This document shows, piece by piece, positions 1 to 64,000 of a DNA stretch of 64,000 nucleotides. The translations under genes and the position numbers were made by a program. This DNA is from a virus (lineage: Duplodnaviria; Caudoviricetes): positions 30,698-94,697 of the IMG/VR virus record IMGVR_UViG_3300021387_000189; one strand, written 5' to 3'. Numbering within the stretch: the stretch's first letter is position 1; each line of letters begins with the position of its first letter. The notes under the pieces were generated by a model. It had not been told where the DNA came from and ran no database searches. It saw only the letters and a list, made by a program, of their open reading frames with translations.

Positions 1-1297
1 CTTTGCTAATGACTCTCTTTCCTAGTCCTAAAGAAGTGACTGACTCATTCAATTCACTGAAAATGTCTTTTATAGTAAGATAATCATATTCTTCAACTTT
101 TCTAGATACAAATTCTAAGAAATCAACAATCTCTTCATGCCCAGCTCTTATTACAGACACTACAAAATCTGAATAGTCATCTATGATATTATTGATGAAG
201 TTGTCTTTAGCTTTTAGTGTCCCATGCAGGAAATTGGCCATCAATATAGAGCCTCTAAGAACTTCTAAATGTTTTGATGTGATGTTTAGAATAGTTCCAT
301 ACTCTCCAAGACAAAGCCATAGCTCATTCTTTCCTCTCACAAACACTCCACTTCCTTGGTCTTTGCCAGTGGATTGCATATGCTTGAAGATGAGGTCATT
401 CGTAGACTTCATAGAGTCAATCAAGTCTGCATAGTGAGCTCTTGAATAGCAGCAAATCAGATTCTTGACAACTTTCTTGTAATTTGCATAAGAAATCTCT
501 TCTATTGCGTCTCTCTTTTCATATTTCTTCTGTACTCTGCCTGCTAGTCCAATGCTTGACAATGTCTCATTGACCTTTGGATAGTTGTCAAGATGTCTGA
601 TTTCTTCCACTTTCCTGATAGCTGCACTAGCCACCATCCTAAGAGACAAGAACAGATTAGACACACTAAGCCTGTAGCAGTATCCTATTGGGTTTCCAGA
701 AATTCTAAAGTAGTCTATAGAGTCTTTGCTATTCACTATCAAGTGCTCTTGAGATGACAGTGCTTTGATCTCATCTTCACTATACATCTCTTCCATAAGA
801 GCAAGCTGACCAGCATAGTCTCCACCAAATATTCTTGAAGACATAGATCTCACTAATGTGTAGAAGAACCACTCACACTCGTTCTTCTCTAAGAAGTAAG
901 GAATATTGACATCTGCTTGTTCTTTGTGTTCAGTGTTAGGATACTTAAACCTTTCTGAATGTTTGTTGATTGCTTTCTGTAAAGCATCTTTGCTGAGAAC
1001 TAACACTGTGGCATACAGTTTGTCATTGTTCTTAGATGCTGTTGTCAGATTCCACTCAGGACATGTGAAAGCTATTCTTCTAGCAATAAAAGGTCCTTTC
1101 CAGTCATTGCTAGTCACTTTCCATCTTTTTGACTTGTCTATTGTCTTGAGAAGTCTCTTGATTTCTGTCTCACATTGTGAATCATCTATGAGGTCTAAGT
1201 CTTCAGTTCTGTTTCCTGCAGCTTTTTCTTCATATCGTTTAGATATTTTCTTAGAAAGACCAATCTTATATAGCTTGTATTCCTTGTCAAAGTCCAT
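1..1297 (-). CDS. Partial modular protein with three LGL tags (putative internal virion polyprotein); runs off the left edge, not in the ORF track
   Basis: Manual translation from ATG 1297 (alternative ATG 1336) is open to base 1: MDFDKEYKLYKIGLSKKISKRYEE...PKVNETLSSIGLAGRVQKKYEKRDAIEE...ELNESVTSLGLGKRVISK. ATAAATA on the minus strand at 1336-1342. Confidence 0.85.
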   Translation of the reverse strand, partial: MDFDKEYKLYKIGLSKKISKRYEEKAAGNRTEDLDLIDDSQCETEIKRLLKTIDKSKRWKVTSNDWKGPFIARRIAFTCPEWNLTTASKNNDKLYATVLVLSKDALQKAINKHSERFKYPNTEHKEQADVNIPYFLEKNECEWFFYTLVRSMSSRIFGGDYAGQLALMEEMYSEDEIKALSSQEHLIVNSKDSIDYFRISGNPIGYCYRLSVSNLFLSLRMVASAAIRKVEEIRHLDNYPKVNETLSSIGLAGRVQKKYEKRDAIEEISYANYKKVVKNLICCYSRAHYADLIDSMKSTNDLIFKHMQSTGKDQGSGVFVRGKNELWLCLGEYGTILNITSKHLEVLRGSILMANFLHGTLKAKDNFINNIIDDYSDFVVSVIRAGHEEIVDFLEFVSRKVEEYDYLTIKDIFSELNESVTSLGLGKRVISK

Positions 1298-1350
1298 CAG
1301 AATCAATAAATAAGCCAAATATTTGGGATTTTCCATATTTATCGAAGGAC

Positions 1351-1914
1351 ATGAATCTGAGATCCTCATACAAGAACAGGAACAAGCCAGACTTGAGAGA
1401 GAATGCTAAGTGGCAGCAAGGATACTTCTATCCAACTAACAAGGAGAAGTGCTTGTCACAAGTGAACATTTTCAGGTCAAGCTGGGAAGAGCACTTCATG
1501 AAGTGGTGTGACAGGAATCCAAACATAGTCCAGTGGGCTAGTGAGCCTATAGCTGTCAAGTACAGGAACCCGGTCTCTAACTTAGAGTATTGCAAGAAGA
1601 ACAACCTTGATCCTAGAGATCCAAGAAATTGGAAAGTATCTAACTACTACACTGACTTCTGGATTTCTATCAAAGGCAGGGATGGAAGTGTGAAGAAAGT
1701 GTTCATAGAGATCAAGCCTTACTCTCAGACACTTGCTCCTGAACCTATTGCTCCAAGTGCCCCTCTTAAAGAGCAGAAGGCGTACTGCAGAGCTGCTCAG
1801 ACATTCTTGATGAACAAAGCCAAGTGGGAAGCCGCAAAGAAATACTTCAATGAGCGAGGAGCGGAGTTCAGTGTGTTCACTGAGCGTACTCTAGAGAAGC
1901 TAGGATGTCTCTGA
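1351..1914 (+). CDS. Head completion nuclease, T4 gp4-like (TnsA N-terminal endonuclease fold)
   Basis: FRSSWE..FMKWCD.NP.IVQWASE, YYTDF, IEIKP..QT and NKAKWEAA motifs; ATAAATA at 1306-1312. Confidence 0.85.
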   Translation: MNLRSSYKNRNKPDLRENAKWQQGYFYPTNKEKCLSQVNIFRSSWEEHFMKWCDRNPNIVQWASEPIAVKYRNPVSNLEYCKKNNLDPRDPRNWKVSNYYTDFWISIKGRDGSVKKVFIEIKPYSQTLAPEPIAPSAPLKEQKAYCRAAQTFLMNKAKWEAAKKYFNERGAEFSVFTERTLEKLGCL

Positions 1915-1993
1915 AATCTACCCAAAATTTGACTCTTGAGATCTCATAATAAATATATCACAAAAGCAATTATATCTAGATACAAATAATCGC

Positions 1994-2470
1994 ATGAAGT
2001 CATTCAAAGAAGTCTATAATGCTAGCAAGATGCAAATGCTTGAAGCAAAGAAAACACAGATAGACAATGAGAAGGTCGCACTCTTAGAGGGTATAAAGAC
2101 CGAGTTGTGCATCACTTGCAAACTCAAGGAATTGCCAAAGCAGCGACAGGATCAGGTGCTCAACATGCTGTATGAGTTCTGGTCTCCAAAGAAAGGCATC
2201 AACAAAGCAGGAAAGGCATTCTTAGAAGAAGGCAGGATTGCTATTGACACTAAGTCTTCTGTAGCTAACATAAAGCTGTTTGCACAGAAGGAGGTCAAAG
2301 ACAACATCAATGAGTTTGCTAGGGCTTTTGTAAACAACAGAGGCAAGGAAATAGTACAACGCCTGCAAGAGAACATCCAGCACAGGTGCCAGAAGAAGAT
2401 CATGTTCAAGCCTTTGTTTGAGATGGTGTTCAAGATTGTGTCTGACAAGATTCAGAACGACAACCTGTAG
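1994..2470 (+). CDS. Late hypothetical protein, possible head/internal protein
   Basis: 158-aa ORF after ATAAATA (1949-1955); N-terminus MKSFKEVY...MLEA resembles T4 internal-protein leaders. Confidence 0.6.
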   Translation: MKSFKEVYNASKMQMLEAKKTQIDNEKVALLEGIKTELCITCKLKELPKQRQDQVLNMLYEFWSPKKGINKAGKAFLEEGRIAIDTKSSVANIKLFAQKEVKDNINEFARAFVNNRGKEIVQRLQENIQHRCQKKIMFKPLFEMVFKIVSDKIQNDNL

Positions 2471-2525
2471 TCAAAGAGACCGAAACTTCTTTTCCTTCAT
2501 TCGAGTCCTTCGATAAATTCTTGGC

Positions 2526-2551
2526 AAGCTGTCAGATGACTCTGACAGCTT
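2526..2551. terminator. Intrinsic terminator hairpin between convergent genes
   Basis: AAGCTGTCAGA-tgac-TCTGACAGCTT followed by a T-rich run. Confidence 0.7.
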
Positions 2552-2610
2552 CTTTGTTGTAATATCTGAAATCTTTCCTAGGGACGTTTGTTTCTTAGCT
2601 CTGATAAGAA

Positions 2611-5600
2611 TTAGACCATTCGCTGCAGCATGCCTCTCAGCTCACCTCTAGTAGCATCTGTGACAACAAACCTGATCTCTTCACCAAAGTATGTTGGTGG
2701 AGGTGTTTGCTGAGCAGACACATTCACATTGTTGGTTGATGGCTGAGCAGGCTGAGCAGGCTGTGGGTTTGGATTTTCTTCTGTCTTGATGATGTTAGCA
2801 TCTATCAGCATTTGCATCTGCTGTTGCTGCATCTCCATGAATATTTTGCCAAGCTGCTCTACTTTGTCCATAGAAGACTCATTGACTGCTTTCAATCCAC
2901 TTGATATGACTTGCAGCTTCTTGCCAATAGTGTCAAGGTGAGTAGTGAGGTCTTTGAGCATCCTGTTCCTCTCACCTTCATTCTTCTTGAGCTTCTTCTC
3001 TATCTTGTCAACTGTGTCTTCAAAGTCCTTCCCAAACTTCTTGACGGTCTTTATGCTTGCTTTGATACCAGTGTCAAGCTTAGTCAAGTCAGCAAGAAGC
3101 TTAGCAAGAGTGTTCTCAAAGTTAGAAGTGCCATTGTACAGAGCTTGGTTGATCTCACCTGTAGCTTGTCTGAATATCTCATCTAAGTTCTTTATCTCTC
3201 CAGAAGAAGTCACTACTTGCTTTGTCATTCCTTCAATTGAAGAGATCTTGTTAGCAAACTCTTCTATTGGAAGAGACTTAGTCATCCTGACTTCTAAGAG
3301 CTCAAGCTTAGTCTGCAGCAGATCTATCCCAATATATGAAGATGTAGGTCCAAGACTGTTCAAAGCAGTGACAAGTGCTGCAAGAGCCATGTAGCCTTGA
3401 GCAGAAGCTTTTGTTATTATCCTTGTCACTTTGTGCACTCTGTCTGCTAAGTCTCCATAGTCTTTAGTGTACTGGTCAATAGTACTCTTGTACTTAGCTG
3501 CTGCATCTGGCAATGTAGCAGACATCAGTGTAGCAAGGTTGCTCAAGAACTCTTTCTCTTGCTGGCCAGCTTTAGTCATGTCAAGACTTCCAAAGTTGTT
3601 GATGACTTTAGCAGCAGCAAGTATGATAGCAGCATTTGTCTTCAACCTAGAGAGTTCTTTCTTCTTCTCATCAGTTGCAAAGGATGTAATTTCTGATGAT
3701 GAGAAGCTACTAGCAAAGTACACTATAGCACTAGACACTTTGAGCGTGATTGAGTCATAGTCTGTCTTGACATCAAACTCTTTCATCATCTTGCCCCATT
3801 CCCCAACAGGCTTAGCAACACCAAGTATGCTCTTCAAAGCTTTGACTACTCCTGGGACATCTTTCTCTATAGACACTAAGCCATCTCTGAGAGTAGTCAC
3901 GAACTTTGTGATTGATGTTGCAAGTGTTCCTGCAATGACAGGATATAGATCTTCGGTCTTGACAAGCTCACCATTCTTCCTCATGAAGATTGGCTTTCCA
4001 TTCTTGTCATATCCTTCAATGACAAACAAGTTGTCAGATATGACTTTAGAGAAATTGCTAAGTCCAACCATCAAGTCTTTCAACCCACCTTTGCTCAAGT
4101 GCATCAGTACTTCTTCAGCTTCAGGAGCTATTCCATTCAAGCCATCTCTCAAGCCAACTATAAATGTAGTCAATGATGACACTAGAGTGCTAGCAGCATC
4201 ACCATACATCTCTTTAGAGACTGTCTTGTAGATTGGCTTCCCATTCTTGTCATAGCTGTCAACATATCTTCCAGTAGCAAGCTTCAGTATAGAGTCAACA
4301 AATGATGACACTCCTTTCATGAGAGGCTTCATCACTTTAGAGATGCTCTCCATTGTCTCAACTTGTTCTGGCTGGAGCTGAGCCATGCTCTCCCCAAGCA
4401 CTCTCAAGAACACATTGAACCAAATCACTACACTCTTTGCAGCAGCACTGAAGTCATCAGGACTCACTTGTTTTGTCACTTTGAATGAGTCTTCAATTCC
4501 AACAGAAACTGTGCCTGTAGTGAGCACCATCACAGCATCAACAAACTTAGAGACTGAGTCCATGATTGGAACTATTGCTTCAGACAAGCTCTTTATAGCT
4601 TTCCTCTGTGTGTACTTCATTCCTTCTGTACCAGAAATCAGAGCTTCTAAGAATCTCAAGAAATTTCCAGTTATTGCATCTGCAGCCGCTATGAATCTAG
4701 GTTCTGAAACCACTTCAGTCCTTTGATTTCCTTCTTCATCTGTTGTGGTGTATGTACCAGTTGCCATAGCCATAATAGCATCAACGAACTTGCCAACTGA
4801 GTCCATGACAGGAGACAGAGACTTTGCAATAGAGTTGATAGATGCTTGTGCAGAGTAGCTCAAGCCATCAGCACCTTTGCCAAGTTCTGTTATAAACTTT
4901 CCGAACGCTTCACTTACAGCATTTGCAGCTTTAGTGAAATCTCCAGGCTCCACTCTCTTCTTAATTTCCTCTCCATCATCTCCAGTCATTGTGTATGTTC
5001 CAGTAATGAGCTTCATGATAGCATCTACAAATGTGCCTACAGATTGCATGATAGGACCTATTGAAGTAGACAAGTAAGAGATTGTCATAGCCACAAGACC
5101 ACCAGTGATGAATTTCCCTCCCCAGCTTCCGCTTCCTCCAAGCTTCCTGAATCCTGCAGCAAGTCCTTCAATGAACATCTGGAATCCGCCAGCTACAGTT
5201 GCAGCAGCTAACCCAAATACCCCTGGGTCAACTCTCTCATATATAGGCTTGCCTTTCTCATCATAGCCCGATATGAACTTCATAGTTGCTACCTGCTCTA
5301 CTATGTCTACAAACTCTCCAATTGTCCATATGAGTCCTAGCAATGGACCTGTGAATATGCCCATCACTATAGCCAGCAATGCTCCAGCAGGAGCCCAGCC
5401 TTTGACTAAGCTTGCCAGGAATCCACTGAATGCCCCACCAATCTCTCCACCTGCACTCTCAAGGTTGCCATACTCATCTTTGAGCTTCTTCCACCTTGAG
5501 ACAGTTGTGATGAATAAGTTAATGACTCCCATGAGTCCTGCTAAGATAATTTCTAGTGCGGCCATCCCACCTAGTATTGCAGCCCCAAAACCAGATGTCA

Positions 5601-8307
5601 CTACAAGAGTAGAGATCACACCAAAGACTCCTCCTGCACCTAGCATTGCAAACAAGACATTTGCAAAAGAATCCAAGTCTTTTTCGTTGACACTTTTTGC
5701 TTTCTTAGCAACATGTATAGTGTAGTCTACTATTCCTATCAGCCCTGCAAGGCATATAGTCAATATTGCTATGCCAGCTGTACTCCTAGTATCTAGAATA
5801 TACTTTTGTATAGCTGCAAGAGCTGTCAATATAGCAAGTTCTCCAACAAGGACTGTGATCAAGTTGCCAAACAATGGCTTCAGACCTCCATTCTCTTGGA
5901 TAGCTTGATTCAGATACTGAGACAGTTTCACTAGTGCTATGATGTTGAGCTCTAGGCCTATCATCACTGCAAGCAGCCACACTAAGTTCTTGATGGAGCT
6001 CTCTACTCCAGGAATCTTAGATATAGCAGCAAGTATTCCTACAACTAAAATCTCTCCTACAAGTATAGCAAGAAGCATGCCTACATGACTCCATCCTATA
6101 GCAGACATCTCTATGAGCTTAGCAATGCCAATGAACAATATCATGTTGATAGCAAGTCCAGCAATAGCTAAGTTGAGCATCATGATATTGTTGAGGTTCT
6201 CTCTAGAAATCAATCCTACTTTGTTAGCAACCCATATCAATCCAAGAACTGCTAGCCCAGCAGCAACAACAAGTCCTATAGCCAGATAGTGGTCTGCAGT
6301 TATATTCACTGCTAAGGTCCCAGCAATGGACACCATCAAGATGCTCAATCCAATAGCTGCTATAGCTACAGTGAATGCTTCTATAGCTTGAATAGTCTCT
6401 TTCTGTCCTCCAACCCTCAAAGCTAGTGACACACCAAGGATGACACCTGTCATTGCTAGAATCACAAGTCCAGTCTTAGTGAGCCACTCATTTGGTATAG
6501 TAGCAGCTATGAATGATGTCACATACACTAATGCCATAGAGAACATCAGATTCTTGAAGAGCAGACCTAAGTTCTCTGAGACCTTTATGCCATCTTCTAC
6601 AAGTCCTTTAGCCTTTCCAAGAAGAGCAGCAACACCTATTGCTGCAGCAATCACTATGCCATATATTGCAAGAGTAGTCCCAATGTCTCCCCATCCTACT
6701 TCTCTTATCACTAGAGCCGACAAGCTGAGTATGAACACCGCTCCACTTAGTGCAAGAAGCATGTTTGAGATCTCTTTAGCAGCATTGACTCCTTCAGGGT
6801 CAAACTTAGAAGCAAGCATAGACAAGCCAACTACACCTCCTACAAGAGAAGCTAAGAATACAAATGTAGCAAACACATCACCAGCACCTACACTCCTTAT
6901 GACTAGTGCAGCACCTGCAAGTATGACTATTCCAAGACACAGGTTCATTATTGTCTTGTTGACAAACTCTGTGAACTTAGTCAGATTCTTAGGATCTACA
7001 TTGTTAGTAGCTTCTACAATGCCTTTCAACAAGTACTTGATTCCAACAACAATAGCAGCCATCACTGCTAGTGTCTTCAGTGGCTCAAACTGAATCAAGA
7101 CTAGAGACATCAAGCCAATGCCCATTGCACAAAGAGTCAAGTCTTTCACAAGATGAGATATGCTTCCAATAGTCTTAGACAGCTGCTTGTTAGACATTGT
7201 CTCTTCAACTTCTGCAATGACATCTATGAATCCTTTGATGAATGAGGCAATCTTCCTTCCTCTCTTCTCTGAGTATACCAAGCTTGCTGCAAGCACTCCA
7301 GCCATGAACTTAGCACTTGCAAGTGTGTCTATCATCTTGATGACCGCTTGCACTCCTTGCACTGCATTGCTAGCATTAGGATTGTAGAAAGCTCTCTGCA
7401 CATCAGGATCTGTCATTCCAACAGCAATGTTCTTCAAGAAAGTCACCATTGCTTTGTCAATTCCCATCCTAAGAGCAACATGAGCAATGCCTATTCTCCT
7501 GAGGACTTTGTCTTGAGTGAAGAAGTTCAATAGCTGCAATACAGCATCTATGCCCCTTGTGTCTTGTATCTTCTTCTCTGGGTCAGACAAGAATGCATTC
7601 TTGATTTCAGGATCATTGAATATGCTAGATATAGTAATCAAGAACTTCTTCAAGTCATCAGCAAGTGTAGTTCCTCCAAACCCTAAGAAACCACCTTCTT
7701 TAGAGCTGAGTGCTTTCTGAGCAGCTTTCAGCCTCTTGTGCAAGTCAGGAGATGATACAAAGCTCAAGAACTTGTCAAATGGTGTGATGTCAAACTTGCT
7801 GAAGTCTCCTGCACCATTCATTGCATTACTAATCTCAGTAATGAAGTCTGTAATAGATTTTGCAGCAGTCTTGCCGAACTTGCTAAAGTCTCCTGCACCA
7901 TTCATTGCATTGCTGATTTCTGTGATGAAGTCTGCTACTGATCTAGCTGTAGTCTTGTCAAGCTTCTTCAGATTCTCAATGTTTGGTATTGAGGCAAGAA
8001 GAGAGATGAAGTTCACAAAGTTTGTGAATGAGCCTTGAGGTCCCATGACATCTAGATTCTCAAAGTCTCTAAGCTGGCCATTGAGCATCTCAAAAGAGTT
8101 AGCTACTTTAGCTATCTTGTTGTCAAGACTTGAGTCTTCAGATATAGCCTTGATGAGAGACAGCGAGTCACCAGAGACAACTATCTCAATCTTTGTCTCT
8201 TGTGAAGTCTCTCTTTCTCTTGCTTCTGTTGGCTTGTTGTTCTGGTAGATTGCTGCTAGAGCGCCATACAAAGCTTCCTGAAGCTCTCTCTTGAGTTGCT
8301 CATCCAT
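2611..8307 (-). CDS. Tape-measure-like protein (1898 aa)
   Basis: Very long Ala/Gly/Leu-rich helical protein with a central hydrophobic block, ~80-aa repeats (V.xFVDA.M.L.TG) and a coiled-coil C-terminus; ATAAATA at 8315-8321. Confidence 0.7.
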   Translation of the reverse strand: MDEQLKRELQEALYGALAAIYQNNKPTEARERETSQETKIEIVVSGDSLSLIKAISEDSSLDNKIAKVANSFEMLNGQLRDFENLDVMGPQGSFTNFVNFISLLASIPNIENLKKLDKTTARSVADFITEISNAMNGAGDFSKFGKTAAKSITDFITEISNAMNGAGDFSKFDITPFDKFLSFVSSPDLHKRLKAAQKALSSKEGGFLGFGGTTLADDLKKFLITISSIFNDPEIKNAFLSDPEKKIQDTRGIDAVLQLLNFFTQDKVLRRIGIAHVALRMGIDKAMVTFLKNIAVGMTDPDVQRAFYNPNASNAVQGVQAVIKMIDTLASAKFMAGVLAASLVYSEKRGRKIASFIKGFIDVIAEVEETMSNKQLSKTIGSISHLVKDLTLCAMGIGLMSLVLIQFEPLKTLAVMAAIVVGIKYLLKGIVEATNNVDPKNLTKFTEFVNKTIMNLCLGIVILAGAALVIRSVGAGDVFATFVFLASLVGGVVGLSMLASKFDPEGVNAAKEISNMLLALSGAVFILSLSALVIREVGWGDIGTTLAIYGIVIAAAIGVAALLGKAKGLVEDGIKVSENLGLLFKNLMFSMALVYVTSFIAATIPNEWLTKTGLVILAMTGVILGVSLALRVGGQKETIQAIEAFTVAIAAIGLSILMVSIAGTLAVNITADHYLAIGLVVAAGLAVLGLIWVANKVGLISRENLNNIMMLNLAIAGLAINMILFIGIAKLIEMSAIGWSHVGMLLAILVGEILVVGILAAISKIPGVESSIKNLVWLLAVMIGLELNIIALVKLSQYLNQAIQENGGLKPLFGNLITVLVGELAILTALAAIQKYILDTRSTAGIAILTICLAGLIGIVDYTIHVAKKAKSVNEKDLDSFANVLFAMLGAGGVFGVISTLVVTSGFGAAILGGMAALEIILAGLMGVINLFITTVSRWKKLKDEYGNLESAGGEIGGAFSGFLASLVKGWAPAGALLAIVMGIFTGPLLGLIWTIGEFVDIVEQVATMKFISGYDEKGKPIYERVDPGVFGLAAATVAGGFQMFIEGLAAGFRKLGGSGSWGGKFITGGLVAMTISYLSTSIGPIMQSVGTFVDAIMKLITGTYTMTGDDGEEIKKRVEPGDFTKAANAVSEAFGKFITELGKGADGLSYSAQASINSIAKSLSPVMDSVGKFVDAIMAMATGTYTTTDEEGNQRTEVVSEPRFIAAADAITGNFLRFLEALISGTEGMKYTQRKAIKSLSEAIVPIMDSVSKFVDAVMVLTTGTVSVGIEDSFKVTKQVSPDDFSAAAKSVVIWFNVFLRVLGESMAQLQPEQVETMESISKVMKPLMKGVSSFVDSILKLATGRYVDSYDKNGKPIYKTVSKEMYGDAASTLVSSLTTFIVGLRDGLNGIAPEAEEVLMHLSKGGLKDLMVGLSNFSKVISDNLFVIEGYDKNGKPIFMRKNGELVKTEDLYPVIAGTLATSITKFVTTLRDGLVSIEKDVPGVVKALKSILGVAKPVGEWGKMMKEFDVKTDYDSITLKVSSAIVYFASSFSSSEITSFATDEKKKELSRLKTNAAIILAAAKVINNFGSLDMTKAGQQEKEFLSNLATLMSATLPDAAAKYKSTIDQYTKDYGDLADRVHKVTRIITKASAQGYMALAALVTALNSLGPTSSYIGIDLLQTKLELLEVRMTKSLPIEEFANKISSIEGMTKQVVTSSGEIKNLDEIFRQATGEINQALYNGTSNFENTLAKLLADLTKLDTGIKASIKTVKKFGKDFEDTVDKIEKKLKKNEGERNRMLKDLTTHLDTIGKKLQVISSGLKAVNESSMDKVEQLGKIFMEMQQQQMQMLIDANIIKTEENPNPQPAQPAQPSTNNVNVSAQQTPPPTYFGEEIRFVVTDATRGELRGMLQRMV
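7793..7958 (-). repeat. 84-bp (28-aa) tandem duplication in the tape-measure-like gene
   Basis: DFITEISNAMNGAGDFSKF occurs twice, 84 nt apart. Confidence 0.9.
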
Positions 8308-8356
8308 TGTAGCATATTTATCAACAGATGAGAATAATCCGCTCCTAGAGACAATT

Positions 8357-8419
8357 GTTAAACTATGTTAAACTTTAAGACACAGTTGTCATGTCTTTGC
8401 AGATATTTTTGTATATTTG
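8357..8419 (+). promoter_or_regulatory. Host-type (Bacteroidota) promoter with upstream GTTAA-N5-GTTAA box
   Basis: GTTAA at 8357 and 8367; TATATTTG (TAnnTTTG) at 8412-8419. Confidence 0.7.
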
Positions 8420-8448
8420 CAGCAAATTCATAAATTAAAATATTGTAT

Positions 8449-8697
8449 ATGTATACAGAATTAAATTTTTTGTTTGTGTTAGCTATTCAAGTGATATGGG
8501 TTACTACAATGTTGTATGCTGTAGGTCACTACTTTGAAAGTCAAGAAAAGACATACTTCATAGTCAAAGGATACTTCAAGAAAGGCAGGATTCAAAAAAT
8601 CCTAATATGCATGTTAGCATCAGTGCTCATTGTGGCAGCTATCTATATAATTGTAGATCTCTGCATGTTGGTGCTGGTAATGAATGGCATCCAATAA
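8449..8697 (+). CDS. Small protein with two transmembrane segments
   Basis: Two hydrophobic segments; first gene after the host-type promoter. Confidence 0.6.
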   Translation: MYTELNFLFVLAIQVIWVTTMLYAVGHYFESQEKTYFIVKGYFKKGRIQKILICMLASVLIVAAIYIIVDLCMLVLVMNGIQ

Positions 8698-8764
8698 TGT
8701 TGTTGAGATGTTAAATGTTGTTAATATGCAAATTATACAATATCACTTCAAATATAACTAGCAT

Positions 8765-9427
8765 ATGCTTACAGAAACTCAAATACAGCAAAACAAGCAA
8801 GAGTTCTTAGCAGAGATCTCTAAAGTTAGCCGTCCAGGATTAGACAAGCTTGTAGAGTGGCTCAGCAGTCCAGACCCTAAAGACTGTGACTTCTTCATAG
8901 CTCCAAGCTCAACTTTGTATCATGGCAACTACAAAGGAGGCCTTTGTGAGCATAGCTTGAATGTCTTGAAGTGCTTGCGAAAGCTTGTGCCAATGTACAA
9001 CGAGCTTGTAGAAGCTAAAGGCAAGAAGCCAGCAAAGATAACCGAAGAAGAGATGATTGTAACTGCTCTCTTGCATGACTTGTGCAAGACCCAGTTCTAC
9101 ATTGATGTAGTGAAGTCTTTCAAGAAAGAAGATGGGACCTGGATAAAGTACAACGGGTATGACATCAATGACAGATTCCCATTTGGACATGGAGAGAAGT
9201 CTTGTTTCTTGATTCAGCGATTCATGTTGCTGACTGGAATTGAAGCTCTTGCTATAAGATGGCATATGGGATTTGCAGAAGTAGGCAATATCCTTGACTA
9301 TACGCACAAGAGTGCATTCAACAAAGCCTGGGATATCTGTCCTCTTGCATACTTGCTTCATCTAGCGGACTCAATGTCCTCTTTCTTGATAGAAGACAAA
9401 GTATCTCCAGAGACAATGAAGATATGA
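8765..9427 (+). CDS. HD-domain phosphohydrolase
   Basis: YHGNYKGGLCEHS...LLHDLCK...GHGEKS...IRWHMG...LHLAD. Confidence 0.85.
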   Translation: MLTETQIQQNKQEFLAEISKVSRPGLDKLVEWLSSPDPKDCDFFIAPSSTLYHGNYKGGLCEHSLNVLKCLRKLVPMYNELVEAKGKKPAKITEEEMIVTALLHDLCKTQFYIDVVKSFKKEDGTWIKYNGYDINDRFPFGHGEKSCFLIQRFMLLTGIEALAIRWHMGFAEVGNILDYTHKSAFNKAWDICPLAYLLHLADSMSSFLIEDKVSPETMKI

Positions 9428-9780
9428 ACATAGATAGCAATTTTGCAAGTCCTGAAAGAAAAACTATCTCACAACTTAGAGAAGAGTTTTCTTCTAAGGT
9501 TGTCAAAGATGCTTTTCTTGACAAGGCTATACAAAGCTTGTCTGAGTCTGATTATGAGACTTTGACTATAGTCTTGTCTAACATAAAGAAATTTGGAGCT
9601 ACAGGGTGTACAAGCATTGACCTAGAGATGTTGTTTGAAGATCATCCTTCAATTAAAACTGCTGATGATATAGAGTCAAGAGGAGGGAGATTCGTAAGAA
9701 AGCATGTAACGCTATTAGAAGCATTAGGATATCAAGTAGAAGGACTATTTTCAAACCAAATAAGAGTTAAAATATACTAA
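9424..9780 (+). CDS. Hypothetical protein
   Basis: ATGA overlap with the upstream gene; 118 aa. Confidence 0.7.
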   Translation: MNIDSNFASPERKTISQLREEFSSKVVKDAFLDKAIQSLSESDYETLTIVLSNIKKFGATGCTSIDLEMLFEDHPSIKTADDIESRGGRFVRKHVTLLEALGYQVEGLFSNQIRVKIY

Positions 9781-9810
9781 ATATACTAAATACACTCTCA
9801 ATAATACAAG

Positions 9811-10974
9811 ATGTTCAAGAAGACTCGAATAATAGACTTGACTTCAAGAAACATTGCAAATGATGTGAAAGTAGAGTTTGCAGAGAGATACAGTCACTAT
9901 GCAAGATTTGCTAAGCATCGATTAGCAATACCAAATCCTGGAATGAATCTCTTGCCAGAGGTAGAGAAGATAGAGATTAGAGATCCATTAGAGATTGGAT
10001 ATGTAGGATTCTCAAACGAGAGGATATGCATACTTTGTGACACTGATGACAAGTCAATTGACAAGCTTATAGCTGTAGAGAACTACTTCAATTACTGGAT
10101 TGACTGGATGTTCAGAATTCCAGAAGATGAGAAGATAGAGATATCAGTAGTGTTCACAGGTATTCCTTATGTGATTGACAAAGACTCTGTTCCATCAGCT
10201 AAGACAAAGAAGATTGCTGCAGCACTCAAGTGGCAATTATTGATGAGGAATCAGATGAACATCAAGTACACAGCTATAGGAGACTGGACTGCGCCAATCA
10301 GCATAGAGAAAGACTACAACTCTAAGAAAGTATATGTAGACACTTGTCTTAATGACAATTGGTATGATGGATCAGAGAGGCCTATAGTTCATGTAGTGAA
10401 TCCAATGAGTGACATATTGTATAGCATGAAGGTTCATAATCTTATTGAGGACTGTGATGCTATCTGGATTTCTCCATCTATTCTCTCAATGAAGAGCTAT
10501 GTAGAGATTGAAGACTCATTCATCGGACGTTTCATCATAAAAGAATACAAAGACATTGACTTCTTGATTAACCACCAGCTTGTAGGAATCAAGAAAGGTG
10601 ATGAGACAACAGAGTTCACAAACATGAATCCAAAGCACATAGCTTGCTTTGCTACTTCAGTGCATGACTTCATGACATTCAATCAAGACATTGTCATGTA
10701 TGCTTCTAACACCATGTCTACTTCAGAACCATTGAAGCTCAGTCTGTTCATCAACTACACTCCTGATGCGGCTGATGACCAAAAGCTCTATGGAGTGATG
10801 AACAGTTTCATGAACTACATAGAGAACAATGCTCCTATAATGGATGTGACAATCTTCATGTTGCCATTTGATGTAGATAATGGACCTGGCTGGGTTGAGA
10901 GAGACAAGCTCAAGTTTATACCAAACACTATTGAATTGTATCACTCTAAAATAATAGATGCACTATGCTGTTAG
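9811..10974 (+). CDS. Hypothetical protein
   Basis: 387-aa ORF within an operon. Confidence 0.75.
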   Translation: MFKKTRIIDLTSRNIANDVKVEFAERYSHYARFAKHRLAIPNPGMNLLPEVEKIEIRDPLEIGYVGFSNERICILCDTDDKSIDKLIAVENYFNYWIDWMFRIPEDEKIEISVVFTGIPYVIDKDSVPSAKTKKIAAALKWQLLMRNQMNIKYTAIGDWTAPISIEKDYNSKKVYVDTCLNDNWYDGSERPIVHVVNPMSDILYSMKVHNLIEDCDAIWISPSILSMKSYVEIEDSFIGRFIIKEYKDIDFLINHQLVGIKKGDETTEFTNMNPKHIACFATSVHDFMTFNQDIVMYASNTMSTSEPLKLSLFINYTPDAADDQKLYGVMNSFMNYIENNAPIMDVTIFMLPFDVDNGPGWVERDKLKFIPNTIELYHSKIIDALCC

Positions 10975-11084
10975 GACTTATTCTCTTTGGGCTAGGAATA
11001 GCTGCATTTGTGTTGATGTTCAAGATTCTAGTGGGTATCATTGAGTTATTCGTAGGATTGCTATCTCTCTTGACTGGAAACTGA
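10965..11084 (+). CDS. 39-aa hydrophobic peptide, not in the ORF track
   Basis: MLLGLILFGLGIAAFVLMFKILVGIIELFVGLLSLLTGN; overlaps the upstream stop and ends just before a terminator. Confidence 0.55.
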   Translation: MLLGLILFGLGIAAFVLMFKILVGIIELFVGLLSLLTGN

Positions 11085-11106
11085 ATCTATCCATGTCATA
11101 TGTATG

Positions 11107-11136
11107 AAGCACAAAGCTAATCTTAGCTTTGTGCTT
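11107..11136 (+). terminator. Intrinsic terminator
   Basis: AAGCACAAAGCTAA-tc-TTAGCTTTGTGCTT perfect inverted repeat. Confidence 0.75.
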
Positions 11137-11144
11137 TGTTGCTT

Positions 11145-11172
11145 AAACTTGGCAGTCAGCTTACATATATAA
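11145..11172 (+). promoter_or_regulatory. Putative middle promoter AAAC-N17-TATATAA
   Basis: Same bipartite motif recurs at 13990, 23649 and 43268 (minus), with variants elsewhere. Confidence 0.55.
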
Positions 11173-11203
11173 AATATGTTAAAAGCAACATCTTATATGA
11201 TGC

Positions 11204-11671
11204 ATGACAGAGAGAAGACGAATATATTTGAAAGACAAGCTGTATGAGCTATATACACTCTTGTATAGAGCAGCAACCCCTTCAGTAGACTTTAGAGAGC
11301 TTGTTGCTAAGTCTCCATGGGTGAAGAGGAACAAGCATTCAACTGCTTACTGGAAGATGAGTCCAGAGGAAAGGAAAGAGGCTGACAAGACTTTTGAGTA
11401 TGAGACTATCTATCCTCCAGAGGCATTCACAGAAGAAGAAGTGATGAAGAGTGGAGAAGACATCAAGAGGAAGATAGACTGGGATAGCTACTACTTAGAC
11501 AAAGACTCTTATGACAAGATAGTCAATGACTTCATCAATGACAAGAAGAACAAGTTCTCATCTATAGAGAAAAGCAAATTCAAGACGGAAGCCTATCTAG
11601 GATGTGGTCCAACTACATATGACAGAAGCAAAGAGCAAATACCTGACAATGGAGAGCAAGACAAGGACTAA
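11204..11671 (+). CDS. Hypothetical protein
   Basis: 155-aa ORF after the promoter motif. Confidence 0.7.
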   Translation: MTERRRIYLKDKLYELYTLLYRAATPSVDFRELVAKSPWVKRNKHSTAYWKMSPEERKEADKTFEYETIYPPEAFTEEEVMKSGEDIKRKIDWDSYYLDKDSYDKIVNDFINDKKNKFSSIEKSKFKTEAYLGCGPTTYDRSKEQIPDNGEQDKD

Positions 11672-12578
11672 AGTGATAGTCATTCCAGATGTGCATGGCA
11701 GAGAGTTCTGGAGAGGAGCAATAGAGAAATACAAAGACTTCATCAACCACCAGATGGTTGATGTTGTGTTCTTAGGAGACTACTTAGATCCATATCCATT
11801 TGAAGGAGTCTCTGTAGAGAAAGCTATAGAAATCTTCAAAGAGATCATAGAGTTTGCTAGAGACAAGACTAATGTACACTTGCTTCTTGGGAACCATGAC
11901 ATGCACTACTTCGACAAGTTCTACTCTGAGAGCATCCATAAAGTCAGGTACAGTCATGCACATGCAAAAGAGATTGCCAAGCTATTCACAGAGAACAAGA
12001 GTCTTTTCAGAGTAGCTTGGGAGACTAGAGTCAATGACAAGAAGATATTGTTCACTCATGCTGGTATCCTGAAGACTTGGGCTGAAGTCCACATGGGAAA
12101 GCTCAAGGTCCGTCATGGATGTATAGATGACAAGTACAAGATTAAGAGCATACTTCCAAATGAGGCTTCGCTTAACAGCCTGCTAAGAACAAAGAAAGGA
12201 ATATTGTCTCTAGGAGACATCTCAGAAGAGAGAGGAGGATGGTATGCTTATGGGTCACCAATATGGGCTGACTTCAGAGAGCACTTAGACTCACTTCAGT
12301 GGTGTCCTCCAGGAAGAGACGAGCTATGCAACTATGCTGGAGAAGTATATCAAGTGTTTGGACACTCTCTTGGGTATCCATTTGGAGGATATGAGTCTCT
12401 TGACATGTGCTATATTGACGACCATTTTGCAATGCTAGACTCTAGAATGGCATTTGTGATATTAGACGATGGGAGCATTCATGAAGTAGATGACAATATA
12501 GAGAACTATGAGAAGTCTGAAGTATTGTATATGAAGAAACCTGAAGAAAAACAACCTGAAAAGTCATCAAATGCTTAA
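11649..12578 (+). CDS. Calcineurin-like metallophosphoesterase
   Basis: DVHG, GDYLD, GNHD, THAG and GHS motifs. Confidence 0.9.
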   Translation: MESKTRTKVIVIPDVHGREFWRGAIEKYKDFINHQMVDVVFLGDYLDPYPFEGVSVEKAIEIFKEIIEFARDKTNVHLLLGNHDMHYFDKFYSESIHKVRYSHAHAKEIAKLFTENKSLFRVAWETRVNDKKILFTHAGILKTWAEVHMGKLKVRHGCIDDKYKIKSILPNEASLNSLLRTKKGILSLGDISEERGGWYAYGSPIWADFREHLDSLQWCPPGRDELCNYAGEVYQVFGHSLGYPFGGYESLDMCYIDDHFAMLDSRMAFVILDDGSIHEVDDNIENYEKSEVLYMKKPEEKQPEKSSNA

Positions 12579-13092
12579 GTATGTCAACACACAAGTAGGA
12601 TTCAGAGAAGTCCCAGACAAGATAGCATTGCTCATAAACATCTCTGGATGCAAGTGCCATTGTCAAGGATGCCATAGCAAATATCTATGGGATGACATTG
12701 GAGATCCACTTGACACACAAGCTATTGACACTTTAGTAGAGAAGAACAAAGGCATCAACTGTGTGTGTCTCATGGGTGGAGAAGACTTCAAAGAAGTCAG
12801 CAACATTGCATCATACATACACTCTAAGCATAGGCTCTTAGTAGCTTGGTACACTGGACATGAGATGTCAGAGATTCCAGCAGAAGCAGTGTCAAGTGTA
12901 GACTTCCTGAAAGTAGGCCCTTATAAAGAAGAATGTGGTCCTCTTGACAAAGAGACCACAAATCAGAGAATGTATGAAGTACAAGTTGTCAAAGGTCTTC
13001 AAAAGAACAAGCTAACTGGACAACTTGAGATGTACTCACCGAAGCTTGAAGACATCACTCACAAGTTTTGGAACAAGACTACACAGCAGTAG
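12571..13092 (+). CDS. nrdG: Anaerobic ribonucleotide reductase activating radical-SAM protein
   Basis: EVPD..ALLINISGCKCHCQGCHS (CxxxCxxC), MGGE, WYTG, KVGPY, TTNQR. Confidence 0.85.
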   Translation: MLKYVNTQVGFREVPDKIALLINISGCKCHCQGCHSKYLWDDIGDPLDTQAIDTLVEKNKGINCVCLMGGEDFKEVSNIASYIHSKHRLLVAWYTGHEMSEIPAEAVSSVDFLKVGPYKEECGPLDKETTNQRMYEVQVVKGLQKNKLTGQLEMYSPKLEDITHKFWNKTTQQ

Positions 13093-13393
13093 CTCCAGGA
13101 GAAGCCTGTACTCCACCTTGTGGTTGGATTGTGCCAGGCTTTTGTTGTGCCACTGTTCCAGGTTGTGCGGCTTGTGTCTGTGAAGCTTGCTGTCCCTGAA
13201 GATTGCTTTGCTGAGCTTGCAGCTCTATGAGCTTCTTTTTCAAAGGCTCAATCCTCTTCATATAGTCTTGCTCAGCTTGATTGATTTGCATCTGGATTTG
13301 TTGGATGTCTGCATTCACACTTGCAAGTGTCTGTGCTTCATTCAACCTCTTTTGTATCTCTTTCTTGCTGAACAGCCTTACTCTAGCTCCCAT
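13079..13393 (-). CDS. Small Gln-rich coiled-coil late protein
   Basis: ATAAATA at 13427-13433; contains RLNEA, a possible protease site. Confidence 0.65.
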   Translation of the reverse strand: MGARVRLFSKKEIQKRLNEAQTLASVNADIQQIQMQINQAEQDYMKRIEPLKKKLIELQAQQSNLQGQQASQTQAAQPGTVAQQKPGTIQPQGGVQASPGATAV

Positions 13394-13444
13394 TGTATGT
13401 AATTGATATATAGTACGAATTTAGAATATTTATTGTCTTGAGTC

Positions 13445-13981
13445 ATGACAACACAAACTAAGAAGAAGACGTTCACAAACACAAAGCCTACTTACAAGAA
13501 AGGAGTCTCAAAGATACAGTCAGAGAAAGACACTGAGAACAACCCACTCTTGAAGATTGAGAACAACCAGTTTGTGATGGAAGTAGGAAACCTCATTGAG
13601 AATCCTTGGATTATCATAAATGAAGGCTATGAGAACTTTGACCCTAAAGACAAAGGTTCTCTTGATGCATCTAGGCTAGACATGCTCAGCGAGTTCTTAG
13701 TCATTCTCAGGAGCTTTGAGTATGTCATCACTGCTAGATTCAAAGTCACATACATATGGCCGTTGTGGAGCCATGGAGAGAAGACTGGAGACTTGAGCTT
13801 TGAGGACCTGTTCTCAGCTATCAGCCACAGGCTTAGGATGGAGCTCTTCATGAGATCTCCTAACTTTGACGAGATAGACTTGATGGGAATACAGTACATA
13901 TACAAGATCAAGTATGTCACAGAAGAGATGATAAAAGAGAGAAAAGCTGCAAAAAGCAAAGAAAAAGAGGAGAATAGTTAA
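13445..13981 (+). CDS. Hypothetical protein
   Basis: 178-aa ORF. Confidence 0.7.
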   Translation: MTTQTKKKTFTNTKPTYKKGVSKIQSEKDTENNPLLKIENNQFVMEVGNLIENPWIIINEGYENFDPKDKGSLDASRLDMLSEFLVILRSFEYVITARFKVTYIWPLWSHGEKTGDLSFEDLFSAISHRLRMELFMRSPNFDEIDLMGIQYIYKIKYVTEEMIKERKAAKSKEKEENS

Positions 13982-14050
13982 TTTTTGTTAAACTTTCTAT
14001 ATTCTATACTTATATAAATTGAAATAATAAACATTTATTGTACAATAATA

Positions 14051-14506
14051 ATGGCAACTAAGAAAGACAGTAAGAAAGTCGTGTCTAGCGATGATGCAAT
14101 GGAAGAGCCAAAGACTAAGAACTACAATGATCCAGTTCAGTCTGGTGATGGCAAAGCTCCAGCGAAAGAGCAGATGTTCATCCAGATGAAGGACTCATTC
14201 AAAGAAGAGCTTGACAAGACTATTGGAGAGCTTGGCTACAACAGAGAGCTCGGATCCCCAGAGATGCACATCCAAGTCTTCCAGATTTTTGATGTAGTTG
14301 AGAAGACTAAAGGCAAGTACTTGACAGAGGATCAGGCTAATCAGATTATATCAATGATTGCAAGAGCTCCTTACAATGTGATTGCTGGATTGATGAAGGA
14401 AATCACAGAGCACCAAGAGAAGTTCTTCATTGTGAAGTCTAGGTCGGAGATAGAAGAGGAAGCAAAGAAAGCTTCAGAGACATCGACTGAAGAGAAGGAG
14501 AAGTAA
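14051..14506 (+). CDS. Hypothetical protein
   Basis: 151-aa ORF after AAAC-N17-TATATAA (13990-14017). Confidence 0.75.
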   Translation: MATKKDSKKVVSSDDAMEEPKTKNYNDPVQSGDGKAPAKEQMFIQMKDSFKEELDKTIGELGYNRELGSPEMHIQVFQIFDVVEKTKGKYLTEDQANQIISMIARAPYNVIAGLMKEITEHQEKFFIVKSRSEIEEEAKKASETSTEEKEK

Positions 14507-14579
14507 GTAGCTAGACTCTAGACTACAAGAAAGAGAGCTGAGAGAACAAACTTCTCTCAGCTTTTTCTATATTATAGTC

Positions 14580-15629
14580 ATGGACCATTATTATGAATAT
14601 GCATGGAAGCATAGCACTCATGAATTTGATGACTGCAAGAGTGTGACTGTGTCTCTCAAAGTTGATGGAACTCCATTGCAGATGGAGTCAGTTGGTGACG
14701 GTGTGAAGTTCCATTCAAGAGGATCTAGCATGACAAAGCCTGGTCCTGAGATTACATCTGTAGATCTCTTCATGAACCCAGCTTTCTATCCTCAGGTAGA
14801 GTTCTTGAAGAAAGCTGTAGAAGACCAAGCAGAGATGTACTTGGAATATGTGCATCTGCTCAACTTTGAAGTCATAGTAGAGAACAAGCATCATATCATA
14901 CAATATGATCAGAAGCCATCTGGCAATATGTTCCTCCTAAGTGCAACTACAAAGAATGACAGTCAAGTGGATCAAAAGATGTTGCCACAGATAGCAAAGT
15001 CTCTTGGTGTAGAGCCAATTCCATTTGTAGAGCTAGAGAATAGAGATGACTTGATGGAGAAGATTTGGCAATTCTCTAAGAATACTAGATTCTATGACAA
15101 TAGTGGCTATCTAGAAGACCTTGACAAGAAGCTTGGATGCAAGACTCTGTGTCGAGAGCACATGGAAGGCATAGTCCTCAAAATCAATGGAGGCAAGCAT
15201 GATGGAATGATGCTGAAGATTGACTCTCCAGAATTCAAGAATGAGCTTTCTCAAAGAAAGGACAAGAAGATGTCTGATAGAGAGTCAAGCAACATATCTA
15301 GTGTCCTTGAGTGTGCTAAGAAGCACATAGACATGTCTAAGCTGAGCAAGTGGAGCAATGACCCGTTAGAGAACTTGATAGCTAACTATGAGAAGACTAT
15401 AGCATCTGACTCTTCAGCTTTGCAAGACTTTGTCAATGTATGCAAGAAAGCAAAGCCAAACTTGCTAGCTCCTACACCTGCAGCAATTCCACAACAATAT
15501 CAGATCAAATCTTCTGACCAAGCATGGCTGACTGGACTTCATCACTTTGTCTGGCTATTCAGGAAAGAACGTAAGGGATTACTAGCAGGAGCAACACCTA
15601 TAGTCAGGAAGATTAGAGGAATCAGTTAA
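14580..15629 (+). CDS. RNA ligase-like nucleotidyltransferase
   Basis: Motif I SLKVDGT, motif III NFEV, motif IV EGIVLK, motif V LKID. Confidence 0.65.
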   Translation: MDHYYEYAWKHSTHEFDDCKSVTVSLKVDGTPLQMESVGDGVKFHSRGSSMTKPGPEITSVDLFMNPAFYPQVEFLKKAVEDQAEMYLEYVHLLNFEVIVENKHHIIQYDQKPSGNMFLLSATTKNDSQVDQKMLPQIAKSLGVEPIPFVELENRDDLMEKIWQFSKNTRFYDNSGYLEDLDKKLGCKTLCREHMEGIVLKINGGKHDGMMLKIDSPEFKNELSQRKDKKMSDRESSNISSVLECAKKHIDMSKLSKWSNDPLENLIANYEKTIASDSSALQDFVNVCKKAKPNLLAPTPAAIPQQYQIKSSDQAWLTGLHHFVWLFRKERKGLLAGATPIVRKIRGIS

Positions 15630-15696
15630 ACTTTGTTAAAATCTGAATAATATCTAGCGAATCATTGCAATGGTTCGCTTTTTTTGTGTAATTTTG
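15625..15696 (+). promoter_or_regulatory. Host-type promoter with GTTAA-N5-GTTAA box, overlapping a terminator hairpin
   Basis: GTTAA at 15625 and 15635; hairpin AGCGAATCATTGCAATGGTTCGCT plus T run; TAATTTTG at 15689-15696. Confidence 0.7.
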
Positions 15697-15722
15697 CAGT
15701 ATAAACAAAAAATGATTGAGAT

Positions 15723-16940
15723 ATGGAGTTCTACATTACACCAGACAAGAGACAGAAATGTGAGCAAGTCATAGACAAGACTTTCTCTAAGTTCACTGCT
15801 AAGCCTAAGGTCTCTTATGAGACAGTGAAGAAGCTTGTCACTAAGGACAAAGACCAGTATGAGATTGAGTTGCTCAAAGTCACAATAGAAGACATCCAGC
15901 AGAATGAGTGGACACTTGTTGCAACAGTCAACTATAGAGAGGATGCCATGCTAGTGGTTGATGACTCACTGTTCAAGTCAGTCCCAGAAAGCTTAGGACT
16001 CAGCTACACTAAGTGTGATTTCTGTGGGTCAACACACTCTAACAGGAAAGAGTCTCATATCTTGTACAACTCTAGCAAAGATGAGTGGATGCAGGTAGGC
16101 ACTGCTTGTGTAGACAAGATGGTTGATGGAGGCAAGTACATCAACAGAGTGATGGCTAGCCTTGACAAAGTGGTCAACAAGCTTGGTGGATGTCACAGTG
16201 AGAGCTTTAGCTCTTGGATGCCAGACTTCAAGTACTGGTCGCTTGCTATCAAGATCAAGAAAGCTGTAGAGCTCATCAAGAAGTTCAGAGCAGAGAAGTC
16301 ATTTGTATGGCGCAAAGCCGAGTATGATGAGAATGGAGACAAGGTGTTTGAAGGAACCTCATCGCAGCTCAAAGACTTTGCAAAGTGGCATCACAACACT
16401 ATCAAGGAAGCTGATGATGAATACTTCAGCAAGGTCCAGGCTCATGTAGACTCTCTTGAAGGAAGCTATGATGACTGGACTGGTGAAGCTGACATGAATC
16501 AGAGAATCAAGGATTGCTTTGCTAATGGATATGTCAAAGTTGCAGAGCTCTACTTAGTGTTCTTTGCACAGAAAGGATATGAGGACACTCTTGGGAAGAG
16601 TCAGTTTGAGCAAGATCTTGAGAAGTTTGGAATTGCTAAAGGTGAGAAGTTTGAGTTCTGTGGAACTATAGAGAACATAGAGTTCTTGGAAGGAGAAGGA
16701 CCTTACTGGGACTGGACTTCTAGAGACTCTTGGCTGTATACCCTCGTTGATGACAGAACTGGGATGAGATTTGAGAAGGAAGTTGCATCAAAGAGCACTA
16801 TCAATGCTTTTGAGCAGAGTGATGGGAAGATCAAGTTTGTTGGAACTGTGAAGTACATCGCTTACAGGACACACACTATAGTCCTTGGAGGACGCTTGAG
16901 CAAAGCTAAAGAGAAGAAAGAGAAGAAGAACAAGAAATAA
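15723..16940 (+). CDS. Early hypothetical protein with Cys motifs (possible Zn site)
   Basis: CDFCG and VGTACV motifs; 405 aa. Confidence 0.7.
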   Translation: MEFYITPDKRQKCEQVIDKTFSKFTAKPKVSYETVKKLVTKDKDQYEIELLKVTIEDIQQNEWTLVATVNYREDAMLVVDDSLFKSVPESLGLSYTKCDFCGSTHSNRKESHILYNSSKDEWMQVGTACVDKMVDGGKYINRVMASLDKVVNKLGGCHSESFSSWMPDFKYWSLAIKIKKAVELIKKFRAEKSFVWRKAEYDENGDKVFEGTSSQLKDFAKWHHNTIKEADDEYFSKVQAHVDSLEGSYDDWTGEADMNQRIKDCFANGYVKVAELYLVFFAQKGYEDTLGKSQFEQDLEKFGIAKGEKFEFCGTIENIEFLEGEGPYWDWTSRDSWLYTLVDDRTGMRFEKEVASKSTINAFEQSDGKIKFVGTVKYIAYRTHTIVLGGRLSKAKEKKEKKNKK

Positions 16941-16956
16941 CTAATTAAATCAAGAT

Positions 16957-17679
16957 ATGAATATGAAAATCAAAGACTTAGTGAATATCACAGGCATAGA
17001 GCAAAGGAGTATTGAGAGAGTTGCATTCTTCTTGCTTGGCATGCTGTTTGCTGTTGCTTCTTCTACTTACACTATGTGGCTAGGAGAGAAGTATAACTTA
17101 GTAGAGCACAAGATTGAGTACACTAACGTCATCAGCTATGTTCCTGCTAATTCTATCAGCAAGAGTGTCAAGACGCTCTCAGGAGCAAAAAGAAGTGTCT
17201 CAGACAAAGGGATAATGTTCATCAAGCAGAATGAAGGGATGCTCCGGCAAGCTGTATGGGACGTGAATGGTATCTCTGTAGGATGGGGTCACAAGATCAA
17301 CTCTAGTGATCCTAAGTGGCTCAGAGACTTCAAGATTGGTCAATGGATAAGTGCCTCATCAGCTAATGAGCTGCTTGCTAATGACATAGAGAATTTCTTG
17401 AATCCTAGCCTGAGATATGCTCTTAGAGACTTAGAGTCTAGTGGTGTTGACACTAAGAAGCTTTCTCAAGGCTTTGTAGATGGCATGGCCGACATGATAT
17501 ACAACTGTGGTCTCAATGGCATGATGACTACAGACTTCTACTATACACTGAAGAAAGGACATATAGACAAAGCGATAAGCTTAGTCCCTTCTACTAGAGT
17601 GTACTGTGATGGTCACAAGTCCAGAAGAGAGAAGACCTACCGGATGATGGTTGAGGCTCAAGCTTCTGCAGAGTCATAG
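16957..17679 (+). CDS. GH24 (T4-lysozyme-like) muramidase with an N-terminal hydrophobic anchor
   Basis: FIKQNEG-x7-D..GISVGWGH, YNCG and RR.K.Y; hydrophobic VAFFLLGMLFAVAS. Confidence 0.75.
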   Translation: MNMKIKDLVNITGIEQRSIERVAFFLLGMLFAVASSTYTMWLGEKYNLVEHKIEYTNVISYVPANSISKSVKTLSGAKRSVSDKGIMFIKQNEGMLRQAVWDVNGISVGWGHKINSSDPKWLRDFKIGQWISASSANELLANDIENFLNPSLRYALRDLESSGVDTKKLSQGFVDGMADMIYNCGLNGMMTTDFYYTLKKGHIDKAISLVPSTRVYCDGHKSRREKTYRMMVEAQASAES

Positions 17680-18860
17680 TCAAACTGGTCTTCACACAGC
17701 TCCTCAACAGGCCTGACTCTCAAGTCAGGCATATGCTTCTTGATGACAGCTATCAATCTGTCAACAGCATTGTCATATTCTTGCAAGATTTGATTGACTG
17801 TAGAAGTCTTTGATGTCTTTTCTATTTTATATGGATCAAAGGCTTCCATGAACTCATCTGGATAGTTTTTCATATAGAGAGCTAGGTTGCAAAGAGCAAA
17901 CATAGTACTATATGTCACATGTACTGAGTCAAATATTTCAACAGCGATTTTTTTGCTATCACCAAGATGCGCTCTATATGCTGGCTCATATGTCATAATA
18001 ACAAAATCCAACAGCATTCTTGATGTTGAGCCATCTTCATCTGAAGGAATGATTTCTATTTCTAAGAACACACTGTATGAGTTGTTTTCATCTAGAATAT
18101 CAGTATTAGCCCAATTGGTATACTTAGTGTAGCAGAATATTGGAAAATACCAAACCCAATGATTGTTAGGTCTAGTAGGAGAGACTTTCACCTTTCTTGC
18201 AAAGTACCTTTCATCAAAGACTCCGGGATCTTCATCAACATCAAACTCTTCTAAGTAATTCTCAGAAGCAAATGCTTTTAGAGCATTGTTAGCAGCTTCT
18301 ACAGTCATGAGTGAGATGTCTCCAATCTTTGACTTCTCTCTCTTTGCAAACTCTCGACTTACTTTCTTAGAAAGGCCAAGAGAAGTCTTAGTCTCTACAA
18401 GCTGCAGCTTTGGCTTCTTGTGTTCATTCTTCTTCTGCTTGTATAGCCAGTCAATCAGCTTGTCTTTGACTGAAGAGAACTTGAAGTCATAAGGGACTAG
18501 CAAGACTGGCATCTTGCTTGACCCATTTGTCTTGTAGAATCCAAACAAGTAGTTCTCATCTCCAATTATGCTCCAGTCAAGCCCAATGGCTTTAGCAGCA
18601 TTGCCTATGATAGTAGAAATCAAGTCTTTCAGCACATCATTCATCTGATCTCTGTCAAGACCTACTTGCTTAGTTATTTTCTTGAATGATGTGTCAAATG
18701 TAGAGTTGTACTTGAAGTTCTTCTCAAAGTCCCAATACTCTTTGAACTGCTTCAAGAAGTCGACTTTGTCATCCATAGTCTCTTTTGGGACTAAGTCTAG
18801 TTGGCTGTTCTGTGAAGTAGCCTCTGACAGAGGCTTGTCAAAGTCGAATCTGTCTCTCAT
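17658..18860 (-). CDS. Late two-module protein with an internal LGL tag
   Basis: LVETKTSLGLSKKVSREF at 18360-18401; ATAAATA at 18867-18873. Confidence 0.8.
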   Translation of the reverse strand: MRDRFDFDKPLSEATSQNSQLDLVPKETMDDKVDFLKQFKEYWDFEKNFKYNSTFDTSFKKITKQVGLDRDQMNDVLKDLISTIIGNAAKAIGLDWSIIGDENYLFGFYKTNGSSKMPVLLVPYDFKFSSVKDKLIDWLYKQKKNEHKKPKLQLVETKTSLGLSKKVSREFAKREKSKIGDISLMTVEAANNALKAFASENYLEEFDVDEDPGVFDERYFARKVKVSPTRPNNHWVWYFPIFCYTKYTNWANTDILDENNSYSVFLEIEIIPSDEDGSTSRMLLDFVIMTYEPAYRAHLGDSKKIAVEIFDSVHVTYSTMFALCNLALYMKNYPDEFMEAFDPYKIEKTSKTSTVNQILQEYDNAVDRLIAVIKKHMPDLRVRPVEELCEDQFDYDSAEA

Positions 18861-18924
18861 GATTGTTATTTATTGTATGCCAGACTTCTCATAAATATAT
18901 CTAGAAACAACACAACAGCAAAAA

Positions 18925-19596
18925 ATGATACAAGATACACTTAAGAGAGTCCCATGTATTGGGTCTCACAACACTATGTCATATCTGAAGCCTTCTGGTT
19001 TCTGGGCAAGAGCATTCAGATTCATGGCACAATGCCAGAGGAAGACCTACAAAGAGCAATACTTTGAGTATGGAGCTAGAGTGTTTGACTTGAGGCTATT
19101 CTTCAACAATAGTGGAAGATGCTACTTCAAGCACGGCCTAGCAGTGTTTGAGACCTTCTCTGTGTTTGAAGTGCTAGACTTTTTCAACAAGCAAGGAGAC
19201 TGCTTAGTGAGGATATTGCTTGAGGAGACTAAGGCTGACTCTAAGAAGAGAAACATAAAGTTCATAGAAGAAAGATTCAAGACCATCTGCCATATCATAG
19301 AAGAGGTATACCCAAACATCAAGTTCTTTGGTGGTGAGAGAAAGTTCGACTGGCAGAAGCTGTATGAGTTCAAGTATGAGAAAGAGCATGGAGCTCCAAG
19401 AATGATAGACTTGTACAGCAGCACTACATGCTTGTTTGATAAAGACCGACACGGGAAGACCTGCTTGATAGACTTCATAGATGACTGGTGTCCATGGCTA
19501 TATGCAAAGATCAACAACAAGAAGAACTACAAAGAGTATCATAGAGAAAGAGATGACATTGACTGCTTCTTGATAGACTTTGTAGACATAAGGTAG
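18925..19596 (+). CDS. PI-PLC X-domain (phospholipase C-like) phosphodiesterase
   Basis: IGSHNTMSY, AQCQ...EQY..GARVFDLR, FKHG; ATAAATA at 18891-18897. Confidence 0.75.
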   Translation: MIQDTLKRVPCIGSHNTMSYLKPSGFWARAFRFMAQCQRKTYKEQYFEYGARVFDLRLFFNNSGRCYFKHGLAVFETFSVFEVLDFFNKQGDCLVRILLEETKADSKKRNIKFIEERFKTICHIIEEVYPNIKFFGGERKFDWQKLYEFKYEKEHGAPRMIDLYSSTTCLFDKDRHGKTCLIDFIDDWCPWLYAKINNKKNYKEYHRERDDIDCFLIDFVDIR

Positions 19597-19652
19597 ACAA
19601 ACTTCTTTGAAGCTGATACATACAATATAAAATCAATAGCATACGTACTCAA

Positions 19653-20375
19653 ATGGCTTCAAAGAAAAGACAATCAAAGAAGATAGAAGACTCATCAGTT
19701 GAAGAGACAAAGCCTGACATAGCAGATGCAGGTAGAGAGCCTTCAACTGATGTGACTGTAGGAAATACAGCAGAAGAAGAGAAACCAGAAGATCATAAGA
19801 AAGAGAAGAGACAAATAGTGTTCTTCAGCTCATTGCCATCAATCAAGAAATTCTTGCTAGATGAAGAGTCAGATGAGAGAGCAGCAATAGAGAAAATAAT
19901 CAATATCTGCATCAATGACTTTGCTCTGAAGTGTGCTGTCCTCATTGAAGAGTCTGTATTGATTCCGTCATCTGCTTACACATATGTGACATTCATGGAG
20001 AGATTTGGTTTCTTACAGCAAGAAGACTCTACAACAGAAGAGGCTGCAAGATTCATATCGGCAAGAATAGAAGACTCTGCAACATATGAAAAGATACTTG
20101 AAGCCTGTATGTCAAGACGTCCTTGGCTTTTTGATGAAGTCCCAGATGAAGAGAAATTAGACATAGAATGGGCTAACTATGTTGACAAAGACCTGCTCAA
20201 AGCAGAGAAAATTGCAAAGAGCAAGATAAGCAAGATGTTTGGTGTTGGGACATTTCCAGAGTTGATGATTTGGTACAACTACAGTGATGTTGCAAACTCT
20301 TGGCAATTTGTGTATTCTATTGCTGCTCCTAAGGACAAGCTTGTAGATAAAGAAGAAAAAGAAAAGAAGAGCTAA
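19653..20375 (+). CDS. Hypothetical protein, paralog of the next gene
   Basis: Shares DF..KC...P.S.YTY..F...F and MF..G.FP.L...Y...W.F.Y.I with 20380..20892. Confidence 0.75.
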   Translation: MASKKRQSKKIEDSSVEETKPDIADAGREPSTDVTVGNTAEEEKPEDHKKEKRQIVFFSSLPSIKKFLLDEESDERAAIEKIINICINDFALKCAVLIEESVLIPSSAYTYVTFMERFGFLQQEDSTTEEAARFISARIEDSATYEKILEACMSRRPWLFDEVPDEEKLDIEWANYVDKDLLKAEKIAKSKISKMFGVGTFPELMIWYNYSDVANSWQFVYSIAAPKDKLVDKEEKEKKS

Positions 20376-20379
20376 GAAT

Positions 20380-20892
20380 ATGGGGATGAGGAATGATGAC
20401 AATCCTAATGAGATTACCGTTGAGTTAGGATCTTCTGAAAATCAAGCGATAGTGATGTTCAACAACATCAGAGGATTTGATCATACAAACTATGACAATC
20501 CAAAGCTCTTAGACAAGATAGTAGAATTTGTCAAGAAAGACTTTGTTGCAAAGTGCTTGATGATCTTGAAGTCTAGTGGCAAAGTGCCAGAGTCTCTATA
20601 CACATATGACATGTTCAACAAGATGTTTGCTATCAATCAATGTGGAGATGTCACTACATCAAAAGAGAAGAAAGTGTACTCATTCTTGATTTCTAACCAA
20701 CAAGACATTGAAGAGATAGTCTTGATGATAAGAGACAACTTCAATGCTTCACACTACAAATTCCAAGATGATGTGTCAGAGACCGATGTCAGGCGAATGT
20801 TCCAAGGAGGTGAGTTCCCATTCCTGAAAGTGAAGTATGCTTGGCATGGAGGCACAGAAGAGTGGCACTTTGCATACTATATCACTAGATGA
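20380..20892 (+). CDS. Hypothetical protein, paralog of the previous gene
   Basis: Same two shared blocks as 19653..20375. Confidence 0.75.
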   Translation: MGMRNDDNPNEITVELGSSENQAIVMFNNIRGFDHTNYDNPKLLDKIVEFVKKDFVAKCLMILKSSGKVPESLYTYDMFNKMFAINQCGDVTTSKEKKVYSFLISNQQDIEEIVLMIRDNFNASHYKFQDDVSETDVRRMFQGGEFPFLKVKYAWHGGTEEWHFAYYITR

Positions 20893-20905
20893 CAATACAA
20901 GCTAT

Positions 20906-21730
20906 ATGAATACAAAAGACAAATATGAGAGGATAGAGATTCTAGGATTGTCAAGCAAATGCTATCCTGGATTTTGCGCCAAAGAAATAGAAGAAGTAAT
21001 TGACAGCTGGATTATCCCATCTTACAAGCATGGCAGGACAAGGTATGACAGTGTAGGATATAGTGAGTATACTTTTTGCTTGTCATCAAAAGACATCAAG
21101 AACATAAGTGTAGGTCTTGACATTCCTATATTGATCCATACACTAAAGCCTAGGGTTGGCACTATAGCTATAGTAGGAGAAGCACCATCAAGACCAAGGC
21201 TGTTCAAGGATGATCTGTATGAAGAGATTGTCTCATCTTTGAGTGTTGGGCTTCCATTCGGTCAACATGATGCTGGGTGGTCTGTTGCTCCTAGAGTGTA
21301 TGATATGCTCATAAGCTGGTACTTAGATGCTGGGTTTGATGTCTACCTGACAAACCTGTCTAAGTGGATATATGGATACAAGCTTAATCGTGATGGAGCC
21401 CCAATATATGAGAAAGACAATCAGACTATCATAGACACCCTGGAAGAAGAGTTCATGACAGTTAAAAAGACTACTGGAAATCTCAATCACATCATATGGC
21501 TTGGTGATGCACAGTGGAAGAGATTCATATATGGAGAGTCAGTTAGGAATCTTCATACAGACTATACTATCTTTCCACATCCAAGTGGTGCAAATGGAGC
21601 CGCTTGGAAGAAGTTGCTCAAAGAGAAAGAATGCACTAAAGAGAACAAAGTTGAATATATGGTCAAGAATGCTAATGTACTATATAGAGATGGAGATAGC
21701 TTTTGCAGCACAATTCCTCTATCTGAATAG
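20906..21730 (+). CDS. Uracil-DNA glycosylase superfamily protein
   Basis: IAIVGEAP (motif A), YLTNLSK, IIWLG, FPHPSGAN (motif B). Confidence 0.7.
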   Translation: MNTKDKYERIEILGLSSKCYPGFCAKEIEEVIDSWIIPSYKHGRTRYDSVGYSEYTFCLSSKDIKNISVGLDIPILIHTLKPRVGTIAIVGEAPSRPRLFKDDLYEEIVSSLSVGLPFGQHDAGWSVAPRVYDMLISWYLDAGFDVYLTNLSKWIYGYKLNRDGAPIYEKDNQTIIDTLEEEFMTVKKTTGNLNHIIWLGDAQWKRFIYGESVRNLHTDYTIFPHPSGANGAAWKKLLKEKECTKENKVEYMVKNANVLYRDGDSFCSTIPLSE

Positions 21731-21737
21731 CATATTT

Positions 21738-21809
21738 GTTAAATAATGTTAAATCCTGTCACTTTCTTGTGACAGGATTTCTTTATTTCAAATATTTGTG
21801 GTATTTTTG
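21738..21809 (+). promoter_or_regulatory. Host-type promoter with GTTAA-N5-GTTAA box and terminator hairpin
   Basis: GTTAA at 21738 and 21748; hairpin AAATCCTGTCAC/GTGACAGGATTT at 21751-21780; TATTTTTG at 21802-21809. Confidence 0.7.
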
Positions 21810-21825
21810 CAGAAAATTCAAAGTT

Positions 21826-22176
21826 ATGAGTAAAACTTATCACAGAAATCGAAAGAAAGAAGCAGAAGCTTATGTCGCAGAGAACGGCTCTCAGTTTCCA
21901 GGCTTAGGCTTCTCAGTTTGGAGTCCAACCTATCAAATGGTAGTGAGCAAGTTCGCCAGGCATCCAAACAGATGTGCTAAAAGCTCTCTTCAGAGAGAGT
22001 TCAATAAGTATGGCATAAAGCCAATGACTGACTCTTGGAAGAGAATCTTGGGATCAGCTTTCATGCAGTCATCAAGACTGAAGACAATTCGTCAGGAGAT
22101 GAGTCACAGCAGACGTTGCAAGATGAAAGCTGAGGTGTCAAGAATTATCAAACAGGCTCTAGAGAGCGAAGATTAA
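21826..22176 (+). CDS. Small basic early protein (tandem paralog 1)
   Basis: MSKTYHRNRKKE...LQREFNKYGIKP...SWKRILG...RRCKMK. Confidence 0.75.
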   Translation: MSKTYHRNRKKEAEAYVAENGSQFPGLGFSVWSPTYQMVVSKFARHPNRCAKSSLQREFNKYGIKPMTDSWKRILGSAFMQSSRLKTIRQEMSHSRRCKMKAEVSRIIKQALESED

Positions 22177-22190
22177 CAATTGCTAAAGCT

Positions 22191-22526
22191 ATGAGCAAGA
22201 CCTGGCATAGAAACAAGAAAAGAGAAGTAGAATTGTATGTAGAAAGATCCACTTCTGATGGTTCTGATCTTTCAAGCATTGGAAGCATACCAAGTTTGGG
22301 AGAACGGATGAGACACTGTTGTCGACATGCAAGCAAGCCTAACAAGACTCTGCAAAGAGAGTTCACTAAGTTTGGCATCAGTCCAATATCAAAGTCTTGG
22401 AAGAACATCTTAGGAGAAAGAGATGAGCAGACATCTCGTCTCCACAGGCTCAAGAGAGACATGGCTCACAAGAGACGACACAAGATGAAGGTTGAAGCAG
22501 AGAGAATAATACAGGCATCTATCTAA
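22191..22526 (+). CDS. Small basic early protein (tandem paralog 2)
   Basis: MSKTWHRNKKRE...LQREFTKFGISP...SWKNILG...RRHKMK. Confidence 0.75.
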   Translation: MSKTWHRNKKREVELYVERSTSDGSDLSSIGSIPSLGERMRHCCRHASKPNKTLQREFTKFGISPISKSWKNILGERDEQTSRLHRLKRDMAHKRRHKMKVEAERIIQASI

Positions 22527-22540
22527 TTTAAATAAGCTAT

Positions 22541-23146
22541 ATGAATAGTTCTACAGAATCATACTATGTCTCATTTGAGACTGCAAAGATCCTCAAGAAG
22601 AGAGGATATGTCCCTGACTATGCAGGCAGAGACTGTGCATATGATCAGGAAGGAAACTTCACCAATCTTAGGTTCAACAACTATTTCTCCACAGCACCAA
22701 AGCCAAACCCAGAAGACTTGTTCCCATGTCCTTCTTGGCAAGATGCTTTCAGATTCCTGAGAGAGCGATGGGCAGTGTATGCTTATGTGAAGAGAGACAC
22801 ATATCACCACAAGTTCAGGTTTGTTGATGAGAGAGACACTCCAAGAGGAGAGCACATCAGCATGTGCTATGATACTATAGACATGGCAAGAGATGCGCTC
22901 TTCAAGTATCTAGATGAAGAGCTAGTGCCCCGCATCTATAGAGATCCAACTTTCTACAACTACACTCCATTCTCTAAAGAAGAGGAAGAAGAGATCAAGA
23001 GTGTACAAGAAGAGATACATCGTAGATGGATTCTGAAGTCCTTGAGAAGAGACTCTCTAGAGAATATTGAAGACTATATCAGCAAGCATCCAGAAGATGA
23101 AGAGTGGATTCGAGAAGGCCTAAGAGAAAATGAAGACAAAGACTAA
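22541..23146 (+). CDS. Hypothetical phage protein
   Basis: N-terminus YVSFETAKILKKRGY; 201 aa. Confidence 0.7.
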   Translation: MNSSTESYYVSFETAKILKKRGYVPDYAGRDCAYDQEGNFTNLRFNNYFSTAPKPNPEDLFPCPSWQDAFRFLRERWAVYAYVKRDTYHHKFRFVDERDTPRGEHISMCYDTIDMARDALFKYLDEELVPRIYRDPTFYNYTPFSKEEEEEIKSVQEEIHRRWILKSLRRDSLENIEDYISKHPEDEEWIREGLRENEDKD

Positions 23147-23645
23147 GATAAGAGAGCTTGTAGCTAAAGACCCAGTGTGGGTAGTGATTCCCCTCTTAAC
23201 TGATAAGATGTTCTCTTCGAATGTAATTGTCATGTATCCTAGAATAGTCAGGCTTGAAGTAGTGTCTTCTGGTCAAGAGACAGTGAAGACTACTTTTCCT
23301 AAATCAAATGGCCTTAGCTTTGAGTTTCCAACTAAGTACACACTGAATGCAAGAAGAGACCCTGAAGGAAGAGTTGCCACTGCTTCTACAACATATGAGT
23401 TCTATGATGATGTGTGGCCTGGTGAGCCAAGAGACCTGCAGTTGCTGTGCTATGCTAGCAGGAAAGAAGCAAAGATGGAGTTCAGGAAAGAATGTGACTT
23501 GGCCGTCAAGATATTGAAAAATGACATGTTCTCAATGAAGAAGAGAATATCTGCTATCAAGAAAGAAATAAAGACAATCAAAGTGTTGAGGGAGAATGCA
23601 TCAGCAGCAATAAACAAAGAAACAAGAGAAGAGCTAAGAAAGTAG
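23130..23645 (+). CDS. Hypothetical protein
   Basis: 171 aa with a coiled-coil C-terminus. Confidence 0.7.
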   Translation: MKTKTKIRELVAKDPVWVVIPLLTDKMFSSNVIVMYPRIVRLEVVSSGQETVKTTFPKSNGLSFEFPTKYTLNARRDPEGRVATASTTYEFYDDVWPGEPRDLQLLCYASRKEAKMEFRKECDLAVKILKNDMFSMKKRISAIKKEIKTIKVLRENASAAINKETREELRK

Positions 23646-23703
23646 TACAAACAAATAGGAAATATCAGTATATAAGCATTATTAACTTCTAAACATTAAA
23701 GAA

Positions 23704-24288
23704 ATGAACAAGACACTAGCAATCACAATTGGTGTGATCTTAGTCATAGCACTATGGCTCACATCTAGCTACAATGGATTTGTCAACAAGCAAGAGCTTG
23801 CAAATGAAGCCTTTGCAAATGTACAAGCAACTTACCAGCGTCGTGCAGATCTTATTCCTAACTTAGTAGAGGTAGTGAGAGGATATGCAAAGCATGAGTC
23901 ACAGACTCTTGAGAATGTCATTGCAGCTCGTGCAAAAGCTACTCAAATCACTATTGACCCATCAAACATCTCTCCTGATCAGCTTGCATCCTTCCAGAAA
24001 GCACAAGGAGAGCTCAGCCAGGCGCTTGGCAAGCTGCTAGCAGTAGCAGAGTCATACCCAGACTTGAAGGCATCAAAGAACTTCAGTGACTTGCAAGTAC
24101 AGCTAGAAGGCACAGAGAATCGCATCAATGAAGCACGACAGAAGTACAACAAAGCAGTGAAAGAGTATAACTCTAGTATTCGAAAGTTCCCTGGAGCATT
24201 CATATCAAGCATGTATGGATTTGAGAAGATGGACATGTTTGAGGCTTCAGAATCCGCCAAGGATGCTCCAAAAGTGAGCTTTGACTAA
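23704..24288 (+). CDS. lemA: LemA family protein
   Basis: N-terminal TM, SYNGFV, QRRADLIPNLVEVVRGYA.HE, AVAESYPDLKA..NF..LQ..LEGTENRI, YN..IR.FP. Confidence 0.95.
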   Translation: MNKTLAITIGVILVIALWLTSSYNGFVNKQELANEAFANVQATYQRRADLIPNLVEVVRGYAKHESQTLENVIAARAKATQITIDPSNISPDQLASFQKAQGELSQALGKLLAVAESYPDLKASKNFSDLQVQLEGTENRINEARQKYNKAVKEYNSSIRKFPGAFISSMYGFEKMDMFEASESAKDAPKVSFD

Positions 24289-24309
24289 TCTATCAGCTTT
24301 TTGTGAGAA

Positions 24310-24909
24310 ATGCTCCCAGACGTCAATAATAATATCCCAGAGATGAAGCTGTATTGCTACTCTATTGATGGCTTTGCACATGTCATGAAGCAACTTGGCT
24401 ATAGTCGTGATGATGAGAAGCTCTTGGAGAGAGACAATATAGCTGTCATCTCGATCTGTTGTACTGACACTAACCCAGAAGAGTACAAAGGACTGTTTGC
24501 TGAAGAGCATTACTTCCATAACAAGTCAGGCTCATCAAACGTATTGAACATTGAGTTTGACGATCTTGATCCAGCTACTTGGATTGGTCCAGAGTTTGAT
24601 CCAGAAGAAGCTTCAGACAGAGACTTCTACTATGCTCCTGACACTCCTAATCCTCCAAGAGCTCTAGACTGGGAGCTCTCTGCAAAGATAGTGAAGTTCA
24701 TAGTTAACAACTTAGGGAAAGACTTCTATGTCCATTGCTCTGCAGGAGTCTCTAGGAGTCAAGCGATAGTAAGATTCATCCTAGATGCTTTCTCTTGGCC
24801 TGGAAACGGTAGATATAACTACAAGACTAGGCCTGAGAATCCACCAGAGTTGCCAAACCAGCATGTCTTGAGGATGTTGAAGAGAACTTACTTGAAATGC
24901 ATTCAATAA
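24310..24909 (+). CDS. Cys-based protein tyrosine/dual-specificity phosphatase
   Basis: VHCSAGVSRS (CX5R), FDD acid loop, PN..V. Confidence 0.85.
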   Translation: MLPDVNNNIPEMKLYCYSIDGFAHVMKQLGYSRDDEKLLERDNIAVISICCTDTNPEEYKGLFAEEHYFHNKSGSSNVLNIEFDDLDPATWIGPEFDPEEASDRDFYYAPDTPNPPRALDWELSAKIVKFIVNNLGKDFYVHCSAGVSRSQAIVRFILDAFSWPGNGRYNYKTRPENPPELPNQHVLRMLKRTYLKCIQ

Positions 24910-24922
24910 TATAACAAAGCCA

Positions 24923-25264
24923 ATGAGAGATATCATCATAACATTGCCATCAAGCATAGAGTGGAGTGACTATGAGAAAGAGCTTGATGCTGTTGCAGAC
25001 TGGAAGCAAGTGATGAACTTCAAAGTTCCATTCTTGCCGAAGCAAGACATAGGCCGATGCTATGTTGTGTATAGAGGACAGCTGATAGGATGGATGCAAT
25101 GTGTAGGAGCTGTGAGTAAAGGATCTTTCACCTGCTCTACTACTGGACAGCCATGGGAAGGTAACTTCATACAGCGTAGTGGTCCATTCCACTATCTTGA
25201 CAACCCAATGCCATTCAAAGGATTCCAAGGATGGAGATACTATGACGCAGATTACAGAGACTAA
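24923..25264 (+). CDS. Hypothetical protein, possibly ASCH/PUA-like
   Basis: Ends in PMPFKGFQGWRY, similar to ASCH C-termini. Confidence 0.5.
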   Translation: MRDIIITLPSSIEWSDYEKELDAVADWKQVMNFKVPFLPKQDIGRCYVVYRGQLIGWMQCVGAVSKGSFTCSTTGQPWEGNFIQRSGPFHYLDNPMPFKGFQGWRYYDADYRD

Positions 25265-25312
25265 TCAACGTGTCAGACTATTGAAGTAGTCTAAGCTAAC
25301 TAAGAACACCAA

Positions 25313-26056
25313 ATGAAGAAACTTGTATTAGTATTTTTACTTTGCATTCTCTCAATACCTTCTGCAGCAGGTATCAAAGACTGGTTCAAGGGTCCTGAAG
25401 AGTGGAATGCAGACAACATAGTGATGGTTCACTTGCAAGACTCTACTAAGTGGACTTGCAATCCTGACAAAGTCATCAAAGATGAGACATGTGACTCTAT
25501 AGACTTCTGGTGCTCTAAGTTGAAGAGAGACAAAGGAGTAGAGAGTGTCATCGTCATTGTCAAGAAAGTTGAGAATGAAGACTGTTTCAGAGTGGCTCAA
25601 GACATAGGCAACAAGTATGGTGTAGGAGACAAAGAGACAAGAAGAGGTCTTGTCATTGTGGTAGCATACAACCAGCACAAGTACTTCATTGCTACAGGTC
25701 AAGGCTTAGAGCAAGACTTGACTGATGCATCTTGCAATGAGATAGCAGAAAACTTCTTGAAGCCTGCTATGAAGAATGAGAATCCGGACAAAGCAATGCT
25801 CAACACAGTCAAAGCTATATACAACTATCTAGACTATGGGGTTGCAGAGCTTTACAAAGGCCAGCAAGAGCATGACCGAATGGTGCTTGTTATAGTAATA
25901 GTGGTCATAGTGGTCATAATCATAATCTTAGCTATAATGACTAGGGGAGAGATTTTCTTCATATTCTTTGATGGGTCTAGCAGTGGAGGTGGATTCAGTG
26001 GAGGAAGCTTTGGAGGTGGCTCATTTGGAGGTGGCGGAGCAGGAGGCAGTTGGTAG
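25313..26056 (+). CDS. TPM-domain (YgcG-like) membrane protein
   Basis: Signal peptide, YGVGDKE..RGLVIVV, TGQGLE..LTD, a TM segment and a GGGSFGGGGAGGSW tail. Confidence 0.9.
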   Translation: MKKLVLVFLLCILSIPSAAGIKDWFKGPEEWNADNIVMVHLQDSTKWTCNPDKVIKDETCDSIDFWCSKLKRDKGVESVIVIVKKVENEDCFRVAQDIGNKYGVGDKETRRGLVIVVAYNQHKYFIATGQGLEQDLTDASCNEIAENFLKPAMKNENPDKAMLNTVKAIYNYLDYGVAELYKGQQEHDRMVLVIVIVVIVVIIIILAIMTRGEIFFIFFDGSSSGGGFSGGSFGGGSFGGGGAGGSW

Positions 26057-26078
26057 CATATTAAATGAAAATACAAAT

Positions 26079-26357
26079 ATGGAAATAATAGAAAATCAAG
26101 AAAGCTTAGCCTCTCATGCAGAGAAAGAGTTCAAAGAACTTAAAAAAGAGATAGATCTGACGAGAATCTACAAAGATGTTAACGGCAACTACTTGTTCAT
26201 GATTGAAGTCTTTCATACAGACGAATCATCTTTCGCTAAGTTTATCATGGTTGATCAATATGGCACTGTGGAGATTTATAATGACTATCAGGTCAAGCCT
26301 GCAGACATAAACCCAATACCTCAATTCTTGAGTCTTCTTAGAAAAAAAGGTATATAA
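26079..26357 (+). CDS. Hypothetical protein
   Basis: Likely start MEIIENQ. Confidence 0.6.
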   Translation: MEIIENQESLASHAEKEFKELKKEIDLTRIYKDVNGNYLFMIEVFHTDESSFAKFIMVDQYGTVEIYNDYQVKPADINPIPQFLSLLRKKGI

Positions 26358-26440
26358 AATAGGCCTTTGTTGCTTTCTTATATCACACATTAACAATAAA
26401 TATAGTGGAGTCAGACACTCCACTTTTTGTGTTTACTACA

Positions 26441-27007
26441 ATGGATGATAGAGAGGACACTACGATGAGTCAGACACAAGATCTAGACATTGTCAACAAG
26501 GTCCCAGACGATGTGAAGTCTATGATGGCCTCTACATTTGTCAAGAGCTTCAACTCTATGCCTGCATGGCTGAGATGGGGCACTATCATTGCGGTCATAG
26601 TAGGAGTCTTCTATTTCACGGTGGCTCAAAAGTATATCACACAATATAGAGAAGACAATCAGATAGAAGTCATGCAACAGACTGTCTCTAAGTTGTCTGA
26701 CAAAGTGCTTATTCTTGAAGAAGACCACCAAGATGCAATAACTTTGTATGAGAACATAGAAGAAGTCAGAGGAATACTTGCAGCATTTGAGACTGTAGAG
26801 AGGAGGAGATCTTCTAACTTGATCAAGTTCATAAAGAGGACCCACAGCAATGAATATGCATCAGCAATAGCAGACTTTGAAGACACTGACATAGACATAC
26901 ACAAAGAATATCAGGCTAAGATAGAAGAATTGTTCAATGCCAAGCTAAAGAAAAGAATGGAAGAACGAAGAAGAGCATTCAAAGAGAATAAAGATGACTC
27001 AAGCTAA
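26441..27007 (+). CDS. Late single-TM coiled-coil protein
   Basis: TM segment WGTIIAVIVGVFYF; ATAAATA at 26396-26402. Confidence 0.65.
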   Translation: MDDREDTTMSQTQDLDIVNKVPDDVKSMMASTFVKSFNSMPAWLRWGTIIAVIVGVFYFTVAQKYITQYREDNQIEVMQQTVSKLSDKVLILEEDHQDAITLYENIEEVRGILAAFETVERRRSSNLIKFIKRTHSNEYASAIADFEDTDIDIHKEYQAKIEELFNAKLKKRMEERRRAFKENKDDSS

Positions 27008-27066
27008 ATAAGCGTTAATTTATATAAAAAACTCCAAACATTACAAAAGAGTGTCATAGAATCTGC

Positions 27067-27258
27067 ATGACACTCTTTTTTAGCATATTATTGATAATAT
27101 ATCTGATAGTTGGTGGCATAGTAGTCAGCCATGTGTTCAAGAAGCACATAGAAGAAGCAGAGAAAGAAGGAAATGCTGCAGGCAATATCTGTAATGCTAT
27201 GCTTTTGCTTATCTTCATATGGCCTTTCTCATGGAAGATAGCTAAGCATGTCAAATAG
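27067..27258 (+). CDS. Small protein with two transmembrane segments
   Basis: Two hydrophobic segments and a basic C-terminus. Confidence 0.55.
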   Translation: MTLFFSILLIIYLIVGGIVVSHVFKKHIEEAEKEGNAAGNICNAMLLLIFIWPFSWKIAKHVK

Positions 27259-27309
27259 TAAGTATCAGAGCAATACAGAGCTATTGATAAATATGACAAA
27301 CACAACATT

Positions 27310-28071
27310 GTGTCTGTCATGTATGTCATAGATAAGATTAAAGAGGTTCCAAAGATAGTATGGATAGTGATACTTGTTGCTTCTATAGTTCTTGGAATTG
27401 CAATATGGAGAGACCTTTCATCTTCTAGATATGAGCCAGTTGTAATCAATCAGAAGACAGAGTACTATGAGAACAAGAAAGGAGAACTCTACAAAGCAAG
27501 TCTTGCTGCTATTCTTGAAGTCAAAGACTTGAAGAAGCAGTATGACGATTTGTATGATGAGTATCAGAAGCTCAAGAAAGACAAGCCTCTTGTCATCACT
27601 CATACAGTCACAGAGACAAAACTAGACAGTGTGCTGCTGCCAACAACGTTGTCAGCAGACAAGAGAACTATGTCATGGGAGTGGCATAAAGACATTTCAG
27701 AGAACAACTTCATACACTTAGAAGGGCAGACAAAGATAGACTCTTTGATGGAGAGTGCTACTACTCTGATGAAGACTTTGAGAGTTGGCTCTGACCTTTA
27801 TGTTGACTTCATCTCAAACCCTGACTACCCTAGCACTTTGCAAGTTGTAGCAAGATCAAACAACCCATATGTCAGCATACTAGACACTAGAGGCACAGTA
27901 GTAGATCCGCTTTCACATCCTGCATTCAAGAGCATATTGAAGAAGAATGAGAAGAAGTGGGTCATTGGTGTGCAAGCTGGCTATGGCGTAAGCTATGATG
28001 TCTCTAGGAAGACTGTTGGGACAGGACCTTACATAGGAATAGGAATAACAAAGAGAATCATTGCTTTTTAA
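27310..28071 (+). CDS. Membrane-anchored protein with a C-terminal beta-hairpin (possible spanin-like lysis protein)
   Basis: N-terminal TM, coiled coil, C-terminus WVIGVQAGYG...GPYIGIGITKRIIAF; ATAAATA at 27287-27293. Confidence 0.6.
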   Translation: MSVMYVIDKIKEVPKIVWIVILVASIVLGIAIWRDLSSSRYEPVVINQKTEYYENKKGELYKASLAAILEVKDLKKQYDDLYDEYQKLKKDKPLVITHTVTETKLDSVLLPTTLSADKRTMSWEWHKDISENNFIHLEGQTKIDSLMESATTLMKTLRVGSDLYVDFISNPDYPSTLQVVARSNNPYVSILDTRGTVVDPLSHPAFKSILKKNEKKWVIGVQAGYGVSYDVSRKTVGTGPYIGIGITKRIIAF

Positions 28072-30372
28072 ATGAGAGTAGTAAAAGACAGAGACATCCA
28101 AAAGCTTGGATTGAGCAATAAGGTAAAGAGACAATACAAAGATCGAGAGATTATAAAAAACAATGTCCTCTTTAGTTTCTTTAACATATATGATTGCTAC
28201 AAGTATATCAAAGACAATATACCTGGATTTGCAGACTTGTTCTATTCTGAGAAATACGACTTTAACATATCAAGATCTATTAAGATTATACAGATAGTGT
28301 GTAGAGCAAACGCAAACATAAGCGTAGGAATAGTTCAAGACCCATGTGAAGAAAATGATAGACTCTACATATGCTCCGGCAACAATGAGAGACAGATGTT
28401 CAATTACATGTCTAAGCATTGTCCAGAGTCAGTCATAGAAATAGAAAATACAGGTATGATGTCTGCTGCTAAATACTACTATGGAAATACTGACGATGAT
28501 TGTCATAGCATGTCAAGTACTCTGCTAGATGTGACCATAAGCTATCTCAAGAAAGTTTCTTCTAGAAAATATCCAGAGTATCTACGGGTACCAGAGTCTA
28601 GGTTTAGTGGAGTACTAGAGTCGGCTAAGAAAGAGACAAAGCTGATTAAAGAGACTTGCAACCAGAAAGTGAATGCGCTAGAGTGGTTGAACGCCTTGAA
28701 GGAAAGCTCTGCTCTTGGCCTGTCAAAGAATATTAAGAAGAAGTTTGACAAAGTTGATGCAGTAGATAATGTGTTTGAGATCCAATTTGAAGATCCAGAA
28801 GTAGAACGCATATGTCATGATCATGATGTGTATACAATAGGAGATGCTATAAAAGTGTCTAGTATAAAAGAATGGTTCTCTAATAATGATAAGATAAAGT
28901 CATTCAATGAGCTGAAATACTTTAAAAGTCTCAGTGTCATAGAAGATTATGCTTTTTCTTTTTGTAGCTCTCTTCAGACAGTCACTATCCCTAATAGTGT
29001 TGTCAGCATAGGATACAGAGCTTTTGAACAATGCAAGTCTCTTCAATCAGTTATTATCCCTAATAGTGTCACTAGCATAGGACCTGCATCTTTTTTTGTG
29101 TGTGGGTCTCTTCAATCTGTCATTATACCAAATAGTGTCACTAGCATAAAAGAAGGTACTTTTTGGGGTTGTGGTACTCTTCAGTCAGTCACTATCCCAA
29201 ATAGTGTCACTAGCATAGAAAGAAGTGTTTTTAGCCTATGTAAGGCTCTTCAGACGGTTGTTATCCCGAATAGGGTCACTGGCATAGAAAAATATACTTT
29301 TTATAAGTGTGAGTCTCTTCAATCAGTCACTATCCCAAATATGGTCACTATCATTGGAGATAATGCATTTCTTGAATGCAAGTCACTTAAGACTATAGTC
29401 ATACCGGACAGTGTCATTAGCATAGGAGATAATGCATTTTCAAATTGTGATGATCTTAAAAAAGTGTACATGTCGTCAAGTTGCAAAGCATTTGACAGAA
29501 TTATGTCTGAAATTAGAAAAAACTCTAAAGATACCATCATCATTGATCCTAACACCCAAAAACTCTTGAAAAAAGCCGAATTAGTTGAGAGTGTTGTTAG
29601 AGAGAACAAAGAGCCAAATATCACTAACTCTCAAGGGCAGGATGTCCCTGAGCTTGGCAAGCACGCAGAGAATGTCTACTTGCCTGATTGCCCATTCATG
29701 ATAGGCAAAGATCAAGTAGATTGGTTTGAGTATTTCCAAAGAGAGAAAGAGAAGCACACAATCAAAGATGTTGATGACTTTGTGCAGTCAGCTAAGAAAG
29801 AGACAAAGCTGATTGAAGAGTCTTGCAACCAGAAAGTGAATGCACTAGAGTGGTTTGTTGCTTTGAAGGAAAGCTCTGCTCTTGGACTATCAAAGAAAGT
29901 CAATAAGACTTATAATCTAACACATGACAAGAATATAACTCTCAAGCAGCTCTGTGACTTGGTCAGAGCAAAAATCTATACAGCAGTTGGGTATCCTCCA
30001 GACAAAAACGTGAAAGAAGTCCCTGCCATGCTCAGGCTGTACGATTATGGCTCCAGCTTGATTGTAGCTGACATGAGAGTAGACAAAGAATACGAATTCA
30101 ATTGTGCTAAAGAGAGATTCAATGAGAGGATAGAGATTGAACAGAGAAGGCTTGATGGATATATGGCTGACCTAGCCAAGAAAACAAAAAGGAAGGAAGC
30201 CACAGACTTACTGTTGGAGTGTATATCAAACACTAAGGCTTACATAGCTGGGCTGATTGCAGGAAGAGATATAATAGAGTCGCTTGGTTGGTATGTTTTC
30301 ATGAATGCTATGCAGAATACAGAAGCTGAGATAGCTAGAGCTAAAGAATCTAAGAAAGGACAAAGCTTATGA
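28072..30372 (+). CDS. Modular protein: tag-domain / tag-BspA-type LRR / tag-helical domain
   Basis: About eight 23-aa LQSV.IPNSVTSIG..AF..C repeats; LGL tags at 28102, 28666 and 29833. Confidence 0.9.
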   Translation: MRVVKDRDIQKLGLSNKVKRQYKDREIIKNNVLFSFFNIYDCYKYIKDNIPGFADLFYSEKYDFNISRSIKIIQIVCRANANISVGIVQDPCEENDRLYICSGNNERQMFNYMSKHCPESVIEIENTGMMSAAKYYYGNTDDDCHSMSSTLLDVTISYLKKVSSRKYPEYLRVPESRFSGVLESAKKETKLIKETCNQKVNALEWLNALKESSALGLSKNIKKKFDKVDAVDNVFEIQFEDPEVERICHDHDVYTIGDAIKVSSIKEWFSNNDKIKSFNELKYFKSLSVIEDYAFSFCSSLQTVTIPNSVVSIGYRAFEQCKSLQSVIIPNSVTSIGPASFFVCGSLQSVIIPNSVTSIKEGTFWGCGTLQSVTIPNSVTSIERSVFSLCKALQTVVIPNRVTGIEKYTFYKCESLQSVTIPNMVTIIGDNAFLECKSLKTIVIPDSVISIGDNAFSNCDDLKKVYMSSSCKAFDRIMSEIRKNSKDTIIIDPNTQKLLKKAELVESVVRENKEPNITNSQGQDVPELGKHAENVYLPDCPFMIGKDQVDWFEYFQREKEKHTIKDVDDFVQSAKKETKLIEESCNQKVNALEWFVALKESSALGLSKKVNKTYNLTHDKNITLKQLCDLVRAKIYTAVGYPPDKNVKEVPAMLRLYDYGSSLIVADMRVDKEYEFNCAKERFNERIEIEQRRLDGYMADLAKKTKRKEATDLLLECISNTKAYIAGLIAGRDIIESLGWYVFMNAMQNTEAEIARAKESKKGQSL
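28620..29897 (+). repeat. ~110-bp direct repeat (28620-28730 and 29787-29897) encoding the tag and flanking the LRR module
   Basis: GCTAAGAAAGAGACAAAGCTGATT...TTGAAGGAAAGCTCTGCTCTTGG is near-identical in both copies. Confidence 0.9.
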
Positions 30373-31184
30373 AAGAGTCATGTGTAATCAAGAGAGTGAA
30401 TGCTTTAGAGTGGTACATGGCCTTGCAAGAGAACTCAAGTCTTGGTCTTGGTGATAAAGTCAAGAGGAAGTTTGACAAAGTTGATGCAATAGACAATCTG
30501 ACGCAGATCCAATTTGAAGATCCAGAAGTAGAGCGTATATGCCATAAACATGGTGTATATACAATAGGAGATGCTATAAAAGTGTCTAGTATAAAAGAAT
30601 GGTTCAATAAAAATAGGAAGATTCAGGCGTTCAACGAATTCAAATACTTTACAGGATTGAAAGACATAAAAAAATCTACTTTTGAAGGATGCACTAATCT
30701 TCAATCAGTCATTATCCCAAATGGTGTCACTAGCTTAAGAAATTTTGCTTTTATGTATTGTGCTTCTCTCAAATCAATCTCTATTCCAAATAGTGTCACT
30801 AGCATAGAAAACTGGACTTTTAGTCATTGTGAGTCTCTTCAATCAATCCGTATCCCAGATAGTGTTAATAAGATAGGAGGTCGTGCTTTTAGTAGTTGTT
30901 TTAATCTTCAATCAATCACTATTCCAAGTGGTGTCAGCACCATGGTCTCATCTATTTTTATGAATTGCACTTCTCTTCAATCAGTAGTTATCCCAGATAG
31001 TGTCGCCATCATAGGAGATAATATATTTTCAAATTGTAAATTACTCAAGGACATATACATCTCTAAGAACTGTCCTGTATATAATCAAATAAGAAAACAA
31101 TATCCAGATATTCAGCTTATAGAACCTAAAGTGAATGAGTCATCTAGCTTAGGTCTCAGCAGCAAAGTCAAGAAAAAACTATGA
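30369..31184 (+). CDS. BspA-type LRR protein with N- and C-terminal LGL tags
   Basis: IQFEDPEVERICH cap and about six 23-aa LRRs; ends VNESSSLGLSSKVKKKL. Confidence 0.9.
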   Translation: MKESCVIKRVNALEWYMALQENSSLGLGDKVKRKFDKVDAIDNLTQIQFEDPEVERICHKHGVYTIGDAIKVSSIKEWFNKNRKIQAFNEFKYFTGLKDIKKSTFEGCTNLQSVIIPNGVTSLRNFAFMYCASLKSISIPNSVTSIENWTFSHCESLQSIRIPDSVNKIGGRAFSSCFNLQSITIPSGVSTMVSSIFMNCTSLQSVVIPDSVAIIGDNIFSNCKLLKDIYISKNCPVYNQIRKQYPDIQLIEPKVNESSSLGLSSKVKKKL

Positions 31185-31626
31185 GGACACTCATGGACAA
31201 GGCATAGATATAAAGCAGCTAGCAGATTTCATCAGGCAAAAAGTGTATGTTGCTGCAGGATATTCACCGGATGAAGACCCAGAAAAAGTAGACTATGACC
31301 TCCGAGTGTATGCAACAGGCAACAGCTTGGTGACAGATGGCATAAGAATCTGTGATGAAGAGAGCTTCTATTATGCTATTGACTTTATCAACTCTGACAT
31401 AGAAAGAGAAAAAAGCAACATAAGCATCTTCAAGAACATCTACCTCCCTTTATATAAAGAGCGTGGAGAGAAGACAGTCGAAGCTTCAGCACTAGAAGCT
31501 ATAGAAAAATCTAGTCGCCAAGTATCAGGGTTAACTGCTGCAAAGAATGAGCTAGAGACCATAGGATGGTTTGGGCTCTTGAAAGCAATGACAAACTCAA
31601 GAGAGCCTTTAATCCTTTGTACCTGA
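31177..31626 (+). CDS. Out-of-frame (+1) continuation of 30369..31184; homolog of the last module of 28072..30372
   Basis: The +1 frame reads NYEDTHGQGIDIKQLADFIRQKVYVAAGY, aligning with TYNLTHDKNITLKQLCDLVRAKIYTAVGY. Confidence 0.75.
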   Translation, partial: NYEDTHGQGIDIKQLADFIRQKVYVAAGYSPDEDPEKVDYDLRVYATGNSLVTDGIRICDEESFYYAIDFINSDIEREKSNISIFKNIYLPLYKERGEKTVEASALEAIEKSSRQVSGLTAAKNELETIGWFGLLKAMTNSREPLILCT

Positions 31627-32988
31627 CAAAGTCTTCATCTTGTCTCTATATTCTATTCCAATATTGTCAAAGTAGCGTCTCAGGGACAATCCTACAATCT
31701 CTAGCGGCGTGCAGACACCACTTAGCTCTAGCAATGATGCGTCAACACTGAGCATCCTCATGAATGTAGTCTTGCTTACAAGGACACACTTGTGAGGAGT
31801 CATTGTCTTGAGTTCTCCAATTGTCTGCTCTCCCCATGAGTCTGCAAATGACTTTGAGTCATCATCTTCAAGCTGTACAATACCTTTAGTAGAGTCTATG
31901 TACAAGACTGCGTCTGTAATGTCTTGGAAGCCAGACAAGAAGAACCAGTCTTTGTCAGTGTTCGCTGCTACTAAGTGCACTATGTCTATCCATGACCTCT
32001 CTGAAGCATTGACTAGCATCACTTGCTTGCCAGTGTCAGGAACTTTCTTAGCTCTCTCATGTATGTCTACTTTAGGGAACACATACTGCTTCTCCATGTT
32101 GCAAAGATCCACTTTGTTGTCTGGAGTGTTGAACAACAGTATTGCTTCACCTTCTTTCTCTCCATTGCAGAATCTCTCAAATCTGTCAGCAGCTCGGTCT
32201 ACAAGCTCAAACCACTCATGGAAGTACACTCTTGAGCTCCAGTCTCTCATCTTCTTCCTGATGTTGTTCCTTATCCAAGAGAAGTGATGCATCTTGAGCA
32301 CATTCCATTGAAACTCATAGTAGTCAGCTAAGTAGTGATCTACTACAGGCTTAGTCTTGGTGCTTGGGTCTTTGTACACTACATTGCCTTCTGCATCTCT
32401 CTTGAACACTTTAGGCCTCTCATATCTCCTAGTAGGATCTGATGCTTTAGGGAAGTCTCTTGACTGCCACTTGAATCTGTACTGTATCTTTGCTATGAAT
32501 GGGACATAGTTGCCATCATGGAATGGATAGACCAAGTAAGTCTTGTAGTCATCTGTCCTGCCAGAGCCAAAGTAGTTGAGGTACCTGCAGTATGACACTT
32601 CTACATTGTTGTCATATATGTAGTCTCTTGCTCTCTGGAATGCATTGTGAGTGTAGAACTCATCAGAGTCTATGACTAGCTGGTGTGTGCATCCATTCTC
32701 TTGCAAGAAGTCAACAAGCTTGTTCCTCTTCTCACACTCTTGTACTCTAGTGAACTTAGTCTTGTCAGTCTCTATCCATATCATAGAGTCTACTAAGCCC
32801 TCTGACATAAGAGCCTTCACTTCTTCAACATCACTCTTGTCTATAGGATCTCCTAAGTAAGACTTCTCTTGAAGTCCTACTACAACAAAGTCAACTAAGT
32901 CTCTCACTTCTGATATGATGTTGTACAAGTGCTCAGTTCCTTCAAATGCATTTATTGCTAGTCCAAGCTTTTGCTTCTTCTCTTCCAT
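31609..32988 (-). CDS. Glycosyltransferase (GT-A/GT2-like)
   Basis: N-terminal beta strand plus VDFVVV, KRN..., LVIDSDEFY (DxD) and MHHFSWIR. Confidence 0.7.
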   Translation of the reverse strand: MEEKKQKLGLAINAFEGTEHLYNIISEVRDLVDFVVVGLQEKSYLGDPIDKSDVEEVKALMSEGLVDSMIWIETDKTKFTRVQECEKRNKLVDFLQENGCTHQLVIDSDEFYTHNAFQRARDYIYDNNVEVSYCRYLNYFGSGRTDDYKTYLVYPFHDGNYVPFIAKIQYRFKWQSRDFPKASDPTRRYERPKVFKRDAEGNVVYKDPSTKTKPVVDHYLADYYEFQWNVLKMHHFSWIRNNIRKKMRDWSSRVYFHEWFELVDRAADRFERFCNGEKEGEAILLFNTPDNKVDLCNMEKQYVFPKVDIHERAKKVPDTGKQVMLVNASERSWIDIVHLVAANTDKDWFFLSGFQDITDAVLYIDSTKGIVQLEDDDSKSFADSWGEQTIGELKTMTPHKCVLVSKTTFMRMLSVDASLLELSGVCTPLEIVGLSLRRYFDNIGIEYRDKMKTLSGTKD

Positions 32989-33047
32989 TCTGCTCTATAT
33001 ATCATATGAAAGCAGAGCCTTTGGAATTTTAAATCCTGATAAGGAAT

Positions 33048-33108
33048 GTTAAAGAAATATAATTATCATTGAAGTATTTCACTAGTTATGATATTATGTG
33101 TATATTTG
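33048..33108 (+). promoter_or_regulatory. Host-type promoter
   Basis: GTTAA at 33048 (degenerate GATAA at 33038); TATATTTG at 33101-33108. Confidence 0.65.
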
Positions 33109-33121
33109 CAGCATCAAACAA

Positions 33122-34144
33122 ATGAATATGAATATGGGAAATAGCAAGACTATAGTAGAAGTACACATAGGAGTAGGACTTCCTGGCAGTGGGAAGACTA
33201 CTTGGATGAAAGAGAAGTCAGAAGAAGTGAAGTATGGTCCTGATGATTGGAAGGATCTCAAGAGTGGAGACTCTTGTTCTTATACTCCAATGATACATGA
33301 CTCCTGGTATATAGATGTTGACAAAACTGTCAGTGACAGATTTCATAAAGCTTCTGTCATGTCCTTAGATGGCAAGATAGATGTGAAGCAGCTGCTTTCA
33401 TATTGTACTTGCATCTGGTCATCGAGACAAAATCCTCCAACATATGTGTGGATTGATGGTCTTGCTCTCAACAAAGAAGATGTAATGATCTATGTACGAG
33501 GACTCTCTGACATGGTAGACCCTCGGAAGCGGATGTACATAGGTGGACCTGAAAACTTTGAGTGGCATGTAGTCATAGACCAATGGAATCTTGATAGAGA
33601 GCAGTGCTTGGTCAATGACAAGTATCGTGTCATGAAAGCTCAGAGAGAGATTGACTGTGAAGCTACAATCAAGAATGCTAAGTACACACTCTTAGAAGAA
33701 GACGACCTTCTCAAGACTATACTTGATGAAGGACTTCATATACACGACCTCAAAGTTGTCTATCACGAGGTCCCTAAAGTGCCAGAGTGGCAGATAGCAT
33801 TGAATCGAAAGGGGTCTCCAGATGATGCCAGAATCCTCAAGTCTGAAGAATGGAGCCTTGGTGGAACATGGGGCAACTATCTTGGATCTACAGGCACTGT
33901 TGGAGCAGATAATCCAATAGAGAACACAGTTCTCGACGAGCTCTTACAGAAGTTAGTTCCAGACATCTCTTACTTGACATACAAGAAATTAGTGAAAGAG
34001 TGCGTGACTCTCAAGCAGAAATGTGAGTCTGACTACTATGGTGGGAGTGTTGACTATGCATGGTGGGAGACTGACTTGGAGAAGTTGTACAATTTCCTCA
34101 AGAGAAACAATGTCAAGATAAAGAAGTCACAAGATTTAGCATAA
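33122..34144 (+). CDS. P-loop kinase-like protein (AAA_33/PNK-like N-terminus)
   Basis: Walker A GLPGSGKT; VWIDG. Confidence 0.65.
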   Translation: MNMNMGNSKTIVEVHIGVGLPGSGKTTWMKEKSEEVKYGPDDWKDLKSGDSCSYTPMIHDSWYIDVDKTVSDRFHKASVMSLDGKIDVKQLLSYCTCIWSSRQNPPTYVWIDGLALNKEDVMIYVRGLSDMVDPRKRMYIGGPENFEWHVVIDQWNLDREQCLVNDKYRVMKAQREIDCEATIKNAKYTLLEEDDLLKTILDEGLHIHDLKVVYHEVPKVPEWQIALNRKGSPDDARILKSEEWSLGGTWGNYLGSTGTVGADNPIENTVLDELLQKLVPDISYLTYKKLVKECVTLKQKCESDYYGGSVDYAWWETDLEKLYNFLKRNNVKIKKSQDLA

Positions 34145-34180
34145 ATAGACCCAAGCAACAAGACAAGACAAATTAAACAA

Positions 34181-34507
34181 ATGAACAAGATACTAGAATT
34201 ATTGAAGACTAAGGGTGTTCTTGTAGTAGCATTCTTAGTTTGCTTGAACCTTTTCACCTGCACAAGGTCTTGTACCTCTAGCAGAGTTGCAAAGAGAGCT
34301 CAGAAAGAGCTAGTAGTGAAACAGCAAGCATCTGACAGCATCATAGCCCTCAGAGATGACTCTATCAAAGTGCTCAACAAGAAGATTGAGGTTCTTGAAG
34401 CTGAAGCTAAAGGACTTGAGAAAACTCTTCAAGTACAAGGAGATGCTATCTCAAAGATTTCAGAAGCTAAGAAGAACATCAATGTAGTGGTCAAGCAGAA
34501 GAAATAG
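34181..34507 (+). CDS. Late membrane-anchored or lipoprotein coiled-coil protein
   Basis: Hydrophobic N-terminus with Cys residues, coiled coil; ATAAATA at 34141-34147. Confidence 0.6.
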   Translation: MNKILELLKTKGVLVVAFLVCLNLFTCTRSCTSSRVAKRAQKELVVKQQASDSIIALRDDSIKVLNKKIEVLEAEAKGLEKTLQVQGDAISKISEAKKNINVVVKQKK

Positions 34508-35155
34508 ATGTTTGGACACTCTTTTGGATTCAACTCGTACTATTCTATTCAACATAGACGAAGACTATATAGAGCTAGCAAGTCTAGCAAAACTAATGAA
34601 GACTCTAATGAAGGACAACAAGAAACTGAAGAAGACGACATGATACAAAAAGATGCCGAGTACGCAATCATCTCTAAGATGATAGAAGAGCCTTGCTTCA
34701 TCACGCTTCACAAATTTGTGAATAGGATGGCAAGTGGCCTGACTGACCATGGAAAGTTGCTCTTAGCATATGAGGTCAAAGGAGCAGAAGAAAGAGACCG
34801 TATGCAAGACAATAAAGTACATATAGTCAATTCTTGGTGGGGCGAAGTCCAAGAAAAGGATGATAATATGAAATATCCTGAGCTTCTGGTAGATGTCTCA
34901 AAGATAGTCTCTGCTGTAGAGACATATCAAGAAAGCGTAGAAAGAAACTGCTCCTATGTCTGTAAGTGTACATGTCTGTATACTAAAGACCTCAACATTT
35001 CTGCATGGAACATAATTGAGCCAGTTGAAGAAGTCTATAGACTCATTGAAGAAGCAAGATCAAAGAAATTTGAGAAAATCATGAAGATTGCTAAAAAACT
35101 AAAAGAACTACAAGACAATTCTACACAACAAGAACAAGAAACTGAAGACCTGTAA
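34508..35155 (+). CDS. Hypothetical protein
   Basis: 215-aa ORF. Confidence 0.7.
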   Translation: MFGHSFGFNSYYSIQHRRRLYRASKSSKTNEDSNEGQQETEEDDMIQKDAEYAIISKMIEEPCFITLHKFVNRMASGLTDHGKLLLAYEVKGAEERDRMQDNKVHIVNSWWGEVQEKDDNMKYPELLVDVSKIVSAVETYQESVERNCSYVCKCTCLYTKDLNISAWNIIEPVEEVYRLIEEARSKKFEKIMKIAKKLKELQDNSTQQEQETEDL

Positions 35156-35184
35156 TTTAATAAACAAACTAAATAAAGATATAG

Positions 35185-36429
35185 ATGAACAACAATCCAC
35201 TATTGTACAAAGGCTTGATCTGGTGCTTTGGAGCTCTCTATGCTCTAGTAGCATTCATCTCGTTCTGGCATTGCATTGCATTCTGCTTAGTAGGCAATCC
35301 AATCTGGATCAGTGTGATGATGAGCTTTGCATTTGAAGTAGGCCTTGCAGCAACCCTGTTCTCTGTACTCACCACTGACAACAAGAACAACTATGTGGCT
35401 TGGGTACTCATGACATTCCTGACAGGTGTCCAGGTCATAGGTAATGTCTATTCAGTGTACAAGTACATGGTAGAGTCAGGGACTAAATTCTACACTTACA
35501 TCCAAGACAGCATGCTGCATTGGTTTGTCGAAGATGTGCCAACAAATGAAATCATGAGCATTATTGCAATTATCCTTGGAGCTTTGCTTCCTATAGTAGC
35601 GCTCCTCATGACTGCTATGGTATCTAACAACTTGAAGATATGGCTCAACAAGAGAAGCAATGAAGCACCAGCTCCAATTGTCATTCCAGACAATGAGTAC
35701 TCTAACAAGAGTGAGATGCCTGAAGCTGGCGAAGATGAGAACGGATTCACTCCACCAGAAGAGGACAAGTCTGACACGTCACAAGAGGAATCTAAAGATA
35801 TCAAGCTAGACAACAAGACTCTGCAGGAAAGAAAAGAGTTCTATGACTACATAGATGAGCTCAGAGAGAATGAGAACAACACTGTAGAGAGTCAACAAGA
35901 GCCGGCTAATGAAGAAGAAAATCTGAAAGATGAGAATTCAGATGTCAAGTCAGAAGGAGAAAAAGTGTTGAATGGAGAAGAATATCCTCTGTTTGATGAC
36001 CCATCTGCAGGATTCCAAGATGACTACAACCTTGACTTTGCTGAAGAAGACAGAAGCTCTGACAAGCCTATCCAGGACGCCGTTGTAGACAATCCTGTGG
36101 CGGATGTCTCTATTCTAGACATAGACAATGCTCCTGCTAGAGAAAGCGCTACAGAGACGCTCAATCCAATTCCAAAGCATGCAGAGCCTGATTGGAACAA
36201 AGTAGAGAAGCACCCACTGAAAGGAATAGTTGATGATGGTGAGGCAGTAGAGATTAGGAACACTACAGATCCTAGATTTGTAGGAAACAGTGGCAAGCAC
36301 TCAGTTCAAGACCACCCTCAAGACTCAAGCATCATTGATCCTTCTCCTCTTACTGACACAATCAAGAAGAATGTAGAGGTCATCCAGCAAAAAGCAGGAC
36401 CATTCAGCTTGTTCAAGCCAGGAAACTGA
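35185..36429 (+). CDS. Four-TM membrane protein with a long acidic disordered tail
   Basis: Four hydrophobic helices in the first ~150 aa; D/E-rich remainder. Confidence 0.75.
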   Translation: MNNNPLLYKGLIWCFGALYALVAFISFWHCIAFCLVGNPIWISVMMSFAFEVGLAATLFSVLTTDNKNNYVAWVLMTFLTGVQVIGNVYSVYKYMVESGTKFYTYIQDSMLHWFVEDVPTNEIMSIIAIILGALLPIVALLMTAMVSNNLKIWLNKRSNEAPAPIVIPDNEYSNKSEMPEAGEDENGFTPPEEDKSDTSQEESKDIKLDNKTLQERKEFYDYIDELRENENNTVESQQEPANEEENLKDENSDVKSEGEKVLNGEEYPLFDDPSAGFQDDYNLDFAEEDRSSDKPIQDAVVDNPVADVSILDIDNAPARESATETLNPIPKHAEPDWNKVEKHPLKGIVDDGEAVEIRNTTDPRFVGNSGKHSVQDHPQDSSIIDPSPLTDTIKKNVEVIQQKAGPFSLFKPGN

Positions 36430-36460
36430 TTTCTTGAATCTCTAATATCTATAAACAAAT

Positions 36461-36488
36461 GAAGCTCTAACATTCAAGTTAGAGCTTC
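36461..36488. terminator. Bidirectional terminator hairpin
   Basis: GAAGCTCTAAC-attcaa-GTTAGAGCTTC between convergent genes. Confidence 0.7.
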
Positions 36489-36522
36489 GAAGTTTTAACA
36501 ATCAAGTTAAATCTTCATTTGT

Positions 36523-37800
36523 CTATTCAGTGGTGTCTTCATCAGAGAGTCCTAAGTCCTTCTCTAGCTCATCAATGTCTTCAAGAGAGCTTTGATCAGG
36601 AAGCTTGAACAATGGACCAATTATGTTGTCATTGATGTAGTGCAAGAACTCATCAGTGAAGCATACTGGAGAGTAGAACTCTTGAAGAGTGACTTGTCTT
36701 CCAAGATGCTTGCATACAATTCCTACACCTTTCACCATTGTCTTCTTAGGCCATGCATACCTGTTCTCTCCATTGAAGTCAAACTTGATGCACTCTAGTT
36801 GCTCATTAGGCTTCAGCTTCTGGAACTCTTCTTCTGTCAAGCACTTTCCTTGCATTATCCCAGCATTATCCCAGTTGAGGTACTCTTCAAGTCCTACATA
36901 TGGATTTGGCTTCTTGAATGCAGGAATCTGGAACTTGCACTTCATGATTCTGCAGAATCTTGACTTGTCTGGCCATGCTGTCACAACAACACCATTCTTC
37001 TTGATGTTTGCTGCTCCAATGTTCTTCTCTGCATTCTTGTTGTTCTCTTTGTCATCAAGCTTTGCAACAGAAGCAAGATTCAAAGTGATAGAGCCACTAA
37101 AGCGCACTCCACTTCCACCTACTTGCGCTGTGGTAGAAATAAAACTCCCGATCGATGCAATGAGGTGGTTTGTGCATATCCAGGGTATCTGAAGCTTTGC
37201 AATTGGAATAGTGTTGACTCTGAACATTGCTCGTATGTCTTTAGCTTTTGTGAAGTCTGCTACTGACTTTCCTTCTAGAGCATCATCCCTCTCTTTCTCA
37301 GACGTCAATTGTCCTATAGAGTCAAGCACAAGTACAATCTTAGGTCTCTCCCCACCATTGTCTACTTGTTCCTGTATCTCTTTGCACATGTTTGCAATGA
37401 AAGTGGTAGTCTCTTTGATTGTATTCACCTGCTTGATGATGAAATTGTCAGGATCACATCCAAGTCTTGTCACAAAGTCTTTGTCTATTGAATTCTCAGA
37501 GTCAAGATACACAGGAGTATATCCCTTCTTCTGTGCTTCTCTACAGAAAGACACTGCTAAAAAACTCTTCCCAGTTTGGGATTCTCCAGTAAGCATCAAT
37601 ATTCTGCCAGATGGAGCTCCTTTGAACAAGTCTCCAGACAAGCAAGCATTGAGAATATAGTTACCTGATGGAATCCAGTCCTCAATTTTGCTGTATACAC
37701 TCTTTGACAGGATCTCTACACTGTCATCTACTTTCTGCAAAGTCTTGAATATGTCTATCTTCTTTCCTTCTCCTGATGTCTCTGTTGGTTTCTTTGCCAT
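36523..37800 (-). CDS. uvsX: RecA-like recombinase
   Basis: SGNYILNACLSG, GESQTGKS, YLDSENS, VLDSIG, CTNH, GGSG. Confidence 0.9.
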   Translation of the reverse strand: MAKKPTETSGEGKKIDIFKTLQKVDDSVEILSKSVYSKIEDWIPSGNYILNACLSGDLFKGAPSGRILMLTGESQTGKSFLAVSFCREAQKKGYTPVYLDSENSIDKDFVTRLGCDPDNFIIKQVNTIKETTTFIANMCKEIQEQVDNGGERPKIVLVLDSIGQLTSEKERDDALEGKSVADFTKAKDIRAMFRVNTIPIAKLQIPWICTNHLIASIGSFISTTAQVGGSGVRFSGSITLNLASVAKLDDKENNKNAEKNIGAANIKKNGVVVTAWPDKSRFCRIMKCKFQIPAFKKPNPYVGLEEYLNWDNAGIMQGKCLTEEEFQKLKPNEQLECIKFDFNGENRYAWPKKTMVKGVGIVCKHLGRQVTLQEFYSPVCFTDEFLHYINDNIIGPLFKLPDQSSLEDIDELEKDLGLSDEDTTE

Positions 37801-37894
37801 ATGTCATCTTTATGTTAAGTTTCTTCCTAGACTACAGAAGTGCACTATTATGCATAGCACACTTCTGTCTATTTCTTTGCCTAGTACGTTAGCA

Positions 37895-39247
37895 TCAGAC
37901 TATTGTAGAGTTGAGGACTGCACTCAAGTCTCCAATCCCAGGCGCCGTCTGTGGTGCTGCAGGCTGAGTTGTAGAGTTCAGTATAGAGTCAACGCTGCTC
38001 ATGTCTATGCCATTGATAGCTGCTGTTGGAGCTGCAGGTGGAGCTTGCATTCCAGGCATCTCCGTGCCAACACTAAGTCCTGGGACACCTACACCAAGGT
38101 TAGCAGTTGGGTCTATTGATGGAGTTGATGGATTCTGTGGTACCATGTTCTCAAGTCCCATCGCTGGCATTGCAGGAGCTGGTGCTGCAGGCTGAGACAA
38201 GATAGATCCAAGACTAGGTGTTGCTGGTGCTGCAGGCTGTGCTGGTGCTGCAGGCATCTGCATTCCACTCATTGGAGATGTTGGCATCTGTGGCTGCTGA
38301 GCATAGATCTGTGTTGGATCAACAACGGTTGGAGTAATTGATGGCTGTGCAGCAGCCATAGGTTGCTGGACTGACATTGCTCCTGCCATAGATGCTTGCT
38401 GCAGTGCAGTGATAGGAGCACCATTGAGGATCTTGCCATGAAGCAGAATCATCTCATCAACATACTTCTTAGTCTCTTCATCCCAAGGATGATACATGTA
38501 CTCACTGAGCTTTGGTGCATTCTCAGTCAAGAAGTTAGAGATAAGCTGACGTCCTTGCTCTGTCTGTGCCATCTCAAGAGTTGCAGGCACAACTTGCTTC
38601 TGGCCAGGAACCTGTGGGTTGTCAACCACAAGTCTCATGCAGTTTGCAGGATACTGTATGTCAAAGAAGAATGACTGGTCTAAGTTGTTGAAGTTCTGCT
38701 GCTTGACTGCTACGACTTTGAAAGGACGTCCTTTGAAAAGATCAAATGGCTGACGTGGTGCTTGTCCTTGCATGACTGGAGTCTTCTCCTGGCAAATCTT
38801 CTCATAGATCTTGATTCCATACTTCCAAATAAGGATCTTGTTAGTCAGAGATGGGTCTTGTGGACACTCAATGACTTGTACAAGAGAATAGAAGTTCTGG
38901 TGTCTCTTGAAGTTGTCTTGCAATGCTGCAGCTTGGGCATTCTTTGAGTTCCTCAAAGCGAAGAACATCTGTGTGAGTGGGTCAGGCTCGCCAACTGTAG
39001 ATGGACTGTCAATTGTCTTACCTTGGTCTGTAAGAGGATTCTTGAGGAAAACTGTCCACTTCTGGATGATTGACAAGTCTTTTGGATTCTCTGGATTAGG
39101 AAGGAAACGAATGACTGCTTCGAACTTTCCTGAATCACCACCTTTCTTATAAGAGGGCCTAAACTCTTTGATTGCTTCTACTGGTGTCTCAGTGTTGTTG
39201 AGGTTAAGTCCCTCAGGATTGAACAATGCGGAAATTAAGTCTGCCAT
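37895..39247 (-). CDS. Single-stranded DNA-binding protein, T4 gp32-like, with a long P/A/Q/M-rich tail
   Basis: AVIRFLP, DSPSTVGEPDP, IWKYG.KIYEKI, PFDLFKG.PF; located between uvsX and primase. Confidence 0.8.
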   Translation of the reverse strand: MADLISALFNPEGLNLNNTETPVEAIKEFRPSYKKGGDSGKFEAVIRFLPNPENPKDLSIIQKWTVFLKNPLTDQGKTIDSPSTVGEPDPLTQMFFALRNSKNAQAAALQDNFKRHQNFYSLVQVIECPQDPSLTNKILIWKYGIKIYEKICQEKTPVMQGQAPRQPFDLFKGRPFKVVAVKQQNFNNLDQSFFFDIQYPANCMRLVVDNPQVPGQKQVVPATLEMAQTEQGRQLISNFLTENAPKLSEYMYHPWDEETKKYVDEMILLHGKILNGAPITALQQASMAGAMSVQQPMAAAQPSITPTVVDPTQIYAQQPQMPTSPMSGMQMPAAPAQPAAPATPSLGSILSQPAAPAPAMPAMGLENMVPQNPSTPSIDPTANLGVGVPGLSVGTEMPGMQAPPAAPTAAINGIDMSSVDSILNSTTQPAAPQTAPGIGDLSAVLNSTIV

Positions 39248-39442
39248 AATAGTTAATTGCTGTAATTGCCTTATGTAATTTTTGATTTGTGTTTCTCAAT
39301 GTTAAAATCTATATCAATACTTGTTAATAAAGTTTAATGCTTCAATGCTATATTTGCTAAGTTATGATCTTTTTCAGGAGATCTCTATATTTATTCATGA
39401 AACTATTGAAACTGAGTGACCAGCTACAAATAAAATATAAGC

Positions 39443-40567
39443 ATGTTTGAAGACCCATCACACAACACTTTGTTTGGACTAGACTCTTCTCTGATTCCAG
39501 AGAAGCAGCTTAGTGATGAAGAGTTCAGGAAGTCTATCTATGACAAGCTTCAAGCAGTCTTAGAGAAAGCTTTTCCAGGAGACAGAGAGCGTCAGAAGAT
39601 CAAGATAGCATATGACAGGTGGCAGTTTGCATGTCCATTCTGTGGAGACAGTGCTAAGCTGTCTTTCAAGAAGAGAGGAAACTTCATATTCAAGGAAGGA
39701 CCATTCTTCAACTCTTTCAAGTGCTTCAACTGCGACACATTCATGCCTATCAGCAAGTTCTTCAAGAGATTCAACACAGATCTCAGCATGGAAGCAGTAG
39801 ACTACTTGCTTGCTAACAAGAATGCCGGAAGCATGAGCATCAGCAAGCATGGAGACTACAAGACAAGTCTGTTCAATGCTGCTGAGATGAGAGAGCTTGG
39901 TGTACCAATAGAGACTATCAAGCAAATGTTTGGCTTAGTTGCTCCAAATGAAGACACTACTTGCTGGAAGTACTTGACAGGGCGAATGCAGAATGACTTC
40001 ACCAAGTTCTTGTATGATCCAAAGAACAAGACTCTGCTAGTCATCAACACAATAGATGACAAAGTCATAGCATTCCAGTTGAAGAGCCTGGTAAAGAAGA
40101 AAGGTGAGATGTCTAAGTACATCACTATAAGCTTGAACAAGATTCACAAAGATCTTCTTAGAGATGGAATTGAAGTGTCTCATGACATGGACAGTCTGTC
40201 AATGTTGTTCAACTTGTATCAGGTGAATCCAGACAAGCCAGTCCTTGCTACTGAAGGCCCTATGGACTCTTTCTTGCTTCCTAATTGCATTGCTATCCTT
40301 GGAGCACACAAGTCTGTCAACATTGGATTGCCACTTTGGTATGTGTATGATGATGACAAAGACGGAAGAGCAAAAGCAATCAAGATGCTTGAGAACTCAC
40401 AGAATGTGTTCATGTGGGACAAGCTCAAGAGTGAGTACATGATGCCAATGAGAAAGAAATGGGATATCAATGACTTCTTCTTGTGGTGTCGCAAGCAAGG
40501 TGTGAAGACTCCTACTCTTTGGAGACAGTATTTCACTAATGATCCACTAGACATACTAAGCATTTAA
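39443..40567 (+). CDS. DNA primase, T4 gp61-like
   Basis: Zn finger CPFCGDS...CFNC; TOPRIM motifs TEGPMDS and YDDD; KWDIND. Confidence 0.9.
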   Translation: MFEDPSHNTLFGLDSSLIPEKQLSDEEFRKSIYDKLQAVLEKAFPGDRERQKIKIAYDRWQFACPFCGDSAKLSFKKRGNFIFKEGPFFNSFKCFNCDTFMPISKFFKRFNTDLSMEAVDYLLANKNAGSMSISKHGDYKTSLFNAAEMRELGVPIETIKQMFGLVAPNEDTTCWKYLTGRMQNDFTKFLYDPKNKTLLVINTIDDKVIAFQLKSLVKKKGEMSKYITISLNKIHKDLLRDGIEVSHDMDSLSMLFNLYQVNPDKPVLATEGPMDSFLLPNCIAILGAHKSVNIGLPLWYVYDDDKDGRAKAIKMLENSQNVFMWDKLKSEYMMPMRKKWDINDFFLWCRKQGVKTPTLWRQYFTNDPLDILSI

Positions 40568-40571
40568 ATCT

Positions 40572-40946
40572 ATGGCAATATCTCCTAGCAAATTCTTGAA
40601 GGCTCTTAGAGAGTCAGATTTCTTCATAGAGTCAATATACATGTACGGTGGATGCTATCAGCTGTACAAAATACTGAAGACGATCTTTCCAGATGCAAAG
40701 CCTTATATCAGCTCTTCTATGTTGCATGTAGCAACATTGATACATGGTACTTTGTATGACATCAATGGAAGAATAAGTTCTCTTGAAGAGAAGAAATTCA
40801 AGCCAATGACTATAGAAGATATGGCTGAGGCTGAGAAATGGAGCTTTGCTGGAAACAATGACTTGTACTATGGTGAGTGTCCAAATTGTGGAGAGCCAAT
40901 AAAGATAGACAGGCAAAAGCTAATCAACATGAACACAAGTCTTTAG
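40572..40946 (+). CDS. Hypothetical protein with a C-terminal CPNC motif
   Basis: GGCY, HV, YDING motifs. Confidence 0.7.
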   Translation: MAISPSKFLKALRESDFFIESIYMYGGCYQLYKILKTIFPDAKPYISSSMLHVATLIHGTLYDINGRISSLEEKKFKPMTIEDMAEAEKWSFAGNNDLYYGECPNCGEPIKIDRQKLINMNTSL

Positions 40947-41105
40947 CATCTAGATAGCCCTACTAAACGTCGTTGATGCTGGGCAGACAAGGGAAACTCC
41001 AGTAAATAGGCTAACTATGACAAAGAACGTGATGAATCGGAACAGAGATTGTATTCAATCAATCTACTCAGTACACAGCTCAAGTGAGTGATGCTTAGAG
41101 ACTCA

Positions 41106-41133
41106 AAGAGCCAGCTTGACAAAGCTGGCTCTT
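41106..41133. terminator. Terminator hairpin
   Basis: AAGAGCCAGCTT-gaca-AAGCTGGCTCTT. Confidence 0.75.
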
Positions 41134-41148
41134 GTTAGTTTGATATTT

Positions 41149-41460
41149 CTACATCTTAGGGAATGATGGCATGCTTGGCATCTGAGGCATCTGAGGCATT
41201 GATGGAGCTTGCATCTGCTGCATCTGCTGCATGTTTGGCATGTTCCTCTGCATTTGCTCTACTTGAGCATTGTATTTCTCATTCTCTACTTTAGTCTGCT
41301 CATTCCTCTCTTCAACCCAGTCTAAGTATTGCTGAAGCAAGTACAAGACAAACCAGAACTCAAGATGATCAATCTCACTTGGCACAATGTGAAGGTCTTT
41401 AGCCATCACAAAGTAGATCATGACAATGTCTTTGTATGGAATCTTGAAGTGACTGTTCAA
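41149..41460 (-). CDS. gp51-like baseplate hub assembly factor / tail chaperone C-terminal part
   Basis: LHIVPSEIDHLEFW..YL motif directly after the gp26-like gene; start codon uncertain. Confidence 0.55.
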   Translation of the reverse strand: MNSHFKIPYKDIVMIYFVMAKDLHIVPSEIDHLEFWFVLYLLQQYLDWVEERNEQTKVENEKYNAQVEQMQRNMPNMQQMQQMQAPSMPQMPQMPSMPSFPKM

Positions 41461-41479
41461 GATTTGTCCAAAGACATCA

Positions 41480-42604
41480 TTATATGAGCTCGTCCATTGA
41501 ATACAAGAATAAGGACTTGATCCCTCCCTGAAAGTTGAGAGGAGCCGTCTGCTCCATTCCCTCCTTGTCTCTGTATATGAACCTTGGATTGCTAGCAGCT
41601 GTCAGGACTCTTCTGAATTGCTCAATGATTGAGTACTCTGCAATGCCAAAGTGATCACACGAGCCAATAATGTCTCTATATGTCTCATCATTGAGCCCTC
41701 TGTGATCTTTGATGAGCAGAGGTGCCATCTTCAAGAAGTCTTGATCAATCATCTCTTGCATCTGAGTCTTCTTCTGCAAGTAGCTCTTGAGCCACTGGTC
41801 TACTCCTACACTTGGCATGTAGATATGCAATGGCTTCTTAAGGCTGATAACTCTTCCTTGCTTAGAAGTGAAGTTCTGTATAGTGAAGCACTTGTTCTCT
41901 GCATCATAGAACTTCATGATCTTGTTCTCAAACTTGATGAAGTCAATGTTGTCCTTCTTCAGAGGAAGCTGCTCTTTCTCTGTAATCTTGATCATGAGCT
42001 CATTGTTTCCATCTGGGAATGTAAAGTCTCTGATAGCAAGAATCACATAGAATCTGTCAATCTCCTTCAAGTCTTTGTAGTCTGCAATCAGCCCAACACT
42101 GTCTGGGAACTTCACTGACAAGCATCTCTCAAGGATATAGTTCAATGAGTCATCAATGTCACTAAGCTCTGTCTCATTAGTCTGTGACCAGTGCCTGATC
42201 TCACCTCCAGTAGCAGCTCTTATGAAGAGCTTTGTTCCTGCAGGATAGAAGATGCCTTTTGTAGGTAAAGTCTGCACATCAATAGGCAAATATCCTAATC
42301 CATTTGCATGAATCTCTTCGTTGATTTGCTTCCTTCTCTCTTCTTGAGCAGCTTCAAGCTCATCTCCATAGTTCCTTGTAGGAGCTGATGGCGCTACAGG
42401 AGGTCTGTTGTTGATTGCTCCTGCATTTGCTTCTGCCCTGTCAATAAGAGAAGCTGCATCTTCACTAGTCATTGTGGTTCCACCTTGAGGAGCAATAGGC
42501 TCTATTCCAGGAATTGGCCTAGCTGAAGCTGTTGCTACATTCCTCTGATCCATTTGATCTGCATATCTCTGCAGGTCTGCATCATTGTTCTTTGTTCTTG
42601 GCAT
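41480..42604 (-). CDS. gp26-like baseplate hub assembly protein
   Basis: LPTKGIFYP...IRAAT..EI, C, DL.EIDR.YVILAIR..TF. Confidence 0.6.
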   Translation of the reverse strand: MPRTKNNDADLQRYADQMDQRNVATASARPIPGIEPIAPQGGTTMTSEDAASLIDRAEANAGAINNRPPVAPSAPTRNYGDELEAAQEERRKQINEEIHANGLGYLPIDVQTLPTKGIFYPAGTKLFIRAATGGEIRHWSQTNETELSDIDDSLNYILERCLSVKFPDSVGLIADYKDLKEIDRFYVILAIRDFTFPDGNNELMIKITEKEQLPLKKDNIDFIKFENKIMKFYDAENKCFTIQNFTSKQGRVISLKKPLHIYMPSVGVDQWLKSYLQKKTQMQEMIDQDFLKMAPLLIKDHRGLNDETYRDIIGSCDHFGIAEYSIIEQFRRVLTAASNPRFIYRDKEGMEQTAPLNFQGGIKSLFLYSMDELI

Positions 42605-42673
42605 TTATCAAGTTGTTTCTTCTTTTCTTTGATGTATATATCATTGTCTTTGCAAAAAATGCTCTCAGGATGT

Positions 42674-43231
42674 CTAGAGCAAAGACACAAGCCACAAGAA
42701 TCCACTAGCAATCTGGCTTCTGAACACCCAACACACACACCCAATCAATGCAGTGTAGAACAACAGTATCCAGTAGAATCTTGGATTGTTGACAGTCATT
42801 GGTGTGAAAGTGAATGTGATTCCATAGTATCCAGACATGTTGCCTTCTTCATCTGCAAAGTCAATGAACTCTGTCAGCAAGTACTCTCCCCACAAGAGCT
42901 CATCAAACAAGTAGTTGTGCTCAGTCTGAGACACATCAATCAAGTACAGATTCTTCTGTCGGTCATTCAAGCCAATGACTCTGTTCCTGTCCATGATCTT
43001 CTGTGTGTACACTACGTTGCCAAGCTTGTTGACTTTGAGGCCAAGCTTGTTGAACTTAGAGTTTGGGTCTTTCTTAAGATTTAGGATTTCTCTCCTGAAC
43101 TTGAGGAAATTCTTTATGTCATAGAATGCAGACACTAGTGCAACATAGAGCCAAGCAAAGTTGCTTATGAGCCATACTCTGTTGTACCATTTGCTCTTGT
43201 CTTGTGTCTGTATGTAAGTCTTAGTTGCCAT
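42674..43231 (-). CDS. Protein with two transmembrane segments
   Basis: N- and C-terminal hydrophobic helices; AAAC-N16-TATATAA upstream (43268-43294). Confidence 0.7.
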   Translation of the reverse strand: MATKTYIQTQDKSKWYNRVWLISNFAWLYVALVSAFYDIKNFLKFRREILNLKKDPNSKFNKLGLKVNKLGNVVYTQKIMDRNRVIGLNDRQKNLYLIDVSQTEHNYLFDELLWGEYLLTEFIDFADEEGNMSGYYGITFTFTPMTVNNPRFYWILLFYTALIGCVCWVFRSQIASGFLWLVSLL

Positions 43232-43292
43232 ATGGTATATATCAAGTCCTAAAATATAGTCTCAATATTATATAGCAAGTGTTAAATAATGT

Positions 43293-44006
43293 TTAAAGCT
43301 CTTCTCTTTTCTTGATGTTGAACAACACATCTCCTACAAGCTTCTTGATATTGCCTGGCTTGAGATTGTTCAATGCATTTGTTCCTCCTTCTTCTGCTAC
43401 TTTGTTAATAGTAGACTCCCAAATCTCTTGATAGTGATTAGCAAATAGCTTAAATGCTTCCTTGACTTGATGCAACGCTCTTTCTGTAGGTTTGAACAAT
43501 AAGTTTGTACTTCCCTTTGGTACAGTTGGATCTATTTCAACAAGATCATTGAAGAATACATCAAAGAATCTCCACTTTCGATTAATATACCAAACTCTAG
43601 TATTTACATATCCTAGTCTATTCTCTAAAGATACAAAAATTCCAATGCCATCTTTTAAGTTGAGATTAGAGTCAATGGAACTAGTGTGTCTAATATAGAA
43701 GCACAAGTTACTCCATAATTCATCATTCTTTGCTTGTTCGGACAAATTTAGTCCTCTAAACGTTCTAGATTTGCAGTAATCAAGCCCTTTAGCCGATGGC
43801 AAGCCTGCTATCGCTTCTTCTGTAGATTTGTCAAGCTCTTTAAAGAAGTCCTTCATATCCATAAGATCATCTGATATAGCATCGTTGAAGTCTCGCTCAT
43901 GTTCTTCTTTGTTCTTTTCATAATTTTTAGACACTCTCTTGCTAAGTCCAAGAGCCATTTCAGACTCTTTGATGTTGTTGAACCACTCTAATGCATTGAC
44001 TTTCAT
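43293..44006 (-). CDS. Late single-module protein beginning with the full tag
   Basis: MKVNALEWFNNIKESEMALGLSKRVSKNYEK; ATAAATA at 44033-44039. Confidence 0.85.
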   Translation of the reverse strand: MKVNALEWFNNIKESEMALGLSKRVSKNYEKNKEEHERDFNDAISDDLMDMKDFFKELDKSTEEAIAGLPSAKGLDYCKSRTFRGLNLSEQAKNDELWSNLCFYIRHTSSIDSNLNLKDGIGIFVSLENRLGYVNTRVWYINRKWRFFDVFFNDLVEIDPTVPKGSTNLLFKPTERALHQVKEAFKLFANHYQEIWESTINKVAEEGGTNALNNLKPGNIKKLVGDVLFNIKKREEL

Positions 44007-44054
44007 GATATATTAAACAGTAAACTTTAAAATATTTATCAAATAGAATATAGT

Positions 44055-44519
44055 ATGGAGCAAGAGCAACAACAAGTACAAGAGAAGACTCTAGAAGAGA
44101 AGCTTCAAGACACTAGAGAGCGATGGACTAACATTGTCAGAGATCTCACAGCTGGGATGAAGGACCTTCCTGCAATCGAGAAGCTCTTGAATCAAGTGTA
44201 TATCAAGAGACAAGAGTGTGTTGAGTACTTGTCTAGCTTGCTTGTCACTTATGGCAAGCTGCAGAGAGCTCACAAGACAATGTATGCTCAGAGATACAAC
44301 TTCTACAAGACAGGTGCACAGCTTAGGTACTCTAATGACTCTGCTATTGCTACCCAGATTGATGCAGAGCCACAGATGAATGACCTCAACGAGAAGCTAG
44401 ACTTGATAAGAGTTCATGTAGAGGCTATGAGAGAGACTCTAAAGACAATAGACAACTTGATATTTGGAATATCACAAAGGACTAGAATCTATGAGATGAT
44501 GAATGGTCTCAAGTTCTAG
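44055..44519 (+). CDS. uvsY: Recombination mediator, UvsY-like
   Basis: 154-aa helical protein, RYNFYK, IDAE, LKTIDN..F.I; near uvsX and gp32. Confidence 0.55.
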   Translation: MEQEQQQVQEKTLEEKLQDTRERWTNIVRDLTAGMKDLPAIEKLLNQVYIKRQECVEYLSSLLVTYGKLQRAHKTMYAQRYNFYKTGAQLRYSNDSAIATQIDAEPQMNDLNEKLDLIRVHVEAMRETLKTIDNLIFGISQRTRIYEMMNGLKF

Positions 44520-44555
44520 TCCTTTATTATAATATAAGAATATTATATAGTAGCT

Positions 44556-45194
44556 TTATACAGAGAGAGTGCAAATCTCTTTCTTCCTCAGCTTGCCTTG
44601 CTTGTATCCGTTCTCTTCAATGTAGAGAATCTCAACATAGTCATCATCAGACTCTGCTGCATTGTAAGAGTCTCCTGAAATCATGATTTTCCTTGTAGCA
44701 TCTCCATCAGGACCAAGGACTACACCATGGACATAGCTGTCTCTGACTCCATCAACAGTTCCTTGAATGTCAACATCCTCGTCTCTTGGAACTTCAGGAA
44801 TCTCAGTCAATGTGATGTCACTCTTCTCTGGTGAGCAAATCAGCTCACCAGACTCATTGACAACTTTGACTTTCATGTTGTTCCTCTTCCTCTTGTACTC
44901 TGCAATGTTGACATAGCAGTCATCAAGAAGCTCAAGACCTTCAACTATGCATCCTACCCAATAGTTGCTCTCATCTAGCAAAGCTCCATCTTTGTCAAAC
45001 TTGAACTGCTTGTCTACAACATCTACTTTGCCTACAGGCTCTAAGCTTCCTCTTGAGCACTCTATAGTCATTCCATCTTGCAAGATGACAAATGTACCAT
45101 CAGGGTTCATGCTAGTCACACTAGCTTTCTTTCCTTTGAACAACACTGTCTCTCCTGGCTGTATCTCTATCTTGACACTCTTAGTCTCTTCCAT
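44556..45194 (-). CDS. Late hypothetical protein (possible virion protein)
   Basis: ATAAATA at 45221-45227; contains LDES and VNES. Confidence 0.7.
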   Translation of the reverse strand: MEETKSVKIEIQPGETVLFKGKKASVTSMNPDGTFVILQDGMTIECSRGSLEPVGKVDVVDKQFKFDKDGALLDESNYWVGCIVEGLELLDDCYVNIAEYKRKRNNMKVKVVNESGELICSPEKSDITLTEIPEVPRDEDVDIQGTVDGVRDSYVHGVVLGPDGDATRKIMISGDSYNAAESDDDYVEILYIEENGYKQGKLRKKEICTLSV

Positions 45195-45236
45195 CTATGA
45201 GAAATTTAATAAAGTTTCCTTATTTATTGGAATATG

Positions 45237-45491
45237 CTAGTTGATGAAGATAGTGTCTTTCTCATGAGCAATTGAGAATTGAGTACGAATTTGCTTAGCT
45301 GTCTGGACTAAGCTCTCAATGAGTCTCTCTATCTGTCGATATGGCACATCTTGCAATGGATTAGCAAACAACTCTCTAGAGATTACTCGATTGAGTATTC
45401 CCTTCTCCCAGAAGTGATATCCAAGATTTGTGAAGTTGTCTTGTGCATGCTTCTGCTTCCACTTGTATGACCTTATCTTGTTGAGCTTCAT
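45237..45491 (-). CDS. Late hypothetical protein
   Basis: ATAAATA at 45499-45505. Confidence 0.65.
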   Translation of the reverse strand: MKLNKIRSYKWKQKHAQDNFTNLGYHFWEKGILNRVISRELFANPLQDVPYRQIERLIESLVQTAKQIRTQFSIAHEKDTIFIN

Positions 45492-45509
45492 TGCATGCTA
45501 TTTATTGCA

Positions 45510-46241
45510 TTAGTCTCCAGTATAGTGACCAGGACCACCATGATATCCATAAGCGTCTGGCCTAGGGTGATTCTTCCTGTGCTCTTCAGATCTTCTCTCT
45601 TGTTCCTGCTTGATTGAAGCATCAAGAGCTGGGTCATACAAGAAGTCTATGTAGAATCTCTTTCCAGAATGATCACTGAAAATTTCCCATCCTTCAATCA
45701 TCCTTTTCTGGATATTCATGTCATCATTTTCCATGAGAGACCTCCAGGCCCACTTAGCTAAAGTCTCATAAGTGTATATAGTTCCCCTCTCTAGCTCAGT
45801 CAATAAGGTGCTAAGACTCCACTTCCCAAGCTCTACTTTTGATCTGTTAGTTCTAGGATTGTATCCTCTCATTTCTACAATGACATCTCTAGCACTATAC
45901 ACAAAGTTGTGCTTCAAGTGTAGGACTAAAGCATTGATGTGCTTCTTGAACACATTGACAAACGCTTCTTCACTCTTGAAGTTCTTCTGCCAGCTATCTT
46001 CTACTTTGATGAATGTATAGTCTCGATACTTGTCAAACTCTTTCTCTTTTAGTTCTTCAAGACTCTTCTCTTGAGCTCTCTTAGCATAGTCAAGAGCCGT
46101 CCACCGCTTTATGTCTATCCTCCTACAGCCCTTCCAAAGATCAAATATCTCTTTGTAAAGTTCTGGAGTGTATCCATGATAGTACTTCTTCAAGTACTTT
46201 GGAGCATTTACCTCTTGTGGCTCTAGCTTGAGTGCAGACAT
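45510..46241 (-). CDS. Late hypothetical protein
   Basis: Likely start MSALKLEP downstream of ATAAATA (46264-46270). Confidence 0.7.
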   Translation of the reverse strand: MSALKLEPQEVNAPKYLKKYYHGYTPELYKEIFDLWKGCRRIDIKRWTALDYAKRAQEKSLEELKEKEFDKYRDYTFIKVEDSWQKNFKSEEAFVNVFKKHINALVLHLKHNFVYSARDVIVEMRGYNPRTNRSKVELGKWSLSTLLTELERGTIYTYETLAKWAWRSLMENDDMNIQKRMIEGWEIFSDHSGKRFYIDFLYDPALDASIKQEQERRSEEHRKNHPRPDAYGYHGGPGHYTGD

Positions 46242-46272
46242 TTTGTTGATATTGTTATTTGTATATTTATGC

Positions 46273-46575
46273 CTATACAAGCCTTGAAGTGCATACACTG
46301 AAGTTTGGCTTAGCACACAAGACTTCAAGACTCCAGTTGTCTTTGAGTAGCTTGTCTCTGACAACCTTCACTACTGCAAGCAATCCTCCATGCTCATCTT
46401 TGATTTGTGCCCACTTTGGATCCCACATGACATAGTTGTCAAGCCAATCAACTGGGAGAACACCTTTGTCGGTCTTGATTTCTCCTGCAAGCTTCTCAAC
46501 TTCTTTGACCTCTACCACTGTGCCAGTGTTGACATTCATAATCTTGACTCCTGGCTTAATCATCTCTAATTCCAT
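46273..46575 (-). CDS. Early hypothetical protein
   Basis: Start MELEMIKPG after TATATTTG (46601-46608) and a GTTAA pair (46647-46661). Confidence 0.65.
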   Translation of the reverse strand: MELEMIKPGVKIMNVNTGTVVEVKEVEKLAGEIKTDKGVLPVDWLDNYVMWDPKWAQIKDEHGGLLAVVKVVRDKLLKDNWSLEVLCAKPNFSVCTSRLV

Positions 46576-46712
46576 ACTCTTATATTGTCTGATTATGCTG
46601 CAAATATACAAAATATATGTGACAATAAGAAATTTCTCATGGGTCTTTAACATACTTTAACTCCTAGACAATTCTTTGCCTAGGAGTCTGTATTTGATAT
46701 TAGCTTGTATTC

Positions 46713-47144
46713 TTATCTTCTTCCTCCAATGTGTCCTCTGTGTCCTCCAGATTGACTCCTGTGATGTCTGTTTTGTCCAAATCCGGGTTTATTTTGGGAA
46801 TTGGTTGAAGGCCTCATGTGATAATTAGGTCTCCTGTTTGGGATAATGCTATTATGATGTCTGTGATGATATGGTCTTGCATGGAAATGATGTTTGAATG
46901 GTCTTGCATAAGGTCTGAAAAAACGATGTCCATTATGATAGTATGGATACCAATACCTGCCTCCATAAGTCCAATACACAATAGTGTTGTCTATGTAATG
47001 TGGCACTCCATCACTCACTATCACTTCTACTGAAGGATATGTTCCAATTGTTGCTTGTGCTTCTACTGGTGTCACACATGATGAGAGAGACAAAATCATG
47101 AAAAGAGCAATTACGCCTGATAGGAATAGTTTCTTGATATTCAT
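46713..47144 (-). CDS. Lipoprotein with a His/Arg/Gly-rich tail
   Basis: Signal peptide with LSSC lipobox; ATAAATA at 47175-47181. Confidence 0.7.
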   Translation of the reverse strand: MNIKKLFLSGVIALFMILSLSSCVTPVEAQATIGTYPSVEVIVSDGVPHYIDNTIVYWTYGGRYWYPYYHNGHRFFRPYARPFKHHFHARPYHHRHHNSIIPNRRPNYHMRPSTNSQNKPGFGQNRHHRSQSGGHRGHIGGRR

Positions 47145-47214
47145 AGCTAAAGTAGTTCTTTGATGTTTCTACAATATTTATGAATATGTTTTGTCAAAAT
47201 CTCAGGTAATTCTA

Positions 47215-47275
47215 CTATTCTTTAGTAGTAGATCTTCTATTCTTTAGTAGTAGATCTTCTATTCTTTAGTAGTAG
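47215..47275. repeat. 22-bp tandem repeat, 2.8 copies
   Basis: CTATTCTTTAGTAGTAGATCTT at 47215, 47237 and 47259 (partial). Confidence 0.9.
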
Positions 47276-47343
47276 TTTTCCTAAAGTGACAAATAGACTA
47301 CAGGCTCAATAAATATGCCAACTAACTGTCACTACTTAGCTCA

Positions 47344-50300
47344 ATGAACATAAACAGGCTAGAGATATTCACTTCTAAAGGATACAAAGTCCCAACACAG
47401 TGTACAAAGGCTGTGAGATTCACAATCATAGGAAACATGTACAGATCTCACAGGAACTATGGTTGGCGTGAAGATGCTGCAGGATACTTTGTCACTGATG
47501 AGAACTCAAAGATAGTGTCATCTGTCATTGAGTCTCCAGGAAGTACTTACAGCTTTGATCCACAAACCTGGAACACTAGCATTGACTACTATGATGCTAC
47601 TCTCAAGCTAATAGATGAAGTGCTAGTGACCGTGACAGTGAACGAGAAAGAGTACTCAAAGTCTTTCACAAACAATGACAATGAGGAGAACATTGCTAAG
47701 TACTTTGACATAGCAACTGGCATGAAGAAAGAGTTTGTGAGAGCACAGTCAAGCAACGAGAAAGACAATGCAGTGTACACTTTCTTCATAGAGAGTATAT
47801 TTCCTAAGTCTCCAGAGACATTCTTGGCTGATACATTTGGAGAAGATTTAGAAGCCGATGGAGCGTCAGTAGACAGTCTCTATCCTTCTAACCAATTCTT
47901 AGGATCTATAGACTTAGAGAGAATGTCTGTAGGTCTTGCAGGAGTAGAGACTCTATTCATTCTAGAGAAGCAAGATGATGGCACATACAAGAGACCAAAG
48001 AGCACTGACCAGATACTAAGGCTTGAAGTAGCCAGCAACAGCAATGTGAAGTTTGTGAAGTTTGCTGATGAGTTTGTAAATGAAGACCTCACAGGCAAAG
48101 AGTACGACATAGAGACTATTGACTATTCAAAAGTCTACTGGAGCAACTACAAAGCATTTGACTTAGTTGGAGAGTCACAAGACACAAGCAAAGACAATGA
48201 GCCTCTTGTAGTCACTATTGGATTCTTGTGTGAAGAAGAAGGATGCTATCAAGACCTTGTGTCATTCTACAGTGTGGACAATGTGTCTAACCCAGACAAG
48301 AGCTTGGTGAAGAATACTATAGGATTCCTTGCTGTGCAGTCAGAAGCAATAGGAGAAGATGAGCGATATAGGACTCTGTTTGCTAACTTTGGCATACCTG
48401 ATCCTAAAGAGTACCAAGAAGTGTTCAAAGACATGTCTGTTCATGAAGAAGGGCTAGACTGGGACTTCATCAACAAGAAGTCTAAGCAGCTGTTCTTGTC
48501 GTACTCACAGATATTCCCATATGTAGGCACATACAAAGCACTTATCAATGCGGTCAAGTTCTTAGGATATGATGACATCTACTTCAAAGAGTGGTTCATG
48601 CACTTTGATGGCAACTTTGAGTCTAAAGTATCATTTGAGTCTCTTGATGTGTCAACAGGCATGACTCTGCAGTCAAAGCTCAAGAGGGCTGGCGTGACAC
48701 TTGAAGACTTCATAGAGTGGAAGAAGCTCAACCAGCTATCTTTAGTGTACAAGATTAACGAAGAAGATGATGAGAGTGATGATGTAGAGTACTGGAGGAA
48801 GAACTCCAGTGGAGATTGGGAAAGAGGGACTATGAGGTATGAGATTCCTTCTACCAAAGCTGTCTACTCATATCTCAACTTAGAAGTGCTTGCAAAGTTG
48901 TTCTCACTGAAAGAGTGGCTTGAGAAGTATATACTCAATGTGAATTGCCAGATTATTGATGTCACTGGTGAGGGCGTGTACTTCTACAGGACAAGAGAGC
49001 TCGGATACTCTGTTGGATATGAGACTTTCACTGAAGAGAAAGAAGAGCACTTGTCTCCAGTGTTTGACTTATCAGCTTCATCTCTAGCTTTGTCTGATGG
49101 AGAAGCTACAATTGACTGTACTCTCAAAGAGATACAAGATGGGATGACTTTTGCTGACTTGAGTGACAAGAAGATCAAGACTTACATCAACAAGATATTT
49201 GAAGCTTTTGATGACTCATCTCTGAATGAGATGAAGAAAGAAGACTGGTATGATGTTTCTGTCGTAGGTTTCCCGCCAGAAGAGTATTGCTTGATTGGAA
49301 AGCCAACAAGCATATCAATTCCATTTGAAGAGCTGCAATATGAGCTCACTGTCGACACATCATGTGGCACAATGAAGAATGGCGTAGGCAGATGGGAAAC
49401 TAATGAAGATGGAGAAGAAGTGTTTGAAGAGATTCCATTGCTTGTGCTTGACAATGAGATGTATGTGTACAAGAACAGGGTGAATGGCATTGAGTTCACA
49501 GAGCCTCCAATCATCAGAGTCAAGAATGGATCACTAAGGAAACCATTTGGACCTTGGAAGAGCAACACTAAGTACACAATACAGACTTACTTCGACACCA
49601 GAGCTCGACATACTAAGTACTCTTTCCAAAGTGAAGAGACTGGATTCCACAAAGAGTACAATGACTATGTCACCTTCTATCCAAGGTATGTAAAAGATGG
49701 AGATACTAAGAAATGGGTCTCTAAGCTCAAGTATACAAGTGACAACAAGTACAATGTACCGATGCTCATCATGGAGAACTATGACACATATGATCAGTTC
49801 TTCATGGAAGAGAAGAAGTCTGAGCTCGTCAAGAGATACTTAGACGCATCAGTGTCTATCTCAAATGACTATAGCAATGCTTCTTATGCTACTGATGAAG
49901 AGCTTGAGAATGTCACTACAAAGAGAGATCTGCTTCACCAAAAAGCAATTGATGTCTGGCAAGATGACTTGAATCAGTTCAAAGCACAATATGAAGGCAA
50001 AGAGTATGTTGAAGGATTCAACAAGTACATCTTGATGATGAATGAAGGATTCATAGAAGGCAAGGAGATAACACAAGACAAAGATGTAGAGCACACTGTG
50101 AAGGTAGTGTTTGAGCCTGAGTACTCTGCTAGTGGTGGAGAGCAGAAGATATTCACAGAGTATGTCTACAGAAGCAAGATGTGTCCATCTATCGAGTTTG
50201 ACAGCAGCTTGTATGAGTCTAGATTCCAGGAGATAAAAGACAGCTACAGGAGGAAGCTCGAAGACTTGGACCTCCTCATTGACGATGCTTCTAACTTCAG

Positions 50301-52275
50301 AGGGGCTATAGTTGAAGACTCTGAGTACCAATATGCTATAAGAGCAGCTAATGAGCAAGCATCATACTACAATGCTAAGTCTCAAGACCGAGAAAGAGAG
50401 AAACAAGCCTACATTACAGCATACAACACAATCTCAGGCAAAGGCAAAGCTCTTGAAGAGTACTTGAACTGGATGATTTCCCAGAATAGCTCTAGTGAGA
50501 CTAGGTATTCTTCTTTAGCAAATATCACATATGATGACTTAGAGAACAAGCTTGTGTCAATCAAACACAGGTTCTTAGAGGAATATGCTTCACAGAAAGA
50601 CAAAGCTTATACTGACATGTTGAGAGAGCTTGAGCTCTTGAAAGATGAATGTTTCTCATTCTACAAAGACAAGGCTTTCACTGTGAACCATCTTGGCGAC
50701 TACACTCTCACTGTGAAAGGCGTAGATGGCTACAATGCGCCATTTGCTAGCAAGAGCAACAGCAAGGCTAGAGTCACTGGCATGTTCCCAACAATATACA
50801 TGCTTGACAGCAATACAAAGTCTTCAGATGGGACTATTCCTGCAGATTCACTCAAGATAGGAGAAGATCCAACTCTATGGCCGTCATATAGGAGGCCAAT
50901 ATCAAAGACCGGCATCACTGACTCATCAATAGAGTACTTGAACTGGTCTTACTTGCTTGACACTCCTAAAGATGGAGACTTCTTGAAGATAGCAAACCTG
51001 ACCGAGAGAGTCAACAAGATCATCAACACAAACTCTTCAGCAACTTCCCAAGAAGAGAGACTTGAGCCAGAGCAAATAAAGATTGTCCTCAATGATGAGA
51101 ATCCACAGCATCAGAACCTATTCTACACTGGAGCTCTTGTAAAGCTTTTGTATATAGACAGGAACACTAATGAGCTTGTAGACTCTGATGAGCAAATATC
51201 TGGCCCATTCATCGTGTCTAAGTATCAGTCAATTCCTGACAATGACATACAAGAAGATGACAACAACTACATCATCTTAGACTATAGCTCTAACTATGAA
51301 GAGTTCAGAGGAATCTCACAAGACACTATAAAAGATGTCAATAGCAAGGCTATTGACTGCTATGCGATACTTGTCTCTAGAATAGAGATAGGCATTGACA
51401 ACATAGAGAATGACTATGCTGCAAAGACTGCAAAGATCAAGATAAGAGACTCTAAGAATTTCAATAACTTAGCCTTCAAGCCAGAGCAATGTGTGAAGAT
51501 TGAGTTTGCACAGATGACATATATTGGAGACACTCCTTCTCCTACCAATCCGGACGAGAAGCAAGAGATTGTCTCAGAGAAGTACACTTCTGGGACTACA
51601 TATAGAGTCAAAGATGCTTGGTATGACACTAATGACTTCTGTGAAGTGTATGTCCTTGATGGCTTAGTCAACACTGACTTGCTCATCCCAGAGATATACT
51701 ACAACAACATCTACAATTTCTTGTCTGACACTCCTAAAGAGAACATAAAGAATATGCCTTACAAAGTAAGGTGCTCTATCTCTCCAGCTCACACCACATA
51801 TACCAGCTATGTCATCCAAGCTACTCAAGATGCTGATGAGAGAGAAGATACAGGATGGCTTACATACAAAGACAATTGGTTTGGCAAAGACTTCATAGAC
51901 AATACATTCTCATACACTATATCAAAGTTCAACATCTATGATGCTTATAGAGATTGGTTCAAAGAGACTTCTACAAAGACTTTCTTCTCTCATAGAAATC
52001 CAGTCACTAACAATGTTGGAAACAACATGGTGCTAATGTCTGCAGATGAAGCCGGCACTTACAAAGACAGTGGATACTTGAGTGTCTGGGATGTGTATGT
52101 GAATCAAGGCAAAGACAAAGAAGACGAGGTCTTAGCATATCAGGTCACTAATGACAATGTGCCAATCACCTTGAACTATGAAGGTGAGTACCACTTTGTA
52201 CTCACCTCGATAGACATGTGGGGCAACAGGCTTGTCAACAAGTCTGGAGGATATCTGAAGACTCTACAAGCCTAG
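47344..52275 (+). CDS. Large late structural protein (baseplate wedge-like)
   Basis: 1643 aa, acidic, YVGTYKALINAVKFLGY motif; ATAAATA at 47309-47315. Confidence 0.55.
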   Translation: MNINRLEIFTSKGYKVPTQCTKAVRFTIIGNMYRSHRNYGWREDAAGYFVTDENSKIVSSVIESPGSTYSFDPQTWNTSIDYYDATLKLIDEVLVTVTVNEKEYSKSFTNNDNEENIAKYFDIATGMKKEFVRAQSSNEKDNAVYTFFIESIFPKSPETFLADTFGEDLEADGASVDSLYPSNQFLGSIDLERMSVGLAGVETLFILEKQDDGTYKRPKSTDQILRLEVASNSNVKFVKFADEFVNEDLTGKEYDIETIDYSKVYWSNYKAFDLVGESQDTSKDNEPLVVTIGFLCEEEGCYQDLVSFYSVDNVSNPDKSLVKNTIGFLAVQSEAIGEDERYRTLFANFGIPDPKEYQEVFKDMSVHEEGLDWDFINKKSKQLFLSYSQIFPYVGTYKALINAVKFLGYDDIYFKEWFMHFDGNFESKVSFESLDVSTGMTLQSKLKRAGVTLEDFIEWKKLNQLSLVYKINEEDDESDDVEYWRKNSSGDWERGTMRYEIPSTKAVYSYLNLEVLAKLFSLKEWLEKYILNVNCQIIDVTGEGVYFYRTRELGYSVGYETFTEEKEEHLSPVFDLSASSLALSDGEATIDCTLKEIQDGMTFADLSDKKIKTYINKIFEAFDDSSLNEMKKEDWYDVSVVGFPPEEYCLIGKPTSISIPFEELQYELTVDTSCGTMKNGVGRWETNEDGEEVFEEIPLLVLDNEMYVYKNRVNGIEFTEPPIIRVKNGSLRKPFGPWKSNTKYTIQTYFDTRARHTKYSFQSEETGFHKEYNDYVTFYPRYVKDGDTKKWVSKLKYTSDNKYNVPMLIMENYDTYDQFFMEEKKSELVKRYLDASVSISNDYSNASYATDEELENVTTKRDLLHQKAIDVWQDDLNQFKAQYEGKEYVEGFNKYILMMNEGFIEGKEITQDKDVEHTVKVVFEPEYSASGGEQKIFTEYVYRSKMCPSIEFDSSLYESRFQEIKDSYRRKLEDLDLLIDDASNFRGAIVEDSEYQYAIRAANEQASYYNAKSQDREREKQAYITAYNTISGKGKALEEYLNWMISQNSSSETRYSSLANITYDDLENKLVSIKHRFLEEYASQKDKAYTDMLRELELLKDECFSFYKDKAFTVNHLGDYTLTVKGVDGYNAPFASKSNSKARVTGMFPTIYMLDSNTKSSDGTIPADSLKIGEDPTLWPSYRRPISKTGITDSSIEYLNWSYLLDTPKDGDFLKIANLTERVNKIINTNSSATSQEERLEPEQIKIVLNDENPQHQNLFYTGALVKLLYIDRNTNELVDSDEQISGPFIVSKYQSIPDNDIQEDDNNYIILDYSSNYEEFRGISQDTIKDVNSKAIDCYAILVSRIEIGIDNIENDYAAKTAKIKIRDSKNFNNLAFKPEQCVKIEFAQMTYIGDTPSPTNPDEKQEIVSEKYTSGTTYRVKDAWYDTNDFCEVYVLDGLVNTDLLIPEIYYNNIYNFLSDTPKENIKNMPYKVRCSISPAHTTYTSYVIQATQDADEREDTGWLTYKDNWFGKDFIDNTFSYTISKFNIYDAYRDWFKETSTKTFFSHRNPVTNNVGNNMVLMSADEAGTYKDSGYLSVWDVYVNQGKDKEDEVLAYQVTNDNVPITLNYEGEYHFVLTSIDMWGNRLVNKSGGYLKTLQA

Positions 52276-52935
52276 CTTATTAAGGACAGGCTCGCAATAG
52301 CTCTTGATAGCTTTGGAATAAGAGCTCCAAGGCTGATGGACATCTGATATTAGCCAATCAAGAGTCTCTCTGGCATTCATCTGTGCCTGCCTCTTAGTGT
52401 GCCTGGAGCATTCCCAGTCTATCACTGCAGCTTCCCAGTCGACTTTGTCAAATCTAGGAGCCCCATCGTCTGAAAGATGGGATAATGCATACTCTGCATG
52501 ATGCCTGTTATGGGCTCTATGCCATCTCTGGACTTTCTTGTAGTCCTTGACCAAAGCTAGGAGTATTGGTTTCTCAATGTCATGGAACAAGTACTTCGGC
52601 TTCCAGCACTTTAAGAGGATTGCAGTCATCTGGAATGAGCACCAGTGAGCAAACCAGTACTTCCATGTAGATCTTGCATCTTTGTCAAATCCTGTAGCAA
52701 GCTCATAGTTTTCATAAAAGCTCTTCCTCAAGACAAAGATCCCATCAGTGTCTTTGCTTTCATCGAAAGCATAGACATAGTCAGAAAGTTTGTTTTTCCA
52801 TTCACGAAGCTGCTCGGTAGTCGCCTTTGATGCTTTCCTGAGAGCATTCATATCTTCTGGATTCAGCTCAAAGTCATAGACTTCATAGAGCCGATTCCGA
52901 TCTTCTAATGAGACTCTTTTCTTGTAGATGTTCAT
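52264..52935 (-). CDS. HD-like hydrolase (DUF5662-type His pattern)
   Basis: AHW...FHDIEK...HRAHNRHHAEY...VIDWECS. Confidence 0.6.
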   Translation of the reverse strand: MNIYKKRVSLEDRNRLYEVYDFELNPEDMNALRKASKATTEQLREWKNKLSDYVYAFDESKDTDGIFVLRKSFYENYELATGFDKDARSTWKYWFAHWCSFQMTAILLKCWKPKYLFHDIEKPILLALVKDYKKVQRWHRAHNRHHAEYALSHLSDDGAPRFDKVDWEAAVIDWECSRHTKRQAQMNARETLDWLISDVHQPWSSYSKAIKSYCEPVLNKLGL

Positions 52936-53051
52936 TTGATGTTGGCTTTTACTGACTCTACAACAAGTTCATTGCCTCTCATGTAGTAGCGAGTGACTTC
53001 TTTTTCGGTTCGCTTCTGTGTCTCTTGTCTTACATTAATATCCATACTCAT
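52932..53051 (-). CDS. 39-aa early peptide, not in the ORF track
   Basis: MSMDINVRQETQKRTEKEVTRYYMRGNELVVESVKANIK; ATGA overlap with the next gene; TATATTTG at 53076-53083 and a GTTAA pair at 53123-53137. Confidence 0.55.
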   Translation of the reverse strand: MSMDINVRQETQKRTEKEVTRYYMRGNELVVESVKANIK

Positions 53052-53132
53052 TTGTTCTTTATTTGTTTGTCACTGCAAATATAACAAATTTATTACACAA
53101 TTAGACAAATTCAGAGAAACATTTAACAAAAA

Positions 53133-53816
53133 TTAACAGATGCCAAGTTCTTTAGTAGCAAAGTGCTCTTTCATCTTCTTCTGGAACTTCAGTGAGAACT
53201 CACTTGGGTCATGCCTCTTCATGTAGACATGCCAGTTGACATAGTTCTCATATTCTACAAGATCAGATTCTTTGAGGTCTTCATTCTTAGAGAGCTCATC
53301 CCATGTGCTGTACTTCTTCTTGTGCTTCTTGCACCAATCTTCGAGCTTCTGTACATATATTGGAACTTCTCTTCGACCATAAGCCTTCATCCAATTGACT
53401 ATCTCTTTCATTGGCAAGTATGGAGCATAGAGCCCACTAGAGTCATTGACAAGCTTCTTGCCTCTGAACCACTTAGTTCCATCATCATGAACATCAATGA
53501 CATTTCCTACTTTATCAGTGACAGTACTCTTCTTCTTAGACTTCCTAGGAGTTGGTTGTGTGACGCTAGATGGCGGATCTTCAGCAAGGTCAATATCTTC
53601 TAATGCTTTAGATCTTTGAGCCTCTAGCTTAGTTTTCTTGACTGCTGACTTGACAATAGGATAGTCATATAGTTTCTTCAGATCCCAGTTGAATCTCTGC
53701 AAGTAGTTCTCTACTCTCTTGAGAGGGAATCCAGTGTCTCTCAACACTTGGTTCCTTATCTTGAGCTTGTCTTCATCTGAAAACTTGTTCTTGTTAGTAG
53801 ATGGTTTCTTTGTCAT
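53133..53816 (-). CDS. Hypothetical basic protein
   Basis: 227-aa ORF with ATGA overlap. Confidence 0.7.
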   Translation of the reverse strand: MTKKPSTNKNKFSDEDKLKIRNQVLRDTGFPLKRVENYLQRFNWDLKKLYDYPIVKSAVKKTKLEAQRSKALEDIDLAEDPPSSVTQPTPRKSKKKSTVTDKVGNVIDVHDDGTKWFRGKKLVNDSSGLYAPYLPMKEIVNWMKAYGRREVPIYVQKLEDWCKKHKKKYSTWDELSKNEDLKESDLVEYENYVNWHVYMKRHDPSEFSLKFQKKMKEHFATKELGIC

Positions 53817-54949
53817 TGCTTCTTCCCAATATCTAAGTCCTCAGGATTTCCAAATATTCTTGTTTGCTTCAACTTCATGTATTGGTTAGCTGCAATGTAT
53901 GGGTTTGGTGCTGGATCTGTTGTTCCGGGCAACATTTTTGTTAGTTCATCATATGGGACAAGCTGATGTCCTTTGTTGAAAGCAAACTTTGAAGAGCCAA
54001 CTAAGTAGTATTGATTATATCTGCTATAGTCAAAGAAGTCACAATACCAACAAGAAGCAGAGTCTACTCTTGCAAGAACTCTATCAAATGGCTTGAGATC
54101 GTCAAAAGAGTACATCTCCTCAATCTTTCTTGTCAGTTTGTTCCAGAAAAGGCCATTGTCTCCTAAAGTCAATATTATCTGCTCTAGTTCCTTTTCTATT
54201 ATAGCAGGACGTATTTGATTGATGCACTTGATATTCATAGAAGCATCCCTTATACACACTTTATTATCAAGCTTCACATCTTCTATGTTTCCTCCACGCT
54301 TCTCTAAAGTGCAAGAAGTGTAGATAGTGTCAGCATCTACTCTATCAATAAGAACATAGTATGTTTTTGTATCATTCCTAACTAAAGCCCATTCTCCAAT
54401 CCTTATATAATTCTTGACTATGTCTTCTACACTCAAGACATTGTACTGCTCAAAAGCATCAGTCAATACATTATTACATACATGTAATCGTAAAGGATTT
54501 AATAGTAAAGGCTTCAGACTAAGTACTTTTTTCGCATAGTCTATAGTCTCTACTAAATACAAAAAGCCACCAACTTTAGACTGGACTATTGATCCTGTAA
54601 AGAATCTTGTTGGCTGAACTATTGTTCCTGACAAGCATCCTGTTTTCTCTGGAGCAAGTTTTGAATTCTTTGTGGTCTCTTCTGTTAGAGAGTGCTTGCT
54701 CTCCCACTCATCCCAGCTTCCTCCAGCTGGCCAAATCACTTTGTTTCCATTGACATCTCCTTCAGAATGGGTAATAAGCTCAAGATCATCTGGAGTCTTG
54801 AAGTGTATCAGATCTTTTGTATAGTCTGTCTCATCAATTTCTGTGTAAAGGAATGTCACAGTATCATTTAGAAGAGTACACACAAACACCTCTCCAGGTA
54901 CAGCCTTTTCTTTTAAGAGCCTTGCTATGTTTCTATATTGTAGTCTCAT
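53813..54949 (-). CDS. Hypothetical phage protein
   Basis: 378 aa; C-terminal LKPFDRVLAR...WYCDFF domain. Confidence 0.7.
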   Translation of the reverse strand: MRLQYRNIARLLKEKAVPGEVFVCTLLNDTVTFLYTEIDETDYTKDLIHFKTPDDLELITHSEGDVNGNKVIWPAGGSWDEWESKHSLTEETTKNSKLAPEKTGCLSGTIVQPTRFFTGSIVQSKVGGFLYLVETIDYAKKVLSLKPLLLNPLRLHVCNNVLTDAFEQYNVLSVEDIVKNYIRIGEWALVRNDTKTYYVLIDRVDADTIYTSCTLEKRGGNIEDVKLDNKVCIRDASMNIKCINQIRPAIIEKELEQIILTLGDNGLFWNKLTRKIEEMYSFDDLKPFDRVLARVDSASCWYCDFFDYSRYNQYYLVGSSKFAFNKGHQLVPYDELTKMLPGTTDPAPNPYIAANQYMKLKQTRIFGNPEDLDIGKKQ

Positions 54950-54983
54950 ATCATTTATATTATGATTTTCATATAAAGTACAA

Positions 54984-55020
54984 AAGGCTCTCAGAATAGT
55001 TCACACTATCTGAGAGCCTT
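54984..55020 (-). terminator. Terminator hairpin after the giant gene
   Basis: AAGGCTCTCAGA...TCTGAGAGCCTT. Confidence 0.65.
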
Positions 55021-55060
55021 AACAAAAATTAACAGTATATAGTGTCAGTATTACTGCAAT

Positions 55061-58000
55061 TTAAATAGTGGCATTGCCTACCTTGCTGTCCCAACCATTA
55101 GCGAAGTAAGACACATAGTTCCTCTTAGAACCTACAAGAGTTGTCTCATCATTTGGATCTACTTTCTGGAGCTGCCATGGACCACCACTGCCAAGATTGT
55201 TGTAGTCTTCACTGTTCATCTTCCCATCATTCAAGAAGTATGCTGCATGGAACAGTCTCCTTGACCATATTGTAGTGCCAAAGTTAGAGTCTTGAGACAA
55301 TGGAGAGAAGTACTTGTACCAATACAGTGCTGGGTAGTTTGTGAGTGCTTGGTCAAAGAAGAACAAGTTAGAAGCTTGTCTCAATGAGTCTCTAGAGTTG
55401 TCAAACAAATTCTCTGGGACATACCTCAGACCTCTAGAGCCAGGAGCCTCACGCTCACCATCATTGTATCCTTGTGGAGACTGAGTTATCAGCTGGACAG
55501 GAGAGATGTCTGCACCTGTAGCATACTGAGGTGCAGTGTAGTTAAGCACACTAGTGAACATTGAGTTAGCTACAATGAACTGCTGGCTGTCAAACATTCC
55601 TTCTTGTACCTGATGTCCTACTTGAGTGTCATCATTGTCATATCCATACCAAGTTGTGCCTGCAAACATATAGTCTCCATAGTACAGTTTCTTGTTGTTC
55701 TTGAATGTGTCTGGAGCAATTCTCACATTCCTTGGCACAATGTTGTTTGCCCACAGCAAGTATGAGTCAGTCATGTTCTCAAGAGGCTTGAATGTGTCAA
55801 TGTCAAACAAGTCACCCATCACTGTCACTTCTCCAACTTTGCCTGACCAAGAGTATGGGAAGAGTTGTGGATTCTTGTAGAACATGCCTTCTATTGAAGT
55901 GAATGTGCTTGCATCCTGGAACATCATTGGACTCACTTTACCTGGGATACCGGTGTAAAGGTTGCCTTCTGGATAGTATGGGATTGAAGTGCTCACATCA
56001 TACAAGTCTTTCCAGAACTGACTTCCAGGATTTGCTCTTGTTCCTTCAAAGAACTTCATTGAGTACTTAGAGTCACTTATCCTTGCTGGCTGGAATGTCA
56101 TCTCAGAGAAAGCATACTTCACATTAGCAGTCTTAGAGACATAGCTCAAGATGTCTGAAGGCACAAAGTATCTTTTCTCTGCTTTGATATGGTTCAAGAA
56201 CTCAAGCTCAAATGTGCTGACTGTACCATAGTAGTCTCCATTCTGATAAGTGATGCCAAGACCTGCAACTTCAGAAGAGTCTATGCCAGTGCTTATGTAT
56301 GGATCTTCAACAACAACTCTTGGATTGGTCCAAGATGCTGGTATTTGTCTCTTCACGATGCCTTCTTTAGCACTGTTGCTAATAGAAGATGGATATGCTC
56401 TGCCTCCAACAATGCCATTGAGAATGTAAGCACTTGAGTCTTTGACTATGCTATTGACTAATCCACTAGCATTGACTCCATCATACACTAAGTCATTGAA
56501 CGTAGTCTTGTTCAAGTTCTCATTGATGACTACTACTCTTGGATCATAGTCATAGTTAGGCAAGTAGCACTCAACACCTTTCAGTTGTGGATAGTCATAT
56601 ATAGATGTGTTTGCTGACTTAGCAGCAGCAAATGCGGCTGCAATCCAACTAGCTATATTAGTGTCTGTACTTCCTGACAACTTGCCAGACAAAGCACTCT
56701 TCACGGTCTCAAGCTCAGGCTGAGTAGGATCTGGGTATCCAGATATAGCATTCCTGTAGACAAGCCTCCAGACTTTAGCTTCATCAGTGACATCAGCCCA
56801 CAGCACTCTCTTCCTCAGGTTCCTGTCAAGCTTAGAGTTTGGTATGAATGTCCATGGGTTGTAGTTAGGATTCTCCCTGAACAAGCTCTTGTTGATGTAT
56901 TTTCCATTAGCAGTCAAGTACTCAGTCATGTCATAGGCATTCAGCTTGTATTGCTGGCTCAAGTCAAATGTCTCTTGGCTATATGCTAGAGTAGAAGCAA
57001 GAAGTCCTGTTGGGTTGTCTGTATATCTCAGCTTCAAGAATCCAGCGGCATCATTTCCAGAGAACATATGTTGGACATTCTTGATGTTCTTTGCTCTAGT
57101 GTTTACATCAACTTCTACAGATGAAGTACTTATCGTCTCTTCTACAGCATTGAGCTTCTGATACCACTCATAAGTGTTCTCTCTCCTGTATCTCTTGAGC
57201 TTCTTGTGGAATGGGTTGCTGTCATCATATCTCACAAATGCTGGATAGAGCCTGCCATCATCACCTTCAACTGTGTCAAACATGTTGTATCTCAGGGCAC
57301 TCTCAGAAGCATAGCTTATCACATACACATTCTCTGTAGCATAGTCATCAGGGACATAGTAGTAGCCTCCATAAGGAGCTCTAGCTTCTGCTAGCAGGCC
57401 TTTGTAAGTGCTTCCTAAGTTGAGTGTTCCTTGATCATCAATCATAGCCTTCACTGTTGCAGTGCTTGATACGCCTGCAAATGATGTGCCATCTATGTTC
57501 ATTCCAACCAAGCCATACTTGGCTGCTGTCTCATTGTCAGTTCCTACACAAGTCTTCTTTACAGTAGTGTCACCAGTGTACAAGAGCCTCAATGGCACAC
57601 TTCCACGGAAGTAGTGGTTGTTCCTGAAAGCATTAGACAGGTCTTCTAGAGCAGTCAGTCCTGCAAATCCATCTTGTACAAGGACAAATCCTCCAGGGAT
57701 AGTCTGTCCTGAATAAGACTCGTATGGAGGTATCATGTTCCTGAAGATGCTTGACAAGTTCACAAGCTTGATGCAATCTTTGAACATCTTAGTCCTAGCT
57801 GAATGCTCTACAACACCATTCATGCCTACTTTCTCTACATAAGGCTTGCTCTCATAGTAGTTTGGTATTGTGACATTGAGAGGATCGGTCCCATTTCTCT
57901 CTATAGGACTCCACTCATCTGTGAACTTTGTGTATGTGAGCTCTGAGAACTCTGAAGTCATGTTCACAAAGTGGCTCAAGTCAAGGCCGGCAAAGAATGC

Positions 58001-61000
58001 AGGTGCTGCTACAAGCTCAGTGCAGTTTGCAAACACACCATATGGGAATCTTGCATTAGCTGATGGATTGTTGTCACTCTCATACTTAGCATATGTCTTC
58101 ACCACAAAGTTGTTAGCAGAGACAAATGTTCCAAAGTCTGTATCTGCACTGTCTGTTCCATTCTGCAAAGGAGAAATCTCTTTCAAAGATCCAGCAATCC
58201 TCTGGAACATGTCATCGGTCAAGACAAAGTATCCATATCCGTCAGATGTGTATTCTCCATTCTCTAAGAATGTCACTTTAGTGCTCATCACAAATGAGCT
58301 GAGGATCTTCTCAACTTTGCTTGGGAACAGTGTAGGATACTTAGTCCTCAGCACTTTAGCACCAGCAAACAAGTCTACTATGACTGAGCCTGGTTCTACA
58401 ATCATGTTGAATGATCCTTCAATTGAAGTCACTTCAGTGTTGTACATGAGCATCTCATTGTAAGTAGCTCCATTGTAGAACTTGTTGTCAAATGTCACAT
58501 TGATAGAGTTGAATGAGTTCTTGATCTTCTCTGCTCTCTTGAATGGAGCTGCAATCTTGCTTGCTAAGAAGTAAGTCTCTTCAACATCTACATAGCCATC
58601 TATGGCACATGTGATCTTTGTAGCACCATTGTAGACACCATCTGTGTCTTTGATTGCTTCAAAACACCCTTGATATGTCTTAGAAGAGTCATAGTACAAT
58701 GGGACATTGTCTTCTGCAGGCGGAGTCCAGAACACATAGTCATCATAAAGTCTCAGATTCCATCCAATGAGACCAATGTTAGTGCACTTCTGTGCAAGAG
58801 GCGTCACTGTTCCAATGAATGTCTCAAAGTTCTTGTCTGCACTGATGCTTGCATACCTGTTGTAGTCTGGAGAATACACAACTCCAGTCATGCTGCTTGC
58901 ACCGCTGAACATGTTCTTCACATTTGTCAGAGTGTACAAGTGCTTGAACAAGTATCTAGAAGGAGATGTGTCTACAATCTCTCCTGTCTCTTCATCTTTG
59001 TAGCAAGAAGTAGCAATGTTGATACAAGAGTTGAATGTTGACTCCATAGAGACTACGTTCTGATGAGACTTGTTGTACATGTTGATCAGCAACATGATGT
59101 AGTACAAGTCATTAGAAGATATAGCAGTTGACCTGAATGTCCTGTTGAAAGTAGTTGTTCCTTCATTTACTAGCAGCCTAGTAGCAGGGACTATTCCTTG
59201 CACTGGCTCTGCAATGCTAGGATCAATGTCATGCATCAAGTCCTCCATCTGAGAGAGGAACATCTCATACTCAGAGTCAGACTTAGAGTTGATAGCTTTC
59301 TCAAACAAGACTTTTATCTGGTTGTCTGTGCTTGAGATTGAGTTCCACTCACTTATGTAGAAGCTTGACAGTCCTCTGTCGAAAGTCTCAGCGCCAAACC
59401 CAATGTATCCAAACACTCTCTTGAGATTGTTGACCCTCTGCAGAGACATGTTAGAGATTGGGTTGCTAGTGTCAAACTTGTAAGCAATGTACTCTACATA
59501 CTGACAGTCTTGCAAGAATATAGAAGACACTTTGTTGAACACTGCAAGGTTGAGGATGATTCCTCCTTGTGGTGCAACATGGTCAATGATGTATGTTGTT
59601 CCAGAAGTGTTCTTGCCTTCTAAGTAGTCAGCATAGTCTATAGTGTAGATCTCAGGATACTTCTCTGAGTCTCCCTTGTTGCCTCTGTAAGCAACTAAAG
59701 CTCCCTTGCCTTTACCATACAGGAATGCTGGGAAGTTGACACCTGTGAGAGAAATAGAGAACCCTTCATCACTGTTGTAGATCTCTGCACTTGACTTGTC
59801 TCCCTTGTCATCATAGTACTGAGGGAGTATAGGCATGTTAGTAGACGTGATGCTTGCAAGAGACAAAGCAGAAAGTCCAGTTGCGCCACTCAGGTCAAGG
59901 ACAAAGCTTGGGTTTGTGACATGGTCAACATTCACATTCTTCAACCCACTGCAATTGCCAGTGAATGAGATAGAAGTCATCACATTCTGGAATGAGCTCT
60001 CTCCATCTCTAGTGTCACCGGTTCCAGAGTAAGAGAATGTCCTGAATGACTGACAGTTGTGGACTGATATCCTGCTTAGAGACACATTCTTGCCAAATGC
60101 TAGCCCTTCAAGCCTTGGGCAGTTCTCTATCTCTACTGCTGTGATGTTTGGACATCCTGAGATGCTGACGACTCCTTCAAGAGAAGTCATGTTCCTGATA
60201 GACAAGACACCATTCATCTTAGAACAGTCTGCAAGTGACAGAGTCTGCAAGTTACCTCCTTCTGGAAGAGTGACACCAGCTATGTCTGAGTTGTCAAGCC
60301 TCAATACTTGCAGCTTCTTCAACATAGACAAGTCTACACGCTCAATAGTACTCATAGAGCGAGTGTGGAAGTTGCTCAAGTCAAGAGTCCTAAGCTCTTG
60401 AGCTGACGACAGAGAGAAGTCAGCACTAGATCCGGACTCAACAGAGTCTTGTCCAGACAAGTCAAGGCCTAGCAGATTCCACTTCTGGTTGAACTGTGTG
60501 AATCTCAAGTCTTTCAAGTTGTCCCATCTAGATATGCACTCAACATTGTTTATGTTGATTGAGTACTGTCCATCATTCTTAGACATCCTCAAGAACTCAG
60601 GTATTCCATCACGAAGCAAGTACCTGTATTGCTTGTTAGAGATTGTGATGATGAGTACAACTGTAGAGTTAGATGTTATAGTGAACTGGTAGTTTCCTAC
60701 TTTAGAAGCCTCTGACTTAGTTGAGAGCTCATGCATGTAGTTAGAGACCCAGTTGCCTTCAGAGTCTTTCTTAGATCCAAGTGCTATGACATCAGTGTCA
60801 TCTGCATTGAAGTAGTTCACATTGCCTTGAGCTGCCCACTCAAACTCTGGGACTTCTCCAGTGTTGTCAGAGTTAGATGGCTTGTACATCCTGCCAAGGT
60901 TGAACACTGAGTCAAGGAAGTTGATACGCTTCTTCATCCAGTGTCTCACATAGTTGTCACGACGACCATGACAGAACTTCATGTCATCATATGTCATCTC

Positions 61001-64000
61001 TGCTGTTGCAGAGTCAGCCTTCACATAAGGAGTCTGGTATTTCTCTTTGTAGTCAAGGTTGAATATGAACTCACCAACATCTTCATTGTGTCCAAGGAAG
61101 TAGTTGTCTATGAACTCATTGATGTCACTCAAGAACTTCCCTCTCAATATAGCATACTGTCCTATTGGAGCCCACGCCATGACAACATCAGAGTCATATG
61201 AGTTCAAGCCTGCAGCAATATCTGGCATGAACCTGATCAAGTGCCACAAGTGAGAGTCTATGATGTCAAATATCACATTGTCTGGGATAGGTGGCTGAGG
61301 ATCATTGATGCCATATGTTGCTATGACTTTTCCTCCTTCTGCTGGATTCTTGTCATACCAGTTGTAGACTTGCTCTCCATGATCATTCCACGAGATTGTA
61401 CGGTCTGTGTATGGATATGACTCTGTGAACACCTTCAGCTGGACACCTGTAGCAGAGTTTGTGTTAGTGTTAGAGTTTATCCAGTAGTCTACATATGCAG
61501 TTGGATCTACTTTCTCTAGACCAGCGTTGTCAAGTCCAAGCGCAGTATCCATATCATAGAATGCTGGAACAAATGTACCATTGTTGCCATCAGTCAAGTT
61601 CCAAGACCTCAAGGTCAAGTTCTTTCCAAGAGAGTCAATCATACCAAACAGTACGGCCACAACAAAGTATCTAGAGAATGATCCATAGTGGATGATAGTC
61701 TCTGGATGCTGCGACATCAGTGGAGCTCTGTCTACTGATGGAGTGTATGTAGAGTCACCATCATTGACTGTGAAGTTGACAGCAAGCTTGCCAAGTGCTT
61801 GCTTGTCTGGTATACGTCCAGAGACATAGTTTCCATCTTTGTCAAATGTCATTCCAGTGACGCCTTCAAGAAGCTGCAGGCCTTCATACCACTTGCACTG
61901 GTCTTTGACATATCCACTCTGCTGAGTGAGCGATATTCCGCCTGTTGATGGATTCCTCCAAATCTCAAGTGGACCTATGTCTGCACCATTCAATCCATAG
62001 TAGTACTCAGGCACATGAGACTTGCCGCCAAGTGTATCTCCATCACAGTATCCAAGTGTACGAACCAAAGTCTTAAGACGATTGTATCCTAAGTCAGAGT
62101 TGCCATTAGATGTCCACTTGAGGTCCCAGACTTTCCTCATCAAGTCTATGTTAGGCTGCTGGAGTCCGGCTGCTTCACTTGGAGTGTTTGTTGTACACTC
62201 AAATGAGAATATGTTAGTGTTCTGAGTCTCAGGCATCTTGTATCTCTTGACAAACGATGCATGATCTACTCTAGACACATCAGTCCATCCATTAGTGTCA
62301 TCGTCAGATGCAGAGCTAGCACCTTGCTCAAGCTCATACTTCTCAATCTTCTTGAATCCTAAGTTGAAGTAAGAGCCACGACCTAAGTTGAATGAGTAGA
62401 TGCCAAGGAACTGATATCCAGAGATGTTCTGTGATATGCCATGCCCCCAGTCAACAAAGACAAGCACTGGGAATCCTTCAAGTGTAGACTTGATCTTGTC
62501 TCTGTACAAGTTTGTCTCATCTTGCTGAGCTGGGTTCAGAGGCATGAAGCTGCTTCTGTTGATCCAACGTCCAATAGCAGCATTGTTAGCATGAGCAGAG
62601 TCCATCACGTCTGCCTTCAGAGTGAATCTGTTCTCTGGGAGCCAGTTCTGTGGATCTGGAGTGAACAGTATGTGAGAGTTGTTTCTCTTGTCAAGGTCTC
62701 CTGAAGCAACATCGTCATTCTCAAAGCAAAGCTCTATGTTCTTAGAGCGATATGCCTGAGTTGATGTACCTTGCATGTACCATGCCACATTGTGAGGAGC
62801 AGTGATCACAGCTTCATAGTTAGTGTCATAGTACTCAAACTTTCCTTCAAAGCAGCTTGTGAATGATCCAGAGTTCTCACCTGCTGAGATATACCCATTG
62901 TTCACTGCTGCCGTTGCTTCGTTGTATGTTGCATAGAACAAGTCTGAAGACTTGCCAAAGTTCTCATTAGTTCCTGGAGGGCTGAGCAAGATGACAGGCA
63001 TTGGACGATACATCTCAGTCTTCACTTCACCAGTCACAGAGTCTACAACCTCTTTAGAGATCCACTTCTTCATGGCTTCAAAGAGGTTCTCTCCACTAGC
63101 AGCTTTGTGACCAATGTAGTTACCATTCATGTCTGTACCAGCTGTGTAGTCCCAGAGCACAGAAGCCCAGTCATCATCAAAGTAGTTCCTCTTCAGAGCT
63201 GGGTTGATGACATTATCCCAATCTACACCTCCATCAGCGCCTTTGTTTCCTGTAGAGTAAGATATAAGCCAGTTCTTCAAGACTTCATAGTCGCTCAAGC
63301 TCTGCTTGTAGAACCTTATTCCATAGAAGTCTACATCTGTGAAGTCTGTGAAGTTGCTCTTGCAACCAAATGTGATACCATTCTCAAGTGCAGGGCCTTC
63401 AAACCTTATGCCGGTAGAAGTCTCTGGTATAGTAAGAGATGTGATTCCTGTACAAATACCATTGACATATATCTTTGCAATTCCTGTGAGCACTCCACTA
63501 GTCTTTGTTGTCTCAAACACAAAGTCAAGCTGAGTGAAAGTGTTCTGGATAAGTGTTACCTGAGCTACTTCAGTAGATGACTCATTGCCTATACGGAATG
63601 AAGCCTCTTCAAGAGTGACTTCGATACCCATTGTCATGTTAGTATCTGAGTCATAGTCACACATTGAGAATATAGTTCCTTCTGCATTTGGATGCCAGTC
63701 ACTGTTGAACACAAGCTCTACTGTGTAGCCAGACTTCATTGAAGAAGACTTCCATCCTCTCTTTATTGAGTCAGATGATATTGAAGTAGCTGTTGAGTTG
63801 AAGAACTTGTAGAAGTCTTCAGGCTTTATTTGTCCATAAGACTTTCCAGAGAATCTCAGTACATTGTAGCTATTAGACACAGGAGACCCACTAGAGTCTT
63901 TGAGAACTTTAGAAGACACATATGACCTTCTGCTCACAGAGACAATTCCAGAGTTTGCTCCATTGATGTTGAACAAGTGCATTGGGATAGTTATCCTTGG
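55061..64000 (-). CDS. Giant (>2973 aa, 5'-truncated) tail/receptor-binding-type protein: LamG-like + CotH-kinase-like + LRR domains
   Basis: Frame stays open to the window edge. YTVELVF/KIYVNG/FYGIRFY (LamG); QGTST.AY..KN, FTLKAD.MDS.HANN, GIYSFNLG, DSLGKN, FYDMDTALG (CotH-like); LRTLDLS-type LRRs; MF..C repeats. Confidence 0.7.
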   Translation of the reverse strand, partial: PRITIPMHLFNINGANSGIVSVSRRSYVSSKVLKDSSGSPVSNSYNVLRFSGKSYGQIKPEDFYKFFNSTATSISSDSIKRGWKSSSMKSGYTVELVFNSDWHPNAEGTIFSMCDYDSDTNMTMGIEVTLEEASFRIGNESSTEVAQVTLIQNTFTQLDFVFETTKTSGVLTGIAKIYVNGICTGITSLTIPETSTGIRFEGPALENGITFGCKSNFTDFTDVDFYGIRFYKQSLSDYEVLKNWLISYSTGNKGADGGVDWDNVINPALKRNYFDDDWASVLWDYTAGTDMNGNYIGHKAASGENLFEAMKKWISKEVVDSVTGEVKTEMYRPMPVILLSPPGTNENFGKSSDLFYATYNEATAAVNNGYISAGENSGSFTSCFEGKFEYYDTNYEAVITAPHNVAWYMQGTSTQAYRSKNIELCFENDDVASGDLDKRNNSHILFTPDPQNWLPENRFTLKADVMDSAHANNAAIGRWINRSSFMPLNPAQQDETNLYRDKIKSTLEGFPVLVFVDWGHGISQNISGYQFLGIYSFNLGRGSYFNLGFKKIEKYELEQGASSASDDDTNGWTDVSRVDHASFVKRYKMPETQNTNIFSFECTTNTPSEAAGLQQPNIDLMRKVWDLKWTSNGNSDLGYNRLKTLVRTLGYCDGDTLGGKSHVPEYYYGLNGADIGPLEIWRNPSTGGISLTQQSGYVKDQCKWYEGLQLLEGVTGMTFDKDGNYVSGRIPDKQALGKLAVNFTVNDGDSTYTPSVDRAPLMSQHPETIIHYGSFSRYFVVAVLFGMIDSLGKNLTLRSWNLTDGNNGTFVPAFYDMDTALGLDNAGLEKVDPTAYVDYWINSNTNTNSATGVQLKVFTESYPYTDRTISWNDHGEQVYNWYDKNPAEGGKVIATYGINDPQPPIPDNVIFDIIDSHLWHLIRFMPDIAAGLNSYDSDVVMAWAPIGQYAILRGKFLSDINEFIDNYFLGHNEDVGEFIFNLDYKEKYQTPYVKADSATAEMTYDDMKFCHGRRDNYVRHWMKKRINFLDSVFNLGRMYKPSNSDNTGEVPEFEWAAQGNVNYFNADDTDVIALGSKKDSEGNWVSNYMHELSTKSEASKVGNYQFTITSNSTVVLIITISNKQYRYLLRDGIPEFLRMSKNDGQYSININNVECISRWDNLKDLRFTQFNQKWNLLGLDLSGQDSVESGSSADFSLSSAQELRTLDLSNFHTRSMSTIERVDLSMLKKLQVLRLDNSDIAGVTLPEGGNLQTLSLADCSKMNGVLSIRNMTSLEGVVSISGCPNITAVEIENCPRLEGLAFGKNVSLSRISVHNCQSFRTFSYSGTGDTRDGESSFQNVMTSISFTGNCSGLKNVNVDHVTNPSFVLDLSGATGLSALSLASITSTNMPILPQYYDDKGDKSSAEIYNSDEGFSISLTGVNFPAFLYGKGKGALVAYRGNKGDSEKYPEIYTIDYADYLEGKNTSGTTYIIDHVAPQGGIILNLAVFNKVSSIFLQDCQYVEYIAYKFDTSNPISNMSLQRVNNLKRVFGYIGFGAETFDRGLSSFYISEWNSISSTDNQIKVLFEKAINSKSDSEYEMFLSQMEDLMHDIDPSIAEPVQGIVPATRLLVNEGTTTFNRTFRSTAISSNDLYYIMLLINMYNKSHQNVVSMESTFNSCINIATSCYKDEETGEIVDTSPSRYLFKHLYTLTNVKNMFSGASSMTGVVYSPDYNRYASISADKNFETFIGTVTPLAQKCTNIGLIGWNLRLYDDYVFWTPPAEDNVPLYYDSSKTYQGCFEAIKDTDGVYNGATKITCAIDGYVDVEETYFLASKIAAPFKRAEKIKNSFNSINVTFDNKFYNGATYNEMLMYNTEVTSIEGSFNMIVEPGSVIVDLFAGAKVLRTKYPTLFPSKVEKILSSFVMSTKVTFLENGEYTSDGYGYFVLTDDMFQRIAGSLKEISPLQNGTDSADTDFGTFVSANNFVVKTYAKYESDNNPSANARFPYGVFANCTELVAAPAFFAGLDLSHFVNMTSEFSELTYTKFTDEWSPIERNGTDPLNVTIPNYYESKPYVEKVGMNGVVEHSARTKMFKDCIKLVNLSSIFRNMIPPYESYSGQTIPGGFVLVQDGFAGLTALEDLSNAFRNNHYFRGSVPLRLLYTGDTTVKKTCVGTDNETAAKYGLVGMNIDGTSFAGVSSTATVKAMIDDQGTLNLGSTYKGLLAEARAPYGGYYYVPDDYATENVYVISYASESALRYNMFDTVEGDDGRLYPAFVRYDDSNPFHKKLKRYRRENTYEWYQKLNAVEETISTSSVEVDVNTRAKNIKNVQHMFSGNDAAGFLKLRYTDNPTGLLASTLAYSQETFDLSQQYKLNAYDMTEYLTANGKYINKSLFRENPNYNPWTFIPNSKLDRNLRKRVLWADVTDEAKVWRLVYRNAISGYPDPTQPELETVKSALSGKLSGSTDTNIASWIAAAFAAAKSANTSIYDYPQLKGVECYLPNYDYDPRVVVINENLNKTTFNDLVYDGVNASGLVNSIVKDSSAYILNGIVGGRAYPSSISNSAKEGIVKRQIPASWTNPRVVVEDPYISTGIDSSEVAGLGITYQNGDYYGTVSTFELEFLNHIKAEKRYFVPSDILSYVSKTANVKYAFSEMTFQPARISDSKYSMKFFEGTRANPGSQFWKDLYDVSTSIPYYPEGNLYTGIPGKVSPMMFQDASTFTSIEGMFYKNPQLFPYSWSGKVGEVTVMGDLFDIDTFKPLENMTDSYLLWANNIVPRNVRIAPDTFKNNKKLYYGDYMFAGTTWYGYDNDDTQVGHQVQEGMFDSQQFIVANSMFTSVLNYTAPQYATGADISPVQLITQSPQGYNDGEREAPGSRGLRYVPENLFDNSRDSLRQASNLFFFDQALTNYPALYWYKYFSPLSQDSNFGTTIWSRRLFHAAYFLNDGKMNSEDYNNLGSGGPWQLQKVDPNDETTLVGSKRNYVSYFANGWDSKVGNATI

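Follow-up and report, generated by a model that had tools for sequence, protein, structure and literature searches.

The 64,000-nt window analysed here is part of a longer virus contig, and five of its dispersed ORFs (A–E) share a short peptide tag, which raises the question of what a single motif is doing in otherwise dissimilar proteins. The preliminary description counted ten copies, all of which are found where it placed them; the five ORFs contain eleven, the additional one being in the part of ORF A outside the window, 485 nt beyond the left end. A tag HMM scores these eleven copies at 15.8–21.3 bits, the next six-frame match in the 94.7-kb contig being at −3.1 bits, and a regular expression for the tag has nine matches in the contig, compared with 0–3 (mostly 0) in 20 contig shuffles. 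The conserved tag peptide, or handle, is 25 residues long and bipolar in charge, a basic part with the consensus L-G-L-[NSA]-K-[KR]-[VA]-x-K-K-[FYH] being followed by an acidic part like D-x-D-A-[VI]-D-N. It was new to the preliminary reader, as fits its absence from Pfam and PHROGs, where searches matched neither the tag nor the cargo outside the LRR modules; nor did we find any description of tag-punctuated cargo polyproteins in the literature.

Tagged ORFs of the window

The features are listed by window position, a slash marking the bond after the Glu of each predicted site.

1..1297, minus strand: ORF A, four-module tag polyprotein, running past the left window end to contig position 29358; probable start Met25 at 1297
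1..73, minus strand: tag A3, L-N-E/S site; crosses the window edge
488..595, minus strand: tag A2, V-N-E/T site
1199..1297, minus strand: tag A1, N-terminal variant without Glu site, with an (F)-D-F-D-K-like motif before it
1336..1342, minus strand: promoter-like A-T-A-A-A-T-A upstream of ORF A (Met25)
17658..18860, minus strand: ORF B, two modules; N-terminus with F-D-F-D-K and an L-S-E/A site, without L-G-L
18315..18422, minus strand: tag B, L-V-E/T site
18867..18873, minus strand: promoter-like motif upstream of ORF B
27287..27293, plus strand: promoter-like motif at the head of the operon of a 253-aa ORF, C and D
28072..30372, plus strand: ORF C, with three modules, the middle one BspA-type LRR_5 and the outer two unknown
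28072..28170, plus strand: tag C1, bare N-terminal variant
28666..28779, plus strand: tag C2, extended variant, L-K-E/S site
29833..29946, plus strand: tag C3, extended variant, L-K-E/S site
30369..31184, plus strand: ORF D, extended tag, LRR_5 module, then first half of another tag
30393..30506, plus strand: tag D1, extended variant, L-Q-E/N site
31107..31181, plus strand: tag D2, V-N-E/S site, shortened by a frameshift
31173..31178, plus strand: run of A in the lysine stretch of tag D2, with one extra base in the window strain
31243..31626, plus strand: continuation of the D gene, read in the +1 frame and homologous to ORF C module 3
43293..44006, minus strand: ORF E, single module after an extended N-terminal tag
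43887..44003, minus strand: tag E, 14-residue N-terminal helix ending I-K-E/S, then the L-G-L handle
44033..44039, minus strand: promoter-like motif upstream of ORF E

In the full contig ORF A is 902 aa long, or 878 aa from Met25, and has four tags; a start at Met25 is backed by the orthologue P0009, which starts there. If ORF A does start at this residue (window 1297), tag A1 counts as N-terminal, and [LIV]-x-E is then absent, as had been reported, from two copies only, both of them N-terminal (A1 and C1). The 14-residue helix before the Glu belongs to the extended variant only (ORFs D and E, modules C2 and C3). It had also been claimed that ATAAATA lies upstream of all five genes, and we find A-T-A-A-A-T-A 13–45 nt upstream of A (Met25), B and E, as well as before the 253-aa ORF that heads the C–D operon. 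The operon that ORF A heads includes genes for baseplate (Phage_base_V) and cell-wall hydrolase (lysozyme) proteins.

The domains behind the tags are mostly unrelated, in agreement with the preliminary description, the exceptions being the LRR modules, and ORF C module 3 with the ORF that follows D. Tag D2 has the appearance of a tag without cargo, but this is ruled out, as a 1-nt frameshift in the A-run splits the D gene; goat-gut strains do not have the extra base that breaks the frame in the window strain. A single 275-nt contig in RNA run X14 is identical to part of ORF C, which is too little to claim expression.

Candidate cargo modules and spread of the tag

The expectation that this genome and its relatives would contain many further tagged genes preceded by the promoter-like motif is borne out by the tag HMM. 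The profile recovers 75 protein clusters from metagenomes, none with more than 11 tags. There are 280 tag copies in proteins that are otherwise dissimilar, and the 264 modules, with about 190 residues to a module, fall into 77 unrelated families. Orthologues differ by whole modules with boundaries at tags, and whole modules turn over quickly between strains; in a bovine-gut contig, for example, one tag is joined to another and the LRR module is skipped. Four loci in GTDB genomes match a degenerate tag pattern by chance, none of them scoring with the tag HMM, and because this pattern covers only about one in eight tags the GTDB search is not evidence of absence.

The Pfam domains present in the cargo are LRR_5 (in 22 of 54 proteins), related LRR models, Fib_succ_major, Lcl_C and DUF7891, and the recognised cargo domains are binding modules only (LRR_5, Fib_succ_major, Lcl_C); no enzyme domain, and in particular no peptidase family, was found with Pfam in the cargo of 70 of the 75 profile matches. 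In ORFs C and D the BspA-type LRR_5 (PF13306) scores 207 bits, above the gathering score, and covers cargo only and not the tag. Module bodies are mostly acidic, with a median pI of 5.5. The AF2 model of ORF D has a confident solenoid for the LRR body (pLDDT >94) and values below 55 for both tags, so the tag lies outside the fold of the cargo. The other models are less informative: that of ORF A (AF2, 878 aa, 6-row alignment) has a mean pLDDT of 42.9 and is too poor for fold searches, the ESM Atlas has a weak model for ORF E (pLDDT 0.52, with TM of about 0.4 or less to unrelated families), and it gave no model and no usable match for ORF B.

The Glu site and the head genes

The contig of the window and a second contig overlap at their ends by exactly 107 nt, and one 3577-aa ORF is continuous across the joint; this overlap and this ORF constitute the link between the window and the protease gene, which lies on the overlapping contig. 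The merged sequence of 241 kb contains 34 tags in 13 ORFs, which occupy about 10% of its coding capacity, and encodes a T4-type capsid, a portal and a gp21-family (S77) prohead protease. The protease matches Peptidase_S77 at 52.3 bits (cut-off 27) and T4 gp21 by BLASTP at 8.9e-12, and two of its short motifs, one with a His and one with a Ser-Ser pair, align with T4 gp21. A 5-tag ORF ends 70 nt before the protease gene, an 8-tag ORF sits between the protease and the Gp23-type capsid gene, and two small tagged ORFs are directly 3′ of the Portal_T4 gene, the place of core genes 67 and 68 in T4; the same layout is present on a related 177-kb contig. The promoter-like motif stands at −13 to −45 of the protease and both head polyproteins, as it does for ORFs A, B and E, and some polyprotein genes are located among replication genes, not head genes.

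The homology of the capsid protein with T4 gp23 is defined by a Pfam model and a MAFFT alignment; phmmer comparison with PDB sequences gave no match. The capsid protein is 57% identical to that of Lak-A1, B and C, and we regard the phage, which has about 400 kb and comes from the ruminant gut, as related to the Lak megaphages. TAG recoding goes with the Lak lineage, but here TAG terminates 58 of 224 ORFs and long ORFs are open under the standard code; nor does the tag profile find a tag in Lak-A1, which suggests a Lak relative and not Lak proper. Neither the window (megablast) nor the 8-tag ORF (tblastn) has a match in the phage records searched.

Across the 75 protein clusters, 214 of the 220 internal tags have a Glu 2–8 residues before L-G-L, usually in the form (V, L, I or M)-N-E/S, with V/L/I/M at P3 in 90%, Asn at P2 in 52% and Ser at P1′ in 73%. 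The site is missing in 17 of 57 N-terminal tags, several of which start only 3–5 residues after the initiator Met. The motif [VLIM]-N-E-[SA] is observed 100 times in the tagged proteins compared with 7.8 ± 2.5 times in shuffles, and 88 of these sites are directly before a tag; a second conserved Glu site after the handle was searched for and none was found. T4 gp21 cleaves after L/I-x-E (PMC9026906). In the capsid protein, an L-N-E/A at residue 66–69 is aligned with a stretch of T4 gp23 ending in L-T-E/A, and the tag Glu site has the same motif as this site, at which the phage's capsid protein is predicted to be matured. The protease ORF has five sites of this motif and the adjoining acidic 305-aa scaffold-like protein two; there are nine sites in 1747 residues of the head proteins, by rough estimate some thirty times the composition-based expectation.

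A proposed cargo system and its alternatives

Taking these sequence features together, we think it fairly likely that the tag ORFs encode cargo polyproteins that are processed by the prohead protease and packaged in the head, each module keeping its L-G-L handle. A cassette would consist of a prohead-protease site ([VLIM]-x-E), a short variable spacer, the conserved handle and a cargo module. The polyproteins would be expressed along with the head genes, from A-T-A-A-A-T-A promoters, and would become part of the prohead core, and the gp21-family S77 protease would cut after the Glu, so that each module would stay in the head with the handle as its new N-terminus and could later be delivered into the host; the tags are also the places where cassettes are gained, lost and duplicated. 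The preliminary description had likewise read these ORFs as polyproteins packaged in the head and cut into units, and this is supported in part: the phage does encode a gp21-family S77 protease and the tag Glu site does match the predicted capsid maturation site, while cleavage, packaging, injection, an effector role and a DNA-binding or ejection role of the handle stand as proposals. Counting against the cargo reading are the adhesin-type domains, the acidic bodies, the genes located among replication genes, and the tagless Lak-A1.

The modules might instead be processed and packaged as structural filler rather than as effectors (a scaffold, a core or a phiKZ-type inner body), with the handle serving as a self-assembly or core-binding element. 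The position of the genes, as T4 core genes 67, 68 and 22, would suit such a role, as would their share of the coding capacity, the bipolar handle and the acidic scaffold-like protein that adjoins, and there are cleaved inner-body paralogue families in phiKZ-like phages; we nonetheless consider it unlikely, since 77 unrelated families among 264 modules and fast whole-module turnover are closer to T-even internal proteins than to a conserved scaffold, and LRR binder modules are not known as scaffold parts. The T-even internal proteins are diverse and are described as defence proteins with only the targeting sequence conserved (PMC3012670). Rather improbable, too, is display of the modules on the virion exterior, as adhesins on head decorations or fibres, with the tag as a docking peptide and another protease, or no cutting, involved. 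BspA-type LRR_5, Fib_succ_major and Lcl_C are known mainly from cell-surface proteins, and the ORF A operon carries baseplate and cell-wall hydrolase genes, but the site before the tags is the predicted capsid maturation motif and is missing exactly where nothing needs removal, the protease gene is flanked by two polyprotein genes, and a prohead protease works inside the prohead, as established for T4.

Tag-to-tag deletion and module duplications do occur, as they might if the repeat were a DNA-level element (a recombination site, an internal promoter or another signal) and the peptide its by-product. This is hardly credible, because in 31 tags the invariant L, G, L and V are each encoded by 3–6 synonymous codons, Gly by all four, so that the tag is conserved as a peptide and not as DNA; its 280 copies, moreover, lie in otherwise dissimilar proteins. 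Very improbable, too, is a reading of the tag as a small independent unit that binds DNA or forms a helix-turn-helix, with the proteins as regulators. The succession of a helix, L-G-L-S and a basic helix is superficially helix-turn-helix-like, and AF2 draws two short helices, but these have pLDDT <55 and no packing, Pfam gives no match, and a protein can have up to 11 copies of the tag, every one tied to a Glu site, with head genes adjacent.

Judged by sequence comparison, the tag ORFs are probably a version of the internal-protein system of phage T4 in which the proteins are strung together as polyproteins. The T4 internal proteins (IPI, IPII, IPIII and Alt) and the present ones have in common a gp21-family S77 protease and a [hydrophobic]-x-Glu site, cargo that is diverse and unrelated but for a short conserved peptide, late promoters similar to T-A-T-A-A-A-T-A, and genes that are near the head cluster or scattered. 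However, T4 cargo proteins are encoded by separate genes and are basic, whereas a single ORF here can join as many as 11 cassettes and the cargo bodies are acidic, and the T4 targeting sequence has no sequence similarity to the tag. In T4 the conserved 10–20 residues form a propeptide that precedes the cut and is discarded, while here the conserved block of 25 residues follows the Glu and is predicted to be retained on the cargo; because of this difference the T4 analogy leaves the conservation of the handle unexplained.

Candidate roles for the handle include core or shell docking, DNA contact and an ejection signal. We suggest, tentatively and as a possibility short of probable, that the retained handle is a universal address label that docks freed modules to one common head receptor (the shell wall, the DNA or the portal channel) and governs their exit with the DNA, giving a plug-in delivery of fast-evolving binders, mostly hypervariable LRR modules, against host proteins of defence or surface assembly; fusion behind site and handle would then be enough for any protein to be packaged and delivered. 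The cargo-loading peptides of encapsulins are also short conserved peptides on otherwise unrelated cargo, likewise in a setting where the shell has the HK97 fold; this is a lead only, a likeness with no sequence relationship to the tag.

If the cargo reading is correct, about one-tenth of the coding capacity of a megaphage would be head cargo loaded by a simple and portable rule, a protease site and a retained 25-residue handle, and the T4 internal-protein paradigm would extend to polyproteins of up to 11 cassettes. There would also be a sequence signature for head cargo in uncultured huge phages, and BspA-type LRR modules would emerge as binders delivered by phages and not as adhesins on a surface. 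As a candidate packaging or ejection signal the handle can be tested, and bears on how huge phages take over Prevotella-like hosts.

Two other known systems bear comparison. The inner-body and ejection proteins of phiKZ, 201phi2-1 and SPN3US include many head-internal proteins of giant phages that a gp21-like protease cuts after Glu; they form paralogue families, and their propeptides are believed to direct them to the prohead. The cleavage motif in those phages is S/A/G-x-E or A-x-E, in contrast to the V/L/I/M at P3 that the present sites share with T4, and they have long removed propeptides, with no polyprotein strings reported, in contrast to the predicted retained handle; no Pfam family of the PF12699 type was found here. 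Polyvalent proteins resemble the present ORFs in being large and multi-domain, in their late-gene context, and in being proposed as packaged, injected and processed effectors. Their building blocks are identifiable enzyme domains (MuF, ART, peptidases, nucleases), and they are believed to process themselves (Iyer et al. 2017, PMC5512222), whereas domains of the MuF, ART and MPTase type were not found here and a single uniform linker, in agreement with the site of the prohead protease, forms the junctions.

Tagged genes and the phage genome

The ten copies of an L-G-L peptide and the five open reading frames (ORFs) reported for the window in the preliminary description all lie exactly where it placed them. 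The five tagged genes are dispersed:

ORF A, 1..1297, minus strand
ORF B, 17658..18860, minus strand
ORF C, 28072..30372, plus strand
ORF D, 30369..31184, plus strand
ORF E, 43293..44006, minus strand

The window covers 30698-94697 of an IMG/VR contig (G000, 94.7 kb). On the full contig ORF A is 902 aa long, probably starts at Met25, and carries a fourth tag that falls just outside the window. A profile HMM of the tag gives the 11 copies 15.8-21.3 bits; the best six-frame match beyond them in G000 scores -3.1 bits, and shuffled sequence yields essentially zero regular-expression matches to the tag. Each invariant residue is encoded by 3-6 synonymous codons, so it is the peptide, not the DNA, that is under selection.

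A search with a degenerate version of the extended tag brought up a second IMG/VR contig (IMGVR_UViG_3300021387_000931; G001, 146.7 kb), which has 19 or more additional tags. Over exactly 107 nt the 5' end of G001 (1-107) is identical to the 3' end of G000 (window 63894-64000), and in the merged sequence of 241,345 bp a 3577-aa ORF (merged 85758-96491, minus strand) runs unbroken over the joint; the two contigs are therefore taken as one phage genome. ORF E is present letter-identical in other assemblies, where its contigs measure 399 kb and 410 kb (ENA ERZ12302816 NODE_6), which puts the full genome at about 400 kb. The capsid protein shares 57% identity with its counterparts in the Prevotella Lak megaphages. 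The phage uses all three stop codons, so its genetic code is standard, and the public sequencing runs that contain the phage are gut samples of sheep, goat and bovine origin. We also note RecA/UvsX-like and gp32-like genes at window 36523-37800 and 37895-39247, which fit T4-type replication and recombination, and giant ORFs of 3577, 1898, 1643 and 1829 aa in the merged genome that match no Pfam or PHROG family.

The tag family and its predicted cut site

The merged sequence contains 34 strong tags in 13 ORFs, which account for 7,244 of 74,562 encoded residues, or about 10% of the coding capacity. A profile built from 31 tags, searched against 1.84 billion representative proteins, matched 75 at E <= 0.001 (for 40, E <= 1e-10), with 280 tag copies between them and up to 11 in one protein; all 20 of the 75 that we looked up are unnamed metagenomic proteins, each on one to four contigs. 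The family consensus, L-G-L-[NSA]-K-[KR]-[VA]-x-K-K-[FHY] followed by x-[DE]-x-D-A-[VI]-D-N-[IV], extends beyond the motif first described, with a basic first half and an acidic second half. Neither Pfam nor PHROGs has a family for the tag itself.

The cargo modules between tags have a median length of 188 residues, and 264 of them fall into 77 similarity groups. For most, module-against-module BLAST finds the tag as the sole common part, the exceptions being leucine-rich repeat (LRR) modules and a few paralogues that lie in tandem. The only Pfam families in the tagged proteins are LRR_5 and related LRR models, Fib_succ_major, Lcl_C and one DUF. In the AlphaFold2 model of ORF D the LRR solenoid is confident (pLDDT >94 at residues 45-255), and both tag regions have pLDDT <55 and are drawn as two short unpacked helices, which argues that the tag is not part of the cargo fold; as modelled, it is a flexible appendage outside it.

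T4 gp21 cleaves after L/I-x-E (PMC9026906). When the tags are anchored on the nearest upstream glutamate, a Glu lies 2-8 residues before L-G-L in 214 of 220 internal copies, with V, L, I or M at P3 (90%), Asn at P2 (52%) and Ser at P1' (73%); the spacer from Glu to L-G-L varies in length. The site is absent from 17 of 57 N-terminal tags, including several that start only 3-5 residues past the initiator Met. The 75 proteins contain the four-residue form [VLIM]-N-E-[SA] 100 times, compared with 7.8 +/- 2.5 in shuffles; 88 of these occurrences stand directly before a tag, and inside cargo the motif is no more frequent than expected by chance.

An F-D-F-D-K-like motif lies just before the tag at the N-terminus of ORF A (window 1297-1369) and of many relatives. 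The N-terminus of ORF B (window 18800-18860) has the same motif, then L-S-E↓A (the arrow follows the Glu of the site), without the L-G-L handle. This motif may serve as a second N-terminal signal, one that could be removed.

The head protease, tagged genes beside head genes and a proposed model for cargo packaging

G001 encodes a Peptidase_S77 protein that aligns to T4 gp21 (E = 8.9e-12), with two short motifs, which contain a His and a Ser-Ser pair, matching up. It and its neighbor are:

G001 76945-79335: S77 protease ORF, 796 aa, the protease being the first ~165 residues
G001 79361-80278: acidic 305-aa protein (pI 4.3), next gene after the protease ORF, largely disordered, two cut-motif sites

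Copies of the four-residue putative cut motif away from tags concentrate in head proteins, with five in the protease ORF, two in the acidic protein and two in the capsid protein. One of the capsid sites (residues 66-69) aligns with the stretch of T4 gp23 that ends in L-T-E↓A, where gp23 is cut and loses its N-terminal domain. Because of this alignment and the clustering in head proteins, the motif before every internal tag is very probably the phage's own maturation site, as judged from sequence. Beyond the protease part, the 796-aa ORF is acidic and of low complexity, then apparently folded, with x-N-E↓S/T sites scattered throughout; this long C-terminal extension looks scaffold-like, and both it and the acidic protein are candidate scaffold or core proteins.

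Several tagged genes adjoin head genes. A 5-tag ORF ends 70 nt before the start of the protease gene, an 8-tag ORF sits between the protease gene and the Gp23-type capsid gene, and two small ORFs with an extended N-terminal tag come directly after the Portal_T4 gene, the position occupied in T4 by core genes 67 and 68. On a related contig of 177 kb the arrangement is the same, with portal, capsid gene, a 7-tag ORF and S77 protease in succession. Tagged genes also occur outside head clusters: the LRR polyproteins of one relative lie among replication genes, and ORF A is the first gene of an operon that also encodes lysozymes and the OB domain of a baseplate spike. On the same strand as ORF A and downstream of it (G000 13859-28992, minus strand, left of the window) are Phage_lysozyme, Peptidase_M15 with a tail lysozyme, Phage_base_V (the spike OB domain), as well as long coiled-coil proteins, a set suggestive of a module for the tail, the baseplate or penetration of the cell wall.

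The best-supported reading of these sequence patterns is a T4-type internal-protein system in polyprotein form, in which cargo would be incorporated into the prohead and the S77 protease would cleave at every cassette boundary. The handle lies after the predicted cut and would stay on each module; a conserved peptide that would be left on every module is the main difference from T4. Each internal tag is strongly conserved, so each copy likely functions by itself, during cutting or afterwards. The main rival, that the modules are adhesins on the virion surface, draws on the recognizable cargo domains, which are adhesin-like, but both the logic of the protease sites and the positions of the genes speak against it. 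For the prohead polyprotein reading the published literature offers precedents in T4, phiKZ/SPN3US, P1 and polyvalent proteins, and we found no account there of the tag or of such polyproteins.

A promoter-like motif and module turnover

The heptamer A-T-A-A-A-T-A, as a rule with A or G in front of it, is present in 69 copies in the 241 kb. Of these, 42 are sense-oriented and no more than 120 nt ahead of the start of one of 41 genes, for the most part at -33 to -45. Examples in the window are:

1336-1342
18867-18873
27287-27293
44033-44039

Among the genes behind it are the protease gene, those of both head polyproteins, large virion-like ORFs, and ORFs A (counted from Met25), B and E. By sequence and placement the motif behaves as a putative phage promoter, and it resembles the T4 late promoter minus the first T of that motif.

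Orthologous polyproteins vary by whole modules, at tag boundaries. For example, module 1 is duplicated in tandem in the 8-tag ORF but not in its 7-tag orthologue, and two other pairs differ likewise. In a relative's contig from a bovine-gut sequencing run, window position 30464 is joined to 31174, so that the two tags of ORF D meet and the 709-nt LRR module is absent; this is either a tag-to-tag module deletion or another cassette order in that relative.

The terminal tag of ORF D could be taken for a cargo-less orphan, but a one-base difference in an A-run (window 31173-31178), in the lysine part of that tag, splits the gene from its last module in the window's strain. The +1 frame beyond the run completes the tag and continues into a module (window 31243-31626) homologous to ORF C module 3. 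The same break recurs in three further assemblies, all from near-identical strains, and goat-gut strains have one A fewer and a single intact ORF D frame. The lysine richness of the tags gives them homopolymer runs, and such runs could switch downstream modules on or off. We also note that in a relative (ENA ERZ919330 scaffold_429, 7185-14653) a 917-aa LRR polyprotein ORF stops shortly past a tag and the next ORF carries on with further cassettes, the gene break lying beside a tag and the neighbors being replication genes (DnaB_C, Metallophos).
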